This document shows, piece by piece, positions 1 to 54,609 of a stretch of 54,609 nt of DNA. A program made the position numbers and the translations under genes. Source of the stretch: a virus. The stretch covers positions 1 through 54,609 of the IMG/VR virus record IMGVR_UViG_3300031987_000009; one strand, written 5' to 3'. The notes below the pieces were generated by a model that worked only from the letters and a program-made list of their open reading frames with translations, was not told the origin of the DNA and made no database searches. How positions within the stretch are numbered: position 1 is the stretch's first letter; each line of letters starts with the position of its first letter.

Positions 1-55
1 TAATGGAGTTTAAACTGAAGGTGTAAATATGTATGACAATAATATTTTTTATATT
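1..55. repeat. 55-bp direct terminal repeat, copy 1 (circular assembly overlap)
   Basis: Bases 1-55 are identical to 54555-54609; ORF 29..358 restarts at the right end. Confidence 0.95.
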
Positions 56-358
56 AGAAGTGGTGGGACATTACCCTTAATTAGAGCGACTATAATAGAT
101 AATGAAAATGAAATAGTCGATTTAACAAACGTATCATCTGTTAAATTCACGATGTTCAATAATGACGGTAAGAAAATAGATGAATCTGACGGAGAAGTAT
201 ATGATTCTGAAAATGGTCAAGTAACATATCAAATGTCAACGGCTGATACCGATACGGTTGGGGCGTATAATGCATACTTCAAGTTGGTTTTTCAAACAGG
301 TGATATAATGTATGCACCAGCCGTAGATACATTTGATGTTGAAATAGTTAGGACATGA
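29..358 (+). CDS. BppU N-terminal-like / Ig-like virion baseplate-associated protein
   Basis: 109 aa; IRSGGTLPLIRATI...DLTN...GQVTYQMSTADTDTVGAYNAYFKLVF pattern typical of BppU_N-like domains; GGTG RBS. Confidence 0.55.
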   Translation: MYDNNIFYIRSGGTLPLIRATIIDNENEIVDLTNVSSVKFTMFNNDGKKIDESDGEVYDSENGQVTYQMSTADTDTVGAYNAYFKLVFQTGDIMYAPAVDTFDVEIVRT

Positions 359-410
359 TTCATCCGACATATTTATATATAATAAAAGACGTTTATTAAT
401 CGGTGATTTT

Positions 411-1187
411 TTGAGTAAACGAATATTAGTCATAGGTGATACTCATGTTGGTGACATACATTCAATAATGCCACCTAATGTAAAATTGTATTCAGAAGAA
501 AACGGTACACGTACGGTTGTTCAACAGAATGACATACAAAAGTTCTTTTATTCTAAATGGCTTGAAATGTGTAACGAAGGACATTTCGATGCTGTCATAT
601 GTCTCGGTGACATGTGTGATGGTTCTAACTACAAAGATAATGGTAGGGAATCATGGACAACCGATTTGGATGTACAAACGGATGTTGCAGCAGAACTATT
701 GAACATGATTGATACTGACAAGTTCTTTAATGTTTATGGTTCACCGTATCATAACGGTAAAGATTATATGTGTGACAAAACTGTAATGGATAAAGTCGGT
801 GGTAATTTTAATGTCACACAAACTCTAAATATAGAAGACCTACGTTTCTACTGCAAACATACTGTCGGTGTATCTAAACGTTTGAATACACGTGGCAGTA
901 GTTTCGGTGGAGATATAGTTAACATGATTGCAGATGAGGAATCATTCGGTAAGATAGATGTTCAGTTACGTGGTCATGCACATTATTTTTATTATCAAGA
1001 AATTGATGGTGTTCTTGGTATGGTAGCACCATGTTGGAAGTCAAGAGATTCATTTTTAAAACGTGGTGACTCAATAGTAAACGATTGTGGATACATAATT
1101 TTCAATGTAGAAGATGACAATTATAGTTTTGAGAAACATCTATTCAGAGTACCACAAGAAATAGCATTTAGAGGTACAACAGTATGA
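411..1187 (+). CDS. Calcineurin-like metallophosphoesterase
   Basis: VIGDTHVG, LGDMCDG, GSPYH and RGHAH metal-binding motifs; TTG start after GGTGA. Confidence 0.85.
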   Translation: MSKRILVIGDTHVGDIHSIMPPNVKLYSEENGTRTVVQQNDIQKFFYSKWLEMCNEGHFDAVICLGDMCDGSNYKDNGRESWTTDLDVQTDVAAELLNMIDTDKFFNVYGSPYHNGKDYMCDKTVMDKVGGNFNVTQTLNIEDLRFYCKHTVGVSKRLNTRGSSFGGDIVNMIADEESFGKIDVQLRGHAHYFYYQEIDGVLGMVAPCWKSRDSFLKRGDSIVNDCGYIIFNVEDDNYSFEKHLFRVPQEIAFRGTTV

Positions 1188-1435
1188 ATGATGCGGATAA
1201 TATATTTTTAAGAGAAAAAATAGCAACCATTGAAACAGATGTAAAATATCTTAGACAGTCATTTGAACGATACGAAGATAAACGTAGTCATGAATGTGAC
1301 GTATGTAAAGAAGAAATATGGGATAAACTAAGTTGGCTTGAATGCAACCAATACAAAGCGATTGGTGCGATTGGTCTAATTCAATTTATTATACTCATAG
1401 TTGGACAGGTTCTAATAACAAACTTTTTATTGTGA
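1184..1435 (+). CDS. Small protein with coiled coil and C-terminal transmembrane helix (XhlA/holin-like)
   Basis: 83 aa; hydrophobic C-terminus AIGAIGLIQFIILIVGQVLI; ATGA overlap with the upstream gene. Confidence 0.5.
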   Translation: MNDADNIFLREKIATIETDVKYLRQSFERYEDKRSHECDVCKEEIWDKLSWLECNQYKAIGAIGLIQFIILIVGQVLITNFLL

Positions 1436-1439
1436 TGAC

Positions 1440-2987
1440 ATGGATGAAGCCATTGAATGTTTCATGAATGATGTTGACTTGTCTAAAAGTCAGATAGCAG
1501 AACGTTGGAGTAATCCATTTAATATAGTTACTGACATATTCCAATACAGAGATTTAAATGGACAACTTGTTAGTTACACACCTTACGATTACTCTGTTGA
1601 TTTCATGGACTATGGTTTCAGAAATATGGATACAGATAGATGTGTGCTTAAGTCCAGACAGATTGGATTCAGTACGACTGCTGAAATGGAAGCAGTTATT
1701 CTATCAATGACACTTGAAGATACAGAGATACCATTCGTTTCTAACCAGTACAGAAACGCACAGAAACTCGTAGAAGCGTGTGGTAAGATTATACAGAACG
1801 CTAAGTATCCGTTACCATTCAAAGACCGTGATATACAGAAACAGAGAATCACAAGCGAACTTGGAACTACGATAATACCATATTCATCTAAACCTTCATC
1901 TATACGTGGTGACGCTGCTGCAAGAGTTTATCTTGACGAATTTGCTTTCGTACCTAATCAGCAAGAAACGTTAGATGCTGTTGAACCAAAGTTATCAAGA
2001 GGTGGTTCAATCACTATGATGAGTACACCACTACGTGCAGATGACTTGTTCATGAAAACATTTGATGACATGAAAGAAGGTAAGATAGAAGGTAAGACTT
2101 GGTATCTACCATTGTATGATGAGAACGAAATTGATGTAAACAAACCATTGACTGCACAAGATGTAACGCCTATATGCCCAGATTTGGATATACGTAGACC
2201 TGAGAACGTACGTGCTAAGAGTATTGATAGGTTCTTACAGGAATACATGTGTCAACCAATCGATGAGATTAACGCATATTATCCATATGAACTAATACTT
2301 GAGACTACTAAGTTTGAACCAAACGACAGTACAAGTCAGGGTTATACAGTAATGGGATTAGACCATGCATTGATTAAAGATGAAACGGTATTCGTTATCA
2401 ATAACATAATAGATGGTACACGTAACAATATTGTTTATGTTGAGAGTACACAAGCAGATTATTATGAACAGTTACGTAGAGCAAAACAACTATACAAAAA
2501 TTTTAATGTTGATAAGATACGTGCAGATGCTACTTCTGAAATGGGTGCACAAGTTGAACGTGACTTGCGTAACATATTTGGCAATATCGTTGATGGTGTT
2601 AAGTACACAAATATGATTAAGAATGATATGGCTATGCGTTTAAAGTACTTAATGCAGAATACACATAATGGGTTTACACCAGATATACGTATGGTAGATG
2701 ACGCTGATTTAATTAGTCAGATACATAACATACAGGTTGAGGTAACACAGGCAGGTGTAACCAAATACAGTGGTAAGCATGGCGGTGGTTTAGATGATAT
2801 GGTTAATGCATTATGGTTAAGCATACCACCGGAAATAATTGAACGTATGGATAAACCAGTTATAACAAAAGCAGAACATGCACCTAAACGTAAAAGTAAA
2901 CCAGAGAGTAAACAAAAGGTTGGCTTTGCTATATCAAAATCATCCGGTAGAAAACTTAAGTCCAGACAGCAGAGAGGTACACTATGA
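1440..2987 (+). CDS. terL: Terminase large subunit
   Basis: Walker A LKSRQIGFS, Walker B RVYLDEFAF, nuclease MGLDH and DDMVNAL; directly upstream of portal. Confidence 0.93.
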   Translation: MDEAIECFMNDVDLSKSQIAERWSNPFNIVTDIFQYRDLNGQLVSYTPYDYSVDFMDYGFRNMDTDRCVLKSRQIGFSTTAEMEAVILSMTLEDTEIPFVSNQYRNAQKLVEACGKIIQNAKYPLPFKDRDIQKQRITSELGTTIIPYSSKPSSIRGDAAARVYLDEFAFVPNQQETLDAVEPKLSRGGSITMMSTPLRADDLFMKTFDDMKEGKIEGKTWYLPLYDENEIDVNKPLTAQDVTPICPDLDIRRPENVRAKSIDRFLQEYMCQPIDEINAYYPYELILETTKFEPNDSTSQGYTVMGLDHALIKDETVFVINNIIDGTRNNIVYVESTQADYYEQLRRAKQLYKNFNVDKIRADATSEMGAQVERDLRNIFGNIVDGVKYTNMIKNDMAMRLKYLMQNTHNGFTPDIRMVDDADLISQIHNIQVEVTQAGVTKYSGKHGGGLDDMVNALWLSIPPEIIERMDKPVITKAEHAPKRKSKPESKQKVGFAISKSSGRKLKSRQQRGTL

Positions 2988-4285
2988 ATATTAAAGATTT
3001 CATCTTAAACTTAGCAGAAGATACTAAAGATAATACAATCGCTAAATTATCTGCAAGAGTACGTAGAAGTAAAGGTACTGAGAGAGAACGACCTAACCGT
3101 AACAGTACATTATATTGGGATATATACAGAACAGATGCTTTAGCAGGTGCAGGCATAGATTATACTATCAATTTCGTATGTGGTGCAGGTTTCGATGTAC
3201 GTATCTTAGATGACGAAGGTAACGAACAAGACTTGCCTTGGTTTGACAAGATGTTACGTAACAGTAAACCTAAACAGAAAACGATAGAGTTTCTAAAGGA
3301 TGGTTTGATTGAAGGTGACGGTTACATGTACTTACAGGAATCAGAGACAGCCGATGATTGGTACGCTGGTTTCGATGTAATACCTGCTACACAAGTACGT
3401 ATTGAACGGGATGAGTTTAATAATATAAAACAATTTGTACAAGAGGTAGGTCAGGGTGAAGATGATTACCCAACGTTTGAACCTAACAGAGTTGCACATT
3501 ATCGTAACAGACCGATAAGTGGTGAAGCATACGGTAGAAGTGATATTGAACCAATCGTTGAAGCATCTGAAATACTTAGAGACATGCAGATAGATTTGGC
3601 TAACTTCATTAGTACTAAGGCATATCCACCTATACTTTGGAAACTTGGTAACTCTGAACAACCTTGGGGTGCTAACTTAGTCGAAGAATGGGCTAAGACA
3701 AGAGAAGAAATCGAACCCGGTGACCAAATCAGTGTACAAGGTGATGTAAGTTATGAAGCGGTTGGTGTAAGCAGTGAAACGCTTGATGTACAACCGTACC
3801 TATTATTCTTCGCTTCCCTCGTTGTGTCTGGACTAAGAGTGCCTGCTGCTTTAACATCACTAATTAAAGATATGGGTCAGTTTACTGCTGATAGTCAAGC
3901 GAATGCTTACGCAAGACGTATCAATGATTTGAGACAACAGTTAGCAGAGATTTTAGAAGTCGATGTATTCAATAGAATACTTAGACAGAATAACGCTGGA
4001 CAATATCATGCAGAAGTTGTATGGAGAAAGCATGACGATGAAGCAGAACGTATGGCTGTAAACAACGTTGTACAGTTAGTACAGAATGGTATCATTAGCG
4101 ATACTGAAGCACGTGAATCTGTTGGTTATCCACAGGTAGTCAAAGGTGAACTAAAGAAGCCTGTTGACAAACCAGAGAATGTTGAACCAGCGATACCAAA
4201 CGAATCTAATCAAAACACATCTGATGATGTTACTGAAGATAATCGTACAGGTTCTAAACGTATGGAAGCAACAGATGAAACATAA
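2984..4285 (+). CDS. Portal protein
   Basis: 433 aa after terL; LIEGDGY, VAHYRNRPISGEAYGRSDIEP and GLRVPAAL features typical of portals. Confidence 0.88.
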   Translation: MNIKDFILNLAEDTKDNTIAKLSARVRRSKGTERERPNRNSTLYWDIYRTDALAGAGIDYTINFVCGAGFDVRILDDEGNEQDLPWFDKMLRNSKPKQKTIEFLKDGLIEGDGYMYLQESETADDWYAGFDVIPATQVRIERDEFNNIKQFVQEVGQGEDDYPTFEPNRVAHYRNRPISGEAYGRSDIEPIVEASEILRDMQIDLANFISTKAYPPILWKLGNSEQPWGANLVEEWAKTREEIEPGDQISVQGDVSYEAVGVSSETLDVQPYLLFFASLVVSGLRVPAALTSLIKDMGQFTADSQANAYARRINDLRQQLAEILEVDVFNRILRQNNAGQYHAEVVWRKHDDEAERMAVNNVVQLVQNGIISDTEARESVGYPQVVKGELKKPVDKPENVEPAIPNESNQNTSDDVTEDNRTGSKRMEATDET

Positions 4286-4288
4286 TAA

Positions 4289-4304
4289 CCGAAACCTTTA
4301 TATA
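4289..4304 (+). promoter_or_regulatory. Archaeal BRE-TATA promoter (CCGAAACC TTTATATA)
   Basis: BRE-like CCGAAA followed by TTTATATA about 30 bp upstream of the head operon; similar to 49463-49478. Confidence 0.7.
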
Positions 4305-4335
4305 GTATAAAAAACATATAGGAGTATGTATAATT

Positions 4336-4554
4336 ATGGCAGAATTTCAACCATGTAGATGTCTTATATATGATTGTTCTACGAGAGCAAATCTTATAGC
4401 AGGACACTACTATTGCCATAGTCTGTGGAACAAGATGAAAAGTAATCCAAACGCATACTATAAGTATACAAAGACAGAAGTACGTGCAGAACATGCACGT
4501 ATCGTAAAGTGTCTTAAGAAGAATGGCTATGAACACGATTCTCCACTGGACTGA
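4336..4554 (+). CDS. Small Cys/His-rich hypothetical protein
   Basis: 72 aa with CxC, C, HxxCH; GGAG RBS. Confidence 0.6.
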   Translation: MAEFQPCRCLIYDCSTRANLIAGHYYCHSLWNKMKSNPNAYYKYTKTEVRAEHARIVKCLKKNGYEHDSPLD

Positions 4555-4560
4555 TACATT

Positions 4561-5415
4561 ATGGGTATGCAAATAAGCGGTATAGCAACTGTACCCACTA
4601 CATATTACTCAAACAGTGGTAAAGCAGTAGAGATTAGACCAGAGGATATACAAAGTGCTATTAACAATAGTGCTAACGTAAACTTCCAGATTGGTCATGA
4701 CGAACTTGCTGAACCAGTAGGTGAAGCATTTGCTTTACGTATGAACAGTAAAGGTGGTATGTACTACGGTGCAAGTATAGACAATGAATATACTGAAAAT
4801 ATGATACAATCTATTTTTGACGATGGTAAGATACCCAATGTATCAGTCAATTTAGTACCAACTGAAGATGCTACAATCGAAGTTACAGCAACAGAAGATG
4901 GTACTGAAAAATACACTGCTGACAGTTGGAGACTTGGGCATATAGGTATCGTTGATTCAGGTAGATGCAAACCAGAACAGGGATGCGGTATTTTCGATTA
5001 TCAAATATTAAATTCATCTAAAGGTGATGTAATGACAGACAACAACGATGTAGGTAAAGAAGAACTGGCACTTGAACTGAGTGAACTTAAGGACACCATT
5101 TCTAAGAAGGATGAAAAAATATCCAAACTTGAATCTGGTGTCAAAGACCTTGAGTTAGCACTCAGTGAAGCCGAAGATACAATTAAGCAGTTTAAGGAAC
5201 AGCAACTTGAAGAAAAGAGAAATGCTATCCTGAAACTCGATGACAGTATCGAAGCAGACGAACTCAAAGAGGTTAAAGACCCTAAAGCACTTGAACTTAT
5301 GTTATCTGGACTTCGTGACAGAACTTCACGTAAACACAGAGCACAAGAAGAAGACAAAGAAAATGACATTAACGATGTACTTGCTGACTTTAAGAAGGCA
5401 GTGTATGGTGCATAA
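4561..5415 (+). CDS. Prohead protease / scaffolding fusion
   Basis: N-terminal protease-like domain (IGHD, VSVN, LGHIGIVDSGRC) plus charged coiled-coil C-terminus; lies between portal and capsid. Confidence 0.75.
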   Translation: MGMQISGIATVPTTYYSNSGKAVEIRPEDIQSAINNSANVNFQIGHDELAEPVGEAFALRMNSKGGMYYGASIDNEYTENMIQSIFDDGKIPNVSVNLVPTEDATIEVTATEDGTEKYTADSWRLGHIGIVDSGRCKPEQGCGIFDYQILNSSKGDVMTDNNDVGKEELALELSELKDTISKKDEKISKLESGVKDLELALSEAEDTIKQFKEQQLEEKRNAILKLDDSIEADELKEVKDPKALELMLSGLRDRTSRKHRAQEEDKENDINDVLADFKKAVYGA

Positions 5416-5438
5416 ATATTTTAAGAGAGTGATAAACA

Positions 5439-6086
5439 ATGACTGACAACACATCTGATTATGCTGGTAATTATGGTAGAGGCATAGTTATTACATGTAT
5501 TTTAAACGAAGGTGCACCTACTGTAACTGGTAGGACTTATGACGAACTTGGTGAGAACGCTAAAGGCATCGTATATGCATCTGAACTTACTGAAAACGAT
5601 TTCGTAGCCATTACTAATGACAGTGACGTAACTTTCGATGACTGTGATGGTGTACCAGTTGTAGAGAAACCATCTAACGGTGAACAACTCGTTGTAGGTA
5701 AAATCGTAGGTACTCCACGTATTGTTAAGACACCACCTAACAGTGCAGCAGCAGACACTTTATCTGAACGTATCTCTGGTGGATATTACAGGATTGCTAA
5801 CGTTGAACTGATGGCTGGAATCACATCCATACAGAAAGCAACTGTTATGTGTGATGGTTCTAACGCTACTGTACCCGGTGTTGGCACTACACTCAAACTT
5901 AACATCACATCTGAATTTGACTCTGATAGATTCGATGATGGTAACAACACAATGCAGTTAGATACTGCTGCAAGTGGTGGTACTGGTCTTATACCATTCC
6001 ATTACGTACCAGCAGGTACAGACGGTGACACCTATTCATGTCTCGTTGGTGTAACTGGACTTATTACAGCCGTAACAGGGGCATAA
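5439..6086 (+). CDS. Capsid decoration / minor capsid protein
   Basis: 215 aa, Gly/Thr-rich, immediately before the MCP. Confidence 0.55.
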   Translation: MTDNTSDYAGNYGRGIVITCILNEGAPTVTGRTYDELGENAKGIVYASELTENDFVAITNDSDVTFDDCDGVPVVEKPSNGEQLVVGKIVGTPRIVKTPPNSAAADTLSERISGGYYRIANVELMAGITSIQKATVMCDGSNATVPGVGTTLKLNITSEFDSDRFDDGNNTMQLDTAASGGTGLIPFHYVPAGTDGDTYSCLVGVTGLITAVTGA

Positions 6087-6109
6087 TCAAATAACGGAGA
6101 TTGATAATT

Positions 6110-7075
6110 ATGGTATCTGGAACTAATGAGAGATTTTTACAGCCTGACGTAGCGATAACAACCGCTTATCAGAAGATGGAACCGTACCTTGTATGGTTAG
6201 ATTATGTCGACCCTATGATGGAAGAAAGTAACGCTTTCCTCTATCGTTATGACGACAGTAACAAGTCTGAAGACCCAATGAAAGAAACCGCACCACTTCA
6301 CCTGCTTGGGGGTCAGTTCCCTGAACTTGACATGACCAGAGGTAATGTAACTAGTGCTGCAATCAAAGCAAAGGGATTCAGTATAAGGCTTCCACGTGAC
6401 TTACTTAAAGGTAGCAACTCTGCTGCTGAAATGATGAGGGCATACAATACAGCAGGTTTCTGGTTGGCTGAACTTATCAACACTGACATCATTACCGATA
6501 TGAAATCTGGTGCAAATACTTCTACAAGTAATTTCAGTCCAGATGTAACTTGGGATGATGCAACTGCTACACCTGTCGCTGACCTTCGTGACTTTGCAAG
6601 GGATATGATTACACCCGGTTACCCATACCGTATGACTGACATCTTTGCAGAGGAACAGAACTGGTATGAACTCATTGATTATCTTTCTGATATAGATGTC
6701 AATGAATACAAACAGAAGAACATGTTTGGTGTACCAACTGTACGTACAGACATGGTAGATGTACCGCTTGCAGGACAGGTACATATGCTCATGAGTGGTA
6801 TTGACGAAGGTGAACTTATCGGTATTGACGGTAGGAATCCAGTAGCAGAAATGCACTACTACAACGACCCACAGTACTCTGTACCACAGATTACTTACAA
6901 TACTGTCGATAGTGCATCTGGTCAGGAACGTAGTGTCACTGTACCTAACTATGGTATTAACTTCGACCAGTACGTTGAACCAGACACTAAAGACACTATT
7001 GTACAGTTCTGGACTGAGAATAAGACTGTCGTTACACATTCCAAAGGAATCCTTTACAGTTCAAGTGGTATCTAA
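6110..7075 (+). CDS. Major capsid protein (HK97-like)
   Basis: About 321 aa, clean codon usage, synteny after scaffold and decoration; followed by an oligo-T tract at 7088-7097. Confidence 0.8.
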   Translation: MVSGTNERFLQPDVAITTAYQKMEPYLVWLDYVDPMMEESNAFLYRYDDSNKSEDPMKETAPLHLLGGQFPELDMTRGNVTSAAIKAKGFSIRLPRDLLKGSNSAAEMMRAYNTAGFWLAELINTDIITDMKSGANTSTSNFSPDVTWDDATATPVADLRDFARDMITPGYPYRMTDIFAEEQNWYELIDYLSDIDVNEYKQKNMFGVPTVRTDMVDVPLAGQVHMLMSGIDEGELIGIDGRNPVAEMHYYNDPQYSVPQITYNTVDSASGQERSVTVPNYGINFDQYVEPDTKDTIVQFWTENKTVVTHSKGILYSSSGI

Positions 7076-7138
7076 ACCACCTGAACTATTTTTTTATTTA
7101 TGGACTTAACCAGTACATAACATCAGGAGTTAATATTT

Positions 7139-7642
7139 ATGACTTATACAGCAACAACTGCACAGGAATTTAGACGTAAGAAAGGCACGATGTCACAGAA
7201 GTTAGCAGACGAATTTACGGATATAGATACTGAAATAGATAAAATAAAATCTAAATTTGTTATGCTTACATCATCTGATATAACCGAAGCAACTACTGGA
7301 ATTGATTTAGCAAGTGGTTCTGATATTACACAATATGGTGTATTCGTAGCACCTGTTGACATAACTGTTGTTTCAATGAAAGATTATCTTACAGAAGCAT
7401 ATGTAAAAGATACAGTCGATGCTAAAATAGAAATATACGATGATGCAGTCACACCTAACAAAATCTTTGGTAGAACTTTGGATGGAACAGGTGAAGATGC
7501 TGCAACATTTACTTCTACTAATCCAGAAACAGACGAAGAAAACATAACAGCAGGCACAAGATTAGACCTTAAAGCCGTTAACACTGCATCAAGTTCTGGT
7601 ACTGGACATGCAATTGTTATGATTGAATATATCGAACAATGA
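7139..7642 (+). CDS. Virion structural protein (head decoration-like)
   Basis: 167 aa beta-rich acidic protein after MCP; GGAG RBS. Confidence 0.5.
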   Translation: MTYTATTAQEFRRKKGTMSQKLADEFTDIDTEIDKIKSKFVMLTSSDITEATTGIDLASGSDITQYGVFVAPVDITVVSMKDYLTEAYVKDTVDAKIEIYDDAVTPNKIFGRTLDGTGEDAATFTSTNPETDEENITAGTRLDLKAVNTASSSGTGHAIVMIEYIEQ

Positions 7643-7652
7643 TGTGGTCATA

Positions 7653-8343
7653 ATGACTAATTATGATGTAACGATTTATAATAGTCTTTATGAAGCAGAA
7701 CAAGCACTTGAAGGTATAGACAATGCGATAAACATTGTCGCAATACCTTTTAAAGACGGTGTGCTTACTAAAATACTACTTCTAACAGGCATAGGTGAAC
7801 AATTAGAACAAACTATAAGTGATTTAACAGTTGAAATAACAGCAACATCTGTAACTGAAGGTGCATCAATAAAAATACAGGGTACATCTGATAATGTCAA
7901 TTATGGTGATTTACACAGTTTGAACTTGCTGAATTGTATGTCCATGCTAACACAACATCTACCAGTATACCAAGTCAAAACACATGGGTAACAGTTGAAA
8001 ACTTACTTGAAGGCAACGGTAGAACACTGGAATATCATAATGATAACGGTGATACATATATAAAAATACCATCGAACCATGCAGGAAATATTGGATTACA
8101 TGGACTACTACGATAACTGGAAATCCAGTTGATATATTTGAATACGGTATATTTATAAATGAAAATATAGTTAATAAAAGTATATCACGTAATAACCAAG
8201 GTTTCGCTGGATACGGTAACTTGTCTGGTACTTCTATATTAGATTTAAGTGACGGTGATGAAATTAGGTGTGCTATACGTAACATAGAAACAGATGGTGA
8301 CATAACTATATATAATTGTAACGTTGCTATTGTACGCATATAA
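7653..8343 (+). pseudogene. Frameshifted C1q/BclA-C-like virion protein (two single-base deficits)
   Basis: Three overlapping reading segments join if one T (~7910-7912) and one A (~8086-8088) are added, giving ...YGDFTQFELAELYVHAN...HAGKYWITWTT...GTSILDLSDGDEIRCAI...VAIVRI-stop. Confidence 0.65.
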
Positions 8344-8351
8344 GCACACAG

Positions 8352-8426
8352 AGAGCCATACAGAGGACTTTAGACGTTAACGAATGCCATAGTACCTATT
8401 TCAAAATAAAACTTCTGTATGGCTCT
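8352..8426. repeat. Palindromic intergenic element, copy A
   Basis: 13-bp inverted repeat AGAGCCATACAGA / TCTGTATGGCTCT enclosing GAGGACTTTA...ATAGTACCTAT; related to 18816-18911 and 38951-39030. Confidence 0.7.
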
Positions 8427-8464
8427 TATTTTGGCTTTAATAGATTATTTGTCCAGACAGATGA

Positions 8465-8480
8465 GCGATAAGTTTATATA
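8465..8480 (+). promoter_or_regulatory. Archaeal BRE-TATA promoter of tail operon (GCGATAAG TTTATATA)
   Basis: Identical 16-mer found on the minus strand near 18746-18761; 25 bp upstream of the 8506 ATG. Confidence 0.7.
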
Positions 8481-8505
8481 ACATTAGAAACATAAGGTAG
8501 TATAT

Positions 8506-8973
8506 ATGTATTGCGATATAGATGATGTAAGACTGATGTTACCCGAAGTAACAGCAGATATACTACGTGATAGCACCATCATCTATTTCATCGAAGATGC
8601 ACAGGAACGTATTGATGTTAGGTTACGTGGAGTGTACGATGTACCATTCACGACTGCACCTGCACACATACAAAATCTTTGTGCATTGTATGCATCATAC
8701 TTAACGTTGCGTGTATATCCAGACCAAACGGTAGAGGATGATTTAGAAAGACTTTGGGATGATATAGATACACTGTTATCTAATCTAACAAATGGTAAGG
8801 ATGACTTAGGTGACAGTTATAAAGTTTCTGATAGTCTGTCTGAACCAATGTTTGTCATAACTAAATCTAAGAGATACCGTAAAAGTGATGTATATGACAC
8901 ACGTAATGAACTAATTATATCTAACGAATCTGAAGATGTATTGCTTGATACAGAAACAATAGTTAAGAAGTGA
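8506..8973 (+). CDS. Head-tail adaptor (gp15/gp36-like)
   Basis: MYCDIDDVR...IEDAQERIDVRLRGVYDVPF...LCALYA pattern. Confidence 0.75.
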   Translation: MYCDIDDVRLMLPEVTADILRDSTIIYFIEDAQERIDVRLRGVYDVPFTTAPAHIQNLCALYASYLTLRVYPDQTVEDDLERLWDDIDTLLSNLTNGKDDLGDSYKVSDSLSEPMFVITKSKRYRKSDVYDTRNELIISNESEDVLLDTETIVKK

Positions 8974-8979
8974 TTGTAA

Positions 8980-9420
8980 ATGGCTAATATAGATTTAAGT
9001 TCATTTGAAGATAATCTAAAAAATATTTTACAGTCTAACTCAACTATTGTAAACAATACTACAAGGATAAATACTGGTATGTTTGATATTGGTTCAGTTA
9101 GAGGTATACAACTATATGTCAAAGCAGAACCATATCAGAATAGTACAGAAAGCAGGTTATTAAATGCACGTAGATATGAGATACCTGTTAATGTACATAT
9201 GGTATGTCGTAGTAGAACGTTAAGCAATCTACATTCAGACATACGTGATTTGTACCCTGAGATTGAAGAAACAATCCAGAAAAACAATAGATTAAACGGT
9301 ATCAGCAATGGTATAATTAGTTATGATGTAGAACCATATGAGATAGATGATGAGAACGGTAATCCAGAAGCATACATACTAACAATAACGGTATTGTATG
9401 ATTTCATATTAACATTATAA
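8980..9420 (+). CDS. Tail terminator / neck protein
   Basis: 146 aa directly upstream of the tail tube gene; synteny. Confidence 0.55.
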   Translation: MANIDLSSFEDNLKNILQSNSTIVNNTTRINTGMFDIGSVRGIQLYVKAEPYQNSTESRLLNARRYEIPVNVHMVCRSRTLSNLHSDIRDLYPEIEETIQKNNRLNGISNGIISYDVEPYEIDDENGNPEAYILTITVLYDFILTL

Positions 9421-9437
9421 TAAAGAGGTAATTACAA

Positions 9438-9980
9438 ATGGCAGCAACAACTAAAGAGACATATCGTGGCAGTGAATGTAAAGTTGAGATATTCATTGAC
9501 CAAGATGACCCCGGTGCAGCACCCGGTAGTTCATTAACTGCTTGGACTGATGCTATAACTGCTGGTGGTGTACATGAAGTATTCGTGGCACAATCAGTAG
9601 AAGCAAACGCAAGTACAGAAGTAACCAGAATTAATGGTATGAACCAGCGTAGACCATATGGTACTAAAGAAGGTAATATAGACTACACATGGAGTTTAGA
9701 TACCCTGTATACTATCGATACTTATGATGACGATGGTGTAACTGCAACATCTTATGATATACTTGAATTAATTGATAAAGATGGTGAAGGTTCTAAGTTC
9801 GCTATGCTCATAACTATGCAGGATGCTTCGGGTGATAGTTCAGGTGCATCAGCAGTTAAGTATATTGAGTTAACTGGATGTAATACTGAGGAAAGTAATT
9901 TCAGCGTTGGTACTGACAGTGATGCAGGTGTATCGTTGTCTGGTGCAGCAGAAGACAGAAATATATTGACACCAGCATAA
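9438..9980 (+). CDS. Major tail tube protein
   Basis: 180 aa acidic beta-rich; KEGNIDYTWSLD and ELTGC...VSLSGAAED; followed by chaperones and tape measure. Confidence 0.75.
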   Translation: MAATTKETYRGSECKVEIFIDQDDPGAAPGSSLTAWTDAITAGGVHEVFVAQSVEANASTEVTRINGMNQRRPYGTKEGNIDYTWSLDTLYTIDTYDDDGVTATSYDILELIDKDGEGSKFAMLITMQDASGDSSGASAVKYIELTGCNTEESNFSVGTDSDAGVSLSGAAEDRNILTPA

Positions 9981-9995
9981 TCGTAAGGTGATAAA

Positions 9996-10310
9996 ATGGG
10001 AGAAGGCATATTTAGTAAACTTGCGACTACAAAGAAATTTACATATGATGATATTAATGGTATTGCACCAATATCATTCACTTACAAACTTTTGAGTGTC
10101 CAAGACCAGATAGACGCACAGAACTACGAACCTAAAGAAGATGCTGTGCTTTATTTAATCTACATTAGTATTAAAGATAACATCGATGAAGACGTAACTA
10201 TCGATGATATTCGTGATATACCAGCATGTTTAGTCGAAGCAATGTTCACGGATATTCTTGAGTTTAATAACATCGATGTAGAGAAAATAAAAGAAAGTGT
10301 TGAACAGTAA
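9996..10310 (+). CDS. Tail assembly chaperone 1
   Basis: 104 aa between tail tube and tape measure; AGGTGAT RBS. Confidence 0.65.
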   Translation: MGEGIFSKLATTKKFTYDDINGIAPISFTYKLLSVQDQIDAQNYEPKEDAVLYLIYISIKDNIDEDVTIDDIRDIPACLVEAMFTDILEFNNIDVEKIKESVEQ

Positions 10311-10318
10311 GGATAATT

Positions 10319-10588
10319 ATGTACGAACTTGAACTATATCTATACTTGTTTGCTAAAGAGTTAGGTTAGGATTACGAGTTCGTACTTAATATGCCTTACA
10401 AATTCTTTAGAATGTGTGTAATAGAATTACAAGAAGAAGGTAAGGCTAACAAAGCAGCATCTAACGGTAAGAAATATAATCGTAACCCACAACACGATAT
10501 ATTATTTGAAGATGATAAAAAACGTTACGATGATATGATTAAAGCACGTAGAGAAGAAATAAGACGTTCTAAGATGTCTGGACAGTGA
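10319..10588 (+). CDS. Tail assembly chaperone 2 with in-frame TAG at 10367-10369
   Basis: MYELELYLYLFAKELG[TAG]DYEFVLNMPYKFF; matches the LAKELGx...I.NMP chaperone pattern only if TAG is read through. Confidence 0.7.
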
Positions 10589-11073
10589 TTGTATTGACGC
10601 ATAGTTACGTTATAACAAGAACAGGTAACGCTTACAATACAATGCGTAGGTTTCATTTGAGTATTAATAATAATCTAAGTGAAGCGTTAAATAATGTAGG
10701 TAAGTATGCACGTTATTATTCAATGATTTCTGCACCTGTTTACAATCCTGCTAAATATCCAGACTTTTATAATTTTAAAAATCATTATACACCACCCGGT
10801 AAACTAAAGAGTTCTATACGTAAATTTAAAACCAAACGTGCCTTTGGGTTTGGTAGAGGTAACAAAGGTTTAGGTGTAGATTATTTTAGTGTACGTATAG
10901 GTTCACGTGTTAAGTATGCAAGTTATATGGAACGTGGATTTAGACATCACTTAAGCGGTAAAATAGTTAGAGGTAGACGTTTCTTACGTGGTGGTGCAAG
11001 ACTTGCTGTAAGTAGACATCATAAAATGGAGATAGAAAAGGCAGTACGTAAATCGTTCGGGAGAGTTTATTAA
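10585..11073 (+). CDS. HK97 gp10-like tail completion protein
   Basis: Basic protein with GKLKSSI and VKYASYMERG motifs. Confidence 0.7.
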   Translation: MIVLTHSYVITRTGNAYNTMRRFHLSINNNLSEALNNVGKYARYYSMISAPVYNPAKYPDFYNFKNHYTPPGKLKSSIRKFKTKRAFGFGRGNKGLGVDYFSVRIGSRVKYASYMERGFRHHLSGKIVRGRRFLRGGARLAVSRHHKMEIEKAVRKSFGRVY

Positions 11074-12773
11074 TGGCAAGTGAAACTATCACAATTCTTT
11101 TAGTATCAAATGCATCAAAGGAAGCACTTAAAATTGCTGCATCTATGAAAAGATTAGATGGTAGCATGAGCGGTGTAACCAGAGAAAGTGCTAAACAGCA
11201 AGTATCATTCGCTGGTTTGATTGCATCATATCTTGGTTTAAATAGAGCAACTCAAAGTAATACAAATGAAACACGTGAGAATACAAGAGCAAAGATGAGG
11301 AATATCGCTGCTACTGGTATTGCAGCGTTACGTAATCATTACATGGCACGTAGCAGTCATACAGCAGGTCTAAACATAGGAATGCTGTCTGTACGTATAC
11401 ACGAATGGCTTGTACCAGCGTTAGGACTTGCATACTCTGCAATGATACCAGTAATCGCTGGATTGGCTACAATAGGTGCGACTGCAATTACAGCAGCAGC
11501 AGGTTTAGTAGGTATGGCTGGTGTCGGGTTAGCAGCATGGAGTCAACAGTTAAAAGGTAAGAACCGTTTGGATATGCAGGCTAACTGGGCTTTTAGAGAT
11601 GAAGGTAACTTTGGTGATGTTGTACTTGAAGGTTTAGTAGACGCATTGCACAACCCATCTATACGTTCACGTATGGATAAAGCAGTAATGTGGACTAAAG
11701 ATATATTCCATAACATTCTACCTAACGCACTTATATCATTTGTTAAGAATGTAGATATGGGTGCAATCGGTATGATTGTAGATTTATTTAGTAAATGGCT
11801 ACCTTCTGCTATGGGTGATTTAGCAGCATGGGGTGGTCAGTTAGTTAACATATTCGGTGCACAAGCGTTAGGTATGGTCGACAGTGCTATACGTACACTT
11901 GCTGGTGCAATAACTGACTTTGCACGTTGGATGTCATCTGGTGGTTCAGAAGATGTCGTTGATTTTATGAATGTACTTGTTGAAATGCTTGGTCTCATTG
12001 GTAGGTTAGGTATGGCTACATTACCAGTGCTTAATAAGTTCTTATCTGGTATTTATCCACATCCACTTAAACCGATAGCAAATACGTTAATTGGGTTAAT
12101 GAACACACTAAATGAAAGTCCAATGGCTATGAATGCAGTACTTAAATTATCACAAGCATTGTTATATATGTTTGTTGCTAAGAAAGTAGCAGATGGAATA
12201 TTTAAACTTGCATTTTCTATTGAGAAATTATTTGGAATGTTGAATAAAATATCATTGACAGCAATTGGTAAACGTGTGTTTACAGCAGGTGCATTAAAAT
12301 TATTTGCAGCAAGTGTAGCAGGTCAGATATTCGCTGGTGTAGCAATAGGATTAGTGGGTGTAGCCGTACTTGCAAAAACTGGTATACTCAATGCTATATC
12401 TGATTTAGGTCAGGGATTTAGAGATTTCTTATCACAAGCACATATGGTACGTGATGTATTGTATTCGGTGTTTGCACCTATACTAATGTTAGGGTTATCT
12501 GCATTACGTGCTATAAGTTACATACCCGGTGTAGATGGATTAAGTTCAGAACAATATGATAGAGCAATGGGTCAAGTGTTAGGTGCACCTAAACGTTTGA
12601 TTACAGGTGGTGCTGAACACGCAAGGGAAGTAGCAGCAGGTGCTTACAGAGACAGACAAGATGTAAGCATTAACCTGACAATGGATGATGACCTTAATCT
12701 TGAAGCAGTACTTGAAGAAAAGATTAGAGATGGTAAGCGTAACAATAAAACACGTGTAACTCAGGGGTACTAA
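11073..12773 (+). CDS. Tape measure protein
   Basis: 566 aa Ala/Gly/Leu-rich helical protein with hydrophobic stretches; position after chaperones. Confidence 0.85.
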   Translation: MASETITILLVSNASKEALKIAASMKRLDGSMSGVTRESAKQQVSFAGLIASYLGLNRATQSNTNETRENTRAKMRNIAATGIAALRNHYMARSSHTAGLNIGMLSVRIHEWLVPALGLAYSAMIPVIAGLATIGATAITAAAGLVGMAGVGLAAWSQQLKGKNRLDMQANWAFRDEGNFGDVVLEGLVDALHNPSIRSRMDKAVMWTKDIFHNILPNALISFVKNVDMGAIGMIVDLFSKWLPSAMGDLAAWGGQLVNIFGAQALGMVDSAIRTLAGAITDFARWMSSGGSEDVVDFMNVLVEMLGLIGRLGMATLPVLNKFLSGIYPHPLKPIANTLIGLMNTLNESPMAMNAVLKLSQALLYMFVAKKVADGIFKLAFSIEKLFGMLNKISLTAIGKRVFTAGALKLFAASVAGQIFAGVAIGLVGVAVLAKTGILNAISDLGQGFRDFLSQAHMVRDVLYSVFAPILMLGLSALRAISYIPGVDGLSSEQYDRAMGQVLGAPKRLITGGAEHAREVAAGAYRDRQDVSINLTMDDDLNLEAVLEEKIRDGKRNNKTRVTQGY

Positions 12774-12775
12774 TC

Positions 12776-14914
12776 ATGGATGCTACTGGTATCAATCCCA
12801 AATATAAAATAAGATTATTTAATACTAAAAATAGACCAGAAGATATTACAACATCCGCTAACATACCTGCTGGTTTCGATACTAAACGTCTTGGTTGGTA
12901 TGAGTTACAACCTGAATTATCTATATTTACAGAACTTTCAATATCAAGCAGGATAGACAACGGTTCAATCGGTAACATAAGGTTTGTAGATGATTACAAA
13001 TATCTTTATACTGCTGAGATAATGTCAGGGGCATATACACGCTTAGACAGTCCAGTGAGTGTTGATACACAGCCTACGACAGATGGTTGTAAAATATTGG
13101 TTTACGTTGACGACAACGGTGACGGTACTGACTGTACAGGAACGGTGTCAATATCTGGCACTGACCTGTCTGACCAAGCGTTGTCTGAAGACATAACCAT
13201 CGGTTCTAATTCTGGTACTTACGTTAGTTCAAATACATTTAAAACCATTGATACAGACGGTATAACAATTACAGATGTTGATTCATCATGTGTAATCACA
13301 ATATTTGGTGATATAGGTACAGAAGTTAACAGACGTGAAATACAAATATTATGTGATACAAACGATGATGATGTATATGGACTAATGTTTGGTGGTTACA
13401 TAACCATTTTACCATCTGAACATAGATATAACTATACTGCTTATACTGGTAAATTGTTTGACTATACGGATTACCTTAAAAACAACGATTATACCTGTGG
13501 GTATATGTGCAAATATAGGTGTGCAAATTATTCACAGACTGGTGCAGTTGGTTCATGTTCACAAAGTAGCGATGGTGGAGAAGGACAAGCAAATTGGCAA
13601 GTCAATTGTTTCAACGGTGATTATCAACCATCGCATCCACCATTCGGTGATTTTACTATAACAGATAATGTAGGTGAACAATACGAATGTGGTGCATACA
13701 GTCAGGGTACAGAGATATTACCGTTTGATGGTTATACTTATCTCGATGATTATTACGATGATACAAGTCAATATTACAAACCACATCCATACGATTACTT
13801 TGATGCAATGTTAGCAGTAAAAGTTTATCTTAATAATATAGAAACTGATAACGTTGTATCACGTGATTACAGTTTGTTCCCATTAGATTACGGTACTATT
13901 ACTTCAGGTAACGGTACTATGCAATCAAGTGATACAAGTGTACAGATTGAGAATGCTAACGGTTTCATAATAGACGAAAGTAAAGATTATATTGCTATAT
14001 GTGAAAATGATTTAATGGAAGTTACAGCGTTCAGTGGTACTGGTACTACACGTACACTTACTGTTACAAGAGATATTAAAAACGTAATATCACAAGACCA
14101 TGACGTTGGTACAGCGATATACATACTTGAAGCAGGTAACATAACCGATGGTATGGCTGACTTAATCAATACACTTTTACCGGGTATTGTTTATACATCG
14201 ACAGTTTATCGTACTGGTAAGAGTATCGCTGAAAACTTAAGTTACAGATTTGAGAATGAAACATGTGTGTTTTGGGTAGACGATTATAAACAATTACATA
14301 TTAATGTATTCGATGGTGCTAATCCGGGTTATAGTGCTGATTTAACATTCTCTGAAACTGATAGTGATTTCCCTATACTTAAAGCATTGGATATAAGTGA
14401 ATCTAACGTAGTAAACAAAGTTGTTTCAGATGTTGATACTGGTAACAAAACTTATAGATGTCAACTTAACTCAAGTGATATATCAACAAGTTACGGTGAA
14501 TCAGTAACTTTGTTTGGTGAGCAAACAGGTGAGTTACAGTTTGAATTAGTTAATGCGGTAGGTGAAACTAATTACACCATTGGTAGAGTTGGGTTTACTT
14601 CACATGCTTTAAGGTTCTTAAAGAAAAACTCATTCCCAAGATTTAGGCAAACATTAAGATTCTTTGGATTTGTACCAGCAGAACATCAATGGGAAAACGC
14701 TTATGACCCATTGTTTAATTACACTGACAACTATAATAACCATATTGATTTACGTGGGTTAAGATGTGAAGCACCTGATTATCATTTCGATGATAAACCT
14801 ACTGAAACTTTTATAATAGAACAAGTTAAATATGTATCTAAAGGATATGGTGTACTTTATACTGATATAACGATGAGTAGATTAAGTTCACCTTCTGATT
14901 ACGGAGTGGTATAA
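12776..14914 (+). CDS. Tail tip / baseplate hub-like protein
   Basis: 712 aa after TMP; Tyr/Asp-rich, with a Cys-containing central insert. Confidence 0.6.
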   Translation: MDATGINPKYKIRLFNTKNRPEDITTSANIPAGFDTKRLGWYELQPELSIFTELSISSRIDNGSIGNIRFVDDYKYLYTAEIMSGAYTRLDSPVSVDTQPTTDGCKILVYVDDNGDGTDCTGTVSISGTDLSDQALSEDITIGSNSGTYVSSNTFKTIDTDGITITDVDSSCVITIFGDIGTEVNRREIQILCDTNDDDVYGLMFGGYITILPSEHRYNYTAYTGKLFDYTDYLKNNDYTCGYMCKYRCANYSQTGAVGSCSQSSDGGEGQANWQVNCFNGDYQPSHPPFGDFTITDNVGEQYECGAYSQGTEILPFDGYTYLDDYYDDTSQYYKPHPYDYFDAMLAVKVYLNNIETDNVVSRDYSLFPLDYGTITSGNGTMQSSDTSVQIENANGFIIDESKDYIAICENDLMEVTAFSGTGTTRTLTVTRDIKNVISQDHDVGTAIYILEAGNITDGMADLINTLLPGIVYTSTVYRTGKSIAENLSYRFENETCVFWVDDYKQLHINVFDGANPGYSADLTFSETDSDFPILKALDISESNVVNKVVSDVDTGNKTYRCQLNSSDISTSYGESVTLFGEQTGELQFELVNAVGETNYTIGRVGFTSHALRFLKKNSFPRFRQTLRFFGFVPAEHQWENAYDPLFNYTDNYNNHIDLRGLRCEAPDYHFDDKPTETFIIEQVKYVSKGYGVLYTDITMSRLSSPSDYGVV

Positions 14915-15777
14915 TGAGTTTACGAGACGCAATCGCTGATGTGTGTACAGATGTTATCAATAGTCTAAGCGTACTTAGGCTCAGACTACTCACGAGTGAC
15001 GGTGCTAAACCTTTAGTTATACGTCATCAATCAGGTGCTAAACTTGAATTAAAGAACGATGGTAAAGTGTACTATAACGGCACTGAGATTGGTACTGGTT
15101 CAGGTGGTGTCGAAGATCACGGTGCATTAACAGGGCTATTAGATGATGACCACACACAGTATTTACCAATTGATGGTAGTCGTGGTATGTCAGGTGATTT
15201 AGATATTGGTTTAGGTAACGATTTAAAGTTTGATACAAATGGATACATTGATGCAGGTGTTGACACATGGGATGAAACTCAGGTATATGGGTTAAATCTT
15301 AATGGTGATGACTTTATACGTCTATATGAATCTACATATGGACAGATTGCATTATTCGGATGGGACATTACATTCAATACATATCTTTCAATGAGTGGTA
15401 ATCAGATTATAAATGTATCAACGCCTACTGATGCAAACGATGCAGCAACCAAGAATTATGTTGACACATACACATATGACCACGGTGGACTAAGTGGGTT
15501 AGGTGATGATGACCATACACAGTATCTATTAGTCAACGGTACTCGTGTCATGTCTGGAAATATACAAATGAATGGCAACAAAATTACTAATCTTGCTACA
15601 CCGTCAAGTAACTCAGATGCCGCAACCAAAGAATATGTCGACAATAACGCTGGTGGAGATGTAACTAATCCAATGACATCTGATTTAGATACAGGTGGTT
15701 ACAAAATATATAATGACAGTGGTGCTGTTACATTTGAATCAAGTACAGGTGTATTCGTATTCCAGAAGTCACCCTGA
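14914..15777 (+). CDS. Tail fibre-like protein with internal repeats
   Basis: Two DHG(A/G)L(T/S)GLxDDDHTQY repeats and two TPxxxxDAATKxYVD repeats. Confidence 0.65.
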   Translation: MSLRDAIADVCTDVINSLSVLRLRLLTSDGAKPLVIRHQSGAKLELKNDGKVYYNGTEIGTGSGGVEDHGALTGLLDDDHTQYLPIDGSRGMSGDLDIGLGNDLKFDTNGYIDAGVDTWDETQVYGLNLNGDDFIRLYESTYGQIALFGWDITFNTYLSMSGNQIINVSTPTDANDAATKNYVDTYTYDHGGLSGLGDDDHTQYLLVNGTRVMSGNIQMNGNKITNLATPSSNSDAATKEYVDNNAGGDVTNPMTSDLDTGGYKIYNDSGAVTFESSTGVFVFQKSP

Positions 15778-15786
15778 GGTCACTAA

Positions 15787-17859
15787 ATGGTTAAAACCAA
15801 ATACATCGAAAACGATACATTTGTCGAAGGTGTATATAATCCTGACACTAACTATGAGTCATCTGAATGGGAAGAAATAACCGATTATGTTTTTGCAGGT
15901 GTTTCGGAATGTGATTCTGATAAATATTTATGTAAATTCCCTATTGACAGTGACTTTGATTCAGCAAATGATGTTAGTGCTGAACTTGTTTTCTATGTGA
16001 CAACAAATGGTGCAGGTGGTTCAGTACGTGTTTAGACTCTTGCTGATGATTACACGTTCACATCTGTAACGTATAACTCATTTGATTTCACTGGTTCTTC
16101 GGATTGGACAGCGAGATTTAATATCCCAGACACTGGTGCTACGTATGATGAACAAGTGACATGTGATATAACAAGTTCAATATTTGGAAGTCCAAGTACA
16201 AACTATGGGTACGCAGTCGATGGATACGAAGAACCATCCGGTGCAACGAACCACACATTGGGTATCCGTGCATACGAATATAGTACACGTAATCCTTATG
16301 TAAAAATAACCGAACATTCTGATTATGGATATAATTACGAATCACCTACATTTGATTGGTATGACACAATCTCTGGTATGTATTATGTAACATTATATGC
16401 ATATGTAGATATTGGTAGTACTACACAATCGGGTGATTATACCACACAGTTTGATATACGTACACCGTGGTCATCTACTGTACATACTGAATATTTAGAT
16501 GGAGGGGAAACTGTAACATATACACAATCAGGAAGTGGTTATACAGAATACTACACTGTTGAATACGTGTTTACAACTTATGATAGTGAGATTGGTTACA
16601 ATCCAGTAATGAAAGCATACTGGTATCGTGATTACGATGATTCATATGTATCATTAGACGGTGATGATGACAACAATGGTTTTGATTGGGATAACGCATA
16701 CAGAACTGTAACCAAAGGAACTGCTGAGGTTGCTGACGGTTCAACTGTTTACATAGACGAAGGTATATATGAAAGTGAAACATCACCATTTCCAAACAAT
16801 AAATCATGCAACTTTGAATTACGAAACGAAATAAATGTATATTATAGTTCAGCAGGAAACTATACCGGAAAAGCGACTGGTAGCCTGCCTTCAAAATATT
16901 TATTGCTATCGTGCAATAACCGTGTACCAGCAAAAGGTAAACTAATCAAATTACGTGTCAATGCATGGGGTTCAACTAATATAAGATTAAATGTATATAA
17001 GCAAAACAATTATGGCGATGGAATCGACCCTGATTTGTCTCTTATAGGAAACACTGGGTGGTACAATGTAGGGAACTACACGTGGTCAACACAAGAAACA
17101 ATAGATTTGACAGATGAGAACATTTATTGTGATGGTGGTGAAGTTATAGGTATATGTGTAGAACCGATTAGTTCTTCGAGTATAATGAAGACCGATTACA
17201 ATATATATGACAACTATGTTGTTTATACTGGAAATGCAGAAAACATATTTGATACTGATGTGCCAGAATCAGTTATAACAAGGAGTACAACTGGATTCCA
17301 ATATTCGGTATCAGTTGAACATGAATATTCTAAACAAATGATGATAACAGGTGAAGCATCTTACAGTTATTCTAATATTGGTTTCACTTCTTCTAATATG
17401 GGTACAGGTACATATAGTAATTCCAATAATGTTGTAGTGCTTGACAAAAATTTCGCTGTTTCATCACTACCAACAAATGAATCAAATATATTCAATTGTG
17501 CAATATTAGCAGGCAGAGGTACATCCCCTCTAACACACAGTGGTCTTTATAGGATAGTTGTAGCCAGAGATGACGGTGATAATTACTTACCTGTTTATTT
17601 AAGTGATTGGCGGTACTTATATATAAATGATGACACGGTTGAATTACATAACAAAATTAGATTGGAAAGTTTACAGCCATCTGATATATTCGGGGTTGAA
17701 ATAAAAGGCATTAGTGGAACACCAATGATTAGATTAGATACAAATGGTGGTACAGATTACTCTATTAAATACGAGGGGTCGTTCACATCATCGATACCAA
17801 AATCAAACTTTGAAGATTATGCAATATCCAAGATACCAATGAGGATGTATTACACATGA
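15787..17859 (+). CDS. Large tail/adhesin-like protein with in-frame TAG at 16033-16035
   Basis: ORF 15787..16035 and ORF 16156..17859 are in one frame separated only by TAG (SVRV[TAG]TLADDYTF); contains YVSLDGDDDNNG...AYRTVTKG beta-helix-cap-like motif. Confidence 0.75.
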
Positions 17860-18431
17860 GTTTAGAAGAATATCAGAGAAAATTAGCATACATACTTTAT
17901 CCAGATGTATTTGAAGATTTAGAGTATTACAAAAAACGTGTCATAGAATATCGTGACATCACTGATAGATACAACGAAATAATAGAAGAATATGACGAAC
18001 TACTACGATGGTTAACTTATCCAAAACAAGAAGAAGATGTCATAATTTCTAATGACGAACTTAAACAAATACTTGTTGAGCAACTTGGTGAAAATGTTAA
18101 GAGTGTAACAACAATTCCTGACAGTAAGTTTAAGTTAGTCAATAAAGAACATTTACAGCAATGGTTGTATAAAAATCCAGTTAATAAACGTAAGTATGTA
18201 CCAACATGGCATGACTGTAATACGTTTGCTACGATACTTAAAGGTGACTTGGATAAATGGGATAGTCAATTATGTACAGGCGAAGTATACGTTATAACAG
18301 AAAAAGGTAACGGACATGCTGTCAACATATTCGTTGATTTAAATAAAGATGTGTATATAATAGAACCACAAAACGATAGTATATTTAAGTTTCTTAACAA
18401 CTGGAAAGTTTATAGTAAATTAGATTTCTGA
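17856..18431 (+). CDS. Papain/transglutaminase-like cysteine peptidase with N-terminal coiled coil
   Basis: WHDCNTFA (Cys), GHAVNIF (His), IIEPQND; last gene of the late operon. Confidence 0.65.
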   Translation: MSLEEYQRKLAYILYPDVFEDLEYYKKRVIEYRDITDRYNEIIEEYDELLRWLTYPKQEEDVIISNDELKQILVEQLGENVKSVTTIPDSKFKLVNKEHLQQWLYKNPVNKRKYVPTWHDCNTFATILKGDLDKWDSQLCTGEVYVITEKGNGHAVNIFVDLNKDVYIIEPQNDSIFKFLNNWKVYSKLDF

Positions 18432-18439
18432 TAGATTAG

Positions 18440-18455
18440 TGTACATATATGTACA
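18440..18455. promoter_or_regulatory. TGTACA-N4-TGTACA palindrome
   Basis: Perfect 16-bp palindrome; same design occurs three times at 48442-48613. Confidence 0.5.
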
Positions 18456-18498
18456 TTAACGTTCAGTAATGTGTATTATAACGTTTATCTGTCTTTGA

Positions 18499-18735
18499 CC
18501 AGACAGAACGAAGACACCTTTGAAACACTCATAATTAGTAAATGATTGTCTTAAGGTGTCGTTCTGCTGTCTGGACTAAGATAGTTCAAATTTATGGTAA
18601 TGTTAACGATAACTATTCTAAGCCTTCTCCCATGCTTACGTTAACATTACCTTATTTATTCTTAGTTAGCAATCGTTAATGCACGTTAACCATTGTTAAT
18701 CTCCGAAATATCTCGTTGTCTCCATATTTCACATA
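18499..18735 (-). ncRNA. Candidate structured non-coding RNA
   Basis: Minus-strand BRE-TATA at 18746-18761 with no sizeable ORF downstream; 13-bp stem 18596-18608/18639-18651 and imperfect stem 18499-18520/18553-18574. Confidence 0.35.
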
Positions 18736-18745
18736 GTTTTCTTTC

Positions 18746-18761
18746 TATATAAACTTATCGC
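18746..18761 (-). promoter_or_regulatory. Archaeal BRE-TATA promoter (GCGATAAGTTTATATA on minus strand)
   Basis: Same 16-mer as 8465-8480. Confidence 0.6.
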
Positions 18762-18815
18762 CTGAAATTTGAGCATACGTTAATACCAATAGTAAACATA
18801 AGCGTATATGCCTCT

Positions 18816-18911
18816 CAGAGCCACACAGAGCCATTCTAAGAGGACTTTACCCTTTACGAATGGTATAGGTTACGTAGACACTCAAAGTCTTCACAGTGAG
18901 CGTCTGTGTGG
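18816..18911. repeat. Palindromic intergenic element, copy B
   Basis: CCACACAGA / TCTGTGTGG outer IR; inner GAGGACTTTA...AAAGTCTTCACAGTG shared with copies A and C. Confidence 0.65.
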
Positions 18912-18992
18912 ATATTTCTGAAATATCTATGTTTAATAGCAAGTATAGCAAAAAACAGAAAGATACCTAACGTTAAAAAGATGAAGTATAAT

Positions 18993-19493
18993 TCAGCCAT
19001 CACAATTACACCTCACCAAAGTATCTATTAAACCATCTATTTCCGATTGTCCATTTTCAAGTAGATGATATGGTAGTCTAATATATACATTCGGTAATAG
19101 ATATTCAAGTTCATATATATGCATCATGTCATCAAAAAATATGACATAATCATAATCTCTTGCAAGTTTGTTAACAGTATCTATTTTATACCTACCCATT
19201 TCTTGATAAAACCATTTACTACCACCTATGTGATTCATCATCTCTTGTATTGTCAAGCAGTAATCACGACAGTACACACGACAACCATACTCACGTTCTA
19301 ACTGCGTCTGTAACAACGGATGTCTATTTGTAACTATTACTTTATCTGTATTAATATCCTTAAACAGTGACATCATAACGCTAATGTCGTTATGCACTGG
19401 TTTCAGATACATTGAGTAAGCATCCTTCTGTCTGTCTGGACTAACGATTGTGTCATCTAAATCAAAAATAAAAAGTGTATCCATTAAATACAC
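18993..19493 (-). CDS. HAD-superfamily phosphatase
   Basis: FIFDLDDTI motif I, IVTNR motif II, K, FFDD motif IV. Confidence 0.75.
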   Translation of the reverse strand: MYLMDTLFIFDLDDTIVSPDRQKDAYSMYLKPVHNDISVMMSLFKDINTDKVIVTNRHPLLQTQLEREYGCRVYCRDYCLTIQEMMNHIGGSKWFYQEMGRYKIDTVNKLARDYDYVIFFDDMMHIYELEYLLPNVYIRLPYHLLENGQSEIDGLIDTLVRCNCDG

Positions 19494-20320
19494 CTCATGT
19501 TTTTAAATATATGCTCAATCACACCTACTGTCCATGCATTACCTAACATCTTATATCTCTGAGTAGTGCTTGCCATATCTGTGTAACCATCTGGTAGATT
19601 TTGTAATCTTTCACATTCAATTGGTGACAATTTCCTTATTCCATCATCTGTACTTATATAATTACCATTCCATGATGCATACTGTCTCGCTGTCATACAT
19701 ATTGCTTTTTCTTTATCCAATGATGAATAACATTTCTGTAATTGATAATCTTTATTTTTATCCCACCACTTCTTATGTGATTCAGTTAACCAACAATCGG
19801 TTGGGTTATCTTCCAAAACATCATTGAGTTTGATACCTAAATCTGTTGGTTGTTCAACATTTGGTATGTTAGTCCAATACATTCTTGGTCTACTCTGTGC
19901 GGATACAAGTGATGAATTTATTTCAATTGGTTCGACACCAATAGTTTCTGTTATCACATCCATATATTCTTTTTTCATTCTGACATTCTCTAACATGAAA
20001 TAGGTTGGGTTGCACTCGTTTAATATTCTTGCATACTCAAAAAATAATTTTGATTTAGGGTCTTCAAAATTCAAATGTTTACCGATATATGAAAACCCTT
20101 GACATGGACTACCGCCAATTAATAAATCTATTTTTGGTAACTCTGAACAATCAATATCTCTAACATCACCCAATTGTATTGTATCTGGATAATTTGATTG
20201 TGTCACCTTTATAGCATGTTTATCTATTTCAGATGCAAAGTAATTATCCACATCTATTCCAGCACGTTCTAACGCAACTTGTCCACATGATATTCCATCA
20301 AATAAACTCAACACATTAAT
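19484..20320 (-). CDS. DNA (cytosine-5) methyltransferase
   Basis: SLFDGISCG, ASEID, GGSPCQ, LENV, ERLQ and LGNAW motifs; start may be ATT (20320) or GTG (20314). Confidence 0.93.
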   Translation of the reverse strand: MNVLSLFDGISCGQVALERAGIDVDNYFASEIDKHAIKVTQSNYPDTIQLGDVRDIDCSELPKIDLLIGGSPCQGFSYIGKHLNFEDPKSKLFFEYARILNECNPTYFMLENVRMKKEYMDVITETIGVEPIEINSSLVSAQSRPRMYWTNIPNVEQPTDLGIKLNDVLEDNPTDCWLTESHKKWWDKNKDYQLQKCYSSLDKEKAICMTARQYASWNGNYISTDDGIRKLSPIECERLQNLPDGYTDMASTTQRYKMLGNAWTVGVIEHIFKNMRCI

Positions 20321-20329
20321 AATATCACC

Positions 20330-20671
20330 TCATAACATTCTGATTATAGCAAGAGAATCAATCATTAATCTACGCTGTTCTAAAGTCATGAACTTACCAC
20401 TAAATATTTTTGTCATGTTATCCATAAGTTCACCCTTTAGTTCATCATGTTTCTCTTGTTCTTCCTCACGTCTCATTTGTTCTGCTACTGCAAATGATAG
20501 TGTTGTCATTGACATATGTTTAACAGATTCTAACCAATCATCTGCCTTTCTATAATCAAATGGTTCACCCCATATAAAATTTTGCAACTCTTGGTATTCA
20601 CGTATGTCTTCAATTACCTTAAGTTCAGTATCACTCATCTGTCTTTTTGTTGGCATTCTTCTTCCTCTCAT
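20330..20671 (-). CDS. Hypothetical protein
   Basis: Helical ORF in the operon; probable start at MSDTE (~20638). Confidence 0.6.
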   Translation of the reverse strand: MRGRRMPTKRQMSDTELKVIEDIREYQELQNFIWGEPFDYRKADDWLESVKHMSMTTLSFAVAEQMRREEEQEKHDELKGELMDNMTKIFSGKFMTLEQRRLMIDSLAIIRML

Positions 20672-21041
20672 TATGTTTTTTCACTTCACGTCTATTCGCT
20701 GCTCTGTAATTATTGATTGCTTTACGTAGTCTCTTATCGAAATCATCATATTTATCCCTTGCTTCTATCTCTAACCATGTAGGTAACATACCTTTTTTCA
20801 TGTCACTTTCGTTATCGTAGATTACGGTTGCACCACATTTAGTACATATGTACCATAGAGTACCTGAAGGAAATCCAAATACCATATGTGGTGTTGCACT
20901 ATTCTTAGGATTCTTAACATCATAACATTTGCCTTTACATGTCCAAAGTACATCTTCATAATCAAGGTTTTCATCAGCTATAACCCTGATTAATCCAGCA
21001 TACTTAACCATCATTTTGTTTGATTTATTGTAGTCAGCCAT
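20631..21041 (-). CDS. Zn-ribbon-containing hypothetical protein
   Basis: CxxxC and CxxC pairs; basic C-terminal tail. Confidence 0.6.
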   Translation of the reverse strand: MADYNKSNKMMVKYAGLIRVIADENLDYEDVLWTCKGKCYDVKNPKNSATPHMVFGFPSGTLWYICTKCGATVIYDNESDMKKGMLPTWLEIEARDKYDDFDKRLRKAINNYRAANRREVKKHNERKKNANKKTDE

Positions 21042-21484
21042 TACTCATCATCCTCTACATTAGGTGCTATCAAAAACCATGAGTTAACTTTACCATTGTA
21101 ATGTGCTAATAACAATTCCCAATCTTTATCATCAGCACTTACAAGATACCAGTTATCAATATCACTATCGCTTGCTATTGAATCAGCAGATACATTATAT
21201 AAACATGCAAGTTCAGATTCAAGTTCAACAAGTTCAGGATACCTATTATTTAACCAATCAAAGAATGTACTGTTTTCAGTTATTTTATCAGTATCCAATT
21301 TATTCACTGAACTTATGTTATTAAACATATCAAGTATTTTATCTTTACTTTCGATAGCACATATAGTACCGGTTACGTTACATAAATAACCATCCTGTTT
21401 TATATAAGGTATCTTATCTGCTTCTTTCTTTATATATAAAGTACCATCGTCTAACATATCTTCATTTATCTTCATTATTCTCAT
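21041..21484 (-). CDS. Hypothetical protein
   Basis: 147 aa ORF tiled with neighbours. Confidence 0.6.
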   Translation of the reverse strand: MRIMKINEDMLDDGTLYIKKEADKIPYIKQDGYLCNVTGTICAIESKDKILDMFNNISSVNKLDTDKITENSTFFDWLNNRYPELVELESELACLYNVSADSIASDSDIDNWYLVSADDKDWELLLAHYNGKVNSWFLIAPNVEDDE

Positions 21485-21665
21485 TCTCCAAATCTCTATT
21501 CATACCCATTTCAAAATGTGTTTCGCAATAGAACTTATCATACTTATGTCGTTTACCTTTACGTCTACTACCACTTTTTAAAGTGTGTTCAAATAGTTCT
21601 ATCGGTACATCTACTGGTTCACCACATATAGCACATGCAACCCTACGTGTTTTTGGTTTACTCAT
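21462..21665 (-). CDS. Small Zn-finger protein
   Basis: CAICG...CETH motif. Confidence 0.6.
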   Translation of the reverse strand: MSKPKTRRVACAICGEPVDVPIELFEHTLKSGSRRKGKRHKYDKFYCETHFEMGMNRDLENENNEDK

Positions 21666-22090
21666 CTACTATCACCAAACAGTTCTGGATTTTCATAGGT
21701 ATTTCCGATGACTTTAATATTACAATTGGATATTTCCTCAGCACATAATTCAGGTGCATAAGTCACATCAATATAAAAACTACCGTTGCCGAATTTAACT
21801 ACACCAACATTACCCGGTATAAGATTATCTCCAATGTAATAAGAATCGTAACTCACAATATCACTTTCACATATCTCATTGTTTTTACAATCAAGTAACC
21901 CAATGTACTCCATTATATCAATGTCTGGACACGTTACAACATCTTGGAAGTAATCAAATAGTACCAATATATCTTGGTCATCTTCCTCTTTGTAATATGA
22001 TTTATAAGAACATTTTACATCATAAACATTATCTTCTGTAATCATTACTTTATTTTTATTATCCCATGCTCGGAATTTAATATCTCTCAT
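21662..22090 (-). CDS. YopX-family protein
   Basis: MRDIKFRAWD start, YIGLLDCKNNEICESDIV and VIGNTYENPEL end. Confidence 0.9.
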   Translation of the reverse strand: MRDIKFRAWDNKNKVMITEDNVYDVKCSYKSYYKEEDDQDILVLFDYFQDVVTCPDIDIMEYIGLLDCKNNEICESDIVSYDSYYIGDNLIPGNVGVVKFGNGSFYIDVTYAPELCAEEISNCNIKVIGNTYENPELFGDSR

Positions 22091-22305
22091 CTACTACCAC
22101 CTGATGAATCATATATTGGCTTTTTAACTAAAAAGCGTTGACAATCGCAATCTTCGCATCCGTTTTTAGTTAGACTTTGCCACATTTTCTTAGCACCGGT
22201 GTTATCACCAAAATATTCAATTGTCTTACCACATTCATTACATCTAAATACATACATATCTTTCATTATATCATCCTCTTTATTCCAAGTATACATAGTA
22301 TCCAA
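22087..22305 (-). CDS. Small Zn-ribbon protein
   Basis: CNECG and CEDCDC motifs. Confidence 0.55.
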   Translation of the reverse strand: MDTMYTWNKEDDIMKDMYVFRCNECGKTIEYFGDNTGAKKMWQSLTKNGCEDCDCQRFLVKKPIYDSSGGSR

Positions 22306-22484
22306 TATATTAAAAACATTACGGCTTGTTCTATTGCACCTAAATAAATATTGTAACCAATCAATACTGGATTAGTCACAAACCATATTTGATTGGCTTT
22401 CATACTATCGTGTTTAGCAACCATTAACGCACCCATTATGTTACCAAACACAACTATCCACATAACTATACTTAATATGGACAT
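22266..22484 (-). CDS. Small three-helix membrane protein (PnuC/DUF2842-like)
   Basis: Three hydrophobic segments; NQIWFVTN...IGYNIYLG...QAVMFLIYW. Confidence 0.6.
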   Translation of the reverse strand: MSILSIVMWIVVFGNIMGALMVAKHDSMKANQIWFVTNPVLIGYNIYLGAIEQAVMFLIYWILCILGIKRMI

Positions 22485-22627
22485 CTTACTTCACCAAGTC
22501 TATCATCATAATATTTATTTATCAAGACATGTGTCTATATTTGTTTAAACACTATGTTTTTATTTATCGATGTAACAACAAACTCATCGTCAACCAATGT
22601 ATACATCATCCAACTATTCTCAAACAT
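22472..22627 (-). CDS. Small hypothetical protein with in-frame TAG at 22535-22537
   Basis: MFENSWMMYTLVDDEFVVTSINKNIVFKQI[TAG]THVLINKYYDDRLGEVRCPY; readthrough fills the gap and overlaps the next start. Confidence 0.45.
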
Positions 22628-22633
22628 GTTTAA

Positions 22634-23035
22634 TCAGTCCAATAAATCATCAAACTCTAACCAATCGTTTGCTATACATTTGAGCAGCAAATATCCAGAC
22701 AGGTCAACGTAATCATTCTTCCGTTCAATACTGCTATTCTTAATTCTCATTAATTTATCATCCATACGATTATTAATCTGTTCGTTTGCATCAAGTTTAC
22801 TAAACACATTCAATGGTTCTATCGCTGAGTTACCGTAACGTTTGTTCTTAACCATTAAAAAGTTAAGCATTGATACACATACTCTTGCAATATCCCATTT
22901 ACTACTATCCGTATTTTGATTAAGATATAAATTATTGATGAAGGATGCTAACACATCCAAATCATCAGAATCTAATCCATCGTCTGTAACCGTTACATGA
23001 TTGAGCCTATCCAATACTTCAGTTTTTGTTACCAT
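22634..23035 (-). CDS. DUF1599-like nucleotide-modification-associated protein
   Basis: KNKRYGNS...RMDDKLMRI...DYVDLSGYLLL pattern. Confidence 0.7.
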   Translation of the reverse strand: MVTKTEVLDRLNHVTVTDDGLDSDDLDVLASFINNLYLNQNTDSSKWDIARVCVSMLNFLMVKNKRYGNSAIEPLNVFSKLDANEQINNRMDDKLMRIKNSSIERKNDYVDLSGYLLLKCIANDWLEFDDLLD

Positions 23036-23039
23036 TTTA

Positions 23040-23273
23040 TCACCTTATTGTAGTCACCAATACTAAATAACCCTTTCTATCTGATTCAGTATGACCAATG
23101 ACATGTTCTGGAAATCTATCGTTTCCTAACATATTTGAATTACATGCACTGATTATTACTTTCGCATTATCATTATATTCACCCAGAACTTTCTTTAACT
23201 GTCCAACAGTCATTCTACCGGTATGTTCGTATTTATCACCATTCATCATTTTAATCACATTTGCTATAACCAC
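23040..23273 (-). CDS. Hypothetical protein
   Basis: MTVGQLKKVLGEYNDNAKVII pattern common in small phage proteins. Confidence 0.55.
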   Translation of the reverse strand: MVIANVIKMMNGDKYEHTGRMTVGQLKKVLGEYNDNAKVIISACNSNMLGNDRFPEHVIGHTESDRKGYLVLVTTIR

Positions 23274-25506
23274 ATGTTCGACATTCTATACAACCACCAG
23301 CGTATGCTAATAATGTACCACAATCAGGGCACAATGTGCCTTTTTTTATGGGTTGTGATTGTTTTTGTATCATGCTCAATGGAGTACCGTCAATATCCTT
23401 TAAAGAACGCCCATTAACATCTAGATTATCATTATCAACATCTTCTTTAAATTCGAGTAATTTGCGTAACATAGAGTCACCACAATTATTTCCTTTACTG
23501 ACAATTTGTCCAGATTTACGAGCATTGCTAAATGAGTTACATGTACCGATACCTTCAAAGGCTTTCTCAATGTTAGATATATTGCCACCTAATCTAAGCA
23601 TACCAGACATTGCTACGGCTATGTTATCAAGTGAACGTTCACAACCACCTTTACCAGAGCGTTTTATCCAAAAATCAAATATTCTGTTATCTATTCTTGA
23701 ATATTCTATAAACATTTTAATTCTACCACATCCAGTATAAATATCTCTATCAGTACTTGCTAAATCGTTCGGCTTTGGTTCCCAATCACCACGTTTTAAT
23801 TCCATACCTATATCTTTATCTTCAGATATATCATTAACTGTAAGTACACCCTCACGTTTGTTACCACTTCTATGCACAGTAACACCTTTGAGACCCATTT
23901 CCCATGCATTGATATATATGTTATATACATCATGAATAGTTGCAGTTTCAGGCAAGTTTATTGTACTACTAATTGCAGCATCGGTATACTTCTGGAATAC
24001 AGATTGTGTCCTAAGCCTATCAACAGGTTCAATATCTGAAGCAGTTACAAGTTCATTACCACGTTCACCAGCATGATTATCAAACCACCATTCAAGGATA
24101 GGTGAGTTAACTTCATATACTTTGTTTTCACCATGTAAACTCTCTGTTCTACGATTATATTTAAATGCAAAGTTAGGTTCAATACCACCAGATATACCAA
24201 GCATTGTACTGATAGTTCCTGTTGGTGCTATGGACATGACTGTAGCGTTAGCCAATCCATATTCACCAATTAACCACTTTGTACTTTCATCAAGTGCATC
24301 TTTGAAAAAATCAGATTTTGCTGTTTTATTATAATCAAATTTTGGGAACAAACAATTATATTTATCAGCATATATAGCACTCGCTTTAAATGCAGCATTT
24401 GTAATCATTCCCATCAATCTGTCAGTAAATTCTATTGCTTCACTTGAACCATATATGTATCCTAATTTAATCAATAGGTCAGCATAACCCATTACACCTA
24501 ATCCTATCTGTCTCCACTTTCTTGCAGTATCACATTGTTCTTCTAAAGGATGCTTTTCAATTCCTTCATCCAATACTTCATTTAATGCATATACTGCATT
24601 TTGTACTATATCTTCAAGTTCAATCCAATCAGGTTCACCTATTGAAATATCATATCCTATGTTTGCTAAATTAATAGAACCTAATAGACAAGCACCACCA
24701 TCAGGCAATCCTTCCTCTCCGCACGGATTACATGAATTTATTTTGTAGTTATCATAAAATTGTAACAGATTATAGTCATTCATTCTATCAATATAAATCA
24801 TACCGGGTTCAGACCAATCCCATGCATTCTCTGCTATATTCCACAGTAATTCATTTGCTTCAACTGTAACTATTGTTTCATCACCTGTATGTCTCCTGAA
24901 CTTCAATGTATGGATTCTGTTGTTAATAGCATTAAAAATGAATTCATTAGAGGCTTCTACACTAATATTACATTTAGTAAGTTCATCTGTATTTGCTTTA
25001 GCATTAATAAATTCAATTATATCTGGATGTTCTGAACTTAATGATAACATCAGTGCACCACGTCTACCATCCTGACCAATGATTTTAGTAGTTTCATTAT
25101 ACAAATTGGCAAATGAAACTACACCACTTGTTACCTTAGCAGCATTGTTTATTTTAGAACCTGCTGGTGCAAGATTGGATAGTGATGTACCACATCCACC
25201 ACCATAACTAAATGTTCTTGCAAGTTTAGAGTTACATTCGTATATACTCTCTAAGTTGTCTTTCGGTGGTGTTAATACATAACAATTACTGTAACTTAGG
25301 CTTCTATCAGTGATACCTCTGTTAGCAAGTATACGACCTGCAAACATGAACTTCTTTTGTTCGATTAACATACGTACACTTTCGTTACCACCGCTAACTC
25401 TATCTAACCATTCATCGAATGATTCATTGTTCTGTCGGTATTTGTTATTCCAAATATCTATACCTAACTGACTATCAAAATATTCTTCAGCAATCATCCA
25501 TATCAT
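23251..25506 (-). CDS. nrdJ: Class II (adenosylcobalamin) ribonucleotide reductase
   Basis: FAGRILAN, SNCYV, GGGCG, CNPCGE, RQIGLGVMG, IAPTGTIS and C-terminal CPDC...CRTC ribbon. Confidence 0.93.
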   Translation of the reverse strand: MIWMIAEEYFDSQLGIDIWNNKYRQNNESFDEWLDRVSGGNESVRMLIEQKKFMFAGRILANRGITDRSLSYSNCYVLTPPKDNLESIYECNSKLARTFSYGGGCGTSLSNLAPAGSKINNAAKVTSGVVSFANLYNETTKIIGQDGRRGALMLSLSSEHPDIIEFINAKANTDELTKCNISVEASNEFIFNAINNRIHTLKFRRHTGDETIVTVEANELLWNIAENAWDWSEPGMIYIDRMNDYNLLQFYDNYKINSCNPCGEEGLPDGGACLLGSINLANIGYDISIGEPDWIELEDIVQNAVYALNEVLDEGIEKHPLEEQCDTARKWRQIGLGVMGYADLLIKLGYIYGSSEAIEFTDRLMGMITNAAFKASAIYADKYNCLFPKFDYNKTAKSDFFKDALDESTKWLIGEYGLANATVMSIAPTGTISTMLGISGGIEPNFAFKYNRRTESLHGENKVYEVNSPILEWWFDNHAGERGNELVTASDIEPVDRLRTQSVFQKYTDAAISSTINLPETATIHDVYNIYINAWEMGLKGVTVHRSGNKREGVLTVNDISEDKDIGMELKRGDWEPKPNDLASTDRDIYTGCGRIKMFIEYSRIDNRIFDFWIKRSGKGGCERSLDNIAVAMSGMLRLGGNISNIEKAFEGIGTCNSFSNARKSGQIVSKGNNCGDSMLRKLLEFKEDVDNDNLDVNGRSLKDIDGTPLSMIQKQSQPIKKGTLCPDCGTLLAYAGGCIECRTCGYSKCD

Positions 25507-26098
25507 CTCCTTTCATAATATTACAATATTCTATTATTCTGCTAACATCCATCTTATAATCATCCCACTTATCTATAGTGCTTTTAGATATACTAGCACT
25601 TGATAAATTGTTTACACGACTATTAGGCAATAACCATGCATACAGAATATTTAAATCTTCCCTATTATCGAAGGCTAGACATAAGAAAAAATCGGCGGTA
25701 GTATTTCGCTTTATTATAAATACCCATCCGTTTTTACTGTTGATGCATGCAGATTTTACATCAATCTTCTTACCTTTGTTACATATGAAATCATATCCTT
25801 TGTTTCCATAAGGCATCAATTCCACATCTTTGAATGTTTTTGATAGCACACGCTCAGCGACATGTACACCCAAAAATTGTGTACATGATTTATTCTCGCC
25901 CATAGATTTGCCACCATTTCGGTAATACCTATTTCTTACGGATTTATTTGAACGCTCTTTATTATTATTCCTCCATGCACGACCTTCCTCTTTATCACAT
26001 GTCTTACATATTCTACTATTTCGCTCTGCATGAGATTTTAACCAATTAGACCTTACTGAAAGAGAGCATCCACATTTCCTACATTCTTCTGCTTTCAT
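25487..26098 (-). CDS. Zn-finger + PD-(D/E)XK nuclease (free-standing endonuclease-like)
   Basis: CxxC pairs then AERVL...GYDF...KIDVKSA; paralog of 31902..32426. Confidence 0.7.
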   Translation of the reverse strand: MKAEECRKCGCSLSVRSNWLKSHAERNSRICKTCDKEEGRAWRNNNKERSNKSVRNRYYRNGGKSMGENKSCTQFLGVHVAERVLSKTFKDVELMPYGNKGYDFICNKGKKIDVKSACINSKNGWVFIIKRNTTADFFLCLAFDNREDLNILYAWLLPNSRVNNLSSASISKSTIDKWDDYKMDVSRIIEYCNIMKGDDMDDC

Positions 26099-26133
26099 TA
26101 AATATCACCTATTAAAAATAAATAAAGTAGGTA

Positions 26134-26592
26134 TTACTCACGTTTGTAATACCCTGTACTGTTGAGTGCGTCTGAACCACGACTTGTCTCAGATAGTTCA
26201 TCTACTTCATGGAATACAACATCTGGTAACTCATTCCATATACCCTGTGCTATCTTCATACCTTTATTTATAGTCATTGGTAAATCAGATATGTTATAGA
26301 GTAATACAAATACGTTACCACGATAATTCTGGTCTACTGTACCTACACCTTGTGCTACTACGATGCCATGTTTCTTAGTCATTCCAGAACGTGAACGTAC
26401 ACACAATTCTAAACCTTCCGGTATATCAAACTGTATTCCAGTATCTACCAATGCTATATCTTCTGGTTCTATTATGAAATCATCTTCAACTGAAATCAAT
26501 GGAAATCCACTGTCACCTACATGGTCGTAGTAAGGTTTAACTGCGTCATCATCTACTATTTTATATCCTATATCATATATCTGCATTCTCAA
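26134..26592 (-). CDS. dut: dUTPase (trimeric)
   Basis: DSGFPL, RSRSG, GTVDQNYRG, KIAQG and SRG motifs. Confidence 0.9.
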   Translation of the reverse strand: MRMQIYDIGYKIVDDDAVKPYYDHVGDSGFPLISVEDDFIIEPEDIALVDTGIQFDIPEGLELCVRSRSGMTKKHGIVVAQGVGTVDQNYRGNVFVLLYNISDLPMTINKGMKIAQGIWNELPDVVFHEVDELSETSRGSDALNSTGYYKRE

Positions 26593-26593
26593 A

Positions 26594-26752
26594 TCACCTC
26601 AAGTCACTTGTAAATCCTTTACGTGTGTAAACATTCATACATTCGTTACACTGTACAAGACATCTCATTTTGCCATCTTCTTTAACATTAAGTACACCTA
26701 CTACTCTGCATTTACCTTCACAATCTTCATCATCACAATATATATCTATCAT
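26594..26752 (-). CDS. Small Zn-ribbon protein
   Basis: 52 aa, CxxxxCxxxC...CxxxCxxC; below the ORF-track cut-off. Confidence 0.55.
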   Translation of the reverse strand: MIDIYCDDEDCEGKCRVVGVLNVKEDGKMRCLVQCNECMNVYTRKGFTSDLR

Positions 26753-26956
26753 TTATATCACATCCTCATAAATTCTATCTATCAAATCATTTATTGCTTC
26801 GTCTATTGTATCACCAAACCCAGCATGAGATAATTCAAGGTTTATAAAATCTGGTTCTGTTACACATATACTATCACCATCCGTTTTAATATCTAATTTA
26901 TCTACACATAAACAATCGAGTAATCTTTTCATTAATGTTGTATCAACAGTTCTCAT
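26753..26956 (-). CDS. Hypothetical protein (HicB-like tail)
   Basis: AGFGDTIDEAINDL resembles the HicB-like motif. Confidence 0.5.
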   Translation of the reverse strand: MRTVDTTLMKRLLDCLCVDKLDIKTDGDSICVTEPDFINLELSHAGFGDTIDEAINDLIDRIYEDVI

Positions 26957-26968
26957 TTATATCACCTA

Positions 26969-27316
26969 TCACGAATCCACAAACATCATATCTGGATGAG
27001 AGCATACGTTGTATATTTCCTCTATGAGTTCTTCTGATTTGCCTTCTTTACTGTAATTCATTCCGTGCAATTCACTTATACCTTCATATCCACCGTATAT
27101 ATAATGTGCACGAAATACCCGACCATCGTTATCTCCTGTTTCCACTCGTTCTTTGTTGTACATATCAATTCTTTCAACATGTGTATCAAGTTCAAGTTCG
27201 TATGCGAGTTCTCGTGCTTTTCGCACTCTCCCTTCTAAATCACTAAACTCCGACCAATCACCACGTATATCATGAAGTATCCTATCCAATAGGAATATTT
27301 TTTCTTGTCTGTTCAT
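26969..27316 (-). CDS. Hypothetical protein
   Basis: 115 aa; AGGTGAT RBS. Confidence 0.65.
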   Translation of the reverse strand: MNRQEKIFLLDRILHDIRGDWSEFSDLEGRVRKARELAYELELDTHVERIDMYNKERVETGDNDGRVFRAHYIYGGYEGISELHGMNYSKEGKSEELIEEIYNVCSHPDMMFVDS

Positions 27317-27320
27317 ATTA

Positions 27321-27437
27321 TCACCTGCTTATCAAAGTTGCTATTGCACCTATCAATCCATACACTACCATTACTGCTGCTATTCCCATACCTATACCAA
27401 ACGTATACCAAAATGTTATCCAAAAGTTTTCTATCAT
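27321..27437 (-). CDS. Small membrane protein
   Basis: 38 aa hydrophobic, GGAG RBS. Confidence 0.5.
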   Translation of the reverse strand: MIENFWITFWYTFGIGMGIAAVMVVYGLIGAIATLISR

Positions 27438-27566
27438 TTATTTACTCTCCAATCGTCTATGTAACTCACTGTTTCTAATCATACTACGATAAAACTGCCA
27501 CTTCTCTGTATGTGACATTGTTCTCAATTTGCTTATAGATTTCCATAACTCATAATCTTCTTCCAT
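27438..27566 (-). CDS. Small hypothetical protein
   Basis: 42 aa, GGTGA RBS, abuts the next gene. Confidence 0.45.
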   Translation of the reverse strand: MEEDYELWKSISKLRTMSHTEKWQFYRSMIRNSELHRRLESK

Positions 27567-27571
27567 AAAAT

Positions 27572-27877
27572 TCACCATGAAAATATAAATACCGTATTCA
27601 TACCTGTATCTAATGTAGATATATCCTTAAGTTTTCTTGTGAAATACTCACCTGTTTCACTGTTGTGTATCGTTATATATGCATCACTATTAACTTCAAG
27701 TAATCCTGTTTTCTCATCTATACAAATGTCATGTTCATGTGACTCAATGAGTTCATATAACTTAAACCTTTCTGATAGTTTCATTATTCTAACAGTATTA
27801 CGTTTGACACCTATCAATTCTTTCTTAAAGTTCATCGGGTCACTCTTAAAGTGTATCATATTGCCTATTACATCCAT
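27572..27877 (-). CDS. ASCH/PUA-like protein
   Basis: FKS...FKKELIGVKRNTVR motif. Confidence 0.55.
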   Translation of the reverse strand: MDVIGNMIHFKSDPMNFKKELIGVKRNTVRIMKLSERFKLYELIESHEHDICIDEKTGLLEVNSDAYITIHNSETGEYFTRKLKDISTLDTGMNTVFIFSW

Positions 27878-27879
27878 TA

Positions 27880-28023
27880 TTACATCTCCTTATTATGATA
27901 TTTGTCTGCAAGGAAATTTATACATTCATCAAATGAATTTAAATTCTCCAATATCATAATCTGTCTAAGTTCCTCTTTAGTTTCTTCTCTTACAACCTTT
28001 ATTACTATGTCGTCATTGTTCAT
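27880..28023 (-). CDS. Small hypothetical protein (possible RHH-like)
   Basis: 47 aa; ATGA overlap with the upstream gene. Confidence 0.45.
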   Translation of the reverse strand: MNNDDIVIKVVREETKEELRQIMILENLNSFDECINFLADKYHNKEM

Positions 28024-28649
28024 AAATGTTCCTCTATCCAATCTTGTGCTGCATGTTCTATTATATGTGCATTCTTAATATACTGATAATAGTTACCCAT
28101 TGGTATATCTACAAGTTCACTTACTTGTTCTTGTAAGTGTCTAAATCCATAGACATCCGAAGGAAATGCGTTAAGTACATCATTACTACGCATATGTAAT
28201 ACCATATCTAACTTATCATCAACTACCTCAAACTCTACTTGGGTAGCACATGGTATCTCTCTACCATAATAAGCAGCATTCAAATCGTTATGTTCTGTTA
28301 TTGGTATACATATACGTCTACTCTTTGGATTGTCCATTAACATTTCAATCGATGATGCCAATGCAAATCTCTTACGTATCCTGTTACCATAACCATAATC
28401 AAACTCCATTCCAATAAGTTCGGCTTCATTTTTATCTACCAAACCTTTCTTAAACTTCTCTGCTATCTCACGGTGTACAGGGCACACAGACGGATATGTG
28501 AGGTCATCTGAGGTTATCTCGACCCATACGTAGTGTAGCACTCTAACAGCGTCACCACGTTCGTCTGTGTCCTTCTTACCGTAATACCACACACGTTTCC
28601 ATAACGCTTCGTAAGCAGACGGTATCGATGGTCTTTTTATCTCAATCAT
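28020..28649 (-). CDS. Thymidylate synthase-family enzyme (archaeal short type), Asp at the pyrimidine-specificity position
   Basis: SRRIC, EIPCAT catalytic Cys, HMRSNDVLNAFPSDVYGF, NAHI. Confidence 0.85.
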   Translation of the reverse strand: MIEIKRPSIPSAYEALWKRVWYYGKKDTDERGDAVRVLHYVWVEITSDDLTYPSVCPVHREIAEKFKKGLVDKNEAELIGMEFDYGYGNRIRKRFALASSIEMLMDNPKSRRICIPITEHNDLNAAYYGREIPCATQVEFEVVDDKLDMVLHMRSNDVLNAFPSDVYGFRHLQEQVSELVDIPMGNYYQYIKNAHIIEHAAQDWIEEHL

Positions 28650-28821
28650 CCAATACCTCTATTGTTATCTTTACTTTCTTATAGTGTCCAATATGTTCAA
28701 ACGTATCTCTAAGTAAATCAGATTTAACACCTTCATCTATCGTGTACTCAAATACATTATTACTGAACATACCAAAAACTGGTGTAACAGTACCAGTCAC
28801 ATGATACTTCTGTCCTTTCAT
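28642..28821 (-). CDS. Small hypothetical protein
   Basis: 59 aa tiled ORF. Confidence 0.45.
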   Translation of the reverse strand: MKGQKYHVTGTVTPVFGMFSNNVFEYTIDEGVKSDLLRDTFEHIGHYKKVKITIEVLDD

Positions 28822-28928
28822 TGTTTATCACTGTTTCTCCGTTCTGCTAACTTTGATGCCAATACATTTGTTGCTATATAAACAACCGCTACAATAACAC
28901 CCCAAAGTGGATTTTGAATATCAATCAT
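28818..28928 (-). CDS. Small membrane protein
   Basis: 36 aa with one hydrophobic helix; ATGA overlap. Confidence 0.45.
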   Translation of the reverse strand: MIDIQNPLWGVIVAVVYIATNVLASKLAERRNSDKQ

Positions 28929-28929
28929 A

Positions 28930-29112
28930 TTAATCATCACATATCTTTATCATGTGATTGACTTCTGTTGGCATATCTTTTAACATTTTGCTTAGACTAT
29001 CACCTGACTTTCCTACCAATATGTATCTACCGAACAATTCAAAATATTTTACCTCATCTCCATTAACAATAAACTTAATTAATTTCACATTAATCACCAT
29101 TATGTAAAGCAC
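28930..29112 (-). CDS. Hypothetical protein
   Basis: Tiled ORF; start probably the downstream GTG. Confidence 0.45.
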   Translation of the reverse strand: MLYIMVINVKLIKFIVNGDEVKYFELFGRYILVGKSGDSLSKMLKDMPTEVNHMIKICDD

Positions 29113-29281
29113 ATTGTTTTATTATATTTCCTTTATTTTCGATTATATCAGTTATCATCACCTGTCCACCCATACTTGTTGCTTCAACCTTCAGTTGAAC
29201 TTTGCAACCACATTCTAATATTGTCTCTGTTGTAAAAGTCATTTTGTTACCTCTGATATTCGATCCAATATCATCTTGCAA
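29090..29281 (-). CDS. Hypothetical protein
   Basis: LECGC...CALH; probable start at MTFTT. Confidence 0.5.
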   Translation of the reverse strand: MQDDIGSNIRGNKMTFTTETILECGCKVQLKVEATSMGGQVMITDIIENKGNIIKQCALHNGD

Positions 29282-29994
29282 TAGTCATCTTCTTTCTCTA
29301 TTAATATAAAGTTTCTGTTTGTGTTGATACATGCTACACCTGTTGTACCACTTCCAGCACAATTATCCAATACCAAATCACCTTCATTAGAGTATGTTTT
29401 AATTAAATATTCAAACAATTCAATTGGTTTTTGTGTTGGATGAACTGTTTTTGAAGCACTCTTAAAATTCAATACACTTGTTGGGTAATTTGTATACTTT
29501 TGTACACGTTTCTCTTTATGTGACGGTCTTGCAAATTTATGTCCTTTACTATCTGCTTCACAATCACGCTTACCATTAACAACTTTGTTATACAACTTTA
29601 ATCCTTGTGGGTTATATTCAGCCCTTAATTTACATCCGTTTGCACAACTACCTTTGCTGAATACAAGTACAGATTCATGTTTATTCATTGGTTTGTGTTT
29701 TGCATTGGTAAAACCACATGCTCTACTTTTAACCCATATCCACTCATATTTAAACATATTTGGGTTACTCATAACCAATGCACTTGTGAACGGTTGCATT
29801 GCTGTCAACACTATAGCACCACTGTCTTTTATTATTCTTTTGTATTGTAACCACAGTTCATCAAACGGAATAACCGTGTCCCATTTGCATGACGTTGTTC
29901 CATAAGGCAAGTCACATAGAACCATGTCTATACTGTTATCATCTATGTCATTCATTACATCTAAACAATCTCCATTTATCAACGTATTAATCAT
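29239..29994 (-). CDS. DNA amino-methyltransferase (N6A/N4C, beta class)
   Basis: GDCL, DLPYG, HPTQKP and LDNCAGSGTT motifs. Confidence 0.92.
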   Translation of the reverse strand: MINTLINGDCLDVMNDIDDNSIDMVLCDLPYGTTSCKWDTVIPFDELWLQYKRIIKDSGAIVLTAMQPFTSALVMSNPNMFKYEWIWVKSRACGFTNAKHKPMNKHESVLVFSKGSCANGCKLRAEYNPQGLKLYNKVVNGKRDCEADSKGHKFARPSHKEKRVQKYTNYPTSVLNFKSASKTVHPTQKPIELFEYLIKTYSNEGDLVLDNCAGSGTTGVACINTNRNFILIEKEDDYCKMILDRISEVTK

Positions 29995-30575
29995 TTTGTT
30001 ACCTCACATTTATTCGATATAAACTTAACTAAACTACCTTTACTTCCAATTTGATAAGCATTTGTTATTATGTCCTACGATGTAATAAACTTGTTGCCTG
30101 ATTTCCACTTATCATAAACTATTTGATGTGGTACTAAAAACACTTCATCCATACATCTAAACTCAAATGCAATCAAACCACGTCTATCTGTGCATACCAA
30201 AAATTGATGTTGTCTATGTAATTGTGATTCACCATTTTTATTGATGCGAAACAACTTACTAAAATAAAATCTTGTGTTTCTAAAGTGTTTACATTTATTA
30301 TGAAGTGGGTGTCCATCTTCATATACACTCTTACATTCAATACCTATAAACATCGAATCAAAATTATCAATCAACACATCAATCTTTTGTGTATAGTTAG
30401 GATGTATTGGATACATGTAAGCAAGTCCATTCAAACTATATGTATCCATATACTCATTAAAATATTCTGTCATGAACCATTCAAACTGTTCACCTACATC
30501 AACATTACTAATATTATTTTTCTTTTCCTGTCTGTTCAACCTACGTCTCTGAATACGTTTGGTTTTACTGTTCAT
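29991..30575 (-). CDS. Holliday-junction-resolvase-like PD-(D/E)XK nuclease with in-frame TAG at 30075-30077
   Basis: DVLIDN...IGIECKS; reading through TAG adds DIITNAYQIGSKGSLVKFISNKCEVTK and ends in an ATGA overlap with the MTase. Confidence 0.7.
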
Positions 30576-30837
30576 ATCTATCCAGACTCATATTATCCGT
30601 CTTCAATATTTCAAACCTATCATTAGGTATCGTAACATCTATCGGTGGACATATACCCATTGCATCAACAAACCTTAATACTATTGCACCTCGTATTTCT
30701 TCTATCAACATTACTTTGTTTACATGTGGTACATTGTTATGTTTACAAAATCTTTCATCGATACGAATTGTTTTACCTATCCACTTATTGTCTTCATCGT
30801 CTTGTGTATTGTCTATATACACTCTCATATATATCAC
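30565..30837 (-). CDS. Hypothetical protein
   Basis: 90 aa; AGGTGAT RBS. Confidence 0.6.
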   Translation of the reverse strand: MIYMRVYIDNTQDDEDNKWIGKTIRIDERFCKHNNVPHVNKVMLIEEIRGAIVLRFVDAMGICPPIDVTIPNDRFEILKTDNMSLDRYEQ

Positions 30838-30884
30838 CTATGCGTTTCTACCCATTTTTAACCCTAAAAGGTATAGGGTTGTGG

Positions 30885-31307
30885 TTACAACCCAATGATA
30901 CTTTTATCAACTTCTTCATCAGTCAATATCTGTATCTCAATTCTCTTTGTTTCTATATCAAATTCCTCAAGTTTTGGATGTAGATAACCCGCTCTACATG
31001 TGCCTGACTCAGATGGTGATGTTATATACAATTGTGCTTCTCTTTTCACCTTCGTTATCTTATTTCCAATTTCAGATTCCTTACGCTCAAGTTCACGTTC
31101 CTTCTTACGTAGTTTATTTAGTTGTTCACGTACATCAGATAGTTCTTTAGTCACACCATCACGTTCATCATACACATCTTTATTGTTTTCTTTTAGTTCA
31201 CTGAGTAGTTCTCTTACTAAATCACATCGTTGCTGTGCTCTGGTGTCTTTCATCAATTCAATCATTTTCTCTCTTGCGTACTTAGGTGTCTTTCCCATAT
31301 TAATCAC
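30885..31307 (-). CDS. Coiled-coil hypothetical protein
   Basis: Heptad-rich charged ORF. Confidence 0.6.
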   Translation of the reverse strand: MINMGKTPKYAREKMIELMKDTRAQQRCDLVRELLSELKENNKDVYDERDGVTKELSDVREQLNKLRKKERELERKESEIGNKITKVKREAQLYITSPSESGTCRAGYLHPKLEEFDIETKRIEIQILTDEEVDKSIIGL

Positions 31308-31489
31308 TCCGTATCTTTATCTTCTACTATTCTAAACAAATGTGCTTCTATACCAGCATTCAATAGGTCTTGCTGGAACAGGTAAGCATTATTAACATCT
31401 TCAAATGAATACGTTTCATTTGTGCTTGGTACTTCAACCCACACAGTAGTTGTGTGTGTCATCGTATCACTCTTTGTCTGTATCATCAA
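31304..31489 (-). CDS. Hypothetical protein
   Basis: Tiled ORF. Confidence 0.5.
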   Translation of the reverse strand: MMIQTKSDTMTHTTTVWVEVPSTNETYSFEDVNNAYLFQQDLLNAGIEAHLFRIVEDKDTE

Positions 31490-31691
31490 TTTCTGTTTCT
31501 TCAGTTACAATTTCATACAAATCATTGAACAATTGTTTATCTGTCTCTTTATCAATTGTGTAACCACGCATACTGATATACTCTGATTTACTTTTATTGT
31601 AATCACAATCAAGTATACGTAGCAATTGCAACGATTCTTCCAATGACATCTTAACGGTTACATCACCATTCTTCTGTATTTTACCTTTCAT
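31467..31691 (-). CDS. Hypothetical protein
   Basis: Tiled ORF. Confidence 0.55.
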   Translation of the reverse strand: MKGKIQKNGDVTVKMSLEESLQLLRILDCDYNKSKSEYISMRGYTIDKETDKQLFNDLYEIVTEETEIDDTDKE

Positions 31692-31905
31692 TATCTAACC
31701 TCTCATCTAAACTTATCTTACTCAAATTACATTCTATTGTGTTATCTTCATTAAACGTTACTGATATTAACTTTATTGGTTCATCGTATTGTTCACTTAG
31801 TTTATAACCAACCAGTGACCTAATAAACTCAGCAAAGTCAACATTATCATCATCAAATGAATCAAGTACTTCTTCAATATCCTTACTATTTATATCAAGT
31901 TTCAT
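31681..31905 (-). CDS. Hypothetical protein
   Basis: Tiled ORF, ATGA overlap. Confidence 0.55.
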   Translation of the reverse strand: MKLDINSKDIEEVLDSFDDDNVDFAEFIRSLVGYKLSEQYDEPIKLISVTFNEDNTIECNLSKISLDERLDNER

Positions 31906-32426
31906 TCTACTTCACCCTCATACATATTGTCTATATCCAATTCATACTTACTGTACTTATTCAAATTATTCACACTTATTGCAAGTGTCGACAAATGTGA
32001 TATTTCACCTGACGGTATCATCCAAACGTGTTCCAAGTTTAAATCGTTTCTGTTATCGAACCCCAAACATATAAAACTATCAACTTCATCATTTCGATTA
32101 ATGAAAAACATCCAACTATCGGAGTGACCTTTTCTATGTCTCAGACAAGAAGACTTAACGTTGATAAGTTTATCATCTGGAAAAACGAAATCATATTTTG
32201 GGTTCGTTGGGTTACAATGTTCAGTATAATCAAATGTATCCGACACGTACTGTTCTGCTATAACCACCCCCAAGTATGATGCACATGACCTATTTGTGTA
32301 CATGGTATTGGTTTTGTTTCTCTTTGAATGACATTTTTTACATGTATAATTACAATGTCTTGAGAATGATTCATACCAATTTAATCCCACTATTAACATA
32401 TCACCACACAAATTACAACATTTCAT
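31902..32426 (-). CDS. Zn-finger + PD-(D/E)XK nuclease, paralog of 25487..26098
   Basis: CNLC...CKKC, YLGVVIAE, KYDF...LINVKSS, FDNRNDLN...WMIP. Confidence 0.7.
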   Translation of the reverse strand: MKCCNLCGDMLIVGLNWYESFSRHCNYTCKKCHSKRNKTNTMYTNRSCASYLGVVIAEQYVSDTFDYTEHCNPTNPKYDFVFPDDKLINVKSSCLRHRKGHSDSWMFFINRNDEVDSFICLGFDNRNDLNLEHVWMIPSGEISHLSTLAISVNNLNKYSKYELDIDNMYEGEVE

Positions 32427-32998
32427 TCTATCTCACCTTCGTATGTGTCATCAATATATTTAGAAGCAAACATGTCTGCTAAATGTGTTATAATAACATA
32501 TTCGCTACTTTTGTCAAGTACATTCTGATATAGTCTATATGAAGGGTCATAATTCAATGAATGCCAACGTATTGCTAACATTTCATCTTCTGTTAAGTCA
32601 ATGTATTTGTTAGCAAGTATCACAGATTTCTCACTGTGACCCATTGGCAACTTATCGAACTTGTTGAACGGTGTCTTACCTACATTACCATTCTTTAAAT
32701 AATTAATACTGTATGTATTAATCTTACATATGTCATGTAACAATCCAATTACTCTGAGTGAATCGTTATCAAGTTCAAGTTTGTAATCATTATTCCACTT
32801 CACCAATATGTCTGCTACATTCAATGAATGTTGTGCTAACCCACCTTTACAATTCAAATGGTGTCTTGTACTTGCAGGTGATACAAAATAATCAGAGTTA
32901 TCAAGAAACTCAATGATAGCATCTGTATCTCTATTAACATTCTGTAACATCTCAATTATGTTATCTCTATTCAAATCAATATCGATTCTTGTCTTCAT
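32423..32998 (-). CDS. HD-domain phosphohydrolase
   Basis: SPASTRHH...GGLAQHSL, LLHDICK, HSEKS, RWH, HLAD. Confidence 0.9.
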   Translation of the reverse strand: MKTRIDIDLNRDNIIEMLQNVNRDTDAIIEFLDNSDYFVSPASTRHHLNCKGGLAQHSLNVADILVKWNNDYKLELDNDSLRVIGLLHDICKINTYSINYLKNGNVGKTPFNKFDKLPMGHSEKSVILANKYIDLTEDEMLAIRWHSLNYDPSYRLYQNVLDKSSEYVIITHLADMFASKYIDDTYEGEIE

Positions 32999-34001
32999 TC
33001 AATACACATCCTTTACAAATATCTTCTACTATATTTTTAGACTCTGCTAAAATTCTACTACAACTATACCTATTGTAATGAATCAATGATTTAACATTGC
33101 GTCTGGTTGCTTCAATATCAAAATCCATTTGATTCATAAACACACTTAATATATCTGATTCAGTCATACCACAACAATCACGTAGTTCAGGTACTAATGC
33201 ACATCTTAAGTTATGTCCACCTGTACCGACTGCACTAATATCACCAGTCTAAACTTTCTTTAAACATGGTCTCATTGTAAGCGGTAGCACACCATTAGAA
33301 CAACCTATGTTCAGACAGTTCGAAGAGTGCTTTGTGACACTCTTACACTTACGTTTGTACACACTCGGTATGTATCTGTCTAACTTAAGTTTATGTATAC
33401 AATCACCTGAACTTGTTACGATATGTGACCAGTTATCGTTCTTCTTATTCTTACCAAATGGTAACTTAACTAAATTACCGTATGGTTTAACATCACTTAA
33501 CTTCTTCTGTTTAGGATATACTTCACACTCTATATCACCTATTATTTCCCTACCGAAACTGTATGCATCTGATACGTTAACGTTATCCATGAATATCCAG
33601 ATATGTTTAGACACGCTTGAACCAGATGATTCACATATATAATCTATACCTAACGCTTCAAGTTTTGTAATGATTGTTAACGTATCTAACTCTACATCTG
33701 TCTCATTTTGTTCATCGTTATGATGGTCTATATCAAGACATATCCACTTAACCTTACCGTCTAAACTTATTTGGTATGAACCTATCGTGATTTCACCTGA
33801 TAAGTGTTGAAGTAGTGTGTAAGTATCCAACGGTCTGTCTGACCTACGATACGAACCGTTGTCCTGTTGTATAGCATAGTCATCATAACGATTAACAAAA
33901 TGTTTGTATAACATGTTTAGTTTGTTATCTGATAACTTAATACAATCATCAGATAACTCAAACATCAATGCCATACTATCACTTGAACTCCACCTCATCA
34001 A
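32976..34001 (-). CDS. Archaeo-eukaryotic primase: catalytic domain fused to PriL-like Fe-S domain through in-frame TAG at 33249-33251
   Basis: AEP motifs WICLDID, ESSG...HIWIF, EVYPKQ, GNLVKLPFG; then RPCLKKV[TAG]TGD...GHNLRCAL...F..QMDFD...T...YSC...ICKGC. Probable start 33974. Confidence 0.85.
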
Positions 34002-34425
34002 AATAACTTATGTTATATTCATCGTATTCTTTAGCCTTAAGTGATTTACTACCGCTATTCCAAAGTGTCCATAAGTCCAATGCATCGAATGTATAAATCT
34101 GGTTTGGTCTACCTCTACCCATTCTACAAAAGACTATTATCATTGGATTTCTACCTGTTAACATAGCATAATCAATTAATCTCTGTAACTGGTGTACACC
34201 ATCTTTGTTGGTAGTGAAATCGTTGTTGAAATTCAAAGCACGTTTACCACGTTTACTTTTTATTTCTAATGCAAGATACCATCGGTTATCACTACTGTCA
34301 ACATTAATGTCACACCATTGGTCAGTAAACCTACCCTGTTTATGTCGATATGATAATGCATTGATACAATTACTATCAAAATAATTATTCAACGCATCAA
34401 CTACATCAGACTCACCGTATCCCAT
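33979..34425 (-). CDS. Holliday-junction-resolvase-like PD-(D/E)XK nuclease
   Basis: GESDV...CDINVD...ALEIKS; similar to 29991..30575. Confidence 0.7.
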   Translation of the reverse strand: MGYGESDVVDALNNYFDSNCINALSYRHKQGRFTDQWCDINVDSSDNRWYLALEIKSKRGKRALNFNNDFTTNKDGVHQLQRLIDYAMLTGRNPMIIVFCRMGRGRPNQIYTFDALDLWTLWNSGSKSLKAKEYDEYNISYFDEVEFK

Positions 34426-34434
34426 GTTAACACT

Positions 34435-34779
34435 TCACTGATACATACTACTATCACATGATTTAGTATCGTTTATACTAAACTCAACTACTTCCATACA
34501 ATCTTCATCATCGGGTACTTTAGCATGATTTTTTGTATACATGTCATTACAATAATCTGCATATTCAGATATGCTTATCTTATATTCAATGTACTTTATA
34601 TTATCCCACGGTACATCAATCATTCTACCATCTGGTAATATCATACATTTCATTAAGTAACTACAATCTTCGTTACCTGCTGTGTAATTATAATCATAGT
34701 TAATCCTAAATTTACTGTCATCTTGTTTGAGCGTTACTTCTGCATTCACTGCATTATTCTGTAAAATCAAATCTACCAT
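34435..34779 (-). CDS. Hypothetical protein
   Basis: 114 aa; GAGG RBS. Confidence 0.6.
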   Translation of the reverse strand: MVDLILQNNAVNAEVTLKQDDSKFRINYDYNYTAGNEDCSYLMKCMILPDGRMIDVPWDNIKYIEYKISISEYADYCNDMYTKNHAKVPDDEDCMEVVEFSINDTKSCDSSMYQ

Positions 34780-34788
34780 TTTGTTACC

Positions 34789-36282
34789 TCATTTTGCAAA
34801 TAATTTATATACTTTGTTCTGGTCATCATAATAAATTATACCATCATCTACCATCGCTGGTATAATATCAAATGATATACCGTAATAATCTATACCATCA
34901 AGTTTATCCTGATTATCTGGATTGTTTAAAATACCGTAAGCAATCTCACTGGTATTTAAACCACCGTTATCAGAATTACTTATACAATCAATCACAAGTT
35001 CACGTATAGTTGCTTCTTTAATATTGACCTGTTTATGCTCAGACACATCATCTGTACACTCACGTATCTCATATTCTACTTCAGCATCCTTACCAAACTC
35101 AATGATGTTACTATATTCTTTACCAGTAATTACGTTTCTAACTGGACTACTGTCATGTTTGTAAATCTCATCCCAATCTACACGTACCTTTAGTATCTGT
35201 TTCTTATCGTTACCACTGTATAGATTACCTGATTCACCACCTTTACATTTAATGTAGTTTTCGTTGTACAGTTTGTCTAACCTACGACTGAGTTCAGTTT
35301 TTGTAAGTTCTGCTAAACCCATATTCTGTAAGAATCTAATTAAACTTTCAGCGTTCTGGTTAGGTTCTTTACTTAACTTTTTAAATATAGTCAAGTCAAT
35401 AATATCTATCGACATCATTGTAGCACGTAACAAATCAAACATAATCAATACGTTTGTTACATCCTGTGCATTTGCTACAAGTTTACCATCGACTGATTTA
35501 CGATTAATCCAGTTAGCACGACATGAACTCTTAATCAACGATGATATTAAACTACTATGTCGTTTACTGACAGATTTACTATGGTTAACAATATCAACCA
35601 ATGCTGTTGCAAATGGTATTGTTACTTCCATTTCAGATTGCATTAGTGAATGTATGTTATCCATAATACGTGCTTCAAGTTCTTCATCTGGTACTAACTT
35701 ATATTTAACACCCAAATACTCTACTTCATCTGCACCAAATTTGATTGCTGCTACACAACGATTGATTGTATAGTTATCCATTATTGGTATAACAAATACA
35801 CGACTTTCAAGTTCATGGTCAATCTCAACCTGTGCATACGTAGCACTATAAGGTCTTTTCTTATGTTCAATCCTCATAGTGTTACCTTTTGAAGCATTAG
35901 TTACTTCATATACAAAATCATCATCATCACCAGACAGTGATTTTAGAAACTCAATAACTGCTGGTGGTAGTTTCTGATATTCTGCAAACTGTATAAACTT
36001 GATTTTGTCATCGTTACGTAAGTCTTCTGAGTATATTGGTGCTTTATCTGAACTACTTGTGATATTAAATATACATTCATTGGGTAGCAAATATAAACCG
36101 GTACGTTGCAAATGTGTTTTACCACCGCTACTTTCACCTACTAAAAATGTAGATACATATTCTTTGGGTGAAGGTGCAAAACACGTTAGCATTGATAATA
36201 CAAATGCAAGGAATTGTTGCTCATTTCCTATGATATTATGCCTACCATACTCAATGATGTCTTCACAAAAATCACGTGTCAT
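34789..36282 (-). CDS. P-loop ATPase / putative replicative helicase with winged-helix C-terminus
   Basis: Walker A VGESSGGKT, FAEY Walker B region, ELESR arginine finger. Confidence 0.75.
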   Translation of the reverse strand: MTRDFCEDIIEYGRHNIIGNEQQFLAFVLSMLTCFAPSPKEYVSTFLVGESSGGKTHLQRTGLYLLPNECIFNITSSSDKAPIYSEDLRNDDKIKFIQFAEYQKLPPAVIEFLKSLSGDDDDFVYEVTNASKGNTMRIEHKKRPYSATYAQVEIDHELESRVFVIPIMDNYTINRCVAAIKFGADEVEYLGVKYKLVPDEELEARIMDNIHSLMQSEMEVTIPFATALVDIVNHSKSVSKRHSSLISSLIKSSCRANWINRKSVDGKLVANAQDVTNVLIMFDLLRATMMSIDIIDLTIFKKLSKEPNQNAESLIRFLQNMGLAELTKTELSRRLDKLYNENYIKCKGGESGNLYSGNDKKQILKVRVDWDEIYKHDSSPVRNVITGKEYSNIIEFGKDAEVEYEIRECTDDVSEHKQVNIKEATIRELVIDCISNSDNGGLNTSEIAYGILNNPDNQDKLDGIDYYGISFDIIPAMVDDGIIYYDDQNKVYKLFAK

Positions 36283-36308
36283 GTTTCACCTCATTCCATT
36301 AAAAAATA

Positions 36309-36330
36309 AGGGAACGTTTATTTGTTCCCT
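36309..36330 (-). terminator. Hairpin plus U-tract terminator
   Basis: AGGGAAC / GTTCCCT stem followed on the minus strand by TATTTTTT, overlapping the stop of 36318..36974. Confidence 0.55.
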
Positions 36331-36974
36331 GCTTGTTTATCTCTTGCCTGATAATATTCTTCAACTGTACTCATTGCATCGTTGGTTGTATATCCAAGAT
36401 TATCAACGAGTATCTTTGCAGCCATGAATTTATCAGTACCATCATTGTATGCATTCTGCAAGTAATAACCTGCTGTACCCTGCTGGTTAGAGTAGTTTAC
36501 AGTTGCATCAATAGATGAGTTCTCATTAGCCTGTGTCGTTGGTTCTGCATCTTCTGGCATAGGTTGTTCTGGTTGTTCTTCATATCCCCATGCAAGTACA
36601 TGATAACGTTTACCTGCTGGCTGACCTTTACCCACCCATATTGGTACACCTTCAAACTGATGTTTCAACATAAAGTAACCTGTCTCATCATCCTGATAAG
36701 TGAATGTGTCAAGGAACTGTTTGTTGAATACAGTATTTTTACCTTCTTCATCTGGTAGAGATACTCTCATAATTTTCTGTTGCTGTTCATCAATGTCAGT
36801 GAAGAACACGTTGAGATAACTACCATACATTTCGCTTACACCTGTTCTAAATGTATCAATAGTTATGTTACGTAGACGTTGGTTTACACCAAGTTTCACA
36901 ATTGGAAGTTTCTCATCTTCGGAAAGTGGTTTGCTTGTCTGTACATTGCTCATATCAAATTCTTCTACACTCAT
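36318..36974 (-). CDS. Putative ssDNA-binding / recombination protein
   Basis: OB-like beta-rich N-domain, acidic flexible linker; upstream of helicase and primase. Confidence 0.4.
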   Translation of the reverse strand: MSVEEFDMSNVQTSKPLSEDEKLPIVKLGVNQRLRNITIDTFRTGVSEMYGSYLNVFFTDIDEQQQKIMRVSLPDEEGKNTVFNKQFLDTFTYQDDETGYFMLKHQFEGVPIWVGKGQPAGKRYHVLAWGYEEQPEQPMPEDAEPTTQANENSSIDATVNYSNQQGTAGYYLQNAYNDGTDKFMAAKILVDNLGYTTNDAMSTVEEYYQARDKQAGNK

Positions 36975-37226
36975 TTATTTCATCTCCTTTACTGGTTTCT
37001 CTGGTGTAATGTATAATTCATTACTGCTACTTTTCTGGTATACAATATCAAGTTCTGTATACTCATTAATCTGTTCAATAATATAATTCATGTCATCGAC
37101 ACATCCACGTATAATCATACCGAATGTACCGTTTACATCCATGAATTTATTATCTTTAAACATCGAATTTCTCTGTTCACTCATCGTTTTCACCGTCTCC
37201 ATGTACGCTTTCAAATGCTGCATCAA
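36975..37226 (-). CDS. Hypothetical protein
   Basis: Tiled ORF. Confidence 0.5.
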   Translation of the reverse strand: MMQHLKAYMETVKTMSEQRNSMFKDNKFMDVNGTFGMIIRGCVDDMNYIIEQINEYTELDIVYQKSSSNELYITPEKPVKEMK

Positions 37227-37419
37227 TGTTCCATCCAGTTACTTCATTACATACTCGAATAAGTGCTTCTTTTGCGTCTTCTTTTGTATGTGATGAGTAA
37301 ACTATGGTTGCAGCAACCATGTTTAAGCAACTCATAATGATGTCATTGACATCCTGTCCATCCATCATTTTGTTTAACTGTTCAGTCAATTCATCTACTG
37401 CGGTTTCTTCTTCTGTCAT
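37177..37419 (-). CDS. Hypothetical protein
   Basis: 80 aa helical ORF. Confidence 0.55.
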   Translation of the reverse strand: MTEEETAVDELTEQLNKMMDGQDVNDIIMSCLNMVAATIVYSSHTKEDAKEALIRVCNEVTGWNIDAAFESVHGDGENDE

Positions 37420-37462
37420 TTTATTTACACTTCCTTATAATTAAGCATGTTTACACATGCAA

Positions 37463-37545
37463 TATGGGTGATGGGAGTCGAACCCATGAACTGCTACCAG
37501 ATATGGTCTTAAGCCATACGCATTTGACCACTTTGCTACACCCAT
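37463..37545 (-). tRNA. trnL: tRNA-Leu (anticodon UAA), no encoded CCA
   Basis: Acceptor ATGGGTG/CACCCAT, D-loop AAGTGGTCAAA, anticodon arm TATGG-CT TAA GA-CCATA, long variable arm, T arm ATGGG-TTCGACT-CCCAT. Confidence 0.93.
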
Positions 37546-37580
37546 GCTCTGTTGACGTAACTCCAAGAATGCTTCAAAAC

Positions 37581-37642
37581 TATTTAAACCTATCGCTTAA
37601 CTTCGTCTGAAATTTGTGCACGTTAAGCGATAGGTATTTATA
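37581..37642. promoter_or_regulatory. Back-to-back BRE-TATA promoters within a 14-bp inverted repeat
   Basis: ACCTATCGCTTAAC (37588-37601) / GTTAAGCGATAGGT (37622-37635), each arm followed outward by a TATA-like box; the left one sits correctly upstream of the tRNA. Confidence 0.6.
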
Positions 37643-37702
37643 GTATGATAACGTAGAGTAGTACTGTCAATGTTTGGCACTGAACACCCTAAAACAACGT
37701 TT

Positions 37703-37883
37703 GTCCAGACAGACTTAAGCATGTTTTAATATCTCGATGGTTTTGTCATAGATATATCTATCTACATCGTCATCTAATTCAAGTGCTCTTTGTATATCGC
37801 TTATACATTCATTGATTATCATTCGGTTATCTTTGTTATTCATTGTATTATCTCCATACTATCTTAGTCCAGACAGACTTAAG
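37703..37883. repeat. 17-bp direct repeats GTCCAGACAGACTTAAG flanking a small ORF
   Basis: Exact copies at 37703-37719 and 37867-37883; inverted core at 37946-37955. Confidence 0.8.
37715..37843 (-). CDS. 42-aa hypothetical protein
   Basis: GGAG RBS; MNNKDNRMIINECISDIQRALELDDDVDRYIYDKTIEILKHA. Confidence 0.55.
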   Translation of the reverse strand: MNNKDNRMIINECISDIQRALELDDDVDRYIYDKTIEILKHA

Positions 37884-38030
37884 AAGACTTAAACAAATCA
37901 AAGATACATTAAGACTATCAATAATAGCCTTAGTCTGTCTTAGTTCTGTCTGGACTTAATCAGATTTAAACTATCTTAAACTAATATTGACTATCCTAAC
38001 CTAACCCCTATAATCCCCTTCCCTTTCCTT

Positions 38031-38633
38031 TCACTTGTCGAGCCATTCATTGAGTGTTCCGTGATACTCTATTTTATCAACATATTTGCCCCATAACCAA
38101 GTTTGCAGATGCCTATATGTTATCTTCTTGCCATGACACATAATGTCATATGATATGTATTCACCATTATCAACATTAGTTATTACTAATCTACTTAGAT
38201 TATCACATGTGATAATGAATGTTTGGTCACCGTATGTCACAATCGATGTAGGTTCAATATATTTATCATGGTTTATACACATACATTGCACTTTATAATA
38301 TTGTTCAATATATAAATGATTGCAACTATGTTGAATTGTTACACATTCTTTATCTATACATAAACGCTTGAGTATATTCAGCAATTGTTTTTTTGTTAAA
38401 CCATATCTTAAAGAAATACTTGGATACATCAATGTCTTACATCTCATACACTCACCATTAGATGTATTATAAAGAATTACAGCCATTCCATCAATAGTCT
38501 CAGATTTGTATATCTCCATATTATAATAATATGGGTTATCATGTACTCTCATAGGCGTTCCAAATGGCATTTCTATTTCATCACTGTTGTCTGTAAACAC
38601 ATCTACTAATTTCATACTAATTACCTCTGTCAA
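38031..38633 (-). CDS. Hypothetical protein
   Basis: 200 aa; probable start at MKLVD. Confidence 0.6.
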   Translation of the reverse strand: MTEVISMKLVDVFTDNSDEIEMPFGTPMRVHDNPYYYNMEIYKSETIDGMAVILYNTSNGECMRCKTLMYPSISLRYGLTKKQLLNILKRLCIDKECVTIQHSCNHLYIEQYYKVQCMCINHDKYIEPTSIVTYGDQTFIITCDNLSRLVITNVDNGEYISYDIMCHGKKITYRHLQTWLWGKYVDKIEYHGTLNEWLDK

Positions 38634-38641
38634 GTCTTTGG

Positions 38642-38947
38642 TTAATGCAACTGTTCATAACATTCTTTACAATAGTTTATATCCATATATCTATCACCAA
38701 TGCATTTAAGCATTGGAACTGAACGTTCACCTTTACTAAATTTATAACCACAGTCATAGCAATATCTCTGTTTTCTTTCCGTTGGTTTTTTAACATGTAT
38801 TTCAAACGGCTCTATTATATTTTTATCTGTATCAATATACCCATTATTGACCAGTATATCTAAAATATTAGCCTGATTGATTAAATCAATGTCATCATCT
38901 TTATTTATTGTCATTAATTTCATATTAATTACCTCTAATAACGTCAT
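38642..38947 (-). CDS. Zn-finger protein
   Basis: CYDC...CKEC; probable start at MKL. Confidence 0.6.
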   Translation of the reverse strand: MTLLEVINMKLMTINKDDDIDLINQANILDILVNNGYIDTDKNIIEPFEIHVKKPTERKQRYCYDCGYKFSKGERSVPMLKCIGDRYMDINYCKECYEQLH

Positions 38948-38950
38948 ATA

Positions 38951-39030
38951 GCCTCACTGTGAAGACTTTAGTATGCTACACGACTGATAGTACCTATAAC
39001 ACACAAAGTCTTCACACAATCGATTCTGAG
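38951..39030. repeat. Palindromic intergenic element, copy C
   Basis: 12-bp IR TGTGAAGACTTT (38958-38969) / AAAGTCTTCACA (39005-39016) with internal ATAGTACCTAT identical to copy A. Confidence 0.7.
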
Positions 39031-39036
39031 CAATCC

Positions 39037-39192
39037 TCAGGCACTTGTGTAATATCCTCTATTGTATTTCAGATTATCTAACTCTTGCTTCATTTGTTTT
39101 ATAGCATCGTTACATCCAAATCCATCATCATCACATCCATAGTCTTTGAGTATGTTAATAGTCTGACTATCTAAATATACATCTTTACCCAT
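39037..39192 (-). CDS. Small hypothetical protein
   Basis: 51 aa, GAGGTGAT RBS, directly downstream of the E1 gene. Confidence 0.5.
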   Translation of the reverse strand: MGKDVYLDSQTINILKDYGCDDDGFGCNDAIKQMKQELDNLKYNRGYYTSA

Positions 39193-39203
39193 TATTCATC
39201 ACC

Positions 39204-39881
39204 TCAATACACAAATACGTTTCCATCTGCTGTTATCTCATTATGTTCTCTGTTAACTTCATATACAATAGGATATTCATAATCCATTAACCATGCTCTC
39301 ATATGTCTAATCATATCTGATGTAATATCCAATGCAATGTATATAATTGCCTTTGCAGTACATCTTGGTTGTTCCTGTTCAGATTGTGGGAAGAAGTATT
39401 GTTGATACTTGTATACTTCATCAGAATTATGAATATCAACCGTAAACACTTGGTAGTATTGACCACCTAATCTACCATCGATAATACATTTCACATCACT
39501 ACTTTTAGCATTACGTAGACACATCTCTCTACTACTAATGGTATCTGTACCTAACATCAATACATCACAATCAAACTTTGTGTCCTTGCCTACACGTTTA
39601 TTAACTGCATTGATTTTGATACCAGTACGTTCTCTCACAATTTCTTGCATAGCACATACCTTAAACATACCAATATGTCTCAAATCAAAGTTCTGGTTAG
39701 GTAGGTTATGTGCTTCAACTTTATCATCATCATATACCGTGATATTCTTAATACCCATTTGTGCAAGGTATAGTACCAAAAATGAACCTATACCACCACA
39801 TCCTACTACTGCAACATTCGTATCACTATACTTATCTGGATTAAACCATTCCATTTGTCGTGTGTATTCTATGCTTGTCAT
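39204..39881 (-). CDS. ThiF/MoeB/E1-like ubiquitin-activating enzyme
   Basis: YTRQ, VVGCGGIGS, DDDKVEAHNLPNQ, K, GTD, IIDGRLGG, and RCTAK candidate catalytic Cys. Confidence 0.93.
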   Translation of the reverse strand: MTSIEYTRQMEWFNPDKYSDTNVAVVGCGGIGSFLVLYLAQMGIKNITVYDDDKVEAHNLPNQNFDLRHIGMFKVCAMQEIVRERTGIKINAVNKRVGKDTKFDCDVLMLGTDTISSREMCLRNAKSSDVKCIIDGRLGGQYYQVFTVDIHNSDEVYKYQQYFFPQSEQEQPRCTAKAIIYIALDITSDMIRHMRAWLMDYEYPIVYEVNREHNEITADGNVFVY

Positions 39882-39890
39882 GTTATCACT

Positions 39891-40205
39891 TCATTTTATT
39901 TCTTCAATTATATGAAACAGACCAACATGGTCTCCAAAGATAGTGTGTAATCCACCCTTATTTGTACCATAATAATTCAACCATGTTGGCAAACAATCAT
40001 TTATTCGTGCTTTAACAAACTTACCATCAGATGTCATCTCTGTTGGTTCTATTTCAACAAGTTTATTGAATTCACCTGTTCTGAATGGGTTACCACCTAT
40101 CTTACCTATACATCGTTTGCCTAAGTAGTTATTCTGAAACTCAGCCATATCATTATTTGAATACGACATATCTATATCAACACTGTTTATTTCAACTACC
40201 ATCAT
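39891..40205 (-). CDS. Hypothetical protein inside the ubiquitin-like cassette
   Basis: 104 aa beta-rich; co-oriented between JAB and E1. Confidence 0.65.
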   Translation of the reverse strand: MMVVEINSVDIDMSYSNNDMAEFQNNYLGKRCIGKIGGNPFRTGEFNKLVEIEPTEMTSDGKFVKARINDCLPTWLNYYGTNKGGLHTIFGDHVGLFHIIEEIK

Positions 40206-40789
40206 TAATCCTCCATGTTATCAAGTATGTTATATGCACCTATAATCTTATCCTCAAGTATGTTACTCAACACTACAAAATCTGTCATTCTGTAACATAA
40301 TTCTTTCATTACATCAAGTGTCACTTTTGTTCTGTTGTTGTAGATACTATTGAATACTTTACACATATCAAATGAGTGATATACATTGAATTCAAATATA
40401 GATGAACCAGTCTTAATCATAAAATCAATACAGTTATTGTATGTGAATTTTATCAGTGGATTACCAACAATATCACCCATTTTAAACGAATTTCTATTAA
40501 TTGATTTAAATGGATATTGGTTAAAGTAATCAGAATCAATATCCATGTACCCATTCTCTGTTGATAGATTATTTTTATACCCAATAAATATCACTTTCAA
40601 TCTTGTATCAATGTCAAAACCATATGTTTGTAGTCCATTTAAACAATCAGTGTGTATACATGGACTGAACAGTTCATATGGTGTATATTTGCTACCGGAA
40701 TGTGTGAATGCAGATGCTTTAGCATAACTCTTAGCCTCTCTTATCTGGTTTTGAAAGAATTGTTCCATTACATCATCCATTTTAATCAC
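40205..40789 (-). CDS. Hypothetical protein inside the ubiquitin-like cassette
   Basis: 194 aa; overlaps the JAB stop. Confidence 0.65.
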   Translation of the reverse strand: MIKMDDVMEQFFQNQIREAKSYAKASAFTHSGSKYTPYELFSPCIHTDCLNGLQTYGFDIDTRLKVIFIGYKNNLSTENGYMDIDSDYFNQYPFKSINRNSFKMGDIVGNPLIKFTYNNCIDFMIKTGSSIFEFNVYHSFDMCKVFNSIYNNRTKVTLDVMKELCYRMTDFVVLSNILEDKIIGAYNILDNMED

Positions 40790-41568
40790 CTAAATTGTGA
40801 ATACATTTCAACGAAACTTTCAATGTATTCATCATAATCTTCTTCACTATAATTATGCTTATCCCAATATGCATCAATTTGTTTATCTGTCATTGATTGT
40901 GCTTGTACACCATCCCATTCAAGTACTTCACGTTTGTTACTTGATGTCAACTCAACGTTGTTGTACGTTACAGTTGTTACTTTACTTTTGCCTTTCTTTT
41001 TATAGGTAAACTTCTTCTCACGTATCACACCTTCTGTATTTAACCAATCCATAACTTTTGGACTGTACCATTCTTCAACCATGACATTTACATCATCTAT
41101 CGTTACATGTTCAGGTTCAGAAGTGAACGGTGTGTCTACCAGCATATCAACTCTACCGGTAATTTCTTTCTTTTTATTTACGCATATACTAACGTAATAA
41201 TCATTATTGTAATCCAACCATTTCTCAATGTTATCATCATCGATTGAACTGAAGTTTGTATTCATATTAACATGGCTATGTACCCAACCATTTATTGGTA
41301 CATGAACATCTCTCATCAATGCTTCCGTTAATATATCATCTGTACCATATAATCCTTCATCTTGGTTCTTATCGAAATCACATGTACCACCAGTTACTTC
41401 CTGTGATGGTATAAATATTTCGTCTACTGTAATCATACCATTATCTTTATCAATACTGCAACTCATTAGTGCACCTACTTCAAGTTTACATACACTAACC
41501 ATTGTCCATATATCTGTCCATACATCTCTTGGTATATATATTCCTACTTCCATTTTATACATCTCCAT
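40786..41568 (-). CDS. JAB/MPN+ metallo-isopeptidase
   Basis: EVGAL, PSQEVTGGTC and GWVHSHVNMNTNFSSID = HxH-x7-S-x2-D zinc motif. Confidence 0.92.
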   Translation of the reverse strand: MEMYKMEVGIYIPRDVWTDIWTMVSVCKLEVGALMSCSIDKDNGMITVDEIFIPSQEVTGGTCDFDKNQDEGLYGTDDILTEALMRDVHVPINGWVHSHVNMNTNFSSIDDDNIEKWLDYNNDYYVSICVNKKKEITGRVDMLVDTPFTSEPEHVTIDDVNVMVEEWYSPKVMDWLNTEGVIREKKFTYKKKGKSKVTTVTYNNVELTSSNKREVLEWDGVQAQSMTDKQIDAYWDKHNYSEEDYDEYIESFVEMYSQFR

Positions 41569-42474
41569 TTATATTAATTCAAGTGTTTCCATCAAATTAC
41601 GTACGTCATTATGTAATTCAATTTCATTATAGTTTATGTCTACTAACCAATCAACTATGTTCATAATCGTTGCATCAAACACGATGGTTTTGTTGTATGT
41701 ATCATGGCAAATTACTCCATCTATACAATTAAAATCACTAAGTATATCATCCAATTGTCCTTCATAACGTTCTTCTACACCATGTATCTCTGATTTAGCC
41801 CAAGGTATATCAACAGTTGCTCTACAATTACACTCAACACATGTGAAACTATCGAAATCATCACAATCTCTGCAATAACATAACAACTCAAAGCATCCAT
41901 CATGTGTACAGTGACTACATGGATTTACACTTACTGGATTATAAAATGGATTTTCTGCTGACCATTTGCTCATGAAATCACGTAACGATAACATAAACAT
42001 AATTATATCACCGCTTTCTACGTAATCATCAATGATACCAAACGAACCACCCCAACATATATCACCATCACTACTTATGTTTGGATGTACACTATGAAAC
42101 CCACAATTTAATCCATCAGTTGGTAATACTAATAATTGTCCGCCATCAAATAAGCATACCTTATATGGAACAATACTGATATTACAATCTGAGTCATATG
42201 CATCATGTTCTTCATGTACATCTTCAATTCCAGTACAATATATTTCAAAACATTTATCCTCTAAATTATAATCAACACTATTCACGAAATCAAGCATTTG
42301 TAATTCATCACACAATTCATAGAAATCTACTTTAATTTCAATTTCAAGTGAACCATGTCCTTCACGTTTGAAATCCTTTTCGGGTATGTTCATTTGCATT
42401 TGTTTTTTGTCGATGACATTGCCATCATCATCTTCAAAATGATATGTGCATAACGTATCAATTACCAATTTCAT
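41569..42474 (-). CDS. E2/UBC-fold ubiquitin-conjugating enzyme with Cys-rich C-terminal region
   Basis: HPNISSDGDICWG has the same HPN-x7-C spacing as canonical UBC active sites; followed by an 8-9 Cys cluster. Confidence 0.85.
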   Translation of the reverse strand: MKLVIDTLCTYHFEDDDGNVIDKKQMQMNIPEKDFKREGHGSLEIEIKVDFYELCDELQMLDFVNSVDYNLEDKCFEIYCTGIEDVHEEHDAYDSDCNISIVPYKVCLFDGGQLLVLPTDGLNCGFHSVHPNISSDGDICWGGSFGIIDDYVESGDIIMFMLSLRDFMSKWSAENPFYNPVSVNPCSHCTHDGCFELLCYCRDCDDFDSFTCVECNCRATVDIPWAKSEIHGVEERYEGQLDDILSDFNCIDGVICHDTYNKTIVFDATIMNIVDWLVDINYNEIELHNDVRNLMETLELI

Positions 42475-42500
42475 TTAATCATCTCCATTTAAAAATATTA

Positions 42501-42523
42501 AATGTGGGTAATTATACCCACAT
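42501..42523 (-). terminator. Hairpin downstream of the Ubl gene
   Basis: AATGTGGGT / ACCCACATT stem followed on the minus strand by an AT/T-rich run. Confidence 0.55.
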
Positions 42524-42528
42524 TTTAT

Positions 42529-42786
42529 TTATACTATGTGAACATTTGTGGACATACCACCACCAGATTTAGGTGCAGATACCATCACTGCTACTGTTTC
42601 ATCAGATACAATATCCGATGTGTTCTTTACACCATGATTTGTATTGACTGAATCAGCAGTTACATCAAATGCTGCATAGATGACATCGCCATATGTTACA
42701 TCAACTCTGTCAAGTTCTTCTTTGAGTTCATCCATGTTTACAAATTCTCTCTCGTTACCCATACCTACTCTAATTTCTGTTGCCAT
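42529..42786 (-). CDS. Ubiquitin-like (beta-grasp) protein with C-terminal extension
   Basis: 85 aa; beta-beta-alpha-beta layout ending VAVMVSAPKSGG-GMSTNVHIV; strong AAAGGAG RBS; first gene of the E2-JAB-E1 cluster. Confidence 0.75.
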   Translation of the reverse strand: MATEIRVGMGNEREFVNMDELKEELDRVDVTYGDVIYAAFDVTADSVNTNHGVKNTSDIVSDETVAVMVSAPKSGGGMSTNVHIV

Positions 42787-42887
42787 TTGTTCATTTCTCC
42801 TTTAGTTCTTATGGATAGTATACATTGGCATTAATTGTGCTAAAATCAATGCATACATACCTTTCACAAAAATAAAAGAGATGATGA

Positions 42888-43199
42888 TTAATTTTGGTAA
42901 TCATCCAATCTCAATTGTCCTTTACCAAACATTTCGTATTCACTCATTGCTACTTGTCCGATGTACTCACCGTTTTCCCATATTGGAAACCATAACCCCG
43001 GATTTAAATGTAATCGTACTATACTTGGATTTTCGCTTGCTTGTTCATTTATGTCATGCTATGTAGTCATCAATCCAGTATTACGAATGTACATAAACCT
43101 TTCATAATCACCCACTTCATCTGCTGCACGTCTACGTCTATTCATCCTATGCTAATACTGACTTTTAGTTATCAGTTTGTTTCTATCATCATCGTTCAT
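42888..43199 (-). CDS. 103-aa hypothetical protein with two in-frame TAGs (43152-43154, 43059-43061)
   Basis: MNDDDRNKLITKSQY[TAG]HRMNRRRRAADEVGDYERFMYIRNTGLMTT[TAG]HDINEQ...RLDDYQN-TAA; GAGG RBS; fills an otherwise empty gap and is followed by a T tract. Confidence 0.65.
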
Positions 43200-43234
43200 T
43201 TTATCAAATCCTCATGTTTTAGAAAGTCTATCCA

Positions 43235-43756
43235 TCAATTCCTTGTTTGTTCATTATTAGTTTCCTTTTCTTTTTCTTTGATTTTTTTTACACACTGTTC
43301 CTATGTTTCGCATAGTTCTGTTCCCCTCTGAATTCTGCCTGTTCCACCTCCATTAGGCGTACAATGAAATATAATTGATGTCCCATCCTTGGATTGTGTG
43401 CTAACTATTTTGGATATTTTTGCTCTTCTTGGTACATCATATGTACTGGGAATTGTACCAGATATACATTTGGGACATCGCAGGTATTCATCTATCCCCT
43501 CCGCCTTTACCTTGCCTGTGCCGTTACAGAAGGGACACATTTGTCTGTCCTCTGTTTCAACCGGTATCCATACTTCCTGTCCAATACTGTAATTTCTAAA
43601 TAAATCTTTGATGACTTCCTCTTTAGCATCTTTCATAGACACATGTTTTGAAGTATCTTTTTTCAATTCATGAAGTTCTTTTGACAGTTCATCACACAGT
43701 GTAAGTACATCTTCCATCGCCACTATTGCTCTGTTAAGTCGTTTATCTATTCCCAT
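43235..43756 (-). CDS. DnaJ-type Zn-finger-containing protein with in-frame TAG at 43301-43303
   Basis: CPFCNGTG...CPKCISG; LCET[TAG]EQCVKKIKEKE continues to TGA at 43235. Confidence 0.6.
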
Positions 43757-44069
43757 TATTTTTCTCCATTGTTTCTATGAAACCTTTTATGAAATTAATT
43801 CCGTGTTTGTCTTTAATGTCTTGTAGTTTGTTTGTGCTTTCTTTAATTTCCTCTTGTTTTTCATACTCTCTGATAACATCGATGTTTTGCACACCATATA
43901 CGTGTACTTTATATGGATCTTTTATATGTATATCATCTATACGTATGAATGTATGACATATATCTTCCATTAATTTTTCATATGTCAGTTTGTTTATAAT
44001 TTTGTCTAGAGTGTCTCGTGCAGGTGGCATAAAGAATACTACATTAAATCGAAGTGAATTTTCACACAT
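43743..44069 (-). CDS. Hypothetical protein
   Basis: 108 aa tiled ORF. Confidence 0.6.
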   Translation of the reverse strand: MCENSLRFNVVFFMPPARDTLDKIINKLTYEKLMEDICHTFIRIDDIHIKDPYKVHVYGVQNIDVIREYEKQEEIKESTNKLQDIKDKHGINFIKGFIETMEKNNGNR

Positions 44070-44385
44070 GTTTTACCTCTGTTGGTTCTTGCTCATCAAA
44101 CTCTTTTATATATTCCATGAAGTCATCGTATATAACTGCAAAATCAACATAATCCATGTCAATCTGACTGTACACATCTTTATCAATGATGTATACATAT
44201 TGTCCATAATCACGTTTGATTTCGTTTATAAAATATGTTGTTTCAATGTAACATTGCAAGTCATCAGGTGATGTTATATCACCTTCCCTAAATGAATTGA
44301 TTATCCCTTGTTGTACTTCATAATTATTACGTAATGTCAATGACATTCTGTCTGTTATGTAATCTCTGAATCCATCTTCATCCAT
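44062..44385 (-). CDS. Hypothetical acidic protein
   Basis: 107 aa; AGGTGAT RBS. Confidence 0.65.
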   Translation of the reverse strand: MDEDGFRDYITDRMSLTLRNNYEVQQGIINSFREGDITSPDDLQCYIETTYFINEIKRDYGQYVYIIDKDVYSQIDMDYVDFAVIYDDFMEYIKEFDEQEPTEVKHV

Positions 44386-44397
44386 GTTTAATCACCT

Positions 44398-44700
44398 TTA
44401 TTTCTGTACAAGTTTCACTTGGTCAAACATATTCTCAACAATTTTTGCCATTCTTTCATTAACTGCTTCATATACACCATCACATTCTGTCCAAATACCG
44501 TCATCTATGTAATATTCTTTGAATGATTTCTTAATCTGTTCTTGTCCTTCATCTGATTTGATGTGTTCAATCAACGCTTTCCTAACTGCATTCCTGATAG
44601 CATCCTCATACATTTCTTCTTCTATGATTAATTCAATGTCATCTTTCATGTTGTTACATATGATTTCTTTAATGTCTTGCTCTGAAATTTCAATCATCAT
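44398..44700 (-). CDS. Hypothetical protein
   Basis: 100 aa helical. Confidence 0.65.
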   Translation of the reverse strand: MMIEISEQDIKEIICNNMKDDIELIIEEEMYEDAIRNAVRKALIEHIKSDEGQEQIKKSFKEYYIDDGIWTECDGVYEAVNERMAKIVENMFDQVKLVQK

Positions 44701-44704
44701 ATAA

Positions 44705-44983
44705 TCATCTCATGTTGTACTTCTTATTCAATTCATCAATCAATGTAGTTACATTGTCATTATTATGCCGAACTTTCTGCATATCTTCCTGTGACATACA
44801 TAATGTACGTTTGTCATATTGATAAAACCTGTTTGCTACATCATCAATGTTACGACAATTTGGATATGTAGCAATCGGTGTATCGCTACCATACTTACTT
44901 CTGTCACTATACACGTAACCAGTGTTACCTTTAATAGCAAATGATATGCTATCGTTATGTGTTAATGCCATGTATTCACCCAC
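44705..44983 (-). CDS. Hypothetical protein
   Basis: Probable ATG start at 44971 after GGTGA. Confidence 0.6.
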   Translation of the reverse strand: MGEYMALTHNDSISFAIKGNTGYVYSDRSKYGSDTPIATYPNCRNIDDVANRFYQYDKRTLCMSQEDMQKVRHNNDNVTTLIDELNKKYNMR

Positions 44984-45125
44984 TATTCTGCTTACGATAT
45001 TTCAATTTACTATCATTCCATATATTACATTCACCAGTTGTATGCTCACATTTACGCATTGATATAGCACATAAAAGTGTACCACAATCGGTACACTCAA
45101 TACATGCTGGACAATACTTAGACAT
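44976..45125 (-). CDS. Small Cys-rich protein
   Basis: 49 aa, CPACxxCxxC...C...C...C. Confidence 0.5.
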   Translation of the reverse strand: MSKYCPACIECTDCGTLLCAISMRKCEHTTGECNIWNDSKLKYRKQNSG

Positions 45126-45263
45126 TGCTATCACTTCCAGAAGTTATGTTGAAGTTCCATTAATGACTGTCGTTGTTCAGACAGTCTCGAACACTGTTTT
45201 TCATCCGCTTGTTTAAGCATTTCATATCTTTGTCTACTTATCTTTTCTTCATGTACATTATAT

Positions 45264-45554
45264 TTAAACAATGTAGTCCTTGCCATGTTCACACAACCTG
45301 TCAATATAATTAACTGCTTTCCTGTAACTTTTAAACATCATTGAATATTCGGAATGCTTTATAGTATCGTTTGCTTCATCATATTCTCTGACAGACACAC
45401 CATAGATAGTATCGTTATTGAACCCGACACCTTCAGCAAACTCTATCAGTAAATCATCATCTGTTCTGATGTAGTCCAATGCATCTGGTGTCATGATATT
45501 GACACCTTTAACATGTCTATTCCATATTTGTTCTGCTGTTTCACTCATATTCAT
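45264..45554 (-). CDS. Hypothetical protein
   Basis: 96 aa; GGTGA RBS. Confidence 0.65.
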   Translation of the reverse strand: MNMSETAEQIWNRHVKGVNIMTPDALDYIRTDDDLLIEFAEGVGFNNDTIYGVSVREYDEANDTIKHSEYSMMFKSYRKAVNYIDRLCEHGKDYIV

Positions 45555-45718
45555 TCACCTTCCCAATTATTGACAGTAATACATGACTTAATCACGTCAG
45601 TACTACCTATTCTGTTTCTAACTTCTTTACATGCTTCAAATCTATCTGAAGCAACGATGATATATGTATGACCATACTCACCGTTTTCATTCAATGTCTT
45701 TATCTTATACATTGGCAT
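45551..45718 (-). CDS. Small hypothetical protein
   Basis: 55 aa; ATGA overlap. Confidence 0.5.
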   Translation of the reverse strand: MPMYKIKTLNENGEYGHTYIIVASDRFEACKEVRNRIGSTDVIKSCITVNNWEGE

Positions 45719-45720
45719 AC

Positions 45721-45969
45721 TCAATCACATCCAATAGTCATGCATTCATCAAGATAATATTTATCACCATTGTATTCAAAATACACTCTAAATGGATTAT
45801 GTTCATCGGCTTTGATAGTAGATGACATTACTTCACCTTTGTCAGCATTACTACCAAAAACTACTGAATCGGTAATGTCATAATCAACACCGTATACTTC
45901 AACTATTGTAGGATAATTGCTTTGGTTTATTGCAATTACTCTTTTACCTTCAACATATTCTGATTCCAT
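45721..45969 (-). CDS. Hypothetical protein
   Basis: 82 aa. Confidence 0.6.
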   Translation of the reverse strand: MESEYVEGKRVIAINQSNYPTIVEVYGVDYDITDSVVFGSNADKGEVMSSTIKADEHNPFRVYFEYNGDKYYLDECMTIGCD

Positions 45970-46071
45970 TCAAATCAACTCCATATACATTCCATTATCT
46001 GTAATCTGTACAATCATGTCGTAACATCTGTTATACAACATGTTCATGTAAGTTTCCAGTTCATATTCCAT
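45970..46071 (-). CDS. Small hypothetical protein
   Basis: 33 aa; GAGG RBS, abuts neighbours. Confidence 0.4.
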   Translation of the reverse strand: MEYELETYMNMLYNRCYDMIVQITDNGMYMELI

Positions 46072-46332
46072 TTAAATAACCTCATTAAACATCATTATAC
46101 CCCATAGGGTATTCTGGTGAAATTTGAATTCACCGTTATATACTTTATTATTACGCTCACTTTTTTGAACACGATTGTTTAACCATGTTCTTGTCTGTCT
46201 GAATGCTATTGAAATAGCATTATTAGGCATATTGTAACCATAATCTAAACATTCGCATCGAATGTTAAAGTAGTTGTTTGCTATTCTATGCAAGTACATT
46301 TGTGTAGTGTGTACTGTTTCCATTTCATTCAC
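46072..46332 (-). CDS. Hypothetical protein
   Basis: 86 aa; GGAG RBS. Confidence 0.6.
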   Translation of the reverse strand: MNEMETVHTTQMYLHRIANNYFNIRCECLDYGYNMPNNAISIAFRQTRTWLNNRVQKSERNNKVYNGEFKFHQNTLWGIMMFNEVI

Positions 46333-46803
46333 TCCATGATTAATTAAAGTAAAATTGATATAATGACAATCTTAAAAAATAATTTTTGCCGCAGAAATTT
46401 CTGCATGCACCCTGTGGTCATCCTCATATCAAATTTTATTTTTTGTCATCTATGGACATATATAGTTTGATATATACATTCAAACATATATATTCAGATA
46501 TATACATTCAAGTGTATGTATCCAGTAATTGTTAGTTCGGATACAAACAATTATTTAAGATCCATTTATTGTTAATATTTTATTCGATTTGATACTAACA
46601 ATAAATGATAAAATGCTATATCTCATATTGATGGATGAAATACAATAAGGATATAGTCTTAATAGTGTCATATATCCATTCTAAGAGGATTTTTTTAATT
46701 ATAGGTATTATACCATTCAAAAATTAAAAAGTCTTAATATAATGGATATATGAGATTATACTTATTAAAAAATAAAAATAAGTATGAGTGATTAAAAAAA
46801 TAG

Positions 46804-46995
46804 TTAATAAAATTCAGCATCAAGCATTTTAACTAATGCATATCTTAATATTGGCGTACTAATACCATGTCGAGTTTTTACATATTGGTTATTATCCAAT
46901 TCGTATATGCTAACTACATAATGGATTATACCACCAATTAAGCACATATCGAAAGTACTTATGCAATTGTCGTTTATCTGGATTTTTGTGTACAT
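46804..46995 (-). CDS. Hypothetical early protein
   Basis: 63 aa; GAGG RBS. Confidence 0.55.
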   Translation of the reverse strand: MYTKIQINDNCISTFDMCLIGGIIHYVVSIYELDNNQYVKTRHGISTPILRYALVKMLDAEFY

Positions 46996-47050
46996 TTTAT
47001 ACCTCTTAAAATATTAAAATAAGTTAATCTGGATAAAAAAAATAGTAGCA

Positions 47051-47758
47051 TTACCTACTCTTAGGCAATGCTGAATTTAGATATTTTCTATAATCTGCTT
47101 TTAGGTATGGTTCACCTTTTCGAGTAGAACCAGATAGTTTTTGGAGTAGTTCATCACGTGTAAAACGTGTATTGCCTACTCCAGCCACTACTTTCCCGCT
47201 GGCTATGCTGACATTCAGGAATACGGTTCTATAAAAGCCAGTGTCTTTCTCCATAACAACTATGAAAGATGACGGTTCACCGTCTGGCTTAGGCATGCCA
47301 TAAGCCACCAATTCATAATTATCATTCAATTCCTCTATTGCCTCACCTACTGGAGTATGTATGGAGTAGCCATTGATAAGGTGGTATTTAGGGACTGGCT
47401 GTTGTTCGGTTTGTTGTTGTCGAGTGTTCCGTACTGGCTGATTGCTGGCAATTGGTACAAGTGTACCATTAGTATAAAGGAATTGCTGCCCATTCACTTC
47501 TTTTATGTCACCTTCCTGTAATGGTTTGTTATGTTGTTCCATTACTGGTTGTTGTTGCTGTTGTTCCATTACTGGTTGTTGTTGTTGCTGTTGTTGTCGA
47601 GTACCAACATATTGGTTGTACTCATTGAATATCCTATCATTACTCCAATTAAGGACACTACGGTAGGATTTCATGTTTTTGGAGTCTGCAATTGCTTTAC
47701 TGATATCTGTCTTAGACATGCCTATGCTATTTACTAATTCTTTCGTATCCATATTCAT
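47051..47758 (-). CDS. Early protein with poly-Gln/Pro linker
   Basis: RQQQQQQQPVMEQQQQQPVMEQ tandem duplication; AGGTGA RBS; BRE-TATA-like boxes upstream near 47815-47855. Confidence 0.7.
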   Translation of the reverse strand: MNMDTKELVNSIGMSKTDISKAIADSKNMKSYRSVLNWSNDRIFNEYNQYVGTRQQQQQQQPVMEQQQQQPVMEQHNKPLQEGDIKEVNGQQFLYTNGTLVPIASNQPVRNTRQQQTEQQPVPKYHLINGYSIHTPVGEAIEELNDNYELVAYGMPKPDGEPSSFIVVMEKDTGFYRTVFLNVSIASGKVVAGVGNTRFTRDELLQKLSGSTRKGEPYLKADYRKYLNSALPKSR

Positions 47759-49265
47759 TCACCTATTCCATATTCGATATGCTGATTTAAAAAATCAACA
47801 TTGCCCTATACGATTGTATACTATATAAACACATCGATATATAAAAGACTATCGGTAAAAAACGATAGCAGTAACGGTGATTAAAGTTCTTTTAGTTTTA
47901 AATGTTGAAGTTTACTTTTATCCTATTTGAGACAATACGATAGTACAATTAGGATAAAATACGTTAACCTATTGGTGATTATGTGTTAACGATAGGTTAA
48001 AAATCGATAGCAGTAAGCGTAATCCAAATTATCGTGACTATTCTACTTTTAGGTTAATTCAAAATCGATAGCAGTCGACTGTTTTTTGTTGTTACTAATG
48101 TATATAGGAATAATGTAATTGGTTATGTTGTTGTTGGTTTATCTATATTTTATCTTATTGTACAATTATGTAGTCTTCTATTGATATTGGTTTTTATTAC
48201 AGATAGTATAAGAATATAGATGTAGTCTTAATATGTAACTGTTAATGTTATCATGATGTAGGTAGATGTTGGTTTATGTAGTCTTATGTAGGTTTATGTT
48301 ATCTATTCAATGGTACATTTATGCTTATGTCATCTATTCAATGAAATAACATAATTAATGTGGTATATACTATGTTATTTGTTTAATGATACATTATGAC
48401 AATACCATAATAGAATAAAAATGTACATAACATTACATCAATGTACATATGTGTACATTTACCAAATTATTACTGACAGTAATATTACATATAACCATAT
48501 ATTACCACTGGTTATATTTCATTACATGATACATGTACATAGATGTAGACTAATGTACACATGTGTACACTAATGTAGACATATAGTCATTGTTCATTGT
48601 ACATGTATGTACATTAATGTAGGTATATGTAGATATGTAATAGTATGATGTTACATAATGTACATAGGTAGGGAGTGATAGAGTACATAGATCGGGGTGA
48701 GCATGGGGTAGTTTATAAATATGATAGTACTATTTTACAACGACTTAAGAACTCAACATTACACTTGTTGTTAGCGATTGTCTGATTTTGTTACAACGAC
48801 CTAAGTGATGATAAGCGATAGTAAGATACTGTAAAGCGATAATAAGCGATTGTAAGCAAACATAAGTGAACATAAACGTTAGTATATGTACACTAATGTA
48901 GACGTGCTTTGTTATACAAACGTTAACGTAAGAAGTGTACGAACAGTGTAGGAACAGTCTTTGTCCAGACAGTCAGAGAACAACGATTTTACTATCGTAG
49001 TATATAAACATTTATAAATAAAACGTCTATTTCAAAATATACACACCTCAAAAAAGCAACGATGTAAAGACTTAAATTTCATCTAATTTACGTAGTAAAA
49101 TTATATACGTTAAGATAATCACAGTTAAAAAATATTCATGCATGTTAACGGTATTGTACGTTATTACAATTGCTAATATAACGTCTATTGTTATTAAAAT
49201 GATAATAGTTGCAAGCATGTATAAGATTGTTCATGTTAACTCACGACTGTACTTAGGTAGTGTGC

Positions 49266-49318
49266 GACTGTTCACGACTTGAACCGAAACCGAAGGTCGG
49301 TTCAGAGTTGTGTGAGTC
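49266..49318 (+). ncRNA. GC-rich hairpin with G-U wobble, candidate structured RNA or cis element
   Basis: TGAACCGA/TCGGTTCA, CACGACT/AGTTGTG and GACT/AGTC nested stems. Confidence 0.35.
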
Positions 49319-49462
49319 TATGCACGTATGTCTTAGTATGTTTATGTCTATCGTAGATAGTAGTGTGTAGTGCGAAACTTGTCAGTACTACTCTACGACT
49401 TCATACTATAAATAACTTTCGTTAGAAATAGTTAACATTACAATCAAATTTAGATAGTATAA

Positions 49463-49478
49463 CCGAAACATTTAAATA
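49463..49478 (+). promoter_or_regulatory. Archaeal BRE-TATA late promoter (CCGAAACA TTTAAATA)
   Basis: 25 bp upstream of terS; matches 4289-4304. Confidence 0.7.
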
Positions 49479-49503
49479 GTATTAAGAACATAGATAGTAG
49501 CAT

Positions 49504-50301
49504 ATGACGACTAATGGTGAGTCCCAAAAGGGTGCGTTCAATATTCGTATGCGTAGGGCAACTCATCCACTAACAGGTAGGATAGACAAAACCAGAACTA
49601 ACACTAAATGGCGTGAACGTATACAGCAAATGGAGAAGACGTTAGGTTATGTAATATGTGGTGCACTTGACAGAAGTACAGGTCAACCATGTCGTAACCA
49701 ACCTATCGAAGGATACCATCGATGTAAGTTACACCAAGGAAATCCTAAGAAGGTAGAGAAACTTAAGGACAAAGTGAAAAACAATGTTTATCCACCAAAC
49801 GTAGGTTATGGTATGAATCTAAACATGTTCGTAAGATGTAGACGTTGTGAAGATTTTGAATGTAAAAATCGTATCAACGACAGTGAAAATGACGAATGTG
49901 TAATCGAGAAGCAAATCTACGATGACGTTATGGCTTTACGTGAGAAATACAAAATAGACGATGACATACTCCAAGGCGGTATGCTTGAATCTGTCGCTTT
50001 CTTATTCATAAAAAGATATAGGGCAGAGAAAGCAATCGCAGATGAAGGTATGGTACTTGAAGAAATCGTAGGGTTCGATAACAAAGGTGGTTCGTTTAAG
50101 AATAAGAAACCACATCCACTGTTAAAGAATCTTTCAGATATTAACCGTGAACTTAACAACTTTGCTAAGTCACTACAATTCTCACCAGAAGCACAGAATA
50201 AACTAAACGCAGATAAAGAGATGAATGATTCTGCTAACGTTATCGCTGGTATACTTAAAGATGCACATAAGAAAAGATTGGCAGACCAAGAGGAATCTTA
50301 A
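49504..50301 (+). CDS. terS: Terminase small subunit
   Basis: CGA...C...CKLHQG Zn motif, then FKNKKPHPLLKNL...FAKSLQFSPEAQ resembling P27-family TerS. Confidence 0.7.
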   Translation: MTTNGESQKGAFNIRMRRATHPLTGRIDKTRTNTKWRERIQQMEKTLGYVICGALDRSTGQPCRNQPIEGYHRCKLHQGNPKKVEKLKDKVKNNVYPPNVGYGMNLNMFVRCRRCEDFECKNRINDSENDECVIEKQIYDDVMALREKYKIDDDILQGGMLESVAFLFIKRYRAEKAIADEGMVLEEIVGFDNKGGSFKNKKPHPLLKNLSDINRELNNFAKSLQFSPEAQNKLNADKEMNDSANVIAGILKDAHKKRLADQEES

Positions 50302-50340
50302 GTCTTCTTCTTTTTGTCTGGTCAAAGATAGAGGTGGATA

Positions 50341-50568
50341 ATGATAGAAAACATTGATATATTTTTGGTAAGCACTGTAACTCTTTTGTTCTCAACGGCA
50401 TTTACATTAGCAAAATATAATAAGTACAAAGTTTTATTTAGTGAACTCGTTGATGTCATCGTTAGTATACGTGATGCTTACGAAGACGATAATATAAGCG
50501 ATGATGAAGTACAAGAGATAATAATTGAGGCAAACAAGTTTGTAAATAAATTAAAAGGTATGAGGTAA
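50341..50568 (+). CDS. Small membrane-anchored protein (holin-like)
   Basis: N-terminal TM helix, then AYEDDNISDDEVQEII. Confidence 0.5.
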   Translation: MIENIDIFLVSTVTLLFSTAFTLAKYNKYKVLFSELVDVIVSIRDAYEDDNISDDEVQEIIIEANKFVNKLKGMR

Positions 50569-50572
50569 TTAT

Positions 50573-51049
50573 ATGTCATTGGACCCAAGTTTAATAAAAA
50601 TATACCAATCGTCTGTGTTTGGTGTAGAAGATAGTACTGAAGGCGGAGACATAGATACATCATCTGAAATCCAAGATGGTGTAGATCAATCAATATTTGA
50701 TGATGTAACAAATACAGAGAGAGAATCAGGTGATATTGAATATCGTAAAGTATTTATACGAAATGAAAATGTAGATACTGCAAACGGTGTTACTGTTTGG
50801 CTATCCGCATTGACAGATAATGCCAGTACAACTATAAGTTTGGCATCCGCAACTGATTTGGGTACAGTAGGCGACGAGGGCGGCTCTGCAACATATTATG
50901 AACCAACATCAAAGGATGACATAAATGCAATTACATTGGGTGATTTGGCACAAGATGAGTATGCTGGTGTATGGATAAGACGTGATGTTACAGCAGGTGC
51001 ATTAGGTGAAAACCAAGATGGGTTCACGATTGGATACGGTACAACATAA
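50573..51049 (+). CDS. Virion structural protein
   Basis: GGDID...FDDVTNTERESGDIEYRKVFIRN...GVWIRRDV motif seen in phage baseplate/tail-associated proteins. Confidence 0.6.
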   Translation: MSLDPSLIKIYQSSVFGVEDSTEGGDIDTSSEIQDGVDQSIFDDVTNTERESGDIEYRKVFIRNENVDTANGVTVWLSALTDNASTTISLASATDLGTVGDEGGSATYYEPTSKDDINAITLGDLAQDEYAGVWIRRDVTAGALGENQDGFTIGYGTT

Positions 51050-51061
51050 GTGGTGATTTAA

Positions 51062-53569
51062 GTGTTCACTGTTGCTAATAATGTAGAGAGTTTAATTGTT
51101 GATGACCCATTATCGTCGTCTTCAACTACACTTAATGTTGAAACCGGTGATGGGTCACTATTCCCAGACTCATTTCCATTTGTTATAACTGTATGGGATG
51201 AATCAACTTATAGTGACCCAACAGATGATCCCAACATGGAGATAATGTATGTAACGTCCAAATCAAGTGATACACTAACGGTAACACGTGGTCAAGAGTC
51301 TACTTCGGGTGTTGAACATTCGAACGGAAGTAGAGTTGCCATGCTGTTTACAGCAGGTATCATCAATGATTCTTCAGATGGTATAATACAAAAAATAAGC
51401 GATGATATAACAACACATTCGTTAATCTCAGATGCACATCATACAAAAACTACATCTTTGTCTGATATAACAGATAGTGGTTCATTAGCAGAAAAAAATA
51501 CAATAGTTAATACAGATATAGATTCAGAGACATCTACAAATGGTGATGCACTCATTAGCAATGGGGATGGCACGGTAAGTTGGACATCACCTTCATATAG
51601 GACAGATGAAGAAATCGAAGATGTTGTTGGTGCATTCGTAGTAGGCGGAACAAATGTAACCGTTGTGTATGATGATACTGCCAATACACTGACTCTAAGT
51701 TCAAGTGATACACAGAATACCATTGATAACACTGCAACAAGTGGTAATACAGACCATTCAATAAGTAGTGATTGGGCATACATACATGAAAACGATGTAG
51801 ACGCACATCATTCAAGATACACTGGTGCCGAAGCTGTTTCAGCAGTCAATGCGGAAACATCATTGTCCGTAAACATTACTGGTGATGCGGATACTGTAGA
51901 CGGATTCCATGCCTCGGATCTTGGTAGTGATGTGTCGGATGATGGGGTACAGGTGGTTGCAAAGGCTACAGATATTAACTTTGGTAACTTCCTGTCTGTT
52001 GTTGATGATGGCGACGGCACTGTAACTGTGAATGCTGATGGTGGTACTGATGCCGATACTGTTGATGGTGCACACTTATCTGACATACAATCTGAAATAG
52101 ACAGTGATATATCAACACATACAAGTGACTCAGATGCCCATCATGCTAAATATACCGATAGTGAAGCAATCACCGCAATAAATGGAGATACAAATCACGC
52201 TACTAATGCTTCTCATAATTACTTCAGTGGTTCTCATACTGATTTAATTAATGTCGGTGCAACAGATCATCATACCAATGTAAATGATCCTACTCCTGAT
52301 GAAAAAGCAGCATTAAGTGGTGCAAATACTCCATCAAGTACCAATCCCTTTGCTACAATGGATGATGTTGGAACACTCCAGAGTATGATGCCTGTTGTGA
52401 TGCCTGTTGGTATCAAATGGGATACTGCAAGTAGTTCACCTTCACTTACACATATTGATATTAATGGTAATACCATCAATCCAGATACTTCATTTTTTGA
52501 CAATCATGCAATATGGGGCAATATTTGGAGATGTGTGGTTGACCCTGCAACAGGTGAAGTTACTTATGGAAGCAATCCTAGAGGCGATGGACTTGACCTT
52601 ACAGGTGCATCTGGAAACGTTATGGTTTCGATTCCACGTTTTCATGCTAAATTTTATGCAGATGACAGGTATCGAATGTATTGGTTGTCACCAACACAAC
52701 TTGCTGGGTTTGAGGAATTTCCAAGTCATGTCCAGCGTGGTGGAGTTAGTAAGGATAGGATATTTGTCTCTGCATATGAGGCATCAGGAATTCTTGATAC
52801 CACATTCAAACTACAATCGGCAACAGGAAAACAACCTGTCACAGGGGGAGTTGCGTATCCCGATTTGCCAAACTCGGGCAGATTTACGATAGATGATGCT
52901 GAATTGTATGCAAACAATATCGGTAGCGGATACGGGTGTATGAATATCTGGACAATGGCTGCAATCAGACTGCTGTTCTATACAGAAATGGGTAGTTTGG
53001 ACAGTCAAACCGCACTTGGCAGGGGTGTAGTAGATTTAGATGCTGGTACTGGGTTTGCCGGACTCAACACCGGTGCAGATTCGGCAGATACCAACATCGG
53101 CACAAATGGAACTGGAACAGGAACAGGTTCAAACGGATATACTCCGATTGTATACCGCGGAATCGAAAATGTATGGGGCAACGCATGGACATTCTGTATC
53201 GGATATAACGCAGTAGATTCAGAATACCGTATCACTCCACGTGACGGGACAGGAGTACTCGCAGGAGACCTTGCAGCGGGGGAATACGAGGCCAGCACAG
53301 TTGCCCCCATAACCACAGACGGCTACCAATCGGATGTGGAAACAGAGAACCTGCTAAAATATCTGCTAATCGGATCAGAAACAGCAGGCAGCAGCAGTAC
53401 ATATCTATGTGATTATTTCTATGCGCATGATGCAGGAGAACAAAATGTTGTGCTCTCCGGCGGGTTTTGGATTGACGGGTCGTCTGCGGGGGTCGGTTCT
53501 CTGAGTTCGAATAACGGGTCTTCGAATTCGTATCGGTATATCGGCGCTCGCTTCGAGTTCATCCCATGA
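51062..53569 (+). CDS. Tail fibre / receptor-binding protein with C-terminal C-type-lectin (DGR target-like) domain
   Basis: N-terminal EIMYVT...LTVTRGQEST anchor, DAHH repeats, GIENVWGNAW, and C-terminal GGFWIDGSSAGVGSLSSNNGSSNSYRYIGARF. Confidence 0.85.
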   Translation: MFTVANNVESLIVDDPLSSSSTTLNVETGDGSLFPDSFPFVITVWDESTYSDPTDDPNMEIMYVTSKSSDTLTVTRGQESTSGVEHSNGSRVAMLFTAGIINDSSDGIIQKISDDITTHSLISDAHHTKTTSLSDITDSGSLAEKNTIVNTDIDSETSTNGDALISNGDGTVSWTSPSYRTDEEIEDVVGAFVVGGTNVTVVYDDTANTLTLSSSDTQNTIDNTATSGNTDHSISSDWAYIHENDVDAHHSRYTGAEAVSAVNAETSLSVNITGDADTVDGFHASDLGSDVSDDGVQVVAKATDINFGNFLSVVDDGDGTVTVNADGGTDADTVDGAHLSDIQSEIDSDISTHTSDSDAHHAKYTDSEAITAINGDTNHATNASHNYFSGSHTDLINVGATDHHTNVNDPTPDEKAALSGANTPSSTNPFATMDDVGTLQSMMPVVMPVGIKWDTASSSPSLTHIDINGNTINPDTSFFDNHAIWGNIWRCVVDPATGEVTYGSNPRGDGLDLTGASGNVMVSIPRFHAKFYADDRYRMYWLSPTQLAGFEEFPSHVQRGGVSKDRIFVSAYEASGILDTTFKLQSATGKQPVTGGVAYPDLPNSGRFTIDDAELYANNIGSGYGCMNIWTMAAIRLLFYTEMGSLDSQTALGRGVVDLDAGTGFAGLNTGADSADTNIGTNGTGTGTGSNGYTPIVYRGIENVWGNAWTFCIGYNAVDSEYRITPRDGTGVLAGDLAAGEYEASTVAPITTDGYQSDVETENLLKYLLIGSETAGSSSTYLCDYFYAHDAGEQNVVLSGGFWIDGSSAGVGSLSSNNGSSNSYRYIGARFEFIP
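53447..53560 (+). other. DGR-type variable region (no template repeat found)
   Basis: No adenine at third codon positions across about 36 codons; variable-looking positions are AAY or AAY-derived (TTT, ATT, GAC, TCT, AGT, TAT). Confidence 0.7.
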
Positions 53570-53631
53570 TAATTACCACATCGAGGCTGCTATATGAGTG
53601 AAGAAATAAGAAAATTCAGTGAGGTGTTATA

Positions 53632-53946
53632 ATTAAGACAGAATCTACGATTGAACCAAACGAAATCTACATCGATAAGATCAAGAACGGACGGGCTCGA
53701 TTGCTCACCCGTTGGAATATTAACTCTGTCACTCGTATTGATGAAATGTCGGGTGAAGAGCAGACTGTATACCAGTATGATGAGGCAGTGTTGTGGTGGA
53801 TTTTCCCTGACTCATATACAGATAGTTCCGGTGACACTATATACATCGACACAATGTCTGACCTACAGGCATATCTTGAACAGAACAAAACAGAAATATT
53901 ATCTTTTGCCAGGGGGACAAAAATCGATGCTGAAGTCCTTGGGTGA
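53632..53946 (+). CDS. Tail fibre assembly chaperone-like protein
   Basis: Frame is open from 53629; GAGGTG RBS points to an ATT/ATA start (IKTESTIEPNEIY...YQYDEA); ORF track starts at TTG 53701. Confidence 0.6.
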   Translation: MKTESTIEPNEIYIDKIKNGRARLLTRWNINSVTRIDEMSGEEQTVYQYDEAVLWWIFPDSYTDSSGDTIYIDTMSDLQAYLEQNKTEILSFARGTKIDAEVLG

Positions 53947-53995
53947 TGCACATGGCTTGGGATGACAAAGATATACTGAAGAATAATAACTGTAT

Positions 53996-54580
53996 TTGAA
54001 CTTAGGTGTAATAATGTTTAACACAGCAAAGTTTAACACTTCTAAATTTAATAGTGTGAGTATAGTTGAACAACTGATCGATGTGTACCTAAGTTCAACA
54101 TATGATTTACAAATCAATTCAGAAACATCAGATATTTATGATGTACTACTGAATACCGAATTACAGACATTCTATGATATATTCACATCTCTTATAATTA
54201 GGTTGTCTACCAAATACGATATACTATTAGATGAATCAAATGAAGCAACTTATGATATATTATTTAATAGTGAATCAGATACACGCTACGATATACTATT
54301 AGATAAAATATACTTAACGTATTTTGATTTATATATCGACAAAGAAACATCAACGCTTTATGATATTTATATAAATAATGATTTATCTACATTCTATGAC
54401 ATGTTGATTAAAGATGATAAATCAACGCTTTATGATATACTAATCGATGATGAACTTACAACTTATTATGGTTTTATAACTTTAACACTTGTTTATACTG
54501 ATATAATGTTGAAGACACGCAAATTAATGGAGTTTAAACTAAAGACACGTAAACTAATGGAGTTTAAACTGAAGGTGTAA
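53996..54580 (+). CDS. Repeat-rich virion protein (11-residue T/SxYDI repeats)
   Basis: MFNTAKFNTSKFN start (probable ATG ~54014), about ten YD(I/L/V/M) repeats, C-terminal KTRKLMEFKL duplicated. Confidence 0.65.
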   Translation: MNLGVIMFNTAKFNTSKFNSVSIVEQLIDVYLSSTYDLQINSETSDIYDVLLNTELQTFYDIFTSLIIRLSTKYDILLDESNEATYDILFNSESDTRYDILLDKIYLTYFDLYIDKETSTLYDIYINNDLSTFYDMLIKDDKSTLYDILIDDELTTYYGFITLTLVYTDIMLKTRKLMEFKLKTRKLMEFKLKV

Positions 54581-54609
54581 ATATGTATGACAATAATATT
54601 TTTTATATT
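54555..54609. repeat. 55-bp direct terminal repeat, copy 2
   Basis: Identical to 1-55. Confidence 0.95.

What the first reader, a model, noticed from the sequence alone, without database searches (positions are those of the whole stretch)
10319..43756. Genome-wide use of TAG as a rare sense codon (probable pyrrolysine code) in a virus
Seen: eight in-frame TAGs in seven genes (10367, 16033, 22535, 30075, 33249, 43059, 43152, 43301). In each case the frame continues to a TAA/TGA, often restoring a domain or the gene overlaps typical of this genome. Every other gene I accepted ends in TAA or TGA, so TAG is apparently never a real stop. The TAGs occur in both structural and replication genes and are very rare, unlike TAG-to-Gln recoded bacteriophages where they are abundant. 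No CUA-anticodon tRNA or pyl gene is visible, so decoding must be host-supplied. Established: Methanosarcinales and Methanomassiliicoccales decode UAG as pyrrolysine via PylRS/tRNA-Pyl. Inference: the virus is adapted to a Pyl-code host and places Pyl in non-methyltransferase proteins, which could restrict host range or tie replication to the host Pyl supply.
Basis: partly seen in the sequence, partly recalled or inferred. Interest (0 to 1): 0.92.

Follow-up and report, generated by a model that had tools for sequence, protein, structure and literature searches.

The report
Methanogen virus written in pyrrolysine code
A tailed virus of the salt-loving methanogen Methanohalophilus never ends a gene with the stop codon TAG but has it inside seven genes, including its DNA primase, so it almost certainly relies on its host to read TAG as the rare 22nd amino acid, pyrrolysine.

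Summary
Observation confirmed. All eight TAGs are present, in frame, in seven of 98 genes; the genes end in TGA (53) or TAA (45). Seven of the eight recur in other assemblies, so they are not errors. Homologues or strain alleles run through seven, with unlike residues at the site (Lys, Gln, Trp/Ser, Asn/Tyr, Val/Met/Ala/Ile), so no single standard amino acid fits. The primase TAG splits the PriL Fe-S domain and sits at the same codon in a second virus (47% identical). Host found: 41 CRISPR spacers (20 perfect, with PAMs) from one Methanohalophilus (euhalobius-type) genome with complete pylTSBCD that itself ends only 2.3% of ORFs in TAG. The virus has no pyl genes. Best reading: a virus using its host's pyrrolysine code (Code 34-like), most sites tolerated substitutions. 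Pyrrolysine itself is inferred, not measured. Host-range restriction or regulation is untested; two sites are polymorphic. No virus with this code turned up in the papers I could search; this scan noted similar patterns in other genomes.

The parts
1..54609 (.). Circular (55-nt terminal overlap) tailed archaeal virus genome, 34.5% GC; 98 called genes, all ending TAA/TGA when TAG is read as sense
   Evidence: IMG/VR class 'direct terminal repeats'
10319..10588 (+). Tail-chaperone T-like gene (89 aa, own SD and ATG; sits between a weak TAC match and neck/tape-measure genes); TAG at codon 17 (10367-10369). Homologues have Trp (SBSPR1A virus) or Ser (L287)
   Evidence: chaperone identity rests on synteny and weak Pfam hits
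15787..17859 (+). Tail/virion protein (690 aa); TAG at codon 83 (16033-16035) inside an N-terminal CBM96-like domain. Homologues P0055 and P0056 are continuous, with Asn and Tyr
22472..22627 (-). Small unknown gene (51 aa); TAG at codon 31 (22535-22537). Weakest case: no homologue outside the species, TAG kept in 3/3 strains
29991..30575 (-). Holliday-junction-resolvase-like nuclease (194 aa); TAG at codon 167 (30075-30077). The PHROG match (88-186) spans it; homologue P0058 (67% identical, full length) has Lys
32976..33974 (-). Fused AEP + PriL-type Fe-S primase (332 aa from ATG 33974); TAG at codon 242 (33249-33251), five codons after the first of four conserved Cys. Same codon is TAG in virus L005 (47% identical); other homologues have Val/Met/Ala/Ile
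42888..43199 (-). Early unknown gene (103 aa) with two TAGs: codon 16 (43152-43154, fixed in 7/7 strains) and codon 47 (43059-43061, TAG/CAG polymorphic)
43235..43756 (-). Zn-ribbon protein (173 aa); TAG at codon 152 (43301-43303) inside a conserved C-terminal motif. AAG (Lys) in four other strains with the same TGA end
37463..37545 (-). tRNA-Leu(TAA), the only tRNA; not an amber suppressor
43052..43089 (-). Protospacer matched with 0 mismatches by a host spacer and containing TAG 43059; one of 41 protospacers across the genome

Best explanation
This is a tailed dsDNA virus of a Methanohalophilus (euhalobius-type) host, written in the host's pyrrolysine code. The host constitutively makes Pyl and charges tRNA-Pyl(CUA), and has largely purged TAG as a stop. 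In that cell TAG is an unreliable terminator, so the virus uses only TAA/TGA as stops, while point mutations that create an internal TAG (from AAG, CAG, TGG, TAY, TCG) give a full-length protein with Pyl and can persist. Shown: the TAGs, the open frames and homology across them, the host link, the host's pylTSBCD, no decoding genes in the virus. Inferred: that the residue is Pyl, that read-through is efficient, and that most sites are tolerated rather than selected. Consequence (inferred): full-length primase, tail chaperone and tail protein now depend on host Pyl decoding.
For: Homology or strain alleles continue across 7 of 8 TAGs. Primase identity to L005 is 46% before and 52% after the TAG, and strain variation after it is 5 synonymous to 1 non-synonymous. 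41 of 189 spacers of G050 match at <=5 mismatches, 20 perfectly; 20/21 in the type I-B array have a CCA/CCT flank and 12/15 in a second array a TAA flank. In the 1-19,000 search only this genome, of 177 Methanosarcinaceae, had several spacer-sized hits. Its PylS is identical to Methanohalophilus entries; PylB/C/D pass NCBIfam cut-offs; a pylT-like tRNA with CUA anticodon lies upstream. Host: 18/769 code-11 ORFs end in TAG and many of these read on. Residues aligned to the TAGs are mixed (K, Q, K, W/S, N/Y, V/M/A/I). No shared downstream hairpin (z from -1.6 to +1.75). Methanohalophilus is among the eight genera with many internal TAGs in 10.1101/2024.09.30.615893.
Against: No peptide evidence. 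In Methanosarcina acetivorans UAG is read both as stop and as Pyl (PMC12626013), so truncated forms may also be made. The 22535 gene has no outside homologue. Internal TAG density is about 3 times the host's (4.4 vs 1.5 per 10,000 codons, p about 0.02, rough caller) and the primase TAG is shared by two distant viruses, which pure drift explains less comfortably. pyl genes and CRISPR arrays lie on different contigs of the host assembly.
Confidence: 0.75

Rival explanations
1. TAG is read as Pyl, but some sites are kept by selection: partial read-through sets the amount of full-length primase or tail chaperone according to host Pyl supply, or Pyl has a role at the site, or the codons act as a host-range lock.
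For: The primase TAG is at the same codon in two viruses only 47% identical, with 82/147 shared residues using different codons, and it separates the catalytic AEP part from three of four Fe-S cysteines. TAG 10367 replaces a Trp in a gene whose product is normally made in small amounts (established for lambda gpGT); here no slippery site joins it to the upstream chaperone. Five sites are fixed in all strains seen. Read-through varies with substrate in M. acetivorans by model estimate (PMC12626013).
Against: With 46-52% identity, keeping one ancestral codon is what an average site does. Homologues work with V/M/A/I or W/S at these places. Two sites are polymorphic. No shared RNA signal.
Confidence: 0.15
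2. TAG is read as a standard amino acid (Gln, Tyr, Trp, Lys) by a suppressor tRNA, as in code-15 bacteriophages.
For: One allele pair is TAG/CAG and two sites align to Lys.
Against: No CUA tRNA in the virus. TAG is very rare (8 in 16,369 codons). Aligned residues differ from site to site. The spacer-linked host has the Pyl system.
Confidence: 0.04
3. The TAGs are true stops: nonsense alleles or split genes whose downstream halves are dead or restart separately.
For: Code-11 callers find downstream restarts for the primase, tail and chaperone genes. A sister virus ends several genes in TAG.
Against: The breaks fall inside domains (CBM96, PriL Fe-S, resolvase motif). The next ATG in the primase lies after the second cysteine. 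Downstream sequence is conserved. All breaks are TAG and none TAA/TGA. The alleles occur in many samples.
Confidence: 0.05
4. Sequencing or assembly errors.
For: Raw reads were not examined. TAG 16033 and 43301 were not seen as TAG in a clearly independent sample.
Against: Six TAGs recur in 3-7 assemblies of diverged strains; one lies inside a perfectly matching host spacer.
Confidence: 0.01

Closest known systems
Genetic Code 34: genome-wide TAG = pyrrolysine in archaea (Kivenson et al., 10.1101/2024.09.30.615893; Science 2025)
   Same: Rare internal TAGs in ordinary proteins, homology on both sides, no large out-of-frame overlaps, no PYLIS, only TAA/TGA as stops; Methanohalophilus is one of the listed genera; predicted Pyl in mobile elements (transposases, casposon).
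   Different: Here the genome is a virus with no pyl genes, relying on the host. The preprint does not mention viruses (0 hits for virus/viral/provirus); the journal version could not be read. No proteomics here.
Ambiguous amber decoding in Methanosarcina acetivorans (PMC12626013)
   Same: Pyl insertion without a sequence signal; TAG use lowered genome-wide.
   Different: There UAG gives both stop and Pyl; the efficiency in Methanohalophilus, and on viral mRNA, is unknown.
TAG-recoded (code 15, TAG = Gln) bacteriophages such as crAss-like and Lak phages (from my own knowledge)
   Same: A tailed virus with in-frame TAG as sense.
   Different: Those differ from their host's code, use TAG abundantly, often carry a CUA tRNA, and TAG aligns to Gln. 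Here the virus matches its host, TAG is 0.05% of codons, there is no suppressor tRNA, and aligned residues are mixed.
Related Methanosarcinaceae-associated viruses (SBSPR1A contig JAIPUR010000020.1, L001, L005, L015)
   Same: Shared gene order and 30-65% identical core proteins.
   Different: The SBSPR1A-binned virus ends 6/68 genes in TAG, mostly with short or non-coding extensions, and has Trp/Ala at the sites; L005 shares the primase TAG. TAG use therefore varies within the group.

Membership tests
Genetic Code 34 (TAG = Pyl) genome | Most TAGs are internal, with homology before and after and >15 aa extension (Category 1) | tested here: met
   6 of 7 genes have homologues or alleles spanning a TAG; all extensions >=20 aa
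Genetic Code 34 (TAG = Pyl) genome | Few or no cases where read-through gives a >60-nt out-of-frame overlap (Category 4) | tested here: met
   Overlaps after read-through are 0-23 nt
Genetic Code 34 (TAG = Pyl) genome | Pyl machinery (pylTSBCD) available | tested here: met
   Absent from the virus, complete in the spacer-linked host G050
Genetic Code 34 (TAG = Pyl) genome | Pyl detected at TAG positions by proteomics | not testable with these tools
   No proteomic data
Genetic Code 34 (TAG = Pyl) genome | TAG never acts as a stop in vivo | tested here: inconclusive
   No called gene ends in TAG and 293 strain-variant gene ends are all TAA/TGA; but a strain-specific gene in L226/L227 has TAG two codons before its end, and partial termination cannot be seen in DNA
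Code-15 (TAG = Gln) recoded phages | Abundant in-frame TAG aligning to Gln | tested here: not met
   8 in 16,369 codons; one site pairs with Gln, the rest with K, W/S, N/Y, V/M/A/I
Code-15 (TAG = Gln) recoded phages | Virus-encoded CUA suppressor tRNA, code differs from host | tested here: not met
   Only tRNA-Leu(TAA); TAG pattern resembles the host's
Signal-dependent recoding (PYLIS-like hairpin) | Common stable hairpin just downstream of UAG | tested here: not met
   z-scores -1.6 to +1.75, no shared fold
Tailed archaeal virus (Caudoviricetes) of Methanohalophilus | Terminase, portal, capsid and tail genes, plus host link by spacers with PAM | tested here: met
   (capsid hit weak); 41 spacers, 20 perfect, PAM-consistent

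The most novel reading that the evidence does not exclude
The amber codons in the primase and tail-chaperone genes are kept by selection as a translational switch: the ratio of truncated to full-length protein tracks the host's pyrrolysine supply (and so its methylamine metabolism), letting the virus time replication and assembly to host state and confining it to efficient Pyl decoders.
Probability: 0.15. Interest if true: 0.85.

Novelty: new variant of a known kind. Interest (0 to 1): 0.58.

Why it matters
It extends the archaeal pyrrolysine code from cells and their mobile elements to a virus with a firm host link, and predicts the 22nd amino acid in virion and replication proteins. It gives a concrete system, in a cultured host genus, for the open question of whether UAG is fully reassigned or ambiguous in Pyl archaea, since essential viral genes appear to need read-through. 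It also shows that standard annotation splits these genes (database entries P0007, P0012, P0054, P0057 are truncated), and that stop-codon pattern can help assign hosts to methanogen viruses. The finding is an expected consequence of host Code 34 unless selection on the TAGs is shown.

Tried and rejected
Single-sequence primase scan of IMG/VR found nothing; the terminase scan gave only about 25%-identical phages. An apparent TAT-to-TAG allele in thymidylate synthase was a gapped-alignment artefact; the gene is intact. Extra true TAG alleles (40205-40780 codon 98; 27438-27566 codon 23) against no TAA/TGA nonsense alleles give only p about 0.08, so I do not lean on it. A bacterial-phage control for TAG stop share failed: one locus passed the GC filter. 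PYLIS-like hairpin not found. Foldseek matched only the AEP half of the primase model, not the C-terminal domain; PriL identity rests on a sub-threshold Pfam hit (E 0.0012) and four invariant cysteines. The idea that amber read-through replaces the G/GT frameshift fusion is rejected in that form: the upstream chaperone ends in TAA and the TAG lies 17 codons into a separately started gene. G050 spacers do not hit L005, L218 or the SBSPR1A virus, so their hosts are unassigned. No other Methanohalophilus genome (10 more) had spacers in 38-54.6 kb. Six literature searches found no virus with Pyl codons.

Full report
What the window is. The 54,609-bp sequence is a whole circular virus contig (55-nt terminal overlap; 34.5% GC). 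It has terminase, portal, neck, tape-measure and tail genes on the plus strand and replication genes (primase, ribonucleotide reductase, thymidylate synthase, dUTPase, two DNA methylases) on the minus strand. The best terminase hits among described phages are haloarchaeal HF1-like viruses at 25%. The full-length primase relatives in GTDB genomes are led by Methanosarcinaceae and Methanolobus contigs.

Observation. All eight TAGs are at the stated places. Calling genes with only TAA/TGA as stops gives 98 genes (53 TGA, 45 TAA) and exactly these eight internal TAGs in seven genes. Every extension is at least 20 codons and no read-through creates an overlap above 23 nt. The two TAG-ended ORFs that a standard caller might accept score as non-coding. 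The only tRNA is Leu(TAA), and host pylT and PylS/B/C/D find no match in the virus.

Not artefacts. Strain assemblies from other sequencing runs carry TAG at 10367 (7/7), 22535 (3/3), 30075 (5/5), 33249 (7/7) and 43152 (7/7). Site 43059 is TAG in 3 and CAG in 4; site 43301 is AAG in all 4 other strains, with the same downstream TGA. All 293 gene ends seen in these strains are TAA or TGA. One host spacer matches the stretch with TAG 43059 perfectly. Site 16033 was seen only in a possibly identical sample. Raw reads could not be examined.

The frames are real proteins across the TAG. Primase: four homologues of 330-341 aa continue through the site with Val, Met, Met, Ala, others with Ile. The TAG lies five codons after the first of four invariant cysteines of a PriL-like C-terminal domain, at the end of its first helix in the model. 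A second virus (L005, 47% identical) has TAG at the same codon and the same continuation; identity is 46% before and 52% after the site. Tail protein: a CBM96-like domain spans residues 7-132 and two homologues are continuous with Asn and Tyr. Resolvase-like gene: a 67%-identical full-length homologue has Lys. Chaperone-like gene: Trp and Ser in two related viruses. Zn-ribbon gene: the TAG is inside a conserved terminal motif. The 51-aa gene at 22472-22627 has no outside homologue and is the weakest case. The mix of residues argues against any single standard amino acid. Lys, Gln, Trp, Tyr and Ser codons are each one base from TAG.

Host. A search of 177 Methanosarcinaceae genomes with bases 1-19,000 found one, G050, with clustered short matches, and many more in the rest of the virus. 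Parsing its arrays gave 41 of 189 spacers within 5 mismatches, 20 perfect, in four arrays on three contigs. In the type I-B array 20 of 21 protospacers have a CCA/CCT flank; in a second array 12 of 15 have a TAA flank. G050's PylS is letter-for-letter a Methanohalophilus sequence, listed for M. euhalobius. PylB, PylC and PylD follow it and a pylT-like tRNA with a CUA anticodon precedes it. In 780 kb of the host, 18 of 769 code-11 ORFs (2.3%) end in TAG and many read on with coding-like sequence, including methylamine methyltransferase-like genes and several housekeeping-type genes (those labels are my recognition of motifs, not tool-tested). Kivenson et al. list Methanohalophilus among eight genera with many internal TAGs.

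How it most likely works. The host supplies Pyl-tRNA(CUA). TAG is then a poor stop, so the virus, like the host, ends genes in TAA/TGA. Mutations that create an internal TAG give Pyl-containing full-length proteins and are tolerated; two still segregate. No shared RNA signal follows the TAGs, in line with signal-free Pyl insertion. That the residue is Pyl is inference from the host link (my estimate about 0.9); efficiency is unknown, and M. acetivorans reads UAG both ways (PMC12626013). The lack of TAG stops is significant against a sister virus that ends 6/68 genes in TAG (P about 2e-4) but not against the host's own rate (P about 0.12). Internal TAG density is about three times the host's (p about 0.02, rough). 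The shared primase TAG shows common ancestry and long tolerance; at about 50% identity it does not by itself show selection.

Comparison and novelty. The genome meets the sequence criteria of Genetic Code 34, with the machinery provided by the host; the proteomic criterion could not be tested. It fails the features of TAG-to-Gln phages. The Code 34 preprint predicts Pyl in transposases and a casposon but does not mention viruses; the Science version was not available, and six searches found no report of a Pyl-coded virus. This scan has unchecked notes of the same pattern in other viral genomes, which I treat as leads only. Verdict: real, well supported, a new variant of a known kind. Interest 0.58: an expected consequence of the host code, but with an unusually strong host link and apparently essential genes that make the stop-versus-Pyl question directly testable.

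Noticed in passing
window 39204-42474 (-): ThiF/E1-like gene, JAB-like gene and an unknown 301-aa gene cluster, shared with related viruses L001 and L003/SBSPR1A; possibly a ubiquitin-like conjugation module.
   Followed up: no
window 19484-20314 and 29239-29994 (-): A C5 cytosine methylase and an N6/N4 methylase, probably protection against host restriction.
   Followed up: no
window 37628-37687 and 49363-49421: A 60-bp, 83%-identical repeat on opposite strands in two non-coding gaps, with a TATA-like box; candidate shared promoter or regulatory element.
   Followed up: no
window 38000-54609: About three quarters of the host spacers target this 30% of the genome (early/variable region), which may reflect injection order or primed acquisition.
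   Followed up: no
window 40205-40780 and 27438-27566 (alleles in L226, L229, L242): Further in-frame TAG alleles in other strains (TCG to TAG at codon 98; TGG to TAG at codon 23), with no ungapped TAA/TGA nonsense alleles among 914 variant codons.
   Followed up: partly
G001:C12 19709-20779 (-) (L174/L175): In the SBSPR1A-binned virus, reading through the TAG that ends the HD gene fuses it in frame to the next gene (methylase-like by eye); L001 has two similar in-frame junctions. Could be true stops or read-through fusions.
   Followed up: no
L218 (RWII01000001.1, 56.5 kb): A different tailed virus deposited as a Methanohalophilus MAG contig; shares the tail-protein module, and none of 28 called genes in 21 kb ends in TAG.
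   Followed up: partly
G001:C12 (JAIPUR010000020.1, 46.7 kb): This contig of the Methanosarcinaceae SBSPR1A MAG is wholly a related virus, with no host genes seen at its ends; its host is by binning only.
   Followed up: partly
G050:C7 5689-6870 (L198): Host pylB ends in an in-frame TAG, as reported for PylB elsewhere (PMC12626013).
   Followed up: no
L223:2033-3562: Database protein P0055 was called with TGA = Trp; the gene really ends at the first TGA, matching its homologue's length.
   Followed up: yes
window 47753-49503 and 46662-46759: A 1.75-kb gap without called genes between the divergent gene blocks and an imperfect inverted repeat nearby; candidate origin or control region.
   Followed up: no

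Follow-up and report, generated by a model that had tools for sequence, protein, structure and literature searches.

The window analysed here, a 54,609-nucleotide stretch of viral DNA, contains six genes in the order Ubl, E2, JAB, X, Y and E1 (Table 1). An earlier note on this DNA had described them as co-oriented and tightly packed. All six ORFs were found in place on the minus strand, and they are translationally coupled. The element carrying them is a virus: the record has a DTR and encodes TerL, portal and MCP. About 40 matches of CRISPR-spacer size to it were found in a single Methanosarcinaceae genome, eight of them lying within the cassette, so the host is archaeal. The element is a tailed virus that infects methane-producing Methanosarcinaceae; the earlier note had called it an archaeal virus.

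Table 1. Features of the cassette locus; nucleotide positions are counted from the first letter of the window.
Feature	Position	Strand	Description
Ubl-E2-JAB-X-Y-E1 cassette	39204-42786	minus	all six ORFs present
E1-like adenylating enzyme, minimal	39204..39881	(-)	225 aa; single ThiF domain, residues 16-187
ORF Y	39891..40205	(-)	104 aa; ORFan, retained by near-identical strain variants only
ORF X	40205..40789	(-)	194 aa from GTG, or 191 aa from ATG at 40780; ORFan
JAMM/MPN+ metalloprotease (JAB)	40786..41568	(-)	260 aa; Rpn11-like, C-terminal extension
E2-like conjugating enzyme	41569..42474	(-)	301 aa; UBC-like core, 8-Cys module, low-confidence C-terminal tail
E2 UBC-like core	41944-42339 (residues ~46-177)	(-)	H130-P131-N132 and catalytic-position Cys140
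E2 8-Cys module	41830-41919 (residues 186-215)	(-)	C-terminal to UBC-like core
Hairpin	42500..42525	(-)	11-bp perfect hairpin then T-run, in Ubl-E2 gap; possible partial terminator/attenuator
Ubl precursor	42529..42786	(-)	85 aa; beta-grasp core residues 1-70; ..SAPKSGG-G77; 8-residue tail

Coupling and SD sites were observed across the cassette genes. The JAB start directly abuts the E2 stop, JAB shares 4 nt with X when the GTG is taken as the X start, X and Y overlap by 1 nt, and Y is spaced 9 nt from E1. Only Ubl and E2 stand apart, with a 54-nt gap that contains the hairpin. The RNA fold of 42470-42535 (minus strand) has an energy of -15.8 kcal/mol vs. a shuffle mean of -7.4 (z = -3.3), and the hairpin possibly functions as a partial terminator or attenuator.

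The translated Ubl ends in SAPKSGGG followed by MSTNVHIV. This motif and those which the earlier note had listed for E2, JAB and E1 were all read directly in the translations. No sequence-family match was obtained for the Ubl. Its AF2 model has a mean pLDDT of 84.2, with the core above 90, and the top structural neighbours are all beta-grasp proteins (Z 5.5-6.7), among them the TONSL UBL (Z 6.6), ubiquitin (Z 5.5) and TtuB (Z 5.5); ThiS and Mth1743 are also structural neighbours. Comparison with the bacterial BilA Ubl (8tyx_A) gave Z 6.0 and an rmsd of 2.6 Å over 69 residues. As judged from the model, the Ubl is a beta-grasp modifier, which bears out the fold expected for this gene. The alignment of the Ubl family (A2) conserves [IV]SAPK[IS]x[GA]G, in which G77 is nearly invariant, followed by 0-8 variable tail residues, and relatives' Ubl genes include tandem double and triple copies. 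A conserved glycine with a variable tail, together with tandem copies, means that an endoprotease is required.

The JAB active site is read from the translation as E30 in KLEVGAL, then H97-S-H99-x7-S107-x2-D110, and E30, H97, H99, S107 and D110 are invariant in the family alignment (A4). The family profile matched Rpn11 in the PDB with E = 2e-11, followed by the Caldiarchaeum Rpn11-like protein 6fjv (3.5e-9) and then CSN5 and AMSH; BilC was not among the profile matches at E <= 0.1. The single sequence scored 18.5 bits against Pfam Prok-JAB, under the cut-off of 25, and matched a PADLOC Cap3-type model at 2e-4.

The motif of the E2-like protein is translated as VHPNISSDGDICWGG, with HPNISSDGDIC140 as the active-site stretch. 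H130, P131, C140 and G142 are invariant in the E2 family alignment (A1). Among 62 relatives from IMG/VR, the Cys and Gly are present in all and HP in 57; the flap is HPN in the window protein and HPH in most relatives, and the family has no conserved His C-terminal to C140. The family profile gave 157 PDB matches at E <= 10 (best E = 0.0026). Nearly all of the best 60 of these are eukaryotic UBC enzymes, and the profile aligns Cys140 with the catalytic Cys of solved E2s. The best 50 Foldseek matches were likewise almost all E2s, with E-values of about 0.07. VIA comparison of the AF2 core (residues 46-177) with E2 structures gave Z 6.8-8.2 and an rmsd of about 3.3 Å over about 105 residues; 200 chains reached Z >= 5. 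Model confidence is 62-88 pLDDT in the core and poor for the whole protein (mean 53.6). The protein alone matched no Pfam (E <= 1), NCBIfam or PADLOC model; of 16 family members, one matched UQ_con (E = 0.05) and none matched the Prok-E2_A to Prok-E2_E models. The profile E-value, the Foldseek E-value and the Z-score are each modest, but all of them place the protein among E2-like enzymes with a UBC-like core. The UBC fold that the earlier note expected of this protein is supported.

C-terminal to the core lies a module with the spacing C186-x2-C189 ... C199-x-C201-x2-C204-x7-C212-x2-C215, which was found in about 13-20 of the 62 relatives. It gave stray single-member matches to IBR and zinc-ribbon models and is modelled at pLDDT of about 40. 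That it binds metal and has an E3-like role is guesswork.

The E1 matches Pfam ThiF (PF00899) with E = 4.4e-27 (95.2 bits, cut-off 28.1). It contains GCGGIGS, HNLPNQ and Cys174, and it is without a UFD, rhodanese or second adenylation domain; no E2-docking domain is recognisable in it. In the family alignment (A3, ten rows), the GxGxxGS loop and G27, G29, G32, D51, N59, Q63, K74, D113, R118, D135 and R137 are invariant and Cys174-Thr175 nearly so; residues for nucleotide and Mg binding are among those conserved. The profile matches ThiF-type proteins, UBA5, UBA6 and MoeB in the PDB, and the domain matches the E1 part only of PADLOC Cap2-type "E1-E2" models (E of about 1e-12). The Arg of the canonical NLxRQ motif is the second ATP-contacting Arg in MoeB. 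At this position all ten rows of A3 have N, S or Y, and the E1s of the phages FpV4 and cr128_1 have G. Because the E1 family carries Asn for the ATP-contacting Arg (NLPNQ), activity is not guaranteed.

The non-canonical NLPNQ is one of two points in favour of a decoy or trap, in which the viral proteins would, for example, charge or sequester host SAMP/UbaA parts, or block the host JAMM protease or proteasome, with no transfer to targets. The other is that the host lineage has ThiF/UbaA-type E1s; a control search with PF00899 gave matches in Methanosarcina acetivorans. Against a decoy, hundreds of divergent viruses conserve the full catalytic motifs of all three enzymes, which argues for catalysis, and the cassette supplies its own well-conserved Ubl. 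We therefore give this explanation very little weight.

Another reading is a sulfur carrier system without conjugation, in which adenylation and thiocarboxylation of a ThiS/MoaD-like protein by the E1 would serve a thiolation, such as that of tRNA, a cofactor or a nucleotide. In NCBIfam, the E1 is matched best by ThiF and MoeB models, all of them far below their curated cut-offs (e.g. 73 bits vs. 159). The structural closeness of ThiS, TtuB and Mth1743 to the Ubl would also fit, as would the "thiamine biosynthesis protein ThiF" annotation of the cultured-phage E1 homologues. However, the E1 is linked to an E2 with an invariant Cys and to an Rpn11-like isopeptidase, neither of which a sulfur relay needs, and the poly-Ubl precursors of relatives are a conjugation-type feature. 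Nor were rhodanese, TtuA/NcsA, ThiG/ThiH or MoaE-type genes found among the scanned ORFs. A sulfur carrier role is therefore highly improbable.

The six genes are not equally conserved. Across strain variants, identity is 98.8% for Ubl, about 99% for E1 and about 93% for E2, and these values suggest that the core genes are under purifying selection. Y, by contrast, has indels and an identity of just 72-75%, while variants L176 and L177 carry X as two ORFs of 97 aa and 91 aa. X has no family match; a search of 5.8 billion proteins yielded one relative, a copy with 95% identity, an Atlas search returned nothing at 0.9 or above, and it is missing from all other cassettes examined. Y, also without a family match, has three relatives (72-91% identity), all occupying the same slot, and these have indels whereas Ubl and E1 remain about 99% identical. 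A relative in a Methanosarcinaceae MAG lacks Y. By these comparisons, X and Y are lineage-specific and under weak constraint. Because the nearest distinct relative is without both, and the strain variants have a split X and an indel-rich Y, the conserved unit is four genes (Ubl, E2, JAB and E1), not six. The six-gene cassette of the earlier note thus holds for these four, with X and Y outside the core.

Members of the E1 family are encoded by 249 IMG/VR contigs, and of the 80 top-ranking IMG/VR loci that the E1 profile retrieved, 58 have E1, E2 and JAB together. The gene set recurs in L003, L004, L005, L007, L008, L010, L012, L014 and G001:C12, with a variable slot between JAB and E1. Since the same set recurs in unrelated viral contigs and in 58 of 80 loci, the association of these genes is not due to chance. 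The cassette belongs to a large virus-borne family that is apparently undescribed.

The same layout is present in cultured Flavobacterium and crAss-like phages. The E1s of two Bacteroidota phages, Flavobacterium phage FpV4 (KT876724) and the crAss-like cr128_1 (MT774392), are clearly homologous to the window's E1 (profile E of about 1e-40), and the JAB motif, the gene order and the position in the replication module are the same. Their upstream protein opens with a Ubl-like domain that terminates in KSGG or KSGA; unlike the window Ubl, it bears a C-terminal extension of 110-200 aa. Their active-site motif is HSH...C[IL]GS, and profile comparison did not establish that their Ubl and E2-like parts are homologous to those of the window. 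The block in these phages (Ubl-fusion, E2-like, JAB, ThiF) is not annotated as a system. Their hosts are bacteria, unlike that of the cassette virus. The family is thus widely distributed among uncultured viruses, and the cassette is not confined to those of archaea.

We consider it likely that the four core genes encode a viral pathway for ubiquitin-like protein conjugation, which is the best-supported mechanism. What is inferred here is the chemistry of every step, the proteins tagged and the gain for the virus. The Ubl would be produced as a precursor, from which the Rpn11-like JAB would remove MSTNVHIV by cutting after Gly77; in relatives, it would cut tandem poly-Ubl to monomers. The minimal E1 with ATP would adenylate the exposed C-terminal Gly and probably pass the Ubl to its own Cys174. 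The Ubl would then move as a thioester to Cys140 of E2, beside the HPN flap, and be handed to lysines of target proteins. In this transfer the E2's 8-Cys module, which probably binds two Zn, may assist as an integral E3-like or substrate-binding element; neither a separate E3 nor a target could be identified. JAB may also be able to reverse the mark. The hairpin 3' of the Ubl gene would probably raise the ratio of tag to enzyme, and X and Y would be strain-level passengers in the variable slot. As to what the virus gains, our preferred guess is that host proteins, or replication proteins of viral origin, are modified during takeover, because both in this genome and in distant phages the cassette is located in the DNA-metabolism arm. 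Proteasome targeting, a block on defence and exclusion of other viruses, which the earlier note had put forward as purposes, are conjectural, as is its early/middle timing of expression.

The earlier note had named PRTRC-type cassettes and Bil systems as prokaryotic operons of this kind, and membership failed for both. PRTRC is a ParB-related and ThiF-related cassette of plasmids and ICEs. Like the viral cassette, it is carried by mobile elements and combines a ThiF-family protein with small associated proteins. The viral E1 scored 41.5 bits against TIGR03736 PRTRC_ThiF (cut-off 144.75). The five other proteins matched no NCBIfam model at E <= 1, and therefore no PRTRC model in NCBIfam. No ParB gene adjoins the cassette, and by these tests it is not of the PRTRC type. 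In Type II CBASS, a fused E1-E2 (Cap2) and a JAB (Cap3) accompany a cyclase and an effector; the CD-NTase serves as substrate, so that a free Ubl is lacking. The viral cassette has a free Ubl and separate E1 and E2 genes and is without an effector, and no cyclase gene was found among the scanned ORFs; by these features it is not a Type II CBASS.

BilABCD Type I corresponds to class 6d of Iyer et al. 2006 and Type II to CEHH/6C (10.1101/2023.09.26.559546). Both Bil and the viral cassette have four parts (Ubl, E2, JAB protease and E1). Their Ubls share a conserved C-terminal Gly followed by variable residues (up to about 9 in Bil, 0-8 in the viral family), and some members of each have tandem beta-grasp Ubls. 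In Type II, the JAB pre-processes the BilA Ubl, and BilD is a multidomain E1 that combines a CYS domain with adenylation domains of the inactive and the active kind (Chambers et al., 10.1101/2023.09.26.559546). In contrast, the viral E1 is a single ThiF domain of 225 aa. In Bil E2s (class 6d), the classical HPN His is missing and a conserved His after the Cys takes its role, whereas the viral E2 has H130-P131 before C140. The viral JAB is nearest to Rpn11, not BilC. The PADLOC matches listed include CBASS-type E1-E2 and JAB models only, and no Bil-type model. With its single-domain E1 and classical HP[N/H] E2, the cassette is by these tests not of the Bil type.

Bil is a bacterial chromosomal anti-phage defence, and the viral cassette is on a virus of archaea. 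Bacterial Bil tags phage tail proteins. By analogy, the viral cassette might use the same chemistry in virus-virus conflict, as an exclusion or defence system that marks competing viruses on their structural proteins. Bil types I and II, which are anti-phage, are the only stand-alone Ubl-E2-JAB-E1 operons characterised so far, and the variable JAB-E1 slot recalls fast-evolving conflict genes. Nevertheless, the Bil features failed as described, and in very different viruses with apparently lytic genomes the cassette is placed in the arm for replication and nucleotide metabolism, not in a moron or accessory island. We regard such a role as unlikely, though less so than a decoy or a sulfur carrier, and prefer conjugation to host or replication proteins.

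The SAMP, UbaA and HvJAMM1 system of Euryarchaeota runs without an E2 (PMC4895103, PMC4443979, PMC2948915). It resembles the viral cassette in its archaeal setting, beta-grasp Gly-Gly modifier, ThiF-type E1 and JAMM protease. The cassette adds a conserved E2, and no cellular E2 was detected in the 177 Methanosarcinaceae genomes searched, which fits the contrast drawn in the earlier note. The viral E1 scored 37.9 bits against the SAMP-E1 UbaA model (NF047750, cut-off 450), and by this score and the conserved E2 the cassette falls outside SAMP/UbaA.

To our knowledge, euryarchaeal methanogens have no Caldiarchaeum-type ubiquitin system. The operon of Caldiarchaeum subterraneum and Asgard archaea encodes Ub, E1, E2, a small RING E3 and Rpn11 (PMC3082918, PMC5654768). 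It shares with the viral cassette a classical HPN-type E2, an Rpn11-related JAMM protease and a Gly-Gly Ubl end, and the 8-Cys module of the viral E2 could stand where its small RING protein stands. It is cellular, whereas the cassette is viral; the viral Ubl has no detectable sequence similarity to ubiquitin, and the viral E1 is minimal. Ubiquitin-system-like genes are also found in another archaeal virus, the Asgard virus Nidhogg, for which E1-like (ThiF) genes alone were reported, with the proposal that they exploit the host E2 and Ub (Rambo et al., 10.1101/2021.07.29.454249). In contrast, the virus described here supplies its own Ubl, E2, DUB and E1.

The virus record looks complete, with a length of 54,609 bp and direct terminal repeats. 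Its plus-strand arm carries the genes for a T4-type large terminase (TerL), a portal and an HK97-like capsid protein. On the long minus-strand arm, where the cassette also sits, are genes for DNA metabolism (class II ribonucleotide reductase, dUTPase, a thymidylate-synthase homologue, C5 and N6/N4 methylases, an AEP primase and an HD protein). The earlier note described six co-oriented ORFs at this locus; its coordinates were exact and all the motifs that it quoted were found. The stop of E2 directly adjoins the start of JAB; X shares 4 nt with JAB and 1 nt with Y, and a 9-nt gap separates Y from E1. GGAG Shine-Dalgarno-like sites lie upstream of Ubl, E2 and Y. Ubl is the only gene set apart, by a 54-nt gap containing a perfect 11-bp hairpin and a T-run. 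Elsewhere in the window, a small-terminase domain (PF05119, E = 2.5e-7) occurs in a protein whose gene, measured across the terminal repeat, lies about 6.5 kb from that of the large terminase; an 835-aa protein and others are encoded between them.

Coordinates of the cassette and of features in the window, related loci and the host-family genome
Sequence	Position	Strand	Feature
Window	39204-42786	-	cassette, six ORFs
Window	42529..42786	-	Ubl
Window	41569..42474	-	E2
Window	40786..41568	-	JAB
Window	40786-41100	-	JAB C-terminal third
Window	40205..40789	-	X
Window	39891..40205	-	Y
Window	39204..39881	-	E1
Window	49504-50301		small-terminase-domain protein
Window	15787-16035		TAG-ended ORF
Window	30075-30575		TAG-ended ORF
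Window	33249-34001		TAG-ended ORF
Window	43301-43756		TAG-ended ORF
L007	4821-6173		second E2 paralogue
L009	1639-2391		three beta-grasp repeats
L014	7456-7917		two Ubl repeats
L085 (G001:C12)	6571-6582	-	end of Ubl, AACGGTTAR duplication
L017, Flavobacterium phage FpV4, KT876724	58968-69531		Ubl-fusion/E2-like/JAB/E1 block, replication module
L018, crAss-like cr128_1, MT774392	17080-27727		Ubl-fusion/E2-like/JAB/E1 block, replication module
G046 C17	3700-7850		matches to window
G046 C25	130-2520		matches to window
G046 C13	54550-55130		matches to window
G046 C13	68500-69090		matches to window

The earlier note had made its reading depend on a beta-grasp fold for the Ubl and a UBC fold for the E2, and both folds were recovered. 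The 85-aa Ubl aligns with genes upstream of E2 in eight relatives, which have in common [IV]SAPK[IS]x[GA]G followed by 0-8 residues. The AlphaFold model built from this alignment has a pLDDT of 84 (core >90), with a tail disordered from about residue 70. Its structural neighbours are all beta-grasp proteins, including the TONSL UBL (Z 6.6), Raf RBDs, ubiquitin (Z 5.5), TtuB and ThiS, and it superimposes on bacterial BilA with Z 6.0 and an rmsd of 2.6 A over 69 residues. Two relatives carry tandem Ubl copies, three in L009 and two in L014. The three beta-grasp repeats of L009 are separated by 17-residue linkers, and every repeat in both loci ends in APKIEAG or APKIDGG. These tandem proteins resemble polyubiquitin. 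In L085, from a contig binned with a Methanosarcinaceae MAG, the Ubl ends ..KNG-TAG-AAC-GGT-TAA through a tandem duplication of AACGGTTAR, so that it would stop at a bare Gly if TAG acts as a stop; read-through of this TAG would give a 3-residue tail, Pyl-Asn-Gly.

The 301-aa E2 was recognised by none of the curated models, its single-sequence phmmer search of the PDB gave no match, and a search of viral contigs for loci related to the protein found none. The only match in a word-indexed search was a 92% twin. A full HMMER scan of 1.84 billion representatives returned 12 relatives, which were aligned together with three IMG/VR homologues. H130, P131, C140 and G142 are invariant in this alignment, within the motif HP[N/H][IV]..G.[IV]C.G. 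Its profile matched 157 PDB sequences at E <= 10 (best E = 0.0026); nearly all of the best 60 were eukaryotic UBC enzymes, whose catalytic Cys aligns with C140. Taken as a whole, the AlphaFold model is poor (mean pLDDT 53.6), with core residues 50-170 at pLDDT 62-88. E2s made up almost the whole of its top 50 Foldseek hits, although with weak E-values (about 0.07), and VIA comparison gave 200 chains at Z >= 5 and, over about 105 residues, Z values of 6.8-8.2. Because the profile, Foldseek, VIA and model lines agree, although each is modest, we accept the protein as a predicted UBC-like E2. Beyond its core lies an eight-Cys module (C186-x2-C189, C194 or 196, C199-x-C201-x2-C204, C212-x2-C215), kept in 13-14 of the 16 members of the alignment; eight cysteines could supply enough ligands for two zinc ions. 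L007 encodes, directly after E1, a second E2 paralogue of 450 aa with HPN...C and the Cys module, in addition to the E2 ahead of JAB.

The 225-aa E1 is a ThiF-family adenylating enzyme by Pfam (95 bits against a cut-off of 28). It scores far under the cut-offs of the ThiF, MoeB, UbaA and PRTRC_ThiF equivalogs, and is thus a member of the superfamily outside these families. When aligned with nine viral relatives, its Gly-rich loop, D51, K74, D113 and DGRLGG motif are invariant and a Cys-Thr pair (C174) is nearly so. The canonical Arg of NLxRQ is missing: the window has Asn in its place (NLPNQ), and no family member has Arg there. The single JAB sequence scored 18.5 bits with Pfam Prok-JAB, below the cut-off of 25. 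A ten-sequence JAB profile matched Rpn11 (2e-11), the solved Rpn11-like protein of Caldiarchaeum (3.5e-9) and, after them, CSN5, AMSH and BRCC36. E30, H97, H99, S107 and D110 are invariant, and by these motifs the protein looks like a catalytically competent protease of the deubiquitinase type. The C-terminal third of JAB contains a short acidic/aromatic motif, M-[ST]-D-x-Q-...-[YW]-W, common to the otherwise variable JAB tails of the window, L007, L010, L012, L014 and L085. This motif may be a docking site.

The other two genes, X and Y, had been counted as parts of a six-gene cassette. All six ORFs are present, but the conserved unit comprises four genes, without X and Y. Neither protein matched a family in Pfam, NCBIfam, PADLOC or PHROGs, neither had BLAST or tBLASTn relatives in other cassettes, and neither had an Atlas neighbour at >= 0.9. 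We therefore no longer regard them as conserved components (an E3 or an adaptor, for instance), their homologues being of strain level only. Among 5.8 billion proteins, X has a sole 95% twin and Y three relatives (72-91% identity), and these sit in strain variants of the same layout. Identity among the variants is 98.8% for Ubl, about 99% for E1 and about 93% for E2, and 72-75% with indels for Y; in two of them X is split into two separate ORFs. In the nearest distinct relative of the window, a 46.7-kb contig in a Methanosarcinaceae MAG bin with a 62% identical TerL, the order is Ubl-E2-JAB-E1 with no gene between JAB and E1. Other relatives have 0-4 unrelated small genes in this slot. The JAB-E1 slot is variable and X and Y are its passengers, which may have a role in specificity.

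The claim that this is an archaeal virus was borne out, with Methanosarcinaceae as the host. Among isolated viruses, the best full-length TerL matches are haloarchaeal tailed viruses, and the capsid protein has a sole match, in a Methanobacteriales virus. A genome (G046) from the same GTDB family as the Methanosarcinaceae MAG contains about 43 spacer-sized matches to the window (26-48 nt, 89-100% identity). Those on its contigs C17 and C13 fall in verified CRISPR arrays with repeats of 30 nt and 37 nt (GTTATAATCAGACCTTAGAGGGATTGAAAT and GTTGACATAAGCACCCGTGATAAAAGGGAATGGTAAC). On C25 the matches recur at a period of about 74 nt, and nearly every spacer in a stretch of about 2.4 kb matches the window. 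Of the protospacers, eight belong to the cassette and are spread over its E1, JAB, E2 and Ubl genes. This spacer record ties the virus firmly to a Methanosarcinaceae host, and the targeting is unusually heavy. No cellular E2 was found in 177 genomes of the host family by the viral E2 profile or Pfam UQ_con; the sole match to the viral profile was the viral contig in the Methanosarcinaceae MAG bin. In the window, 87 greedily called ORFs end with TAG in 4 cases, TGA in 44 and TAA in 39. The Methanosarcinaceae host decodes pyrrolysine, with which the rarity of TAG is compatible.

The cassette is not a speciality of archaeal viruses. The E1 profile found relatives in 249 IMG/VR contigs. Among the best 80 of these loci, local profile searches detected E2 in 61, JAB in 76 and E1, E2 and JAB together in 58, and a short Ubl was recognised in 24; gene order varies. 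In 62 IMG/VR E2 matches the Cys and the next Gly are kept in all and HP in 57. The third residue of the motif is mostly His, so HPN in the window is a minority form. Blastn of the cassette against INPHARED phages gave no match. With E1 as a tBLASTn query, 79 isolated or assembled phages were found, including Flavobacterium FpV4-like, crAss-like Bacteroides and Xanthomonas phages. In FpV4 and cr128_1, E1 is preceded by a JAB-motif protein and a protein with HSH...C[IL]GS...GGPY; further upstream, a protein begins with a Ubl-like domain ending ..KSGG or ..KSGA, followed by a 110-200-aa extension. The E2 and Ubl profiles miss these position-equivalent proteins even with filters off. The annotation of E1 reads 'thiamine biosynthesis protein' in FpV4; in cr128_1 it is 'hypothetical protein', and the JAB there carries only the note 'metalloprotease domain'. 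Most remaining genes of both blocks are 'hypothetical'. The IMG/VR census and these blocks in cultured or complete Bacteroidota phages make the cassette a general feature of many tailed viruses. A viral-E1 relative (34% identity) also occurs on CAVCCL010000291.1, a 3.7-kb contig binned as Bifidobacterium catenulatum, which is probably a mis-binned viral fragment.

The observation of a Ubl-E2-JAB-E1 kit in an archaeal virus is confirmed, with a core of four genes in place of six, and the reading put on it is partly supported. The best-supported reading, which we regard as probable, is that the cassette encodes a working conjugation pathway. JAB would trim the Ubl precursor or cut poly-Ubl, and E1 would adenylate Gly77 of Ubl and probably form a thioester on Cys174. 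Ubl would then pass to Cys140 of E2 and be placed on target lysines, perhaps with help from the Cys module, and JAB could remove the mark again. A pure sulfur-carrier role is unlikely, since an E2 and an Rpn11-like protease are obligatory and no sulfurtransferase genes were found in the scanned ORFs. Lambdoid tail assembly uses a Ubl and JAB pair; a tail-assembly role like that of lambda TAPI/TAPK was rejected, as the cassette lies outside the structural module and has E1 and E2. For the conjugation pathway, takeover or replication seems to us a likelier role than a defence-like one, because the cassette is constantly found among replication and nucleotide-metabolism genes in the window and its relatives. 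A bolder proposal, which we hold to be rather doubtful, is that the virus imports a full E2-dependent tagging pathway (Ubl, minimal E1, classical HPN E2 with a built-in two-zinc E3-like module, Rpn11-like isopeptidase) into a host lineage with E2-less SAMPylation only. There, the tag would single out host proteins (defence or replication factors, for example) for inactivation or for the archaeal proteasome. If so, prokaryotic viruses would hold an unrecognised reservoir of 'eukaryote-type' ubiquitin machinery in the large virus-borne family of HP[H/N] E2s and Rpn11-like proteases.

Complete prokaryotic Ubl-E1-E2-DUB operons have been seen either as rare cellular systems of a few archaea or, in the case of Bil and CBASS, as anti-phage defences of the host. 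Here the arrangement is reversed: the entire kit belongs to a virus, CRISPR spacers firmly set the host of this virus, and the host family has no detected E2. Since the family is so common, in IMG/VR contigs and in unannotated Flavobacterium and crAss-like blocks, its function in one tractable phage-host pair would explain a widespread viral gene set and would bear on the spread of ubiquitin-type machinery between viruses and cells. Related work in the searchable literature was limited to Iyer 2006, papers on Bil and CBASS and a note on E1 in an Asgard virus; this literature gave no description of a complete Ubl-E1-E2-JAB cassette of a prokaryotic virus, which may exist beyond it. For the Asgard virus, E1-like genes only were reported (Rambo et al., 10.1101/2021.07.29.454249). 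The Ubl-E1-E2-JAB kind is already known, and what appears new is a virus-borne cassette, here in a Methanosarcinaceae virus, that combines a minimal E1 with a classical E2 and an Rpn11-like protease. It would work like Bil and the Caldiarchaeum-type ubiquitin operon and belongs to neither. In Type II Bil, up to nine residues come after the conserved Gly of the Ubl, which is pre-processed by JAB (Chambers et al., 10.1101/2023.09.26.559546). The tag is thus closely parallel, but the E1 architecture and the E2 signature of Bil are both absent from the cassette. The cassette also falls under all cut-offs for PRTRC, UbaA and ThiF/MoeB, and it has neither the fusion nor the cyclase of CBASS. In sequence, the eukaryotic and Caldiarchaeum type is a closer match to its E2 and JAB than the corresponding parts of Bil or CBASS are.
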